Source of the DNA: Bugula neritina | Taxonomy: Eukaryota; Animalia; Bryozoa | Reading direction: 5' to 3' | Assembly (NCBI GenBank): GCA_964035545.1 | Contig: OZ037769.1 | Location: 558,001-622,000 of the forward strand | Length of the DNA stretch: 64,000 bases | Part shown: one piece after another, positions 1-64,000 of the stretch | Layout: every line of letters starts with the position of its first letter | Numbering within the stretch: position 1 is the stretch's first letter | Program-made: the position numbers and the translations under genes | Notes under the pieces: model-generated | Seen by the model: only the letters and a program-made list of their open reading frames with translations | What the model was told of the DNA's origin: nothing | Databases searched by the model: none

Positions 1-528
1 GTATAATATATTTATTTGATGAGAAAGAAATAAAACATAATCATGATAATGCTGATCAATTAATAAACTAATAGAGAAATCTTAAGTGCCTCATTGTTTT
101 GAAAGAATAAAGAACCTTTATGCGCAAAAAGAACCTCCTTTCATTTATTCGCAAAAAAACATTATTTTATTGCAATAATAACATAAAGGGTTTCTAGTTT
201 GACGAAGTTATGTTACTCTCTGCTTGGTCTATATTGAAGCTAATTACTTGTGCAGTACCCTGACTTTACACATACTTTACTTATTGCTCTCTATATAAGA
301 TAAACTAACAGCTGAACATACTGTAGTATATACTGTAGAATAGTTAGCATTTCATCAATACAACTGCTTACAATAACATGTCTCACAAATTTTAAAACAG
401 TTTATAAAATGGCCATAGGAGCTAGCAATTGAAGAAGTATAAAAATCTTCTAATTGTTTTGATAATTTAAGAGTAGATACCACCCATCGTAATTTATACC
501 ACACGTTATTTAAAGAGAAGACTACTCT

Positions 529-9511
<8,983 letters not shown>

Positions 9512-12017
9512 CTCTCTATTCTAGAAAAGTAAGCATTATTGTACAAACTAAATAAAAGATAAATAATGTAAACTTGGTAATTTCTCAACATCTTGTTTAA
9601 GTAAGCATGTGAAATAAAAATAGTTTGGTAGCAATTCATAAAATAATTATGTGGAAAGTTTTCATGTAGCAAGTTTTCTAAGAATTATAATGTTGCCATC
9701 ACTCAACGATTAAAATGTTTTGAGAAAATCTATAAATAGCAGGCTAGCACTTATATAAGCTGGAGAAACATAAGTTAGACTTTAACAAAATATATCAGAA
9801 AACTTCCTAAACAATGAAAATATAATAGACGGTTGTAACTTTTGGCTGCTATGCCAATCAAAGTTTCAAAATTGATAAGTTCAAAACAAGTTCAACTTTG
9901 CATCATGAATAGCTTGCGAGTTGTTATTATGAGAGCTGCAATTCAGTTTATGTTTAAGAACTATTGTTAAATCAAGTAAAACCAAAGTGTTCAATCTTCA
10001 TTTCCTATATACTGAGTTTGTGGAATTCCCTAATTATCACCCATTTCATTTCTCAGTTGTTTTACCTGAGCACTGCAGCTGTATGTTTCACTGTTGGTTA
10101 GATTAGAACTTTTCCATGCAGTAGTTTGTTCACTTGTAACAGTTCCATTGTTGTTGCCCATAGCAACTATGCATCAGACTGCTTTTAAAGAATTGTATAT
10201 GCTTTTAACATGTGTGAAACTACTAACATAATACAAACATTTAGAATTTACACTGTATAGTATTTCATTCTTGAAGAAATATAATTTTGTTATTGATTTT
10301 GATGATAATCTGATACTTTATTTAGTTACCTGAAGTTTTATATTATTAACTATCAATAAACTCTGCAGCTTTGATAATTTATTCTTATAATGAACTTTGT
10401 TTTGATAATAATATACATTACAGGTATTATATAGTTAGTAACTCTACCCACAACTCTTATCAACTCATCACATGATAGTGACTGCTCACATGAGTTTATA
10501 ACTGATCACATGATTATAACTAATCACATGATTTTGTAACTGGTCACATGATCTCAATTGATCATGTGACACTGAATAATATGTAGGTAATGAATCTATG
10601 TTGGATATAGCATGTTGTCAAAATCTAACTCTATAACAATAAATCATGACATGGCTTACAAACAACATGTGTGATAAATGTTTACACACTTGTTTGCCCT
10701 GCATCCGGAAACTTGTCTTGGAAAGTTCAGGTATATTATAGGGAAAATATATCTTCCCTATACTCACAGAAACATACTACTTCTACACAACATGAGTGAA
10801 GTATTCCCAATACTAGGGGACAACTCTCCACAATACAAATATAATTGTTTTTTGTACCTTTAAGTTAACATGAGATTTTCACATTAAAACTAAAGGCAGA
10901 TTTAGCTTAGCATCATTACAAGCCTATGCTTTATTGTTATTAGTTTCAGGATTCTAAAATAGTTCTAAATCTCCATGTAATTAAGTTTAAATAATAAAAA
11001 CCTATTACCTCTTGAGTATTTATAGTTTTCAAAATCCCATCTAGGCTTTTCCTTAGTTGTATTACCTAGGCATCACTGCAGCTGAATGATCTAGTGTTGA
11101 TTGGAAAGGGACTTTGTCATGCAGTGGTTTGTTTACTTGGTGCTACCTTAGAGACTGAATGGGGTGATGAAACCTCAGCAAACAAAACCTTATCTCTTTT
11201 TATCAGTCTGCCTCTTCATAACACTCTATTCTAATACGTTGGGATTTGAAAACCTGCCTGAACCCCATGAATTTTGAGAGAGTATAAAGTCTAACCCTCA
11301 CAATGTGGACATGTGAGTTGACTTACTAGTTACTGACCCCTTTGGGTCTTCACTTTCACCAGCTCTACTATGGTGACTCATTAGTCTCATTCTATTACCT
11401 CTTTTTGAGTGCTAGTCTTTATTGTCTATGACACTCTTACGCAGTTAAACTGTTTGATGAAATAAATAAAATATAGATTATTTAATCTAGTAAAATTTAT
11501 GCAATGCTGTGCATAGCTTTCAGCTGCCTATCTTTACCCTGTGTGTAAACAGTGATATGCAGGCTATCCAAAAGTAGTTGATGTCACATTTTCCAGGTTT
11601 TTGTCATGCTTTATATAAACCACTTTGTCATAACAATTGAAACTGTTTGAATGGTAAACAATTTAATGACAAGATGCAAATTATAGTGTTTGCTTTAAAA
11701 GAATTTCTTCCCAAGTCCTATCACGTTGAGGCATAAGCCGACTTTAGCTTTTTGATAAATGGCTTACAAAACATAATCCTATGATTATATGGAGATAAAT
11801 ATTCATACTAATACTATTATCTGTCTCAGGAGTAGATACATTAAATGGTGCATAGTTTTCAGTGCTTGGGCCTTTAATTAATAAATTTTGTTTGTTTTTG
11901 TATACATATTAGACATTAGCTGTAATAATTGTGTAAAAATCATTTCTTAGCAAATTGCAAACAAAATGGAATCACTCATCATTACTCAAACAAAGGCAGA
12001 GAGTTATATGTATTATA

Positions 12018-14956
12018 TTATACAGCAGCTACAAGTCCTGCTCCATCCCCTTCCAACATCTTAGTGTAAGCTATAGAGAGAGTCTCATAAAATGCAGCTT
12101 CACTCTGTGCAAACTCTTCAACCTAAAACATGCAACACATGAACTAATATTAGGAGATGTGACAAGCTGTGTCAAACAGAGCAAAGTGACAGCTGTATGA
12201 CACATGTCACATATAGTGACAGTTAAAATAAGGTGACAGCTGTATGACACATGTCACATCTAGTGACAGTTAAAATAAGGTGACAGCTGTATGGCACACA
12301 TGCAGTGACAGTTTGAACAAGGTGTAAGGTGTATGACACATGTCACATGTAATCTCAGTAGGAGCAATTGGTGACAGCTGGATGACACATGTCACATGCA
12401 CTCTCAGTATGAGCAATTGGTGACAGCTGTATGACACATGTAGTGACAGTTAGAGCAAAGTGACAGCTGCATGTATGACACTACGCAGTGACAATGAGCA
12501 GCAGTTGACAGCTGCATGTATGACAGACAGTAGCAGTTGGGGCTAGGAAGGTGAAAGATGCATGACACAAAGTGACATTTGAAGCAAGGTGACAGCTGTA
12601 TGACACTACACAGTGACAGTTGGGGAAGGTGGAAGCTGTGTGATACACATGACACACAGTGACAGTTGGACTAGGAAAATGACAGTTGAAACAAATGGCA
12701 GCTGCATATATAGTAACCAGGTCACACAGTGTACATTATAGTATTATTTATAGTAGCTATATAATAGCTACTGTTGCAATGTTTTACTTACATAAACAGC
12801 TGTACTGGCAAAGGGGCAGTCATCAAACTCACAGTCAGGTTCGTCAAACTGTCCAGTGACATTGAAACTCTTGTAAATAGCCATATCTGCGTGTAGCATC
12901 ATGGAGAAGTGTTTACCTCTTATCTTGGACCATTGACTTGACCTACAAGGTGTTTTATAGTATTCTTTACTTGTTCTTTCCAGTAAAATTACATTCATGG
13001 CTGTAATACCTCCCCCAAACATTACAAAATTAATACAATTATTCGTTTCCCTAACCATCTGAACTTTAATCAATGATTTGCTGAATTTGAAGCATTCAGC
13101 TTTTAAAGAAAATAAATTTTAGGCTTTGTAGCTTCTCAACAAAACTTGTTTTATTGTACAAAATCAAAGCAACGATTTGCTGATGATAAAGTCCCATCTA
13201 TTTAAGCTTTTTTTTTCTAAAACTGATTCTTGTAATTAAAGTGGAGTTATATAATAAAACATGACTCACACTAGAAACTTTGCCATAGGTGTAACCATCT
13301 TCTGTATGAACCAGCCTGTGCCCACCATGTTTACAAAGTAATGATTGTCTAACCCAAGAGGAGTTGAGTCCCACTGTCCTTGATATCCTGAGATGTTTCT
13401 GTTACATCGGCCCAAGGTATGGAGACCTGCAAGTATATTTAATAGTAGCACACAGCTATACTTTCTCATCCTGCATCTAACTTTGTAAAGATAACTTCTT
13501 TACCATAGTTGGGTCAAACTCACAATGAGCAGTTCTATGTAGTTTATTTCAGAGGCCTTTAATATAAAACTAAAAAAATATTATCAAATTTATTTCTATA
13601 CAAAGAGTTCTAAAGAGAAACGACTGCTAGTAGTTTGGTGTAAGAGATATACTCATACCTAGCAGAGCCACAGCCTCTTTATCAGTTACATTGAAGTTGT
13701 CTTGTAGAAACAGCAGAGGACTGGTATCTATAGGGGACGGGTTGCTCTTAGCTGGGGGGTGTGCCAGATCACAGTCATTACGTCCCACTTTGAAGGGTAT
13801 GTAGATAGAACCTCCAGCTAACGTGGCAGAATACTCTAGAGCAGCTGTCGACATGAGTACGTGCACATCTGCTCTGGAAAGTTGGGGGCAGTAGGTGAGT
13901 CTGAACTCATCTGCCAGCATAACCACTGGGCCAAAGTCTACAATCAATATCACATTCTAATTTATTAATTGTATGAATCATTTTTAAATCAAAACTAGAT
14001 TTAACAAAGCAACAAAAACCTGTTTCAACTTTTTTATTACTTTTTCGCAAATAATGAACTTTTTTTCAAATTAAGCCGTTATGATTAATGTTGTGGTAAA
14101 CGCACTAATATAAATTAATATAAACAAACTAGTATATAAAGAATGCAACAAAATGGACTCACTAAGACTGCTTCCTGCTACACACCCATCACAGACTCCT
14201 CCTATGCACTCGTGGAAAGAAAGCTGAACCATGATAGGGAGGAGGTACTCCTATGGCAACAGAAAGTGTAAATTCTATTTAGCAACTTAAACATCTCTTT
14301 AAAATATCCTTCTTAGAAACCATACCATACAATGAACTGCTAATTATCTTACTATGAAAACTAAAGCTGATCACCAATACAAAAATAGCAATATATAGCA
14401 GTGATATAATATTGCTGTGAAATCAGTGCAATATAATGTTTTACAAGCTAATCAACTACACAAGTTGAACAAATATTATCAACTCAAGCATAACTATAAT
14501 CACCCCAATCAAGTATTTTACACCCAAAATGTTTCTCTCTTCGACTATAAAATATTTGATGAATTTGAACAGCCATGCAATATCCCACATTTTAATAAAC
14601 AAAATTTCAATTTTTTTTTAATAAAAACTTATAGCTGGCAGTTTGTATAGTTTTATAAAGACTATTTATAAAAATCACTTATTTTTCTGTTCATTTAGAA
14701 ACAATAAATATTAATTAAAAATTGTTTTCTGATTTACTCATACTTCTCAAAACTCGTACAAAGTCCACCTGTAGGCCTATACTATATAGTATAGTATAAA
14801 AGTCCAACACTAAAGACATACATTTTCCAGCACCAGTCTGGTCATGTTGGCTTTTAGTTCCACATAATCTGTGACGTTTGCTGACTGTGCCACCCCTCTT
14901 GTCGACAGCATCAGAAGTAAGATGCCCGTCAGCATGCTGGCTTGTGATAAGGACAT
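12018..14956 (-). CDS. Secreted heme peroxidase, peroxidase-catalase (plant/fungal/bacterial, ascorbate-peroxidase-like) superfamily, 6 coding exons, 304 aa
   Basis: Exons 14956-14822, 14250-14163, 13937-13659, 13426-13270, 12942-12792 and 12122-12018 total 915 nt, in frame. Signal peptide MSLSQASMLTGILLLMLSTRGVA. Distal helix VQLSFHECIGGVCDGC; LSRADVHVL; FKVGRNDC; proximal His EAVALLGLHTLGRC; WDSTPLGLDNHYF; MMLHADMAI; VEEFAQSEAAFYETLSIAYTKM. Confidence 0.9.
12158..12710. repeat. Degenerate ~40-50-bp minisatellite (core GTGACAGCTGTATGACACATG) in the last peroxidase intron
   Basis: More than ten diverged copies of gtgacagctg(t/c)atgacac read directly. Confidence 0.85.
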
Positions 14957-16592
14957 GCTTCCTACAAAACATTTTTTTTCAATAAATTCATGAACTAAAG
15001 TTGATTTTGTGATTAAACTTTTGTGCTTTTAGATTTGTTAGAGTAAGACTATCAACATCATTTTCAAGTTTGTTTATTTGCTACTCACAAATGGTATTTT
15101 GTTGCTGATTGTTTGTATAAAAAAATTATTGTCATTTACTTGCAATAAGATAAAATATTTAATTCATAAATATGAAATATTTTTAAAAATCAGTAATGAG
15201 TAACTGCCAAGCATATATTGAAACTGGACTTTGTAATTTTACATATGTTTACAATTTAAATTAAAGCAAAATAATTTCTAAATTTAGAAAAAGCTTATAA
15301 ATTTTTTTGCCACAAGCTTAACTAACTAATTTTGAGATGACAAAAATAGAAGCAACAAAGACAAGTATTTTCATTCTGTAAGTAAAACCTCACCTGAATT
15401 TTGTGTCTTGAAACTTATTACCTCTCACCTCTACCTAAGTTGATATTCAGCAGGTGAAATACAATTTAACTGTAGTCTACACTCACACAGGTAAAAATGC
15501 TGGTAAAACCATAAATATAACTCACCTGTATATAACAGACGTGCTCATGTGTGATAGAACTAAATACCAGCATAATACTTACAGCAGTGATTAACAGTAG
15601 CTTCTCTAACAACAGCTGCTCTGATTCCTACTTGCTATTTGTATTCTTATGGAACCTGATTTTAACTTCCTAATCAGGCAAAAGTTGTAGAAATAATGAA
15701 CTTCATTGTAAACTTTTGGTATGCTGCAATAGCCCACTCAGTAGAAACTTATATAACAACACTGAAGCCTCTTTTAGAGTTGGATGGAATATAGGCATAG
15801 AGTTGTTTTTGTTTACAACAAGTTTACTGTTATTTTATACTCTGCAACTTACCAAAAGTGTGCCTGGGACTGGAGATACAAAAGAAAGATTTTGCATACA
15901 TAAACACTTATCATTTAATATACCTATAGGTCATTATTATAAAAATCATATCATGTAAAGTGTGTTATAAACAATATTTTATATATACACAGTATGTTCT
16001 TCTACATAATATATATAGTAAACACAGTATTTTACATATTATACTATTATATACATGCAGTTTTTTACACAGCCCAGGTTACACTGTAGTACATTGTTAT
16101 ACACATCGTTCTATAATGCCTTCTTCCATACACTAAGATATATACTTCTCATCTTATATACTTATATTGCTTCATCAACTTGTTTAAATAAAGTGGACAA
16201 GGACTAACTGACTAAACATTATATAAAGCTATGCATGGATATTGTTAAAGGAGTGAGGCAGACATATTTGATTTCCGTTGTAGGATAGAATATAACACAA
16301 AGCATTCTCCACATGGGAAGTACCAGTATTATTCTGTACTAACCCTTAAAATATGCTTAATAAGGCTACTCTGCTGCATACAGTATATACTCAGCACTAT
16401 TTATGAGGGTAAAGATGTATGAAAAGTGCACCACTTAGATATACATAGATGAGTCAAAACAAGGTGAATATTTGGCACAATGATGTTCAGTAATTTCCTG
16501 ATATTGACATAAATTGTGTATGTGACTGTAAGTTGTCTCCTCATTGCAGAGTCCCGCTAAGCACTTTTATAATAAATATCACATGTCTGATT

Positions 16593-16655
16593 TACACACA
16601 CACACACGCACGCACACACACACGCACACACACGCACACACACGCACACACACAC
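16593..16655. repeat. (CA)n/(CACG) microsatellite
   Basis: Read directly. Confidence 0.9.
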
Positions 16656-17078
16656 TGTTTCAGCTAGCTGACGCCACCAAAACACAATATTATGCATAAT
16701 TTCCTTAGTAGTGGCAGTAATTCTAAAAATTGATTTATTATTTTAAAACCCATTAGCGATTATTATAAAGTCATCACCTAGCACATTTTTTTATTAAATG
16801 GTACTCAGTGAATTTTACAAAAACATGAAATTGCAAAATAAAATGTTTTGCCACTGCAGTGAGTTAATTTTTGACATTTTCAAAATTTATTTCTAAATTG
16901 ACTTCATATCTATAAAATATTAATTTAACCATTATTATTTTGCATATCTTAAAGTTCTATAATACTCAGGACTCATGAGTTTTAGTTATAAATTTGTAGT
17001 TTTTAAATCATATGGCATAGATTATGAGTTATACAATCATTTGGTCACATTAATTAGGTCATATTTATAAAATCAAAT

Positions 17079-17286
17079 TTATTAGGGCACAGTCATTAGG
17101 TCAAAGTTATTAGGTCAAAGTTACTAGGTCAAAGTTATTAGGTCGCAGTTATTAGGGCACAGTTATAATTAGGTCACAGTTATTAGGTCGCAGTTATTAG
17201 GGCACAGTTATTAGGTCAAAGTTATTAGGTCGCAGTTATTAGGGCACAGTTATTAGGTCACAGTTATTAGGTCACAGTTATTAGGT
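17079..17286. repeat. 14-bp tandem repeat (GTTATTAGGTCACA) just 3' of the IgSF stop codon
   Basis: About 14-15 copies with variants ggtcaaa, ggtcgca and gggcaca. Confidence 0.92.
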
Positions 17287-17308
17287 AATACTTCATGGCT
17301 CAATATTC

Positions 17309-24605
<7,297 letters not shown>

Positions 24606-24636
24606 GGAGACCAGCTCTGGAAAAGAGGCTAACAAC

Positions 24637-24951
24637 ATGATAATAGTATGTGACTATATGATAATAGTATGTGAATATATGATAGTAGTATGTGACTATA
24701 TGATAATAGTATGTGACTATATGATAATAGTATGTGACTATATGATAATAGTATGTGACTATAAGATAATAGTATGTGACTATATGATAATAGTATGTGA
24801 CTATATGATAATAGTATGTGACTATATGATAATAGTATGTGACTATATGGTAGTAGTATGTGACTATATGATAATACTATGTGACTATATGATAATAGTA
24901 TGTGACTATATGATAATAGTATGTGACTATATGATAATAGTATGTGACTAT
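24637..24951. repeat. 21-bp minisatellite (ATGATAATAGTATGTGACTAT), 15 copies
   Basis: Read directly; it is the source of the MIIVCDY ORF. Confidence 0.95.
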
Positions 24952-27291
24952 ATACCCAAACTATCAGCTGAAACAGACTTGAATATAATTATACGTGTCA
25001 TAAATTATACATATGCTTTATAGCCCCTACTTGCTTGAGCTTGCAACTGTTGGAGAGGGGAGGAGTGCTATAGTCCAATATATTGGTAAATATTTTCCCC
25101 TTACCTTGTTTTGCCAGCAACTCTTCAATAGTAAGTAGATGTATGAAAGTCCTATTGATATCGAAAGCTTTTTCTAACAGCTAACTGCATTGTGTATAAA
25201 CAAAGATTTCTATTTCTCTCTTTCTTCTCACACATGTTATATTAAAACTGTATGCTCAACAATAGCCTCGAATTTTCTTACAAAATCATTGAATTGATGG
25301 CATTTCACCATGGAGTGGCTATTCATAAACCTAATATTTTTAATATAGCACAGTATTTTTTCATATTTTACTGGTGCAATTTATGACATTTTAACTAATA
25401 TTATATAGTGTTATCTTTGTTATTAAAACTTGTTAATTTTAGGCTTTCTCTCCTTTTAGTTTGTAAATGTAAGAATTACTAAAGCTTAAATTAACTTTCA
25501 CCAAATGTAATATAATTGCTTCATTATTTCAATTGCATATAATATATTACATCATATGGTGTAGTACTACTACAAAGATGTATATTACAACAATATGATG
25601 CTGCGTTGACTGTCTTTATACATAATATGTTTTATGTTTTACAATATTCACCTTTAGAATTATCTAAGATTAGTTAGCCTATGGTATATTGATACATTAA
25701 TAAAACTATCACTGGTTAATGAACGAAGCATTTTAATTGCATCTGCATCTGCAATATTTTATTTATTTTATGGCAAGTCTTTCGATATAAAATATGTCAT
25801 TAGTATGTTGTGTTACAATGTTAGAAATTATAGAGTTATAAAATATTGTTTTTTGTAAAAACAAATACATAAAAACAATCATAATTATTCATTGATGTTA
25901 GCAAAGAGTCTATAAAACAGTCAATAGAGATAAGCATATCACAGCGCATCAAACTGCTTTTTTTAAATTTTAAGGGTAGAATGAAGTTACAATAAAATTA
26001 TAGTTATATAATCATATGGTTTAGTAAGTGTATGATTAGAACAGGCAATTTTTTTCCAAAATAATAGGTTAGGTCAAGAATTACTAAAGTTATTCAGTAG
26101 CAACTTGCTAACTTTGATTCGTGCGTAAAATATATATAATTCCAATAGATTCCTGCATAATAACTTTTAGTGTAACCAATCAGAGTTCAGTATGAAATGA
26201 CTCGGTATAGCTTGAATTATTAACTAGTATTTAACCAGTTGTAATGTGGGTAGTTGTGACAAATAGTGGTGTTGGTTGCTGACATCCATGTTTAATGAGC
26301 TCTTTAGGCAGCGCAGTCAACTTTCAGCACTAACTTAAATGGCAGTCAATATTTGAAGGTCCTAACACTTATATCTCACACAATGCGTCAAAAGAAAAAT
26401 CTTTTTTGAAAAAGATTGCAAGTTATTCTCCAGTATGAGCTTAGATTTTAGCAGCATGATTTTATAATTAGAAGAAATAGACTTCTGCACGTTTAGCTTT
26501 TGATTAGCAAAGTACTATGCAATAGTTAAATAATCTTATTCAATTGTAGGGTCGGTTGTAAAACCAGTTCGACATATTGTAATGAAATAGTGCTAAATAC
26601 TGCTGTTGTATATCTTTGAAGTAGATGTGATGTGCATATGACATACTAATCTTTATAAAGTATAAGTACAAGTTTAGAGTGATGCATTATTAAGTTAGTA
26701 GCTAGTATTAGCTAGTTAGTAGTATAATGTATATGTTAAGTAGCTAGTATATAACATATTTATAGTATATGTTAAGTAGCTAGCACATATGTAGTATGTT
26801 AGGTCACAGGCTACAAGTAAAATAAAATAATGTATACTATTTTTGTAAAAATAAAATATAATATCTGCTGACAAAGCTTTTTTATAGGCAATTACTTGCA
26901 GAAGGTTGTCATGCATGCTAGCTGTTTTGTTAATAGTTAAATACATTTGCTGCCTAGCAATTACTCTACAGAAAAGAATTGGGAGGGGTTTATGTAACAT
27001 TTGTATCCTAAAGATATGTGCATTAGAAGAATAAAAGGCCAAGACGCTAAAAGTCAAAGTTTCATCAAAATCGCATATTTTAGCAGAATTGATCAGTATT
27101 AAGTGGCACCTTGATAGGTATTCCGTGTCTAAATATAGCAGCTTCAAGCCTCGTAGAACTTAATCTTGTAACAGTTACAGCATGCATGCATAAAGCATTA
27201 TATTAGCTTAAATCAATCTGTCCCAAGTTTGCTAGAAAGAGTGATAAGAGTGGTGACATTTCTCTACTATACTAGAACTCTGTTCCTCCAT

Positions 27292-30200
27292 CTACTGTCT
27301 ATCTGTACTATCATAGAGCTCATTGTCTAGCATGTTCACCTGCCCATCTGTTTTATCATAGAGGTCATTGTCCAACATCTCCACATTGACACTCCCTGCA
27401 GGTGCTCCAGAACTGTCATATAGACTGTTGTCCACAAACTCAACTTCATCTGCTTTGGGTGGTAATACCGGGGCCTCCTCGTAGATCGGCTGGGAAGGCT
27501 GAGATGAGATCTTGGGCTTTTTGTGATGATTTGGTTGAACTGATGCGTACAACTCAGCAACATTTCTATAACAATTTAAAGTATAAAATGTGAAACTAAA
27601 GATTGAATATTTTTATCTGAAAAACTAATTGTTACAGCTGTTTACATTTATTTAATAGCACACATTCTACCTATCTGTGAATCACACACCATGTGACACT
27701 ACAGATCATGTGACTTTATAAATGATGTGACCATGCTTTTAGGGCAAAACAATTCAAATAACTAATATATGAAAGTTTATTCTAGTAATTGCACATAAAT
27801 TCTCTGTTTCTCGTAGCTCCAGTAGGAGATTGCTCATGGGGAGCAAACTTCTCACATTGACTCAATAAAAGCTGCACTAAGACTCACCTGTGCTTTTCCT
27901 TGCTCAGGTTTGGCTTCTTTGGTAGATTATTGGCTTCTTGGGAGGCAGAACTTGCTGCTACAACAGAAGGGATACAGAAAGTTAGTCTACAAGATTCAAC
28001 CACTTTAATTAATGCAAACTCAAAGCACCTTTTTATGTTATAGTAATCTTTTGCTTATCACGTAATTGGAAAATAGTGGAAACTCTGAAGTATAAAAGTT
28101 TGATTACAGCATTTAAACAAGAAGCTTCATGTTTTGATACTAATTTGCTTCTATGTATGTACTAGTAAGATCAGACAGGTTGAGGTTAGCCTGTTCCCTC
28201 TAGTTCTATCATGTCAACCTAAGAGAAACCACGCTATACTCTCAGTATACTCTACCTGAGGTTGTAGCTGCAGCATAGGTAGGGTCCAATTCAAAGGCAG
28301 GATTATCTACAAGATTATGAAAAGGATATTTTCAAATTATCAACGTAATGTAACAACTCGGACTTTTGCCAAAAAATGTGTTAATTGATTGTAGTTTAGT
28401 GTTTCGCATACTAGTTAGTGATCAAGGACATAGTTGTCTTCCCTTTTCAACTGACTTTTATATAACTAACTGTTGAATATATGCTCCAATACTTAGTGTC
28501 ATATTCCAGAGAGTGGCTGATGCATTTCCTTTAAACCATGAAGTATTATTGCTATAGCAACTTAATGCACCATGATAAATAACACTGAATACTAAATCGT
28601 ATTGGATAGAATAAACGTTGACACATTTTAGTAAATATAGTAATAATCAGTAAATACTACAGTGATCATTGACTTATACATGATACGTGTCTAAAATAAT
28701 ATATCGAGAGAAAGTAACTCTCACTATAACTAATTTTAGAGAGAAATTACATGTACCTGTAGACTGCCTGTTATTTTCTTCTACACTTGCCTTGGTTGGT
28801 CTGAAACAGATGTGAACCTCACAGATTAACGTGGTACACATTGCAGGAAACAGCAGTTGGTTATGGAAACTTGAATATGTGTCATACTACATGTTAGTGG
28901 TATAATATTCATTTAACCACAGAAATGTGTTTAAATTATGTTCTCACCAGTCAAAGAAATGTGAAAGTTTCTATGAAGTAAAAGCACAGAATATGACCTA
29001 CTCCAAAATGCATTGCATTATAATATTCACATGAGAACTGGGCAGATAAAACTGTTTTTTTAATTATTTAAAAATGAGTGTTGAAGGAAATTAGCCATGG
29101 AATGTGTATGTATGCATGTATTGAGAACTTTGGGATGCAGGTACAGTATACAATCAGTTACGAATAATCTGTGATGAAGTGCACTGATTGGCTGACTCTA
29201 ACATTCCCATCATACTATAGACTCTATAAGCTCTGGAAATTTTTGAAAACTTCAGGGCAACTTTTAAATAAATATTACACTTATTTTTTTCATTAATTGA
29301 TATGGTGAGATGTATATAACTCTACAATTGATACAAATAATTTCTTGAAACAAAGGCTAAATATAAGCAGAGCAATATTTTTTTTTTTAGTTACTATAAT
29401 TGCCGTTTACAAATTCACTAGTCGAGAAATGAAATATATGTTTTTACAGGACAACATTTACGATAACATACTGCTATACAGTAATAAGTATATAATATGA
29501 TGCATTGTGGGATAGCCTGCATGAGTACCAACCTATGACGTAGACATCTAGCTATTAGGATCACTACTATAATCACCACCACCAGGGCTCCCCCTCCAGC
29601 TATCAGGGCAATGTGATATGGTTCTAAGATTTTTCCTGCATCTGCAAGGGGATATCAATACAGTAACATAACTTGTATCAAAGCAATACATATACAATAT
29701 CAAAATATTATATTCAAGATGTTAGCATATATTTATACAATTTTCTCAATTTCTTTTCTAATCATCAGGAAGAAAAGCTATGCAATTATGCAGTATTCTT
29801 TAAATATTGCTTGATTCAAATAAATCAATTTCAATATACTATGTATATATATAGCATAATATAATATAATTCAGAAATACATATAGAAATCAGTAATTAT
29901 CTTGTTGTACACTGCATTTCTTATTCTGTGTACAAAAAATTGTTTACCTCTAATTTATACTACTACCTCTACTTCCTGTTCATTACCATTACCATTACCT
30001 TTATTTTCAACACAACCAGGGTCATGTGACCAGTTACCAGACTCTGTACAGATAGGATCTGTAGTCTTAGAATAACCATCATCACATGAGTAGAGTAGAT
30101 TATCTCCTCCGTAATATCTGTCCAGTGTGATGGTACCACTAGCTAGGGTTAGTGCTGCTGGGTCACACTCAGCTGTTATAAAATACATTATACAAGTATG

Positions 30201-33200
30201 AAAAATATGCAACAAGCTAAATTTGAATTTATTCAAAGGAAAATATTAAAGAATTTCTACAAAGTTACTTTCATTCACATAAATAATCATTATAGATTGT
30301 ATATGTATAAATTATTATATAAATTGTAAATTATTAAAACTTTATAAATAATTACCTGTTTGTGTACATTCTGGAATACTGGACCAAGTTTTATCATGTT
30401 GACACTGTATCACATCCACGTTTGTTTTCTGGTAACCATAGTAACAGTCATATGATAAAACTTCTTGGTAGACATATGTTTGAGTTGTTCCTCCTTTAGA
30501 TGTGATTATAGTAGTGGAAGTATTGATGGAGAGATCAGTGATGTCGCATTTAACTGAAGTTATTAGAAAAGAAAAAATTTGCAGAGGACAATTGGAGCAT
30601 ATACGTATAGTGTAAAATCTGTTAGAGATATATTACTTTATAGCCATGGTATATTATTACTATATACATATACCTGGTGTACATGTTAGAGATATATTAC
30701 TCCATCTCCATGGTATATTATCTGTATCAGTAGAATTACATCTAGATACAACTTCTTCTATTCCATCTCTACTCTCATATCCTTTTATACACTCATATAC
30801 TGTTGTATGAGTATCAGTCTTAGTTTTAGTAGTAAACTCAACATTTCTTGGCTCTTCTGTACAGTAGGGGACTAAAAAAGACATTTAGAAGTATTACATT
30901 TAGGTATTAGAGAAGTCTATATAATTATATTATAATCTTTATGCTATGAATACATACCTGGAATACATCTGATCTCTGATTGGTTGACCCACTTAGCCTT
31001 TGTACCATCTACCTTACATTCAGAAGTTGAGTTATACTTCAACTGATGGTCAGTATCTTCACAAGAATAATTTATTATTGTACCAGGAAACCAGGGAGAT
31101 TCAGTAGATGGAGTACTTGTCACATGATCTATTTCAGGTTTATCTCCACATGTCAACACTGTAGAAGTATACATAGATTATTCTGTTATTCATTGTTTAT
31201 TAAATTAAACACAACAAGATAATAATTTGGTGTTTGCCTACATATAATGATTGCAGTTCAACATGATGACAAGTCATTGTATAATGATAATAGATATTAT
31301 TGAAAGAAAATCATGACTTTGCTTTTATTATAAATTTGATGTTTTCTCTTATAGCTATTTTCTATAATGATGGCTATTTTATAGCCCACATAGCTACATT
31401 ATATATATTTTAAAAAATATATTAATGAAGCAATATTATATTCAAATAAGTACACATTAAACTATCCTAAAGGCAAAGATACAGGATCACAACTACTATA
31501 TAAGGAAAAAAACCGTTATGTATTAAGATAAGATGATGTAATCAACACCTTACATTAAGTAAATAAATTTGTACAAGAGCAACAGTGACTGGAGTGGCAT
31601 ATGATAATGAGTATAACTATTACATTTATGTGTATCATTGTACATTAGACTTTAGAGTATTTAATGTATAAAAACAGCCTATAAATATGATTAATACTTT
31701 AGCAATCTTCCAAATGGTGGTCTATATATAAGCCTAAATATTTTCTCTTATGAAAATCCTTCAGCTGGGTATTTCTAGAAATATGCATAGTATTCTGCCA
31801 TTTTATTGTCAGAGAAATTAATTAAAGCATTGAGTATCCAGTATACTATGAATTACCATTTATTTGCACCAAATAAAGTTTAACAATGCTAGTTGTTATA
31901 GCTTCTCCATGGAGGCCATTTTATTATCTTTAAAAATAATTTAATTTCAAAAACGTGTGGGCTTTTCAATAACTGATGTTTATCCTAGTACAGTTTCCCT
32001 ATTTCACATAATTATTCAGAAAATAAAACTTCCTATCATTTAACTTGAAAATTTTACAGTTTACAGTTTATATAACATAAATATCAAGTTAAAAGAACCG
32101 ATATTTCATAAGCAAGCAATTTACACGGTGAGTGATAGAAGTTTTACAATGCAATAAGCCAGGAAGTGTTTTTTAGAATGCAAATATTAGACACTGTTTC
32201 AAAGCTGTTAGATAATCACCATGGTTACCCTAAGAAATTATCGTATAAATCTTCATTGCCAAATTATTGATGAAATTATCAGTTGCAGCAGAAATGTGAC
32301 ATAAAATAACTAGTGACTTATATATGTACTTTATATATAATAAAAATTATGCTGTAAAAGTAAATAAATGTATTATTATAGGATGAAGTGTGTTGTGTGG
32401 AGTCCACTATAAGACTTAAGTCTAGTGGACTATATATACCTCTGAATTCAGAGGTATATATATCCATGGATGTTTATATTGAATTATATATTGTTAGCAT
32501 CATATTAAACTTGCTATATAAGCACTATATATTGTTTTAAAATGTCTAAAAGTTGATGAATTTGCTAATGTTAACTATTTATTTAGAGTAATAAAAAGTT
32601 TCCCCTTAAAATAAACAGGTACAAAATAATAGTAAATGATAGATGCTGATCTTGTCTTGATATTCTACTGTATTTGAAATAAAGTAGCAGTAAATTCTCT
32701 TACTCACCTGTAAACTGAATCATAAAGAATACAGACTCTGCATCTCCATGGACAGGATCTCCCTCATTTTCATATCTCACAGAAAGTTGGTTGTTTGTGG
32801 AGGTTATGTTATGTAGATATCCATCAGGGAAATTAGGAACCTTCTGATTATCAATAAACCAGGAGGTTCTGGATGATTCTGTAAACTTAGAAATCATGTC
32901 AAACTTAACATAGTGAGCTTCACTTGGTAGGTTTGATATTGTAAAATCACAGGATGGTAATGGCTGCATATTAGTTGTATAAGAGCTGGTGAATATTCCA
33001 GTCAACTGTTCAACTTGAGGTCTGTCTGGTATCTGAATATCTTCACCACAAGATGTTACTGTAATAGACATATATGCCTGCCTTATAATGTATCTATTAT
33101 TTTGTCAAATTCCACTTTATACCATGTATATAACAGTTTTGAAATAAGACCACTTAAAGCAAAGCTATAGCTATATCTATAGCTAGCTATATAGCTCATA

Positions 33201-34795
33201 TTAGTTCCGAGAAACACACATGCCTACCTTGCGCTGCTTTTTGTATAAATAAATTGCATATTATATAGTAATTTAAAGTATCTACTTGACTGATGCTTAT
33301 ATATAATGAAAACTAAATATAATATCAGATGGTGAAATTTAAATTATGCACGTTGATGTTCATATGCTTTGTAGTTATACGAACTATTTTAAAATCTAAA
33401 TCAAATCAAATTTACTATCATGCTAGTAAAGTTTACTTTACACTTATCACAATCAGTATTTGTTTTTAAATTTACCTGTTGTAAAGAACTCTAGGTTAAA
33501 TCCTGTCATGTTGCTGAGAGTAGAAACTGATAATACAGACTGTTCTTGAGTGAACCTCTGTATAATACCAGGTTCTCCAAAGTCAATACAGTATGTTGTA
33601 CCATCTATCTGTATTTCTGGACAGATTATAGCACCTGTTTCAGGTGTCCTAAATCCTGGTATACTGATATAACTATCAGCAGGTGTTCTCAGAGTTAGAC
33701 TACATCTAACAGGTGCTCCCTCTATCTCTCTATGTTCTATTATCCCTGCATATCCTCTATCAAATTTCACTGTGTTATTATCACATATATTCACTGGTTT
33801 AATATCTTGTCCTTTTATAAACAGGGTAAAGACACAGGATATCAGTATGAGTTGCAGAGTGGTAGGCTGAAATTATACAGTTTAGACAATATCATGCTAC
33901 ATTATAACTCTCATTAGATGATTAAATGCATGGGTTGTAGAGCTTTCACTTATGCTTTTCATTAACGCTACTCCAGTTCATTTGTATCATATTTAGTTTC
34001 ATCATCACTACTTCTCCATGCCTATCACATTACGTGAATGGATTTTTCATTTAAGGCATGACCGTAGTAATATAAAGCTACAATAGACACATTACATATT
34101 TATCTGCAACTTTTAATGGTAAACAAAAGCTAAACTATGTCTACATAAGCTAAAGCATTAGGATAAAAGCAACCAGGAAATTGAGACCCAAACGTAATGG
34201 ATGAAATCTCAACTTAAGTTCTTTAATTTTAAACATAATATTTATGGGGATAAAAGTTTCCCTTTTCACTTGCAATTGTTAACTAAAGTAGGATATACTG
34301 TTAATGGGGATGAAATTTAGCAATATGAGTATGTTTTACTAGCTTTAGTATGCTAAAGCAAAGGTTTACCACAAAACTTGATTTGCTTGCTGCAACACAA
34401 TGCTTAATCACTGAGCTGGCTTAAAAGTGTAAACTTACAAGCCAGCTCAGTAATAGGCTGTGTATTGTAGCAGCCATGAAGATTACATAGAGCGAAGGTT
34501 AGCTATAACTAGAATTACTAAAGCACAACTCCGAAGCCAACAAGGAATCAAAACTCCCAAATTTTATTATAATAATATAAAACAAACTTGTTTGGACATA
34601 CAATTTTCAAATAGCAACTATATAATTACTTTATGTTGAAGGAATTAGTATATAATATTAGAATGCCAGATTTCCCAGAGCAATATTAAAAAGGTAGTTT
34701 GGCAACAGCAGCTTAAATTGATCAACTTTACTCAATTAAACAGTTTATTTTGCATCATACTGCAAGATGTTATTTTAAAAGCTGTTACTCACCAT
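27292..34795 (-). CDS. Receptor paralogue A: signal peptide - 2 CUB-like - 4 CCP/Sushi - TM - Tyr-rich tail without ITAM, 12 coding exons, ~687 aa
   Basis: Exons 34795-34793 (ATG only), 33866-33476, 33058-32708, 31158-30958, 30871-30674, 30553-30356, 30172-29999, 29641-29533, 28800-28757, 28306-28256, 27957-27888 and 27565-27292 total 2064 nt. Domain exons are phase 1-1 apart from the first. Sushi pattern C..Y.C..GY..C...W....C. TM IALIAGGGALVVVIIVVILIA. Confidence 0.85.
32401..32471. repeat. Three abutting short palindromes (32401-32431 with a 3-nt bulge; 32431-32462 perfect; 32462-32471)
   Basis: agtccacta[taa]gacttaagtctagtggact; tatatatacctctgaattcagaggtatatata; atccatggat. Confidence 0.85.
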
Positions 34796-36100
34796 TTTGA
34801 AAGAATGCATCTCTGATAATATAATCTAAGATTATTATAGTATTCTTACGACTTGCCACGTCTACTGTATAATATAGTATATTATAACTCTACCCTTGCA
34901 ATATTTGATAAGTCTCAAGTTTAGTAAATATTAACTTTAATCAACACAGCCTTCTTTATACACAGAGCTGTGAACTTCCTTGTATGACTATACACACATC
35001 ACTATACAATATACTAGCTATCTATTTAGATGACTGATATAGCTTCTGCTTTACCTCAACCTATTCTTCTTGTTTATTTAGTGATTATTGTGTCTTTGTA
35101 GTCTACATAATAGAATACATGACTATTCTATTCAACACTAGAAATAGTAAGCAGTGATTATCATGCAACTTTTAGACTGTCTCCATGGTGAAGATTGAGA
35201 GCATAGGAGATGATATTTTGTTACAATTTATCTTTAATAGTTTTATTATAATATCATGGAACTAAGAAATCATATAGTCTATATAATATAATATTATAAT
35301 AATAAAACATTCACAGATATATTCCAATCAGAAAACTATATATAATAAGTAATCAAACACAATCAATATACATTTACTGTTATCTTATATTGAAATAAAC
35401 AAACAACAGAATTGAAAAACTATTTTATCATAAATTTTTTATTGAAAATAATTGAATTATATGGCAACAATGTCTCAACGTAATTCTGCAATCAAAATAA
35501 AATATTATTACAAACGTCTTCTAACAGAAATATTAATTGATTATATCAATATTTGATTAAATGCATATGATTGTCTAACTGATGAATATACCTAAAGTTA
35601 TGTCCCCTTGCAATGTAACCCGAGACTCCCATAATATTGTATTATATTCATTTCTCTAGGCAATCTCATGGTTGATTTCTGCATATAACTATTTTGATTT
35701 ATATCATTAAAATAAGTCAAAAATAATAAATATGCATAAGGTTACGGAACTCAGGAATTAATTTTACCATAGAAGAGCAGAAATTTTAACCCAGTTGTTA
35801 GTTTAATTATCTTACTGAACTATATTATAGAGATCTATTATTTTAGAACCTTGAAAGCAAACTCAAATTAAATTTTCTACTGATAACTAGCACTTTGCAT
35901 GCTTATATAATAAGTTAAAGAGCCTGTATAAAGTATGTCTAATGGCAAGATATGTCCATAAGAGAAGTAAATCACTTATACTAAATAGAGCTGCAAAATG
36001 TTGCTATAAATGCTGTGATTCAGTTGAATATTATAGATTTGTCAAAACCATTTTAATCATTTGTTCTTTCAATTCTGTTCATTATTATCAGTTTCTCTCT

Positions 36101-39100
36101 CTACTTTCTATCTGTACTCTCATAGAGCTCATTGTCTAGCATGTTCACCTGCCCATCTGTTCTATCATAGAGATCATTGTCTAGCATGTTCACTCTACTA
36201 GTTCTATCATAGAGGTCATTGTCCAACATCTCCACATTGACACTTCCTGCAGGTGCTCCAGAACTGTCATATAGACTGTTGTCCACAAACTCAACTTCAT
36301 CTGCTTTGGGTGGTACCACCGGGGCCTCCTCGTAGATTGGCTGGGAAGACTGAGATAAAATCTCGGGCTTCTTGTGATGATTTGGTTGTACTGATGCATA
36401 CAACTCAGCAACATTTCTACCAGGAAACAACATCATATATTAGTTTAGATAATAACAAGGTAGGATACAAAATATCATGCATTACATAATATGCTACCAG
36501 TACATAGTTTTTCTGGGAATCATTTAAGTCATATGCTCACAAACAGCTAAACCTCTTTCTCAAGATATATCATCCATGTGAAGTTCATTTTATACGCAAT
36601 TAAGGTTAACCCCAACATGTGTTTGATGCAATACAATAAGAAAAAAGGTGGAATGCTTTAATACAAATTTTGATTCATTTCTAAATTTAAAAAAGTAAAA
36701 TTTAAATCATAAATAAAAACTATCAGTTTTCTGCATCTAGTTTAACTGGAGTCGTGAAGCCCAGGTGGCTTAGCACAGCTAGTCTTTTAGCACGTGTTCC
36801 CCAAACATATAAGCTCTACAACCACCAAGACACTCTGCTACCCACCCAAACTTCTTCTGGTTTGGTTTAGGTTTCGTCATAGGAGCAGGCTTCTTGACCA
36901 CGCCCCCTGATATCTCAGCGTAAGCGGAAGCCTCGTCTTCAATCACACCATAAGGCCCGTTGTTTCCGACACTTCCCTGACCTACAATAGGAAGTTGCCG
37001 ATATATTCAGAGACTACAAACTCAACTATACACGCAGATATCATAAAGAGTTTTCAGTGAAGATAAATGAAACTATTCATTGGAAAATCATGTGTCTTGA
37101 ATTGTATTAACAGCTACCTGAATTTTCTCATAAAATATACCGAAGGATAAGATAGAAGTTGCCTACTCTCATATCTATAGACGAAACGTGTGTATTACTA
37201 TATGATTAAGGAGGTAGTCCTGTTAGATATATTCGTACCACAGAAGTAAGTAACAACTTTAGTTACGACAACTTACCTGGCACAGTTGGAATTATATCTG
37301 GACGTTCTAGCTCAAAATATGGATTCTCTACAAGAATACAGCTGAGGTAGAAGCATTGCTTTTAAAGCTCATTGGTACAGAAGCTGTGTGTTTACAGTAT
37401 AAACTATGGAGGAGGAGAGAAAACGCTAAGACTTCATATTGGTTAGACTTAGTTCCTATTAACATGGGAAAAGAGAGTGATAGGCTGCCTTGAACTACGT
37501 TAGCTATATATGCTATCAGGAAGGGTGGGTTGTATACCGTCCCAAACCAAGCAGACAATGCAGTTTACTGTGAAAGAGAAACTTTGAATATAATGTTTAT
37601 TCCTTCGAATAAAGTATTTCTTGACCCTCATGAAGAGCTTATGTTTACAAAGAGTAGTAGCTAGTGAAAGTAGTATATTCCTCCATACAGTTGAATGATA
37701 TTTTGGTATATTGATCATGTATACTATTATACTGTGTAGTAGTAGCTAGTTAAAGTAGTGTATTCCCCCCTCCCCACACAGTTAAATGATATTTTGACAG
37801 AGAATAATATTTACCTTTGCTGAAAGATTGTCTGTTATTTGCTTCTCCTGAAGGGGCCTCCTTAGGGCTGTTAATAATCAAATAGAAAAAATAAGGTGGA
37901 GTTTTCAAAATCTTCATTATTTGAGATTCACATGCCATTGTAATTGCAACAAGTATTATACATAACTTCCAAGGTGGTATAGTGCATAACATATTATCTC
38001 ACTTTAGTTTTAGCAGAGCAAATCAAGTTGTTTCTTGGGGCTCCATAAACTAAACGCAAAAGATAATTTACAATATCATTTAGCATGTAAGATGTACTAC
38101 ATAAGATATAATATGTTATAGCATGCAAAGAGGTATAATACTATATCATAATATCCCTTATATGTTGCGTAATATTATTATGTAATGTAGTGTTATGAGA
38201 TTACAGGAAATGAATTTTGATTTACAAGTAAGTCAATATTTATAGTTAAATATGTTTACTTATATTATAATATACTGCTATACAGCAATAAATATAATAA
38301 TCTGATACATTGTGGGACAGCCTGAGTACCAACCTATGACGTAGACATCTAGCTATTAGGACTACGACTATAATCACCACCACCAGGGCTCCCCCTCCAG
38401 CTATCAGAGCAATGTGATATGGTTCAAAGAGCTTTCCTGTGTTTGTAACAAATATCAATACAGTAACATAACTTGCATCAAAGCAATATGTATAATATAT
38501 ACAATATCAAAATATTATATTCAAGATGTTAGCATATATTTATACAATTTTCTCAATTTCTTTCACCAGGAAGAAAAACTAAGCTTTTATGCAATATTTT
38601 TTTAATATTGTTTTGATTCAAATAAAATTCAATTTCAATATACTATGTATATATAGCATATAATACATTTCAGAAATACATACAGAAATCAGTAATTATC
38701 TTGTTGTACACTGCACTTTTTATTCTGTGTACAAAAAGTTGTCCACCTTTATTTTATACTACTAGCTCTACTTCCTGGTTATTACAATTACCTGGTGAAT
38801 CAGTTGTGGCAATCACAGGATCTTTATTTGATACGTCACAACCAGGGTCATGTGACCAGTTACCAAACTGTGTACAGACGGGATCTGTAGTCTTAGTATA
38901 ACCATCATTACATGAGTAGAGTAGATTATCTCCTCCGTAATATCTGTCTAGTGTGATGGTACCATTGGCTAGGGTTAGTGCTGCTGGGTCACACTCAGCT
39001 GTTAGATAATATATTATACAAGTATAGAAAATATGCAACAAGCTAAATTGGAATTTATTCAAAGGAAAATATCTAAGCCCTTCTACAAAGTTACTTTCAT

Positions 39101-42100
39101 TCACTAAAAACATAGTAATAGTTTGTAAATGTATAAATTATTCTATAAATTGTAAATTATTAAAACTTTATAAATAACTACCTGTTTGTGTACATTCTGG
39201 AATACTGGACCAAGTTTTATCATGTTGACACTGTATCACATCCATGTTTGTTTTCTTGTAACCATAGTAACAGTCATATGATAGAACTTCTTGGTAAACA
39301 TATGTGTGAGTTGTCCCTCCTTTAGATGTGATGTTAGTAGTGGAAACATTGATGGAGAGATCAGTGATGTCACACTCAACTGAAACAGAAGTTGAGTTAC
39401 AAACATCTCTACAGCCACAGCCTACTATATATACAAATATCATGCATTTGGTATACACTATACAGTATATTTTATGCAGAATAATACTGTGCACTTTCAA
39501 ACTTATTTAAAGAATGACCTCAAAAAATCAGCATTCTGTAACTAAAATAAATGAAACGTTAAATTATGTATAATTTTTCATATTGCGATTTAATAACAAT
39601 AATATGACAATGCAGAACCTAGGCATGCTGCCTTTGGGTTAGCTAACAAACTAAGCAAATAGAAGTATTTATTTCATAGCAATTGTTAAGTGTTCAACAT
39701 TGAGGAAGTGCAGCAGTAGCTTTACAAGGCAGAGCAATAATATTTTATACATTTAGTTGCTGCAGTTTTGAGTATGGCTATTGAGCTCCTCTAAATTAAT
39801 ATACTGCTATATAGTATAAACACATTGTTCTTAGATTACTCCACATTCATGGTATATTATTACTATATACATGTACCTGGTATACATGTTAGAAATATAT
39901 TACTCCATATCCATGGTATATTATCTGTATCAGTAGAACTACATCTGGATACAACTTCTTCTATTCCATCTCTACTCTCATATCCTTTTATACACTTATA
40001 TACTGTTGTATGAGTATCAGTCCTAGTTATAGTAGTAAACTCAACATTTCTTGGCTCCTCTGTACAGTAGGGGACTAGAAAATTGTATAACATAATATTA
40101 ATATATACAACATAGTGCCATATGCTCTACATCTAAAAGGTCACAAAAACATTGACCTTAAGAGTTAGATATTTAATAAAAAGCCATCGGAATCAACTGC
40201 TGGGAAGCTCAAAGCTTTAAGCTGCAGTAGCCTGGAGCTAGTTTTCACAACTATACCAATGGGGTTTCATTGGAAGCATGGGCATGTAGTTATATAGTTC
40301 CAGTTGTTTATAGTAAGGCATTGAAAATCACTATTAAACAAAGCTGAGATACTTAGGGAGAACTGGTATAAGATAATACATTCAAATGCTCCTAAGAGCA
40401 TTTCATCTTTACATTTAAATAACATCACAGAAGTAAAAGCATTTTCAATGTAGCTACAGATCTTTTTAGAATCTTAAAAGTCCAACTTGGATTTAATTAC
40501 ATTTTGATTTGTTGAATAAATCTTTTAGAGACAAATAAAAAACCGAATTCTCACTGGGTGCCATATTTTTAAAAACAAAAGCAGCACATATAGTGGCATG
40601 TGTACCATTGACTCTGGCAGCACCTAGAACATGTTTATGTTTTGTAAGCTAAGAGTTTGGCAGGTGTAGATAGTTTGATGGTGTAAAAAAATGTCTAAAA
40701 AGTTTTTCTAGTTAGCAACAGATTAATACTAGCTATGTTGCATGGCCTTTTAATATAGTATTAGGTTTTGAAACAGAGATTAAAAAATGAATGGCTAAAA
40801 GCAGCACGGAATTGGGTGTGACTGAATGCAGAGCTTGTATAGACCCCCAAACACTGTATACAGTGACCACCAACCCAGTGCTGCTTCAAGCAATTTCTAA
40901 TTGGAAATTAATCTTAGAATTAAAAATGTCTAAAATATTATTTCGAAGTAGCAACAGTCTAATGGGAGTGTAATACTAGCTATGTGGTCGTTAAATATAG
41001 TTGTGAAGTTTTGAAACTGCATGGGATTGAAAAATGAATAATTGCTAAAAGCAGCATGAAGTTGAGGCTGACTGGGTGCAAAGTGCAAAGACCCCTAACC
41101 ATTATAAACTCAGTGACCACCAACCCAGTGCTGCTCAACTCAATTTCCCATCTAAAATTAATTTTAAGCAGTACCTGGAATACATCTAATCTCTGATTGG
41201 TTGACCCACTTAGCCTCTGAACCATCTACTTTACATTCAGAATAAGTTGAGTTATACTTCAACTGATAGTCAGTATCTTCACAAGAATAGTTTATTATTG
41301 TACCAGGAAACCAGGGAGATTCAGTAGATGGAGTACTTGTCACATGATCTATTTCTGGTTTATCTCCACATGTCAACACTGCAAAAATAAATTTACCAAA
41401 ACTTTAGAATAATTCTATACAAAAATTTAACGGTAGCTGCAAAGTACACCATACCACTGTTTCCTGCTAAATATCATATTTACTACAATGAACACAAATT
41501 ACCTAAATATCCCTGCAATAGCTGCAATGTTACTTGTCTCTTTGCTTGCAGCATAATATAATTAAAAGCTGCTGAATTTGTCTATTGCATGACAGATTTG
41601 CCAGCAATAGAGTGGAAGATATAAGAAACTACCAGCACTCTGTAAATACACAACCACTGGGTGTAGGAAATTTCACTGGATATATATAAATAAATTCTAA
41701 CATATTCTAAAATAGGCTATAGGTTTGCTATAATAGCCTATAAGTAGAGGTTTTAAAATTTTCCTGGTTAATTTATGTTTTAGTTAAAGCTGCTACTTTA
41801 AAACACACTTGTAATTAGTTGTCTACAAATTTTATGCTTTTAAAAATTCCTCTTTTAAATTACTCTTTATAGTTTAAATTCTACTCTCTAAATGATAAAT
41901 CTTTGTCCTTTAAGTTAGCCACAACATTTAAATTCCTACTAATTATTTTCTTTCTTGCATAACTAACAGTGAAATCATAAAGTTAATATTGAGTAGCTGT
42001 ATTGTTATATAATATTATGCAACCTTCACTATCGATGATTTCCGCAAAGGCTATGAAAAGCTGTGTTATGATTAGTTGAGTCAACCTGTTGAATGCATGT

Positions 42101-45100
42101 AAAATTCAGAGTGCTAACTGATTGAATTATATGACAATTCAAACTAGTATTTTGCACCAAAAAATCATTTCCCAACATAATATAGCTAGAATTTTAACAA
42201 AGCAGCACTATGTTTCAAAAAATATGTTTAGCCCAACAGTAGATGGAGATGGAAATTTAAGTAGTGTTTCAACATCGATATTATAATAGTATTGACAACT
42301 CTTCTGTAATAAGTCAATAATCCTAGATCTGCTTTTAAACTGAGGGGAATTGAAAAGATATTAACAATTAAATCTTTCCACAATTTAATCTTTGTTCAAT
42401 AAAGTCTAAAAGCCTACTGGATTATTTGCAATTAACCGGGCTGTTGTGTAATATAATAGTGGCAACTATATAAGCTGCTGTTGTATATCAGTTTCTTAGA
42501 ATACCAACATATGGACACTAATAATCATTAGCATGTCTGCAGAAATAAACTTTCAATAATAAAGAGAAAAATTTAAAAGGTTTATTTAAAATTAAAGAGC
42601 TACCGCAAACTCAAAAATTAAATTAGCTACTGGATTTTAAAAATATTTATTAAGTAGTATATATAAAACCATAGAGTTGTTTAAAAATAATCACAATAAA
42701 TTATATTATTTAATTTTTGAACCCAAATTATTTTATTGCGAAGTTGTTGCAGCAGTAAAGTTGCTTATATTCTCGTAACCTTTGTCTTATTCATCTAGAA
42801 TTCAAACATAGCATCAGTAATTATAGATGAGCTTCTTTACCAATATAACAAAATTATGCAAATACAGCAAGTTATTGTTTAGTATCAATGTTTATCTACG
42901 ACTGTTATCATTTTGATATGCAATCTAGAGCATTGTCAAATTTGCGCTGGTCTTCATATTTGCTAACAATTGCTGTCCATTGAGCATATATCTCAAGGTA
43001 ATTATATTCCATTTTTAATCAGACAACTTTCTGTCAATTTTAATTATAAAAACTTATTCCGTGAAATTATTAATAATCCATGACATATTACACCTACAAA
43101 AGCTTAATGACTAATGCTGATAAGCAGTGAGTTATACAGAAAATAGTTTACTGTATTTACTCAATAACATCAAATTATAATAACCCAGGAATTCAATAAA
43201 ATCTACAATCCAGTGGTATTAGACTATTTTTAAATGAAATTATGTCCATCAACAAGATAGTAAATTATTGTCTAATTAAGTATTTTTACAACTAAATATA
43301 TTACTATATGTATAAGCTGCAGTTGTTAACATTTACCTTTGAGTTTACTATACAACTGTTGGTAGAATACTGATAATGCAAATGATACATTACAGTTTGA
43401 ATGGCAATTTACAATATATAGTGATGTAATTTTTGTTTCATTTTTCAAAATACTATTCGAATACAAATATATCTTGTTACTTATATAAGCTGGTATTAAG
43501 ATGGATAATTATACATTTGTAAAGATTTTAGCTATTTTTCTAGTACCGATATATAGATAACAAGGAGGTTTGAGAATGTGATTTAAGTGGTATATAATTA
43601 GATAGGAAACTTTTTCAATAAAAATATGTAGCCTCATAAAGAAACTTTACGTAATATTATAAAGCTAAAAAGGTAAAAAAGACGTATTTTCAATAAACTA
43701 TTGAAATGCAAATTTTAGCTAATTAGCATATAATTATCAATGCTAAAGGTAGCCCTAAAATTGATTGCTTGCAACAAAATTAATTCAGATTGAGTGAAAT
43801 AGACAATGAATTATTCCATATTCTAAACAGAGCTTCACTGGTCAACAACCAATCTATTCCACAAAACGATGAAATTTCGCAATTATAAGTTATTGATTCA
43901 TATAGTGGGTATACCCACTATATGAATCAATAACTTATAATTGCAAAATATCTTTTATAAGCGTTAGGCCTATATTATTCTATTTCCACAACAAATAAAT
44001 ATTTTTTATTATAATAAAAAATATTTATTTGTTGTGGAAATAGAATAATATAGGCCTAACGCTTATAAAAGATATTTTTAGTGTTTTCAGATTTTAAATT
44101 GTACAGTAGGCTACATAGAAACGATAACATAGTAAACTCTCTCACTCACCTGTAAACTGAATCATAAAGAATACTGGATCTACATCTCCAGTTACAGGAT
44201 CTCCTTCATTTTCATATCTCACAGAGAGTTGGTTGTTTGTAGAGGTTATGTTATGTAGATATCCATCGGGGAAGTTAGCAAACTCCTGATTATCAATAAA
44301 CCAGGAGATTCTGGATGATTCTGTAAGCTCAGTAATCATATCAAACCTAACATAGTGAGCTTCACTTGGTAGGTTTGATATTGTAAACTCACAGGATGAT
44401 AATGACTGCTTACTAGTTGTATTATAGGAGGTGGTGAATATTCCAGTCAACTGTTCAACTTGCGGTCTGTCTGGTATCTGAATATCTTCACTACATGATG
44501 TCACTGTGAAAGTAGTATATCTTTTTTATACTTGGCAGTAGTAATGATGCCGTATATCAGCATTAAATAATGAAATTTTTAGAGTAGTTTACCTGTTGTA
44601 TGCAAGAGTATAAATATTTACCTGTGGTAAAAAACTCCAAATTGAATCCTGTCTTGTTGCTGAGATTAGAAACTGATAATACAGACTGTTCTTGAGGGAA
44701 CTTCTGTATTATACCTGCAGGTTGTGTAGAGTCAATACAGTATTTTGAACTTTCTATCTGTATCTCCTGGCAGTTTGTATCACCTTCAGTAGATCTTGTC
44801 CTAACTCCTGGTATACTGATATAACTACCAGCAGGTGCTCTCAGAGTTAGACTACATATAACAGGTGATCCCTCTATCTCTCTATGTTCTATTATCCCTG
44901 CATATCCTCTATCAACTGTCACTGTATTATTATCACATATATTCACTGGTTTAATATCTTGTCCTTTTATTAACATGATGAAGACACAAGATACCAGTGT
45001 GAGTTGCAGAGTTGTTGGCTGAAATTATACAAGTATGTGAGTATTATACAAAATTATTATAAATGTTTACTCACTAGTTACTCAATACATGCATAGAATA

Positions 45101-46364
45101 TACAAATTTTAATTCCTTTCAGTAAAAAACACTGCTCAATGCTCTTTATTCTATCATAGTCTGTTAAGTTGCTATTTAAACAAACTAGAATTTTATTGGG
45201 CATTATATTAATTGGTGTATAATTCTTCGAAATTTGAAGCCTTAGAAAACTAATAAATAACCGTAAAAATTGCCTGATTTGCTAATTGTCAAACTTTTGG
45301 AATATTCTAACTAATATAATTACAACATTGAAATGATTAGCCAATATGTCATTTAGAGGAAATACTAAACAGTATAACAAAAAATTATAATGTATTTTGC
45401 CAAAAGCTTTAGAAGGGCATCTCAGAATTAATGCAAATATTTCTGCAGATTTAATAGCTTGTAGCCTATACATACATGTTGATGAAACCAAAATGTGCCC
45501 TGGCAAGGTCTCACATAGGATGCATGCATTATTAATATGTTGGATTTTAACATATGCACAGATAAATAGTAACAATTATTGAAACAGGTGTTAATTTTAT
45601 TTTGCTTTTAGTTAGTGACAAAAAATTATTAGCACTACCTAAATTATCAACAGGAAATACAGTTGCATCTTTTTTTATTTAATAATTTTTGCCACCAACA
45701 AGCTCAATACTGGTGCCAGATATACTTAATATTCCTAATATGATATGAATGCTTCTTCTTCATTTTAATTATATGGACATAAATGTTCTACTTTCCACTT
45801 GCAATTGTTGACTAAAATTGTGATACTGTCAAATTATAAGGACAAAATTTAGCAATATAAGCATATTATTCTAGTTTTGGAATTGTAAAACAAAGGTGTT
45901 TCACTAAACTTGATCGGCATACTGCAACACAATGAAGCTTAATCACTGAGATGGCTTACAAGTGTAAACTCTCAAGCCATCTCAGTGAAAAGCTGCGTGT
46001 TGCAGCAGCTAAGGATAGCATATGGAACAGAAGTTAGCTATAATTAGTATTATTAAAGCACAATCTCAAAATCAGCTGGGAAATGTAGTCTGCATGCATT
46101 CTGCAAGGAATCAGACTTCCAAGTTTATTATAATATAAAACAAACTTGTTTGAACATACAATTCTCAAAGAACAACTATATAGTTGTTTTATGTTAAGGA
46201 TTAATTATTGAAGTTAATATATTATGTTACAATGTCAGATTTCCCAGAGCAATATCAAAAAGGTAGATTGGCAACAGCAGCTCAAACTAATCAATGTTGC
46301 TAAAAACAGTCTATTTTGCATCATACTGCATGTTGCTATACTTTGAAAGATGTTAACTCACCAT
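36101..46364 (-). CDS. Receptor paralogue B: signal peptide - 2 CUB-like - 4 CCP/Sushi - TM - tail with ITAM and 4 DNxLY repeats, 12 coding exons, ~739 aa
   Basis: Exons 46364-46362, 45018-44622, 44503-44150, 41378-41175, 40074-39877, 39379-39182, 38998-38792, 38436-38334, 37867-37815, 37327-37277, 36981-36846 and 36416-36101 total 2220 nt, all phases compatible. ITAM YGVIEDEASAYAEI at 36911-36952. Confidence 0.87.
40724..41170. repeat. Diverged tandem duplication (~247-bp period) in a paralogue B intron
   Basis: taatactagctatgt...gctaaaagcagca...cagtgaccaccaacccagtgctgct occurs from 40724 and again from 40971. Confidence 0.8.
43879..44078. repeat. Two back-to-back perfect spacerless palindromes (66 bp, 43879-43944; 134 bp, 43945-44078)
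   Basis: Symmetry checked by eye around centres 43911/43912 (gggtataccc) and 44011/44012 (ttattataataa). Confidence 0.93.
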
Positions 46365-47734
46365 TTTGAAATAATGCATCTCGTAGAATATAATCCAGCT
46401 CTAACTGAAAGCTATTACAATATTCTATTATAGTTGAACATTTACCTTTGCTACTATAGTCACATCTACTGTATATATAATATAGTGTATTATAACTCTA
46501 CCCTTGTGATATTTGATAAGTCTCAAGTTTAGTAAATATTAACTTTAATCAACACAGCCTACTTTATACACAGAGCTGTGAACTTCCTTGTACGACTATA
46601 CACACATCACTATACAATATACTAGCTATCTATTTAGATGACTGATATAGCTTCTGCTTTACCTCAACCTATTATTCTTGTTTATTTAATGATTATTATA
46701 TCTTTGTAGTCTACATAATAGAATACATGACTATTCTATTCAACACTAGAAATATTAGGCAGTGATTATCATGCAACTACTATAAGACTGTCTCTACTGT
46801 GAAGATTGAGATGCTATTTTGTTACAATTTATCTTTAATAGCTTTATTATAATATCATGGAATTAAAAAATTATATAGTTTATGTAATAATATAATAATA
46901 TAACATTCACACATGTATTTCAATTAGAAAACTATATAATAAGTAATCAAACGCAATAAATATACATTTACTGTTATCTTGTATTGAAATAAACATACAA
47001 AAGTTTTTAATAGAATTGAAATAGTAATTTATCATAAAATCCGTCTTGAAAATAATTGAATTATACGGAAACAATGTCTCAACGTAATTCAGCAATCAAA
47101 ACAAAATTTATTTAAGCATAATAAAATATTACAAATGTCTTCTAACAAAATATTAATTGATTATATCAATATTTGATTAAATGCATATGATTGTCTAACT
47201 GATAACTGATAAGCATACTTAGAGTTATGTCCCCTTGCAATGCAACCTGACAGTCCCATAATACTGTATTATATTCATTTCTCTAGGCAATTACTTGGTT
47301 GATTTTTGCATATATTTATTTTGATTTATATTATTAAAGTAAGTTAAGAATAATAAGTATGCATACTGTCACGGAAGTTTCAAATCAAGTTTACTATAGA
47401 AGGGCTGAAATTTTAACCCAGTTGTTAGTTTAATTGCCTTACTGAACTATATTATAGAGATCTATTATATTAGAACCGTGAAAGCAAACTCAAATTAAAC
47501 TTTCTACTGATAACTAGCACTTTGCATGCTTATATAATAACTTAAAGAGCCTGTATAAAGTATGTCTAATGGCAAGATATGTCCATAAGAAAAGTAAATC
47601 ACTTTTACTAAATAGAACTGCAAAATATTGCTATAAATGCTGTGATTGAGTTAAATATTACAGATTTGTCAGAAACATTTTAATCATTTTTTTTTAAATT
47701 CTGGGCATGTGTTCATTACTATCAGTTTCTCTCT

Positions 47735-50700
47735 CTACTTTCTATCTGTACTCTCATAGAGCTCATTGTCTAGCATGTTCACCTGCCCATCTGTTCTATC
47801 ATAGAGATCATTGTCTAGCATGTTCACTCTACTAGTTCTATCATAGAGGTCGTTGTCCAACATCTCCACATTGCCACTTCCTGCAGGTGCTCCAGAACTG
47901 TCATATAGACTGTTGTCCACAAACTCAACTTCATCCGCTTTGGGTGGTACTACCGGGGCCTCCTCGTAGATTGGCTGGGAAAACTGAGATAAGATCTCGG
48001 GCTTCTTGTGGTGATTTGGTTGTACTGATGCGTACAACTCAGCAACATTTCTACCAGGAAACAATGTCATATATTAGTTTAGATAATAACTAAGTAGGAT
48101 ACAAAAAACAATATTACATAATATGCTACCAGTACATAGTTTTTCTGGGAATCCTTTGAGTCATAGGCTCACAAACAGCTAAACCTTTTTCTCAAGATCT
48201 ATCATCTATGTGAATTTCATTTCATACACAATTAATTTGAACCCCAACATGTGTTTGATGCAATACAATAAGAAAAAAGGTGGAATGTTTTAATACAAAA
48301 TTTGATTCATTTATAAATTTAAAAAAGTAAAATTTAAATCATAAATAAAAACTATCAGTTTTCTGCATCTAGTTTAACCGGAGTCGTAAAACCCAGGTGG
48401 CTTAGCACAACTAGTCTTTTAGCATGTATTCCCCAAACATATAAGCTCTACAACCACCGAGACATTCTGCTACCCACCCAAACTTCTTGTTTGGTTTAGG
48501 TTTCGTCATAGGAGCAGGCTTCTTGACCACGCCCCCTGATATCTCAGCGTAAGCGGAAGCCTCGTCTTCAATCACACCATAAGGTCCGTTGTTTCCGACA
48601 CCTCCCTGACCTGCAACAGGAAGTTGCCGATATATTCAGAAACTACAAACTCAACTATACACGCAAATATCATAAAGAGTTTTCAGTGAAGATAAATAAA
48701 ACCATCCATTGGGAAATCATGTGTCTTGAATTGTATTAACAGCTACCTGAATTTTCCCATAAAATATACAGAAGCATAAGATAGAAATTGCGTACTCTCA
48801 TATCTATAGACATAACATGTATATTACTATATGATTAAGGAGGTAGTCCTGTTAGATATATTAGTACCACAGAAGTAAGTAACAAAATTAGTTACGACAA
48901 CTTACCTGGCACACTTGGAATTATATCTGGACGTTCTAGTTCAAAATATGGATTCTCTACAAGAATATAGCTAAAGTAGAAGCATTGCTTTTAAAGCTCA
49001 TTAGTGCAGAAGCTGTGTGTTTACAGTACAAACTATGAAGGGGGAAAGAAAACAATAAGACTTCATATTGGTTAGACTTAGTTCCTATTAACATGGGGAA
49101 AGAGAGTGATAGGCTGCCTTGAACTACGTTAGCTATATATGCTATCAGGAAGGGTGGGTTGTATACCGTCCCAAACCAATCAGACAATGTAGTTTACTGT
49201 GAAAGAGAAGTTTTGAGTATAATGGCCATTCCTACGAATAAAGTATTTCTTGACCCTCATGACCAGCTTATGTTTACAAAGACTAGTAGCTAGTTAAAGT
49301 AGTATATCACCCCCCCCCCCCCCCCCCATACAGTTGAATGGTATTTTATGACAGGGAATAATATTTACCTTTGCTGAAAGATTGTCTGTTATTTGCTTCT
49401 CCTGAAGGGGCCTCCTTAGGGCTGTTAATAATCAAATAGAAAAAATAATGTGAACTCCTCAAAATCATCATTATTTAAGATTCATATGCCATTGTAATTG
49501 CAACAAGTATTATCCATAGCTTTCAAGGTAGTATATTGCATAACATATTATCTCACTGTAGTTTCAGCAGAGCGAATCAAGTTACTTCTTGGGGTTCCAT
49601 AAACTCAACGCAAAAGATAATTTACAATATTATTTAGCATATAAGACATACTACATAAGATATATGCTATAGCATGCAGAAAGATATAATACTATATAAT
49701 AATATCCCTTATAATTATGTTGCGTAATATTATTATGTAATGTAGTGTTATGAGATTACAGGAAATGAATTTTGATTTATAAGTAATTCAATCTTTATCC
49801 AAACTATATACTCTGTACCTGTAACAGTACTACAGTATTACATCATAGTATAATAATATGATGCATTGTGAGATAGCCTGAGTACCAACCTATGACGTAG
49901 ACATCTAGCTATTAGGACCACTACTATAACCACCACCACCAGGGCTCCCCCTCCAGCTATCAGAGCAATGTGATATGGTTCTAAGATTTTTCCTGCTGCT
50001 GTAACTGGATATCAATACAGTAGTGTAACTTGTATCAAAGCAATATATATATACAATATAAAATATTATATTCAAGATGTTAGCATATAGTTATACAATT
50101 TTTTCAATTTCTATTCTAATCACCAGGAAGAAAAGCTATGCAATTATGCAATATTTGTTTAATATTGTTTTGATTCAAATAAAATTCAATTTCAATATCC
50201 TATGTATATATAGCATAATATAATATATTTCAGAAATCAGTAATTATCTTGTTGTACACTGCATTTCTTATTCTGTGTACAAAAAATTGTCCACATTTAT
50301 TTATACTACTAGCTCTACTTCCTGGTTATTACAATTACCTTGTGAATCATTTGTGTCAATCACAGGATCTTTATTTGATACGTCACAATCAGGGTCATGT
50401 GACCAGTTACCAGACTTTGTACAGACAGGATCTGTAGTCTTAGTATAACCATCATCACATGAGTAGAGTAGATTATTTCCTCCATAATATCTGTCTAGTG
50501 TGATGGTACCATTAGCTAGAGTTAGTGCTTCTGGGTCACACTCAGCTGTTAGAAAATACATTATACAAGTATAGAAAATATGCAACAAGCTAAATTGGAA
50601 TTTATTCAAAAGAAAATATCTATGACTATCTACAAAGTTAATTTTATTTACATAAATAATCATTACAGATTGTATATGTATAAATTATTATATAAATTGT

Positions 50701-53700
50701 GAATTATTAAAACTTTATAAATAATGACCTGTTTGTGTACATTCTGGAATACTGGACCAAGTTTTATCATGTTGACACTGTATCACATCCATGTTTGTTT
50801 TCTTGTAACCATAGTAACAGTCATATGATAGAACTTCTTGGTAAACATATGTTTGAGTTGTTCCTCCTTTAGATGTGATTATAGTAGTGGAAACGTTGAT
50901 GGAGAGATCAGTGATGTCACACTCAACTAAAACAGAAGTTGAGCTCTAAACATCTCTACAGCCACAGCCTACTATATATACAAATATCATGCATTTGGTA
51001 TAAACTATACAGTATATTTTATGCAGAATGATACTGTGCACTTTCAAACTTATTTAAAAAATGACCTCAAAAAACTAGCATTCTGTAACTAAAATAAATG
51101 AAACTTTAAATTATGTATAATTTTTCATATTGCGATTTAATAACAATAATATGACAATGCAGAACCTAGGCATGCTGCCTTTGGGTTAGCAAACAAACTA
51201 AGCAAATAGAAGTATTTATTTCATAGCAATTGTTAAGTGTTCAACATTGAGGAAGTGCAGCAGTAGCTTTACAAGGCAGAGTAATTATATTTTATACATT
51301 TAGTTGCTGCAGTTTTGAGTATGGCTATATTGAGCCTTTCTAAATTAATATACTGTTAGTATAAACACATTGTTTTTAGATTACTCCATATGCATGGTAT
51401 ATTATTACTATATACATATACCTGGTGTACATGTTAGAGATATATTACTCCATCTCCATGGTACATTATTACTATATACATATACCTGGTGTACATGTTA
51501 GAGATATATTACTCCATCTCCATGATATATTATTACTATATACATATACCTGGTGTACATGTTAGAGATATATTACTCCATCTCCATGGTATATTATCTG
51601 TATCAGTAGAACTACATCTAGATACAACTTCTTCTATTCCATCTTTACTCTCATATCCTTTTATACACTCATATATTGTTGTATGAGTATCAGTCTTAGT
51701 TTTATTAGTAAACTCAACATCTCTTGGCTCTTCTTTACAGTAAGGGACTAGAAAATACAATTTAAATATTGGCTCTTCTGTACAGTAGGGGACTAGAAAA
51801 TAAATGCAATAGTAATAACATAATATTATTAGCTTATAAAACATAGTGCCATATCTAAAAGGTCACAAAGTAAAGTAAATAGTGAGATACTATACTAAGT
51901 TGCAGACTGGAGCTAATTGTCACCATGTTCCTATACTTTGCATTATGCAAATAGATATTTTAATCAAAATAATCAGTCTCAGTACTCTGAGGGAGTTGAG
52001 AGGCCAGGGGAGCCTGAGCCTGATGACTGAAAGAGTAGTAGATAGGCCAGTGAAGTTTAGAGAACTGGGTGGGATGCACTGTAGCATTTACCCAGTGGTC
52101 CAGTGTGTAATGGTTAGCACACTTGCTTGCAAGCCAGAGGTCTCGGGTTCGATTCTCAGCGGGAGAAAATTATTTTTTAGAAAGTATTCTATTCAGTTAT
52201 CAAAGAGTTAATTTGATAAATAATATATAATCGTTACTATATGCATCCTTGTGTTATGAAGACATACCTGGAATACATCTAATCTCTGATTGGTTGACCC
52301 ACTTAGCCTCTTTACCATCTACTTTACATTCAGAAGTTGAGTTATACTTCAACTGATAGTCAGTATCTTCACAAGAATAGTTTATTATTGTACCAGGAAA
52401 CCAGGGAGATTCAGTAGATGGAGTACTTGTCACATGATCTATTTCAGGTTTATCTCCACATGTCAACACTGTAAAAATATATTTACCAAATCATAAGAAA
52501 AATTCAAAGTTATAATTACAAAAACTTTCTTATAGCTACGATATACACCGTACCACTCTTTTCAGTTCAATATATTGATAGCTGTAAAAATTACCTAAAT
52601 ATCCTTGCTATCACTACGTTTCCGTTTCCATTATCGCGAATGGATTTTTTCATTCGGCTAATGGAAACAGTTACATCGAATGAAACCGCAACTATAAGTT
52701 AATGCAAACCACAAACCACAAAAAATCCGTACGGGGCATTCATTCGCATTATGCGCAGTCATGGAAACGCAGTGTATAGCTGTGATGGTGTTTGTCTTTT
52801 CAATTGCTGCATTATTAAAATCGCTGCATGAATATATAACATTATTATCAATTAATTATAATCTACTTCATGCATGGCAGAGTTTTCAGCATATTATAGT
52901 GTTAGTGGATGAAATGAAACTATTAGTAGCCTATTAAATCACTGCGTTTCCATGACTGCGCATAATGCGAATGAATGCCCCGTACGGATTTTTTGTGGTT
53001 TGTGGTTTGCATTAACTTATAGTTGCGGTTTCATTCGATGTAACTGTTTCCATTAGCCGAATGAAAAAATCCATTCGCATAATGCGATAATGGAAACGCA
53101 GTGTATGTAAAATAGCTGCCCCCAGAGGGATTCAAACCCAATTCTTCTAACTACATTACACTGTGGGCGCTACTGCATATGGGACATTTATAAATTAGTT
53201 CGAACCTGTATACTCAAGTATTCCAACGTTATAAACAATGTATTCAAAGAACATATAGCAACTCAAGTAAATAAATACACTGATAGTGGAGCGAATGCTT
53301 GTTTGGGAATTTTTCTGGTAAGTTCATATTTTAATTAAAGCAGTTGCTTTAAAAATACTTTTACAAATATTAGTTTAACTTTTTGTTTAAATTAATCTTT
53401 ACAGAATAAGTTCTTAGTCTTAAAAAATCTTTTCAGATTTCATTTTGCCACAACAGTTCTACTAATTTTCTGTCTTTTGCATAGAAAATGCATGGAATAC
53501 TAGATTGATTTTGAGTAGCTGCAATGTAGTATTATTAGTATTATTACGTAGTAATATTACATGTATACTAATATATAGTAGCATAATGCTACGCTACTAT
53601 GTAAGCTTTGTCTAATAGTGATTCTGCTATAATATGAAAACCTGTGCTGCACTTATTTGAATTAATATGCTATATACTCATGTAAAAGCCAATCAAAAGC

Positions 53701-56700
53701 TTTCCTAAATTCAGATTTTCATTTGCTATTATAGGTGTGCCAACCTATGAATTATTTGGCAACTCAAATATTATTTCCTACCTAGAAATAAGTGCCCAAA
53801 TGACCATAGTTTGGAGAAAATGCATGGTGTAATTAAAAACAAGTTAGCCTATAAGCAGTAGACAGCAATAGTGATTCAAATAGTTTTTCAGTGTTTATAT
53901 TATTAGAATATTAATAAATATGTTTTTAAAACCCATTTAGCTAGTTTTCATTTAAAATAAGGGACAAGCACAAAATATTAACAAGTTTGTTATGGGTTAT
54001 AATTTTGGCTGTTCTTTCTAAAGTAAAAAAATGAACCGGAAGCCTATATATAGGTAATGGAACACTGTTAAGTCTAACTGTTGTTTGATTTAATGTAACT
54101 GTTAGTAAACCTACTCTTGTTGTTGTTTATTATGTGATAAGACTACCAACTAGTTATATACACAGGCACAGGTTAAATAATCTGTAGGAAATAGGAAGTT
54201 GGGAAAATATAAATTTATAGAAATCAAAAAATTACAAGAGCTCTACGATCTGGCAAAAATGACTGACATTGTGGAGTCTTATTATAGAGATAGGACTTTG
54301 AATAGGCCTGTGGACATTAGAAAAAGTAATTATGTTACATATGAAACAACAAACATTTACCTTGTTTTTTTTTATAATTTATATATAGCATGCATGGAAT
54401 GTTATTGTGGAGATGCTGTTTGAGTTTAAATAAAATAAGCGATAATTTATTTACTGCTTTTGAGTAATATTTTAAGCAACAGATAAAGCATTTACGAACA
54501 TGGTATTTTAATATAGAACATTGAGATAGTTGCTAGAGCTTATCAAATAACTTGATAATATTATATTGAGTAGTTACACATTTCGCAGCCAGCCCTGCCA
54601 TGACCTAGCCACAGTAATCTATATCTTAGAAGAGCATTTCAATAGAATATATAACTTGTTAACAAATTAAAAGCACCATGAAATATAGGGTAGTAAAGTA
54701 AAACAAGCATCAGCTATGTAAGACATAACTGATGCAAAGGAAGTATAATACTTGGTTTCACAAGGCATAGACTAATGGCATAACTCAGATTTACAGCTAA
54801 GCTGTGCAGGCAACAAGCAATCAAAATTGCTAGTAAAATTTATCTTTTTTGAAGGAATGAAACTTATAAACTGAATATATATAGAGACTAAAATCGTTTA
54901 AATGTTAAACTTTATAATGTTCATTAAATCAGCAATTAAATTTCTCACTCACCTGTAAACTGAATCATAAAGAATACAGACTCTACATCTCCAGATACAG
55001 GATCTCCCTCATTTTTATATCTTACAGAGAGTTGGTTGTTTGTAGAGGTTATGTTATGTAGATATTCATCAGGGAAATTAGCAAACTCCTGATTATCAAT
55101 AAACCAGGAGATTCTGGATGATTCTGTAAGCTCAGTAATATCAAACCTAACATAGTGAGTTTCACTTGATAGGTTTGATATTGTAAACTCACATGATGGT
55201 AATGACTGTTTATTAGTTGTATCATAAGAGCTGGTGAATATTCCAGTCAACTGTTCAACTTGAGGTCTGTCTGGTATCTGAATATTTTCACCACAGGATG
55301 TCACTGTAAAATAAATATGCTTATTGTATAATTATAATTAGTAACAAAAATGTGTACGTCTTATTTTCTCATTTTGTGTGTATAGTTCTACACTTTACTG
55401 TCATACCATGTATATTTGGCATAAAACTGAACAAAATTAATTAGTGAACAAACTTTTAAATTATACGTGTACATGCCTTGTATTGTATTATTGATTTACG
55501 TATCCCAATTGCAAATAGTTACGTAAGATAGGGTGTGCATCTGATTAAAAAGGGCACAGGTAAAATGGCACAAATGGGAAAGTTATACGTATTACGATAT
55601 TACAACTTATATCTATTTTATGCGTATCAATTCAATAATTTTATATATAGAGGAGCCATAGTTGAATTACAAGCTCTAAGTTTTATCTTCTAAATTGTTG
55701 CAAATTACTTCACCTCTTTCGCTTAAGAGCGTTTTAAGTGAACTACCAGATGGAAGGAAATATATGGAATCAAAGCAGAAACTTTCAAGTAATCGAATAT
55801 TTTTCAGGTTTTTTGCATAAAAAATAAGCAAACTCAAAATTCATTTTTTTATAAAAAATGTTGCCCAGCTTCTCAAGTTTTAAGAGCTCAGTCAAGTGAA
55901 TTCAGGCATGTATTGTCTGCAACATGATCTCAAAGCTGGGCAATGACCTAAAGTTGGAGCTATAAAAGACATCCCACTCAGCAGATATTGATAATACTTT
56001 GTTATAGCATGTGGGGCTAGTTGACCAGAAATTAATGATATGTGATATTAGGTTGCATATATTTCGGTTTTATGTAAATCCAGGAGTGTACAGGTGTTTA
56101 ACTGAAGCTATATGCATGAGATGCCTTTTTTTCAAATAATATGATATAATAAAATATAATTTTTATAATTTTGTTTATATTATATTCATTCAATTTCAAA
56201 GTTTAAAGTAGTCAAATGTATTCAAATATCATCCGCATGCAGATGATGTACATATATTTGACAGCAATAGATGGGGGTGTCTAACTGGAATGACAGTAGT
56301 TGAACCACATTATTATAGGAAGTGGGATGAGTTAAACCAGCTAAAACTTGCTCCACGAATTACTTTAACAATATTCATTATAATTGGGCACACCAATTTT
56401 TGTATTTTGCAACTAAATTTGTTCTGTCATAAATATATAAATCCAAACATGCACTTAGTCTGAAAACAAAGGGAAATGTTATAGGTCAACAGCGTAACTA
56501 CAAATATAAACTATTCTGCAAGTGTTTTCAGAATTGCACAAAATTACAAAAAACAAAAAGGGAGCAAATTAGGAAAGCCTATAACTACAGCAATGAATAT
56601 GGTAAAGCTTAAGGCAGCGACGTAAATAATCGTTGACAGCGTTCAAACAGCCCTTTGATAAATAGTTTTTCAGCTCTATAAATAGTTAAAACAATGTATA

Positions 56701-58419
56701 GTGTAGGATGAATGGCACTGGTTCAGCTTTTACACAGGGTAGTTTAACTTGCCCCCTACCTGAACTTGTCTTGCTAAAAACTTATTCTAGTAAAAAGTTG
56801 GCTTTATCTTACCGAGTAAAATGTTTATACGTTTAGTCTTAATCGACAAAGACAGCAACCTGTCTTCAGATTGGCAAAAATATCTTCAAAAATTATGTTT
56901 TGAAAGCCGTATTTTTGTTCAACAAGCCCCACCTTCCCCTACAACATGTATATGATAAAAATTGGCACACACCAATTATAATCATTTATTTTATTTAATA
57001 GTTACCTGTTGTAAAGAACTCCAGGTTAAATCCTGTCACATTGCTGAGAGTAGAAACTGATAATACAGACTGTTCTTGAGTGAACTTCTGTATTGTACCA
57101 GGTCTTGTAGAATCAATACAGTATGTTGTATCATCTATCTGTATTTCTGGACAGACTTCACGATCTTCCTCAGCTACACTAACTCCTAGTATACTGATAT
57201 TGGTACCTGCAGGTGCTCTCAGAGTTAGACTACATCTAACAGGTGCTCCCTCTATCTCTCTATGTTCTATTATCCCTGCATATCCTCTAATAATTGTCTG
57301 TGTATTATTATCACATATATTCACTGGTTTAATATCTTGTCCTTTTATTAATATGATGATACTGGCTATCAATGTGAGCTGCGGAGTCGTTGGCTAAGAA
57401 ATACAAATATAATGTAAGTACATAAAAAATGATCTATTATTACAACACTCAATATAATTACCATGTATGTACAAATTTTAATTAACTTTTGTATAAAAAT
57501 CTGAGCAATGTCATAGATTGCATCAGTATCATAGCTTTTCGGTTGCTATTTAAACAAGCTAAAACTTGTCAGTGCGATTTTTATTATAGGTGTAAACTTC
57601 TTTACAACTTGAAGTCCTGTACCACTGCATGTATAATCTGAAAAGTCGCCTGCAGTCTTATAATGGGCTCTTATCGGGATTGGCAAACTTTGAGGATATT
57701 CTAGCAATTAATTCTGATTTTTTAATTATTAGTCAATGTCATTTAGTAGAAAAATATAGTAGGCCTACAATAAAGTATTATAATGCATTATATCACAAGG
57801 TTTAGAGGTGCATGGGCACACGCAAACTATTTCTGCAGATCTGATAAGGTATCTACCCTATGCATGTTTGTATGCATGTTGATAAAACAAACAGCTGCCA
57901 TGGTAAAGTCTCTAACGTGGTGGATACATTACTAATACATTTGGATTTAGTAAGCTCGCGCTGCATATAATAGTAACAATTAACACGAACACCAACTAAA
58001 CTAGTTTTTCAACTCTATATTATTCAGTTAAAATTCTTTATAACCATAATCAGTAAGCCTATCATAAACACATGTAAAATTTACTTCTACACTACACTGC
58101 ACTGCACTACAACTGCCACAACAGATATAGGTGTTGAGGTGTATGCAGAACTCTATGCATTCAGCGGGTTATAGTCACTAAATTAATTCTAATCTAAGAG
58201 CAGAAAGTCACTGATAGGGTTGTACTATGCAAGAAACACTTGACTGTAGAATGCTGACTAAAAGCAAACTTCTGCAGTACAGCATGCAGTTCAATGTAAA
58301 CAAAAATAAACTCAAAACATGCGTGGTTTTTTATCAGAGCAGTTAGATCTCAACAAAAGTAATAACATGAAACAGTAGTCTCGTTAATTTACTTATTATT
58401 CATTCCGGTTACTTACCAT
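47735..58419 (-). CDS. Receptor paralogue C: signal peptide - 2 CUB-like - 4 CCP/Sushi - TM - tail with ITAM and 4 DNxLY repeats, 12 coding exons, ~735 aa
   Basis: Exons 58419-58417, 57393-57006, 55303-54953, 52468-52268, 51747-51550, 50926-50729, 50545-50339, 49998-49890, 49421-49369, 48956-48906, 48610-48478 and 48050-47735 total 2208 nt. ITAM at 48540-48581. Confidence 0.87.
51409..51598. repeat. 64-bp tandem triplication spanning the CCP2 exon end and 5' splice site of paralogue C
   Basis: tatatacatatacctggtgtacatgttagagatatattactccatctccatg(g/a)ta is repeated three times. Confidence 0.9.
52091..52166 (+). mobile_element. tRNA-derived SINE head or tRNA pseudogene
   Basis: A-box-like gtgtaatggttagc and B-box ggttcgattc with tRNA-like spacing. 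The acceptor and anticodon stems are imperfect. Confidence 0.5.
52612..52774 (-). mobile_element. Non-autonomous DNA transposon (MITE, CACTG termini, 3-bp TSD TAT), copy 1
   Basis: Reverse complement of copies 2 and 3. TIR CACTGCGTTTCCAT, with the left end slightly mutated. TAT flanks both sides. The empty site is visible in paralogue B near 41511-41530. Confidence 0.88.
52940..53103 (+). mobile_element. MITE copy 2 (164 bp, 14-bp TIR CACTGCGTTTCCAT)
   Basis: TIRs at both ends; near-identical to 63003-63166. Confidence 0.9.
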
Positions 58420-60797
58420 TATGAGAGAATGCATCTAACAATGTCAAGTTTAATCCAACTCTGATTGAAAGTAATAATAATCCTTACTAAGTTAAACTCC
58501 GCCCTACTCACTAGTCACTACGAATACGCAGTTATAACTGAAGTCTAGTAAACATTAGCATTATATTAACTAACTGTTTTATCACTGGGTCACAGTGTCA
58601 ACAGGGAAACACTTCAATGATCAGATAGTATATCCAGTGTACGCACTCCCTTCAGCTAACTCACAGCGAGTGTGTACACAGCCTTGAACTTCCTCTTTCT
58701 AATCACTACAGCTATCAACACAGTTAAATTGACCTCAAGCATTCCCCTCTCTTTGTTTAGTATTTGTCATAGCTTTATATTCTATAGAGTCTAAACAATT
58801 GATCCTTTATGATTTCATTCAATTAATAGGAATTATTGTTTTGCTTTTCTAATGCATTGTGAGTAGCAGGACTCTTGTTGAAATTTCTTATCTTATACTA
58901 AGTATACACTAAGTGCTAATGTGGCCTTGGACTATAAAACAAATGATAACAGCTAACTCAAATGAGAATGCAGTTCTGTTGAAAATTTCAAGCTTTTCAG
59001 AGGTTATCTTATGCAATATTATTGAGACTATAATTCTACAGTGCTACTACTGCTAGTACTTTTTCAGTCTAGCTATATCATCTTTTGAGATAAAACATTA
59101 AGATATGTTGCAGGTGCAGTAATAGAAATGAATTTATGCTAAGTTGTATCACTATTAATCTAAAATCTAATTGCACAAGCATGTCAGCGATGAGGTATTT
59201 ATTAGAGTACTTTCACTTGTCCCCAAATGTCACCTTTTGCCCTTCATTCAATTTAAACTGTTGATATTCTGGAAGTAATGAAATGGATACTGTAACACTG
59301 TGAGGTATGTATAATATATCCCAAGGTCTGTGAGAAAGTATTGAATGGGAAGCCAGCTTGCCATGCTTCATATGAAGGTTGATCTCTGACCTATAGGCAG
59401 AACATGCAAGTCATTGATGATGTCATATGAATGAGTTATTAAGCTATCAATATAGACACAGTACTCATGTTAGTTATCTGATAATTTAATTAATGATTTC
59501 ACATTAATATAAATATATTGTGAAATCAGATCTACATGTTTACCCAATAAGCACATGTACGCATGTACCATGCAAAGTGGAAACCCAGAAGTGACTCTTT
59601 TACAGCTGACCAATCTATCTCAGTGTAGCTAGATATATATTGACAGAGTATTATAATATACAGTAATTATAAATATACAGGGTGTATAGTCTATTTGTAA
59701 TACAGAACTATGTAATAAAGAGACAGCTAGTTTCAATAAAATGACTTTGATTGCACTAGGCTCAAGTATTTGCTTATCTGAATGCAGGTCAAGGTGTGAT
59801 GGACTTGCAGGGTTTATTGCTGCTTGACTAGAATATTTCAGCTTACTGTTTATGAGATATGACCAGTATGTAGGCACATAATATACCCTCTCTAGTATTA
59901 TATACAAACCTAGCTTGTAGGTTATCTTTAGATACAGTATATGTAGTATTATAGTGCAGAAGTTTCTTATCTAAACCAGTGTTAGTTTAAGCTATGAAAG
60001 GAGTGATTTGAATATTACACCAGTTATTAGCTATAGCCTATAATCAAGCTACCTCTATTCCATGGCCGGTAGAGACCTGCTACTACTATACTAATCATGT
60101 AGTATATCTCATGTGTTTGTCTAGTTTTGGTTATGCAGTGTATTCATAGTCCTACCATATTCTATATTGTCATTTCAGCTTATACAACTTCCTCATGATT
60201 CAAGTGTTACTTTGCTATGCATGGCTATTTATGTTTTTCACTTGTATTCGATGACTAATAAACAGCTATGTTTATTTCCTTCAACGTAATAAACAACCAA
60301 TAATAATGTTTGTTGGATATGTGCCAGCTGGCCAATGTTATCAATACTAAAATAAACTACAGTTGATGAATTATTCTAAAACTTGTTGAAGATGAACAAT
60401 CCACGTGGGATGTAATCCCTACAGATTTTTAGTCATTATCAAAATGCTGCTACCACTTTGTGAAGTCTAGCTGCTAGCAGTGATGTTAACATTGCTACAG
60501 TGGTAATAATAAGACCTGGTTTATCAATGATCGATTACTGTGTTGACCAACTAATCAGATGTGTACACTTTATTCAGTGCGGTGCTATTGCGTTTAAATA
60601 GGTTTGCTTGAAATATTACCTACGCACGTAATATTTTAAACAATACAATTATTCGCAACAGTAATACCTATAGTAGGGGATTTCGCAACATACCAGCAAA
60701 ATGAAAATACTCAGGTTATGCTGTTGCTATCTGAGAATATGAGAATCAGAATGTGTATAACTATACCAACTAGTAGATTTTATTTTTTTATGCCGTA

Positions 60798-63539
60798 ATG
60801 CCTAAACACGGTATTTTTCATCATAGGTTCAACCAGTGCCGAAAAATTGGTAATTTAATGTGTTTTATAATCTTTATGATACTGATAGGATGTCCTGTTT
60901 TAATTAGGTCTAGTGACTTCACTGTAACACTAACTGAGACGGACAGTGACACCCAACCTCACAGTCACACTTCTGGTAAAATTGATAGTTGTGGACACAG
61001 GAATCCTGCAGTTTCTCAGGTAAGCTGTTTACTGTTTCCGTTTCAGCCTGAGATAACAATTAAAGTTGTAAAACTAAATCAAAATGACTCACAATTTCAG
61101 TATCAGTAACTGACTAACTCTTCTTGATTTTCAGTTTTTTATTTAAAACCAAGTTAAGCTTAATGATAACCTGCCAGTGTAAATCTGTAGAAGTGACTGT
61201 AAGTGTAGCTTTGTGTAGTAATCAATAACAATGACAGGCTGAGTCACTGACTATCACTATCAACTATGGTAACTTATTAATTGCAATATGAATTTGAATA
61301 CTGCAAATGGGACTGCTGTTTATTATTGACTCTCAATAACAAAATGAGTTTTACTATTAACATGTGTTTGCAGTTGAGCACTACATTTTACACTGACTAT
61401 GAATCAGTAGGCTATACAATTATGAGTATCGGTATGAATATAATTATAGCATTAATGGATTACCATTAACACTCACTGTTTGTTTACATTATGTATTATA
61501 TCATATTTGCAGTTAAAACGTGTATGTTTTTAAAGATCAGCTACATTATTTCTTTAGATAAACCATGTATATGTGGAGTCGAAAGTGCGAGAGAGACGTC
61601 AAGTTGAGGAAACGCATCACAACCTACGAATTCACCTGACGTATGACTCCAGCATGCACCAACTACCTGCTGACCAGCAGTACCTGATTAAGGTTAGTGA
61701 GAGTTGAGTATATCGCACTCTAAACTCTAGGCTCATAGTATGTGAGGGAGTATTGAAGTTGAAGTCACAATACTATCTCAAGTAACTCCAAGTAACAGCT
61801 GCGGTTAGAGGAACTTGTTTATCGTGTCACATGACACTTATGACTCACCGTGTGATAGGCTGATAGTGCAAATCTCCGTATGGTGATGTCACACTCTTCC
61901 TGTGTCAGGCGAAGCTTCTACACAATCTATAATTTTTGCAATCGGGTTTTGCCAGATTTTTTTCATATTTAAAAACTGTTTTTCTTGTCTCCTCTAATTT
62001 TTGGCAACATTTAAACAATTTCAGTAGTTGAAGGAAGCAATTTCAGTAGCTAAAGGAAGCAATTTTTGGTAAAAAAACAAGTCAAGCTGTGGAGGTTCTC
62101 ATTTTGATCTAAAATATTTTATTCGTTTAGTTGCCTGTCATTTCACCAATACACATGTGATACACATACTGCAAGCATGCTGGTGCAATGCTACTTTCAC
62201 TTTATAAACACATAGCAGATCAGTTATTATTTTATATCACATTGACTGTACAGTTACACTTACACGGTTATACTTACATAGTTACACTTACACAGTTATA
62301 CTTACACAGTTACACTTACACGGTTACACTTACACAGTTACACTTACACGGTTACACTTACACAGTTACACTTACACAGTTACACTTACACAGTTACACT
62401 TACACGGTTACACTTACACAGTTACACTTACACGGTTACACTTACACAGTTACACTTACACAGTTACACTTACACAGTTACACTTACACGGTTACACTTA
62501 CACAGTCACACTTACACAGTCACACTTACACAGTTACACTTACACAGTTACACTTACACACTTACACAGCTACACTTACACAGTTCCACTTACACAGTTA
62601 CACTTACACAGTTACACTTACACGGTTACACTTACACAGTCACACTTACACAGTCACACTTACACAGTTACACTTACACAGTTACACTTACACACTTACA
62701 CAGCTACACTTACACAGTTCCACTTACACAGTTACACTTACACGGTTACACTTACACGGTTACACTTACACAGTTACACTTACACGGTTACACTTACACG
62801 GTTACACTTACACAGCTACACTTACACAGTTCCACTTACACAGCTACACTTACACAGTTCCACTTACACAGTTACACTTACACGGTTACACTTACACGGT
62901 TACACTTACACAGTTACACTTACACGGTTACACTTACACGGTTACACTTACACAGCTACACTTACACAGTTCCACTTACACAGCTACACTTACACAGTTC
63001 TACACTGCGTTTCCATGACTGCGCATAATGCGAATGAATGCTTCGTACGGATTATTTGTGGTTTGTGGTTTGCATTACCTTATAGTTGCGGTTTCATCCG
63101 ATGTAACTGTTTCCATTAGCCGAATGAAAAAATCCATTCGCATAATGTGATAATGGAAACGCAGTGCTAGCCAGAGTATATATTTACATTACAGAACTCT
63201 GTGATGGGTACAGCCATACAGTACTGGGAGAATGCCCTAAAGACAAGGAGATTATCCAAACCAATACTACTAGCTAGGTATCTTTATATCTTCTTTATAC
63301 TCTAGTGGTTATATATGTCATTGTAGGTCACCTGATATTTCTAGGTCACCTCGTGTAAGTCACACATATTTCTCTATGTAGTGTGTAGACAAGTATCTTT
63401 ATACCTTAGGTCGTGTGTAGATGGTGACGTATTCAGAACTGACACTGAAGACATCAGTGACCGGCAGACATATTGTATTGACGGCTGCAGTCCGGTTACC
63501 ATGTGTGGAGACAGTGTAGTCCCAGGACATCATCTGCAG
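60798..63539 (+). CDS. LMLN: Leishmanolysin-like peptidase / invadolysin (M8 metallopeptidase), first 4 exons; continues beyond the window
   Basis: Exons 60798-61019, 61558-61692, 63195-63277 and 63410-63539, phases compatible. Hydrophobic leader, propeptide CGH, LRIHLTYD, AIQYWENALK..PILLARSC, YCIDGCSPVTMCGDSVVPGHHLQ match the invadolysin N-terminal pattern. The HEXXH motif is not inside the window. Start codon uncertain (60798 or the downstream MCFIIF). Confidence 0.85.
62251..62999. repeat. 14-bp minisatellite (CAGTTACACTTACA), ~50 copies, in LMLN intron 2
   Basis: Read directly; the 14-aa periodic ORF equals three repeat units. Confidence 0.95.
63003..63166 (+). mobile_element. MITE copy 3 (164 bp, TSD CTA)
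   Basis: cta|CACTGCGTTTCCAT...ATGGAAACGCAGTG|cta, located at the end of the minisatellite. Confidence 0.9.
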
Positions 63540-64000
63540 GTTAGAATTAGTGTGTACTATTATATAGTTGGTATAGTTTATTCATCTTTATAATATAACC
63601 ACTCTCTAAAGTAGATGGAATATTGTCCCTCGGTTGTCATTCAAAATATTCAGTTTGTCATGGTTTATACAAACATGCACATACTAATATGTAGTTAGAT
63701 GTTTGGAATTCCAACAATACAATGACAAGACAACTCTTAACACTAAATAAATAAAGCATTTGACATGCATTATAAGTCTACTAGTTGCACACAATCAAAG
63801 TATCTTATTTCATAAACTGTGTTCTCTCAGTCAGTATTTACCCATCTCTACTTTCACTGAGGCTGTAGTCAACCAGTTCTGTTTATATTTTAGTATAATC
63901 TTTCTATTCACTTCCTCCTTCCCCATAGTGTATATATATATCATAGTTTAGACTGAGGGCTAGTGTCACTTTGCTTGAGGGTGGCGCTCTCTACGCCCAC

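Follow-up and report, generated by a model that had tools for sequence, protein, structure and literature searches.

In Hydractinia, the Alr family comprises 41 genes (bioRxiv 10.1101/2022.03.04.482883), and Alr1 and Alr2 are genetically proven allodeterminants with many alleles. In Biomphalaria, the GRC and PTC2 clusters have been tied to parasite resistance (PMC7494358). Among proteins that combine CUB and Sushi (CCP) domains, SEZ6 combines three CUB domains with five CCP domains and ends in a short tail bearing NPxY (PMC7396870). We came across no publication that names bryozoan recognition receptors, and the cluster of 22 CUB-Sushi receptors of Bugula neritina that we describe here is previously undescribed.

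Within the window, that is, the whole stretch of 64,000 nucleotides analysed, three intact 12-exon paralogues had been predicted. We rebuilt them between the stop codon of gene A (27292) and the ATG of gene C (58419), with GT-AG introns throughout, equal phases across genes and no internal stops. Homology searches and fold predictions were done exon by exon, and joined proteins were used only for checking frame and motifs. The features, all on the minus strand, are as follows.

47735..58419, minus strand: gene C, 12 exons, 735 aa, from reading frame, splice sites and spliced contigs; exons 58419-58417, 57393-57006, 55303-54953, 52468-52268, 51747-51550, 50926-50729, 50545-50339, 49998-49890, 49421-49369, 48956-48906, 48610-48478, 48050-47735
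36101..46364, minus strand: gene B, 12 exons, 739 aa, from reading frame and splice sites; exons 46364-46362, 45018-44622, 44503-44150, 41378-41175, 40074-39877, 39379-39182, 38998-38792, 38436-38334, 37867-37815, 37327-37277, 36981-36846, 36416-36101
27292..34795, minus strand: gene A, 12 exons, 687 aa, lacking an ITAM, from reading frame and splice sites; exons 34795-34793, 33866-33476, 33058-32708, 31158-30958, 30871-30674, 30553-30356, 30172-29999, 29641-29533, 28800-28757, 28306-28256, 27957-27888, 27565-27292
57006..57393, minus strand: exon 2 of C, signal peptide and divergent CUB domain 1, from predicted fold and variation (B 45018-44622, A 33866-33476)
54953..55303, minus strand: exon 3 of C, the second divergent CUB domain, CUB2 (counterparts B 44503-44150 and A 33058-32708)
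50339..52468, minus strand: exons 4-7 of C, encoding four Sushi/CCP domains on one phase 1-1 exon each (counterparts B 41378-38792 and A 31158-29999)
51377..51792, minus strand: exon 5 of C, whose in-frame acceptor is duplicated (51792 and 51747) and whose donor is present in 44-nt tandem copies
49890..49998, minus strand: exon 8 of C, coding for one uncharged TM helix (counterparts B 38436-38334 and A 29641-29533)
48906..48956, minus strand: exon 10 of C, carrying ENPYFEL, an NPxF / YxxL motif (counterpart B 37327-37277; DNPAF in A, 28306-28256)
48478..48610, minus strand: exon 11 of C, ITAM YGVI-x6-YAEI (B 36981-36846)
47735..48050, minus strand: exon 12 of C, with YASV, YEEA and the hydrophobic-D-N-x-L-Y repeat four times (also four times in B, 36416-36101; three times in A, 27565-27292)
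27888..28800, minus strand: exons 9-11 of A, a membrane-proximal tail with sequence unrelated to B and C and no ITAM

The tail tyrosine counts given in the original prediction (six in A, nine each in B and C) were reproduced from the rebuilt genes, as was the near identity of the TM exons (88-95%). An in-frame ATG lies 15 nt upstream of the ATG-only first exon in A, B and C, so that exon 1 may encode six residues. Transcripts with the predicted junctions, on whose existence the prediction depended, were found as spliced contigs in three RNA studies, which support the majority of the junctions over exons 4-12, including the exon 10 junction of C, and which contain the ITAM exon (exon 11 of C). 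Variants in read run X11 match paralogue B, and this run may come from the source sample.

On the predicted structures, both N-terminal domains are CUB beta-sandwiches. The AlphaFold model of CUB1 (pLDDT 88) matched the TSG-6 CUB by Foldseek (E 1.2e-4; VIA Z 9.0), and for the model of CUB2 (pLDDT 73) the best 24 structure-search rows were all CUB-containing proteins (lowest E 0.005), with 92% against canonical CUB by hhalign. The two CUB domains claimed for these genes stand as folds, but not as Pfam calls: no Pfam CUB was above cut-off for exons 2 and 3 or for the Watersipora protein introduced below, Pfam and PDB sequence searches with the CUB exons gave no match, and hhalign linked CUB1 neither to CUB2 nor to canonical CUB. 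An Ig fold for the tip domains was ruled out, since the structure searches return CUB, and identity with Hydractinia Alr was rejected because they do so rather than giving V-set or I-set Ig. A subset of CUB domains binds Ca2+ through a conserved Tyr and three acidic ligands (PMC6372009); judged by alignment, the YD motif of this signature is missing from both domains, and the loops are variable in both. The hypervariable loop of CUB1 spans about residues 50-63 of the mature domain, and those loops of CUB2 that vary fall, in the alignment, on the acidic loops forming the ligand site of canonical CUB (PMC6372009). Variation is concentrated in the CUB loops that, in other CUBs, bind ligand.

All four predicted Sushi domains were supported, with four Cys and one Trp in about 60 aa on a phase 1-1 exon, although Pfam itself calls only Sushi 3 and 4. 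Sushi 1 and 2 have an invariant C-Y-C-C-W-C pattern in common, and Sushi 1 matches chains of CR1, DAF and factor H.

Taking YxxL/I-x6-8-YxxL/I in a cytoplasmic tail as the criterion, a canonical ITAM is encoded on a separate exon in B and C and is absent from A, whose exons 9-11 keep their phases but share just 34-59% identity with their counterparts in B and C. The spacing in the B and C tails departs from shuffled sequence (p about 0.008), and it recurs in 12 of 22 family tails, of three unrelated types, each with a shuffle p of 0.002-0.009; several family tails are truncated. Copies of the ITAM exon were found in the genome only in B and C, and of the TM exon and the last exon only in A, B and C, so no donor gene was found. 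Neither an ITIM-only partner (wherever one of the 22 genes matches an ITIM, it has ITAM spacing as well) nor a charged TM for adaptor coupling was seen in the family, and both absences count against the explanation favoured below. The tails contain no NPxY, having NPYF or NPAF instead.

The family is not limited to three genes, as it comprises 22, clustered on one chromosome arm (contig C5), with no match to the genome-wide exon searches within C5:730-880 kb. The predicted plan of two CUBs, four Sushi domains and an ITAM is that of B and C; it does not extend to the whole family, which has two to four Sushi domains and several unrelated tails. The gene order C-B-A is conserved in another Bugula sample. 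Identity with Botryllus FF/FcoR was rejected, given the CUB fold and a single tandem family without FF-FcoR gene pairs.

A full-length relative, the uncharacterised XP_067929890 of Watersipora subatra (about 30-40% identity), shares the signal, CUB1, CUB2, TM and multi-exon tail with one domain per exon, has three Sushi domains, and is by sequence a true homologue of the Bugula family. Its tail differs in having no ITAM, which counts against our favoured explanation. A length-limited search with this protein returned only itself, with no further full-length copy, and the searches run gave no full-length relative outside bryozoans. Beyond bryozoans, the CUB2 profile matched a single CUB protein, from a lancelet (E 2e-4), and, apparently spuriously, repeat proteins that contain bacterial-type domains. 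For several short ENA/JGI matches no source is named, and two metagenome scans returned zero loci.

In a language-model comparison, the Watersipora relative lies closest to clusters of CUB/Sushi and SEZ6 proteins (score 0.90). Together with the Sushi 1 matches to CR1 and DAF and the NPxF and N-x-x-Y motifs in the tails, this is what would be expected of divergent SEZ6/CSMD- or CR1-like proteins working in complement regulation or in endocytosis and receptor trafficking, with the tyrosines as sorting signals. However, two N-terminal CUBs that Pfam misses, long tails devoid of NPxY and 22 variable copies make this quite improbable, and SEZ6/CSMD identity as such was rejected on the two degenerate N-terminal CUBs and on NPYF or NPAF in place of NPxY.

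Selection differs along the ectodomain, with omega about 0.7-0.8 in the CUB exons versus 0.26 in Sushi 1. Our own M1a/M2a site models favour positive selection in the CUB exons (LRT 23.9 for CUB1 and 36.1 for CUB2), whereas the LRT was 0 in both Sushi 1 and Sushi 2; recombination can inflate such models. In a tree-free test, synonymous sites in the loops were elevated too (pS 0.22 and 0.16), and for this reason loop pN/pS was just 1.3-1.4, not significantly above 1 (P 0.16 and 0.07). This last result fits a mechanically unstable tandem array under relaxed constraint, devoid of any adaptive recognition role, as do one frameshifted and one decayed Sushi 2 exon in other copies and the truncated tails. 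We nevertheless consider such an array very improbable, as A, B, C and almost every CUB exon remain intact, purifying selection acts on Sushi 1, the C-B-A order is kept and the genes are transcribed.

For CUB1, AU tests rejected B+C, A+B+C and tail class III as clades, and, in other Bugula samples, the genes that are orthologous to B and C by position have a CUB1 nearer to other paralogues. At the sequence level, ectodomain exons have demonstrably been swapped between copies irrespective of tail. No CUB1 from these other samples exceeds 91% identity to any of the 22. With a pS of about 0.20 at a neighbouring gene, the samples probably belong to a sibling species, so that their divergence would not be allelic. 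Between the putative sibling species, CUB exons reach a dN of 0.11-0.13 versus about 0.03 at the neighbouring gene. Spermadhesins and EBR1 of the sea urchin egg are examples of fast-evolving CUB proteins in gamete adhesion, and spermadhesin CUBs are among the best fold matches here. Recognition of gametes or larvae by the Bugula family is nonetheless hardly to be expected: the fold likeness to spermadhesins is no better than to other CUBs, and 22 ITAM-tailed paralogues are atypical of gamete receptors.

On balance, we lean towards reading A, B and C as lineage-specific non-self recognition receptors that signal through Src and Syk/Shark. That the family is a lineage-specific recognition family, as originally predicted, is supported by its expression, clustering, confinement to bryozoans in all searches, variable ligand-side loops and an ITAM spacing that chance is unlikely to give, and by two layouts elsewhere in the genome, SH2-SH2-kinase (C7:14.37 Mb; candidate Syk/Shark) and SH2-SH2-phosphatase (C3:23.74 Mb; candidate SHP2), both defined by domain coordinates only. 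A, B and C would be three of 22 clustered type I membrane receptors whose non-self ligand is biological and variable, its most likely source being microbes, parasites or symbionts. The two degenerate CUBs at the tip would bind it through their variable loops, projected outward by a stalk of two to four Sushi domains. Receptor clustering would lead a Src-type kinase to phosphorylate the tail tyrosines, the ITAM of B and C would then bring in a kinase of the Syk/Shark type, and PTB adaptors may bind to the N-x-L-Y repeats; the signal from A and from copies with short tails would be a different one, or absent. Duplication and exon-scale gene conversion renew the repertoire, and the sequences show ectodomain exons moving between copies irrespective of tail, while the tip loops escape homogenisation.

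The same features could belong to a bryozoan histocompatibility complex, in which colonies or larvae would bind one another through CUB domains in an allele-specific way, and so determine fusion, rejection or kin-biased settlement. Bugula is colonial, its clustered ITAM-tailed family recombines ectodomains and tails, as do Alr and FF/FcoR, no CUB1 of the other Bugula samples passes 91% identity to any of the 22, and kin-biased settlement has been reported in some B. neritina populations (PMC10078279). Yet the probably interspecific nature of that divergence, identical letters in the three RNA studies at most of the tail sites listed, conversion across paralogues, which blurs locus-specific alleles, and the missing ITIM-only partner all tell against it, and homogenisation of CUB exons by conversion fits a repertoire facing pathogens or symbionts at least as well. 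Moreover, other variable-receptor clusters have been noted in the same genome, so nothing singles out this one for allorecognition. We therefore regard a histocompatibility role as rather unlikely, and equally doubtful the broader proposition that the cluster is a self/non-self complex invented independently for a third time, with CUB in place of Ig and the same ITAM-Syk wiring.

If true, a CUB-based variable family with ITAM tails would place a non-Ig scaffold among the repeatedly evolved ITAM receptor clusters, and the cluster provides concrete markers for tests of kin recognition, of fusion or of how Bugula handles its bryostatin-producing symbiont. The fast variation of the tip loops and the copy-to-copy differences in the tails resemble, by analogy, immune recognition receptors of other animals, the ligand being putative. 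The Botryllus FF/FcoR receptors (PMC12582321) likewise form a cluster of type I receptors in an animal that lives in colonies, and they have a Sushi domain, tail tyrosine motifs, intergenic mixing of ectodomains and tails and birth-and-death evolution; their variable domain, however, is Ig-like rather than CUB, they use ITIM/hemITAM and cognate gene pairs where in Bugula a single chain has the complete ITAM spacing and gene pairs were not seen, and their function is demonstrated, whereas that of the Bugula family is putative. Hydractinia Alr (bioRxiv 10.1101/2022.03.04.482883) is similarly a cluster of single-pass receptors, about 40 in number, whose tails diverge, many of them with ITAMs, and whose domains are recognisable only via structure prediction, but it has an ectodomain of V-set/I-set Ig and Fn3 with no homology to the Bugula family. 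SEZ6/CSMD proteins (PMC7396870) share the CUB and Sushi ectodomain, the single TM and an Asn-Pro sorting-type tail motif, and differ in domain count and order, canonical CUBs, a short NPxY tail, few conserved genes and no ITAM. The Biomphalaria GRC and PTC2 clusters (PMC7494358) are, like this one, lophotrochozoan and made of hyperdiverse single-pass membrane genes, although PTC2 has no known domains, its divergence is mostly synonymous between old haplotypes, and there is no homology. A variable tip joined to a swappable tyrosine tail thus follows a logic known already; the parts and the phylum are new.

As originally predicted, the window holds three paralogues that share a 12-exon plan, and the gene models have GT-AG introns throughout, identical phases and no internal stops. 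Further copies beyond the three were sought by genome-wide exon searches, which found a family of 22 on the same contig, C5. The window occupies C5:558001-622000 in an assembly of 216 Mb.

Members of the receptor family, genes A, B and C being placed by window coordinates.
58419-47735, minus strand: gene C, 12 exons, 735 aa, rebuilt from sequence
46364-36101, minus strand: gene B, 12 exons, 739 aa, rebuilt from sequence
34795-27292, minus strand: gene A, 12 exons, 687 aa, rebuilt from sequence
Contig C5: 22 copies, namely 3 in the window, 8 at 677-717 kb and 11 at 897-951 kb

The A, B and C proteins run from a signal peptide through two domains of about 110 aa each, four Sushi-sized domains and one TM helix to a tail of 150-189 aa with, as first counted, 6 (A) or 9 (B, C) tyrosines. 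The ATG-only first exon was recovered as a one-codon exon, yet all three genes have an in-frame ATG five codons before it. An ITAM in the tyrosine-rich tail holds for B and C, where exon 11 carries YGVI-x6-YAEI, but not for gene A, which lacks the motif and differs in exons 9-11 (34-59% nucleotide identity). Exon 12, common to all three, contains three or four hydrophobic-D-N-x-L-Y repeats, which resemble PTB-binding NPxY sites and could dock PTB adaptors. Exon 2 is 79% identical to B. neritina EB796_018054.

Directly downstream of gene A lies a multi-exon gene (24112-17312, minus) that encodes a TM segment and has Ig-like exons, though no single exon has a Pfam match; it is followed by haem peroxidase exons (13956-12771, minus; PF00141) of the non-animal type, here in a bryozoan, and a B-box/NHL TRIM-like gene (8656-3514, minus). 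ORFs at 2774-1239 (minus) resemble, by eye and with no Pfam match, a Penelope-type reverse transcriptase plus GIY-YIG nuclease, and overlap with a roughly 590-bp inverted repeat (759-1351/2763-3346; region 759-3346). A peptidase M8 gene (about 60800-64000, plus), with a 19-bp tandem repeat in one intron, stands head-to-head with gene C, and also adjoins the gene C position in GCA_010799875.2. Two stretches of gene C introns (51930-52170 and 52596-53103) abound in short repeats, one tRNA-like, with very deep coverage in all runs. Elsewhere in the assembly, kinase/phosphatase matches on small contigs (e.g. C10, C15, C33, C66, C176) are readable only through TAA/TAG; these contigs are probably a ciliate contaminant.

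Domain identity was evaluated per exon, both in searches and in folds, rather than on joined proteins. First, Pfam called Sushi in exons 6 and 7 only; exons 4 and 5 have the CCP cysteine and tryptophan pattern in common, and exon 4 matches CR1, DAF and factor H chains. A SEZ6/CR1-like protein is nevertheless quite improbable, and SEZ6/CSMD identity was ruled out. Second, exons 2 and 3 had no sequence match in Pfam or PDB, and each of their domains was folded on its own, with an alignment of paralogues as input. Domain 1 (predicted fold, pLDDT 88) matched CUB domains, with Foldseek E 1.2e-4 and VIA Z 9.0 (rmsd 3.0 for 101 residues). For domain 2 (pLDDT 73), the best 24 matches were all CUB-containing proteins, with weaker E-values than for domain 1, and alignment with a canonical CUB gave 92% probability. 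The original call of two N-terminal CUBs is thus right by predicted fold, although both are degenerate, lacking the tyrosine and acidic Ca2+ signature.

Transcripts with the predicted junctions were looked for by comparing assembled contigs with gene C exons 4-12, in the DNA-like run X11 and in three runs, presumed to be RNA, from three studies. Joins 6-7, 8-9, 9-10 and 11-12 were found at the predicted positions in all three RNA runs, and 4-5, 5-6 and 7-8 in one; none of these appeared in X11. Transcript and window sequences are 5-8% apart in the tail exons, mostly at sites common to all three studies; these transcripts may derive from a sibling species, as its orthologue of B or C.

A CUB2-CCP4-ITAM plan fits B and C, but not A, and is not fixed across the family: in the other 19 copies Sushi exons number 2-4, and TM and tail share one exon, which is unrelated to exons 8-12 of A, B and C. 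The exons for TM and ITAM and the final exon of these three genes have no further copies in the genome; a multi-exon, RNA-supported tail, with an ITAM cassette exon in B and C and none in A, is distinctive of the window. ITAM spacing is present in 12 of the 22 tails, which fall into three types of unrelated sequence (YGVI-x6-YAEI, YEQL-x7-YEQL and YEKL-x6-YENI; shuffle p 0.002-0.009 each); another six tails have tyrosines but lack an ITAM, and the remaining four are short, none with more than one tyrosine. Since ITIM matches occur solely in genes that also have ITAM spacing, and no TM in the family is charged, a classical paired-receptor design is not supported. One copy has a frameshift in its Sushi 2 exon, and in another that exon is decayed (C5:918440-918633 and 684561-684755); since the exon is phase 1-1, splicing could skip it. 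A remote relative on C2 at 28.89 Mb (L040:5002-6925; G000:C2:28.888-28.890 Mb) carries CUB2 together with three Sushi exons, with identities of about 40-45%.

Among 17 close paralogues, mean dN/dS was 0.72 for CUB1, 0.80 for CUB2 and 0.26 for Sushi 1, with pairwise values also high in Sushi 2 (0.82) and Sushi 4 (0.74). Variation clusters at residues 50-63 and around 100 in CUB1, and at 55-64 and 98-110 in CUB2, where it aligns with the loops that bear Ca2+ and ligand residues in canonical CUBs (PMC6372009). An M1a/M2a fit (own implementation) gave LRTs of 23.9 (p 6e-6) for CUB1 and 36.1 (p 1.5e-8) for CUB2; in Sushi 1 and Sushi 2 the LRT was 0. In a tree-free count, with loop limits picked after inspecting the alignment, loop pN was 2.6-2.7 times exon-wide pS; this tempers the M1a/M2a signal, because loop pS is raised too and pN/pS within loops is just 1.3-1.4 (P 0.16 and 0.07). 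At the least, therefore, the loops lack constraint and are spared homogenisation, and positive selection is likely, not proven. Relaxed drift seems very improbable as the explanation for the family.

The sequences point clearly to gene conversion among copies. Two copies have dS of 0.6-1.4 in CUB exons yet 0.08-0.15 in Sushi 1, and B and C tail exons are 96-100% identical. For CUB1, AU tests nevertheless rejected a clade of B+C (p 0.004), one of A+B+C (p 0.0004) and one of the copies in tail class III (p 0.0008). Between gene C and its positional orthologue in GCA_010799875.2, dN is 0.11 and 0.13 for the two CUBs, compared with 0.02 for Sushi 1; CUB1 of that orthologue is nearer another paralogue (dS 0.047 vs 0.113). 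A JGI Bugula sample has an orthologue of B whose CUB1 shares 80% identity with B and about 90% with other copies. Since the neighbouring peptidase gene has pS of about 0.20 (pN about 0.03; 148 codons) against GCA_010799875.2, such divergence is probably between sibling species rather than allelic.

Orthologue searches yielded one Watersipora protein as the only full-length match outside Bugula. It keeps the exon plan, has three Sushi domains and lacks an ITAM. Its locus (L044, OY755159.1:702695-744573) is less than 1 Mb from a chromosome end, with internally repeated tail exons and an extra Sushi-like stretch nearby on the opposite strand.

The receptor family is thus real, its structure, expression, modular tails, loop variation and exon exchange being established. 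By analogy with established ITAM biology, a ligand would cluster the receptor, a Src-family kinase would then phosphorylate the ITAM, and a tandem-SH2 kinase would dock on it; domain coordinates give an SH2-SH2-kinase layout at C7:14.371-14.378 Mb and an SH2-SH2-phosphatase layout at C3:23.740-23.749 Mb. We lean towards a family that faces microbes, parasites or symbionts. Gamete or larval recognition has little probability, and an allorecognition role, as in the original prediction, is unlikely. A literature search found no description of a Bugula CUB-Sushi receptor family, and the paper on the Bugula genome reports nothing beyond weak Alr1-like matches. Because its tip is CUB, not Ig, the family falls outside Hydractinia Alr, Botryllus FF/FcoR (fester and its co-receptors) and the snail GRC/PTC2 clusters; it would nonetheless work in the same way as the first two, and belongs to the same broad class as the third.

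What the first reader, a model, noticed from the sequence alone, without database searches (positions are those of the whole stretch)
36846..36981. Canonical ITAM on its own exon in paralogues B and C
The exon encodes GQGSVGNNGP-YGVI-EDEASA-YAEI-SGG (36911-36952; identical motif in C at 48540-48581). This is YxxI-x6-YxxI with an acidic spacer, the ITAM consensus that docks tandem-SH2 kinases (Syk/ZAP70/Shark). The ORF track misses this exon. SAYAEI also fits the ITIM pattern.
Basis: partly seen in the sequence, partly recalled or inferred. Interest (0 to 1): 0.82.

Follow-up and report, generated by a model that had tools for sequence, protein, structure and literature searches.

The report
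ITAM-like exon in bryozoan receptor genes
Two neighbouring copies of a moss-animal (bryozoan) cell-surface receptor gene carry a small, probably genuine exon encoding the paired-tyrosine signal that immune receptors use to recruit a kinase. The motif occurs only in these two recent copies, and nothing yet shows that the exon is expressed or that the motif signals.

Summary
On the minus strand, 36846-36981 (B) and 48478-48610 (C) are open in one frame only. That frame encodes YGVI-EDEASA-YAEI, which fits the ITAM pattern; SAYAEI also fits the ITIM pattern.

The exon is probably real (my estimate about 0.8).
- It has AG/GT borders.
- Its phases (1 in, 2 out) link a 53-nt juxtamembrane exon to a tail exon whose reading frame is conserved across bryozoan genera.
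- Exons of the same phase class sit at this position in paralogue A (70 nt) and in Watersipora subatra (109 nt).
- It is a GC island (0.51 against 0.32).
- It diverges less between B and C than the flanking introns, and differs by an in-frame 3-nt indel.

B and C share a recent 5.5-kb duplication or conversion tract, so their identity is not independent support. No orthologue of the exon was found. A and Watersipora lack the double-tyrosine motif.

The genes belong to a family of about 22 sushi-repeat receptor genes. Other members carry unrelated tails with YEQL-x7-YEQL or YEKL-x6-YENI. This scan already reported those tails on other DNA of this genome.

The genome encodes a Shark-type kinase (SH2-ankyrin-SH2-kinase) and an SHP-2 orthologue.

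Verdict: a new member of a known kind. The signalling role is plausible but untested.

The parts
36846..36981 (-). Paralogue B, 136-nt cytoplasmic cassette exon (phase 1 in, phase 2 out) carrying the ITAM-like motif
   Evidence: One open frame only. AG/GT borders. GC 0.51, in the top 1% of 136-nt windows. B-C divergence is 2 substitutions plus a 3-nt in-frame gap, against 7.5-16% in the flanking introns.
36911..36952 (-). Motif YGVI-EDEASA-YAEI in B (ITAM pattern; SAYAEI also fits the ITIM pattern)
37815..37867 (-). B juxtamembrane exon, 53 nt (encodes PKEAPSGEANNRQSFSK); takes phase 2 from the TM exon and hands phase 1 to the ITAM exon
   Evidence: Read. 0/53 differences from C. Partly conserved in A.
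38334..38436 (-). B transmembrane exon, donor CATAG|GTTGGT (phase 2)
   Evidence: The junction is identical in A, B and C, and a 4-nt indel just after it marks the start of the intron.
36101..36416 (-). B terminal exon: conserved bryozoan Tyr-rich tail module (LYASV, IYEEAP, four hydrophobic-x-N-x-x-Y motifs) plus stop codon
   Evidence: The same phase-2 acceptor with a split Gly codon is seen in the Watersipora subatra gene model.
38757..39380 (-). B, the two membrane-proximal sushi (CCP) exons. Further sushi-like exons lie at about 39866-40093 and 41167-41379, and two N-terminal beta-sandwich domain exons at about 44145-44504 and 44617-44946.
   Evidence: Pfam Sushi E=5e-8 and 1e-4; exon ORFs
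48478..48610 (-). Paralogue C, 133-nt copy of the ITAM exon (motif at 48540-48581)
49369..49421 (-). C juxtamembrane exon (53 nt, identical to B)
47735..48050 (-). C terminal tail exon (98% identical to B)
27888..27957 (-). Paralogue A, 70-nt exon at the same position and of the same phase class (1 in, 2 out), with no tyrosine
   Evidence: No blastn match to the B exon. An orthologous A-type exon is present on a diverged metagenome contig, L023.
28757..28800 (-). A juxtamembrane exon (44 nt)
27292..27565 (-). A terminal tail exon (same module, one NMLDNDLYDR repeat fewer)

Best explanation
The 136-nt segment is a genuine, constitutively required cytoplasmic exon of two recently duplicated type-I receptor genes, B and C. 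They belong to a family of about 22 sushi-repeat receptor genes in a bryozoan. The exon sits about 30 residues inside the membrane, between a short juxtamembrane exon and a Tyr-rich tail module that is conserved across bryozoans.

Inferred mechanism: after ligand-driven clustering, a Src-type kinase phosphorylates both tyrosines of YGVI-x6-YAEI. The doubly phosphorylated motif then docks the two SH2 domains of the genome's Shark-type Syk-family kinase, making B and C 'ITAM-plus' versions of a receptor whose sister A is 'ITAM-minus'.

Shown here: Inferred: splicing, phosphorylation, kinase recruitment and any activating output.
For: Exon reality:
- Only one frame is open.
- With the conserved phase-2 donor of the TM exon, the 53-nt and 136-nt exons add 189 nt (63 codons). 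That is exactly what is needed to read the tail exon in the frame conserved in Watersipora subatra and in metagenomic relatives.
- A needs 44+70 = 114 nt. The Watersipora counterpart is 109 nt, with the same phases and the same split Gly codon at the tail acceptor.
- It is a GC island, 0.51 against a window mean of 0.32.
- B-C divergence is 2 substitutions plus an in-frame 3-nt gap, against 7.5-16% in the flanking introns (Fisher p = 5e-4).

Motif:
- It fits the ITAM consensus. The chance of the pattern in a tail of this composition is 0.0055.
- Ten other family members carry sequence-unrelated single-exon tails with YEQL-x7-YEQL or YEKL-x6-YENI. The paired-tyrosine pattern therefore recurs on three different tail sequences of one receptor family.

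Readers:
- An SH2-ankyrin-SH2-Tyr-kinase gene lies at C7:14.371-14.378 Mb. Apart from one EGFR entry ranked first with no separately scored stretch, its kinase exon best matches SYK and ZAP-70.
- CSK is present.
Against:
- About 13% of intronic 136-nt windows are as conserved between B and C as the exon.
- B and C are not independent: their 3' 5.5 kb is 88-92% identical, introns included.
- No orthologue of the exon was found in the genome itself or in the 5.8-billion-cluster protein collection. The JGI metagenome scan was also blank, but that blank is weak, because records close to this genome are withheld there.
- The positional counterparts in A, in A's diverged orthologue and in Watersipora lack the double motif.
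- The spacer is 6 residues, the motif is encoded on one exon, and there is no acidic residue at -3.
- The bare pattern occurs 38 times by chance in this window's six frames.
Confidence: 0.4

Rival explanations
1. The exon is real, but the tyrosines work singly rather than as a bidentate ITAM. SAYAEI could act as an ITIM recruiting the SHP-2 orthologue. Alternatively, YGVI and YAEI could act as YxxPhi sorting signals for clathrin adaptors, or as ordinary single-SH2 docking sites that add to the six tyrosine motifs of the tail.
For: SAYAEI fits [I/L/V/S]xYxx[I/V/L] (definition in PMC9546547), and 'SAY-x-x-I/L' is the one element shared by all three tail types of the family. An SHP-2 orthologue is encoded at C3:23.74 Mb. 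Both motifs fit YxxPhi (general knowledge). The conserved tail already carries LYASV, IYEEAP and four NxxY motifs, so the protein is a multi-tyrosine scaffold whatever this exon does.
Against: The 6-residue spacing and the two I residues at +3 are what a tandem-SH2 reader needs, and the paired pattern recurs on unrelated tails of the family. Nothing here separates the two readings.
Confidence: 0.3
2. The exon is real, but it is a fast-evolving linker, and the paired-tyrosine pattern arose by chance without being used.
For: The exon at this position is highly variable: 70 nt in A, 136 nt in B/C and 109 nt in Watersipora, with no significant sequence similarity between them. The motif is confined to one recent duplicate pair. 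The first-stage scan looked at many windows, so a 0.5% event will turn up.
Against: The per-tail chance is 0.0055. The same pattern recurs on two other unrelated tails in the same family. The spacer is acidic, as is usual for tyrosine-kinase substrates.
Confidence: 0.15
3. It is not an exon. The open frame is a chance or decayed stretch inside an intron, and the true transcript links the juxtamembrane exon to the tail through another segment, or B and C are pseudogenes.
For: There is no transcript evidence. 53 stop-free AG..GT segments with the right phases exist between the two flanking exons, and seven of them pass a crude splice-site filter. The donor GTGGGT is not optimal. Other intronic windows are equally conserved between B and C.
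Against: Five of the seven segments that pass the splice-site filter are hydrophobic or short, and in the largest of them the B and C translations differ at many residues; the other two are the ITAM exon itself and a 12-nt-longer variant with a later donor. The ITAM exon is a sharp GC island, carries an in-frame indel, and matches the exon position and phase seen in A and in the annotated Watersipora gene. All other exons of B and C are open.
Confidence: 0.15

Closest known systems
Drosophila Draper with the kinase Shark (Ziegenfuss et al. 2008, cited in PMC9546547)
   Same: The ITAM sits on the tail of the ligand-binding type-I receptor itself. The tail also carries NPxY-like PTB motifs. [quoted passage not shown]
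   Different: The ectodomain is unrelated (EMI/EGF repeats against beta-sandwich domains plus sushi repeats). There is no sequence homology in the tail. Draper signalling is experimentally proven; here nothing is.
Hydractinia Alr family and Botryllus FcoR family (PMC9546547, PMC12582321)
   Same: These are clustered multigene families of variable surface receptors in colonial marine invertebrates. Members differ in their cytoplasmic tails, some with ITAM and some with ITIM, and Syk/Shark and SHP homologues are present in the genome.
   Different: Those ectodomains are Ig-like (with a sushi domain in Botryllus). The phylum here is Bryozoa. In B and C the motif lies on a separate cassette exon added to a conserved tail module.
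Vertebrate ITAM signalling subunits (CD3, CD79, FcR gamma, DAP12; PMC4536121)
   Same: The motif has the form D/E/N-x-x-Y-x-x-L/I ... Y-x-x-L/I and lies in a short cytoplasmic segment near the membrane.
   Different: The classical ITAM has a 7-residue spacer and is always split over two exons within the first tyrosine module. It sits on a separate adaptor chain with a charged transmembrane residue. Here the spacer is 6 residues, the motif is on one exon, it is on the receptor chain, and the TM has no charged residue.
Other tail types of the same bryozoan receptor family
   Same: The N-terminal domain exons are 83-91% identical and the sushi repeats are shared. The tails share a paired-tyrosine pattern and a YEE-P motif.
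   Different: Those tails are encoded together with the TM on one terminal exon and are unrelated in sequence. A, B and C instead have a four-exon cytoplasmic region built on a tail module shared with other bryozoan genera.

Membership tests
ITAM (immunoreceptor tyrosine-based activation motif) | Sequence pattern Yxx[I/L]-x(6-9)-Yxx[L/I] (PMC9546547) | tested here: met
   YGVI-EDEASA-YAEI at 36911-36952 and 48540-48581
ITAM (immunoreceptor tyrosine-based activation motif) | Classical form D/E/N-x-x-Y-x-x-L/I-(x)7-Y-x-x-L/I (PMC4536121) | tested here: inconclusive
   N at -3 is allowed, but the spacer is 6 residues, not 7
ITAM (immunoreceptor tyrosine-based activation motif) | Lies in the cytoplasmic part of a membrane receptor or adaptor | tested here: met
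   By gene model only: TM exon, then the 53-nt exon, then this exon, then the tail, all in one frame. There is no transcript evidence.
ITAM (immunoreceptor tyrosine-based activation motif) | Classical ITAM is encoded by two exons split in the first tyrosine module (a mark of common descent with the vertebrate subunits, PMC4536121) | tested here: not met
   Both modules lie on one 136-nt exon. This argues against descent from the vertebrate ITAM exons, not against ITAM-like function.
ITAM (immunoreceptor tyrosine-based activation motif) | Both tyrosines are phosphorylated and bound by the tandem SH2 domains of a Syk-family kinase | not testable with these tools
   Needs phosphopeptide binding and mutant signalling assays
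ITAM (immunoreceptor tyrosine-based activation motif) | A Syk/ZAP-70/Shark-type reader is encoded in the genome | tested here: met
   SH2, ankyrin repeats, SH2 and a Tyr-kinase lie in that order on one strand at C7:14371224-14378330. The kinase exon gives E=1e-27 to SYK.
ITAM (immunoreceptor tyrosine-based activation motif) | The motif is conserved in orthologues | tested here: inconclusive
   No orthologue of the exon was found. The positional counterparts in A, L023 and Watersipora lack it. Some searches withhold records close to this genome.
ITIM | Pattern [I/L/V/S]xYxx[I/V/L], and an SHP-type phosphatase in the genome | tested here: met
   SAYAEI; SHP-2 orthologue, E=3e-28 to PTPN11. Binding is not testable here.
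Bryozoan beta-sandwich/sushi receptor family (scan's 'CUB-sushi' family) | Shared N-terminal domain exons and sushi repeats, clustered on one contig | tested here: met
   23 matches to the second N-terminal domain exon, 22 of them on contig C5 and 17 at 78-99% identity. Pfam Sushi hits on two exons.
Bryozoan beta-sandwich/sushi receptor family (scan's 'CUB-sushi' family) | The N-terminal domains have a CUB fold | tested here: inconclusive
   The AlphaFold model of domain 1 has pLDDT 67 and is all-beta. Foldseek found nothing at E<=0.001. The best VIA-align Z was 6.3 to carbohydrate-binding jelly rolls; the TMPRSS6 match (Z 5.6, residues 334-454) falls, from memory of that protein's domain map, on a CUB domain.

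The most novel reading that the evidence does not exclude
A lineage-specific cassette exon has added a complete kinase-docking ITAM to an older, bryozoan-wide tyrosine tail. This would give ITAM-plus (B, C) and ITAM-minus (A) sister receptors with related ectodomains. It would be a caught-in-the-act example of activating and non-activating paired receptors arising by exchange of one phase-compatible exon, in a phylum where no immune or allorecognition receptor is known.
Probability: 0.2. Interest if true: 0.6.

Novelty: new member of a known kind. Interest (0 to 1): 0.4.

Why it matters
Colonial invertebrates such as Hydractinia and Botryllus use clustered, fast-evolving receptor families with ITAM or ITIM tails for self/non-self decisions. 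A full-text search of the held paper library found no such receptor described for bryozoans, although they are colonial and fuse or reject.

This exon shows a fourth tail design within one bryozoan receptor family. It also offers a simple testable contrast: B and C carry the paired-tyrosine cassette, while A has the same tail without it. If the motif recruits the Shark-type kinase, the locus would show that ITAM signalling is used in Lophotrochozoa beyond molluscs, and how such motifs are gained.

On its own the finding is incremental. The family and its other ITAM-type tails were already noted by this scan, and everything about function is inference.

Tried and rejected
2. Orthologues of the exon. 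None turned up in the genome itself, the JGI metagenome scan or the 5.8-billion-cluster protein search. A second metagenome scan with the tail also came back blank, although a JGI contig with that tail exists. That tool therefore withholds records close to this genome, and its blanks are weak evidence.
3. Descent of the exon. I tested local alignments against shuffles: the two other tail types of the family (z 2.8 in a different register, and -0.9), the start of the tail exon (z 2.2, p 0.04), A's 70-nt exon (z 1.4) and the Watersipora counterpart (z 0.2). None is convincing.
4. Exonised repeat. Rejected: the B/C-specific interval between the TM and tail exons is unique in the genome.
5. Long hits of the tail search (P0002, P0003, P0007, P0009, P0010). 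Four have repeat-rich or bacterial-type domain content and P0007 has no Pfam hit; none looks like a true relative.
6. CUB fold of the N-terminal domain. Left inconclusive.
7. C3:23.74 Mb as a tandem-SH2 kinase candidate. Rejected: it is SHP-2. The best SH2 hit on C4 is CSK.
8. Joined spliced protein. I never built one for any search or fold. Exons were searched one by one by reference. The shuffle used only the pooled residues. One script added the single neighbouring base on each side to complete split codons when listing candidate exons.
Full report
WHAT IS THERE. The window is AT-rich eukaryotic DNA, with GC about 0.31. It comes from a 216-Mb assembly. On the minus strand, three tandem paralogues of a type-I membrane receptor lie at about 27.3-33.9 kb (A), 36.1-45.0 kb (B) and 47.7-57.4 kb (C). 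Each has two N-terminal beta-rich domain exons of about 110-120 aa. Four sushi-type exons follow, two of them Pfam-significant (E = 5e-8 and 1e-4). Then come a transmembrane exon and a multi-exon cytoplasmic region.

THE OBSERVATION. Only the frame starting at 36979 is open across 36846-36981; the other two frames contain stops. It encodes ...NNGP-YGVI-EDEASA-YAEI-SGG... The exon is preceded by ttgtag| and followed by |gtgggt. C has the same motif at 48540-48581 in a 133-nt exon at 48478-48610.

IS IT AN EXON? The indirect evidence is fairly strong.
- Frame logic. The TM exon ends in the donor CATAG|GTTGGT. This junction is identical in A, B and C and is followed by a 4-nt indel, which marks the intron. 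That donor is phase 2. A 53-nt exon (37815-37867, ttaacag|CCC...AAAG|gtaaat) takes phase 2 and gives phase 1. The 136-nt exon takes phase 1 and gives phase 2. The terminal exon starts at ggtag|A (36416) in phase 2. Together 53 + 136 = 189 nt, or 63 codons. The alternative phase-0 donor of the TM exon would run into a stop in the 53-nt exon.
- The tail frame is the conserved one. The frame reached in this way is the frame shared with relatives elsewhere. These include a gene of the cheilostome bryozoan Watersipora subatra (GCA_963576615.1).
- Same exon position in relatives. Paralogue A solves the same frame problem with 44-nt and 70-nt exons, 114 nt in all. In Watersipora the exon before the tail is 109 nt, and its gene model (spliced coordinates returned; the genome note reports an Ensembl annotation) uses the same phase-2 acceptor with a split Gly codon. 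The 70-nt, 136-nt (133 in C) and 109-nt exons all leave remainder 1 on division by 3, so an exon of this phase class at this position predates the split of these genera.
- Composition. The exon is a GC island: 0.51 against 0.33-0.35 in the flanking introns, and in the top 1% of all 136-nt windows.
- Divergence. Between B and C the exon has 2 substitutions and one in-frame 3-nt gap. The flanking introns differ by 7.5-16% (Fisher p = 5e-4). About 13% of intronic windows are equally conserved, so this is supportive rather than decisive.
- Alternatives. Phase-compatible AG..GT segments do exist: 53 in all, of which 7 pass a crude filter. Five of those seven are short or hydrophobic, and in the largest of them the B and C translations differ at many residues. 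The other two are the ITAM exon itself and a 12-nt-longer variant with a later donor.
- Skipping the exon would shift the tail into another frame.

I put the probability that the exon is real at about 0.8.

IS THE MOTIF MORE THAN CHANCE? The bare pattern is common in this AT-rich DNA. There are 314 six-frame hits, and 38 lie outside TA microsatellites. In a hydrophilic tail of this composition (165 residues, 8 Tyr, 13 Ile or Leu), residue-pool shuffles give the pattern in 0.55% of trials.

B = C identity adds nothing. The 3' 5.5 kb of the two genes, introns included, is 88-92% identical, while their first N-terminal domain region is only 72% identical. This points to a recent duplication or conversion tract.

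FAMILY CONTEXT. The second N-terminal domain exon of B has 23 matches in the genome, 22 of them on the same contig and 17 at 78-99% identity. In the arrays at 899-951 kb and 702-717 kb of that contig, the TM and tail lie on one terminal exon. That exon ends in either YEQL-x7-YEQL (six genes) or YEKL-x6-YENI (four genes). These tails show no significant similarity to the B/C exon. All three tail types share 'SAY-x-x-I/L' at the second tyrosine and a YEE-P motif. Three different tail sequences in one receptor family therefore carry a paired-tyrosine pattern, which is the strongest argument that the pattern is used.

Earlier notes of this scan had already reported this family and its ITAM-type tails on other DNA of the same genome (s1-456700, s1-456938, s1-456936, s1-456699). 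I re-derived those points independently. What is new here is a fourth tail design.

HOW OLD IS IT?
- The exon peptide matches only B and C in the genome.
- The interval between the TM and tail exons is unique to B and C and is not a repeat.
- A has no nucleotide match to it.
- A diverged orthologue of A, on a JGI metagenome contig with about 75-82% noncoding identity, has the A-type exon without tyrosine.
- The Watersipora counterpart has one TYPMV and no second tyrosine.
- No relative was found in the large protein collection.
- The JGI metagenome scans were also blank. At least that tool withholds records close to this genome, because it missed a contig known to be present, so its blanks are weak.

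The paired motif therefore looks lineage-specific. Its origin is unresolved, since none of the homology tests was significant.

THE TAIL IT IS ATTACHED TO. The terminal exon is a conserved bryozoan module. It has invariant tyrosines in Y-E-E/A-x-P, in N-S/D-x-Y and in M-x-D/E-N-D/E-L-Y, plus LYA-x-V in most members. The repeated hydrophobic-x-N-x-x-Y motifs resemble PTB-domain docking sites; that resemblance rests on general knowledge and was not tested here. The protein is thus a multi-tyrosine scaffold, and the exon adds two more sites close to the membrane.

READERS IN THE GENOME.
- At C7:14.371-14.378 Mb, one strand carries an SH2 with FLVR, three ankyrin-repeat exons, an SH2 with FLIR, and a Tyr-kinase domain. 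Apart from one EGFR entry ranked first with no separately scored stretch, the kinase exon best matches SYK (E = 1e-27) and ZAP-70. This is the Shark layout, a Syk-family kinase with ankyrin repeats between the SH2 domains (PMC9546547).
- A tandem-SH2 gene at C3:23.74 Mb is an SHP-2 orthologue, with E = 3e-28 to PTPN11.
- CSK is present. I did not specifically identify a Src-family kinase.

COMPARISON WITH KNOWN SYSTEMS. The motif fits the general ITAM consensus, and the residue at -3 is one of those allowed (N). It differs from classical vertebrate ITAMs in three ways. The spacer is 6 residues, not 7. The motif is encoded on one exon, whereas classical ITAMs are always split across two within the first module (PMC4536121). 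It sits on the receptor chain itself, with no charged TM residue.

Functionally, the nearest analogue is Draper with Shark in Drosophila. In genomic logic, the nearest analogues are the Hydractinia Alr and Botryllus FcoR families (PMC9546547, PMC12582321). No paper in the library describes such receptors in bryozoans.

The N-terminal fold is unresolved. The model has pLDDT 67 and gives only weak jelly-roll matches. I therefore do not endorse the label 'CUB'.

VERDICT. The exon is probably real. The ITAM reading is plausible and is helped by the family context and by the presence of a Shark-type kinase. It remains unproven and has no orthologue support.

Rivals are single-site use (an ITIM recruiting SHP-2, YxxPhi sorting, or other SH2 docking), a chance motif in a fast-evolving linker exon, and a non-exon.

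Species identity (the earlier notes say Bugula neritina) was not tested here beyond showing that the nearest relatives of the tail are bryozoan.

PROCEDURE. Exons were searched one by one by reference.

Noticed in passing
window 36104-36416 (B), 47738-48050 (C), 27295-27565 (A): The terminal exon is a tyrosine-rich tail module conserved across bryozoans. It has invariant Tyr in YEE-x-P, N-S/D-x-Y and M-x-D/E-N-D/E-L-Y. The last motif is repeated 2-3 times, with a copy-number difference between A (2) and B/C (3). It looks like a row of PTB/SH2 docking sites.
   Followed up: partly
window 36190-36414, minus strand: If the 136-nt exon were skipped, the tail exon would be read in a 74-aa alternative open frame. 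That frame itself contains a chance ITAM pattern, YNQI-x7-YLSL (36346-36390).
   Followed up: no
window 34541-40083 versus 46104-51756: B and C are mosaics. The 3' 5.5 kb (3' flank through three sushi exons, introns included) is 88-92% identical. Further upstream only the exons align, and the first N-terminal domain region is 72% identical. This is consistent with a recent duplication or conversion of the signalling half onto diverged recognition halves.
   Followed up: partly
window 51411-51537 (C): Two extra tandem copies of the 3' end of a sushi exon and its junction lie next to the exon in paralogue C.
   Followed up: no
L024:5984-6092 (Watersipora subatra OY755159.1): The exon that positionally matches the ITAM exon is 109 nt with the same phases and carries a single TYPMV (TxYxxV, ITSM-like). 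The annotated gene model starts at an internal ATG and so appears truncated at its 5' end.
   Followed up: partly
G000 small contigs (e.g. C33, C37, C44, C66, C176, C190): Dozens of intron-less protein-kinase matches on small contigs contain many in-frame TAA and TAG codons but almost no TGA. This suggests contigs from an organism with a ciliate-type genetic code mixed into the assembly.
   Followed up: no
G000:C7:14371224-14378330; C3:23740128-23744618; C4:21875138-21877681: These are the loci of a Shark-type SH2-ankyrin-SH2 tyrosine kinase, an SHP-2 orthologue, and CSK.
   Followed up: partly
window 3213-3361 and 22150-22605: Long TA-rich microsatellites read as YIYIYI... in several frames. 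They account for most six-frame ITAM-pattern hits and are a trap for motif scans.
   Followed up: no
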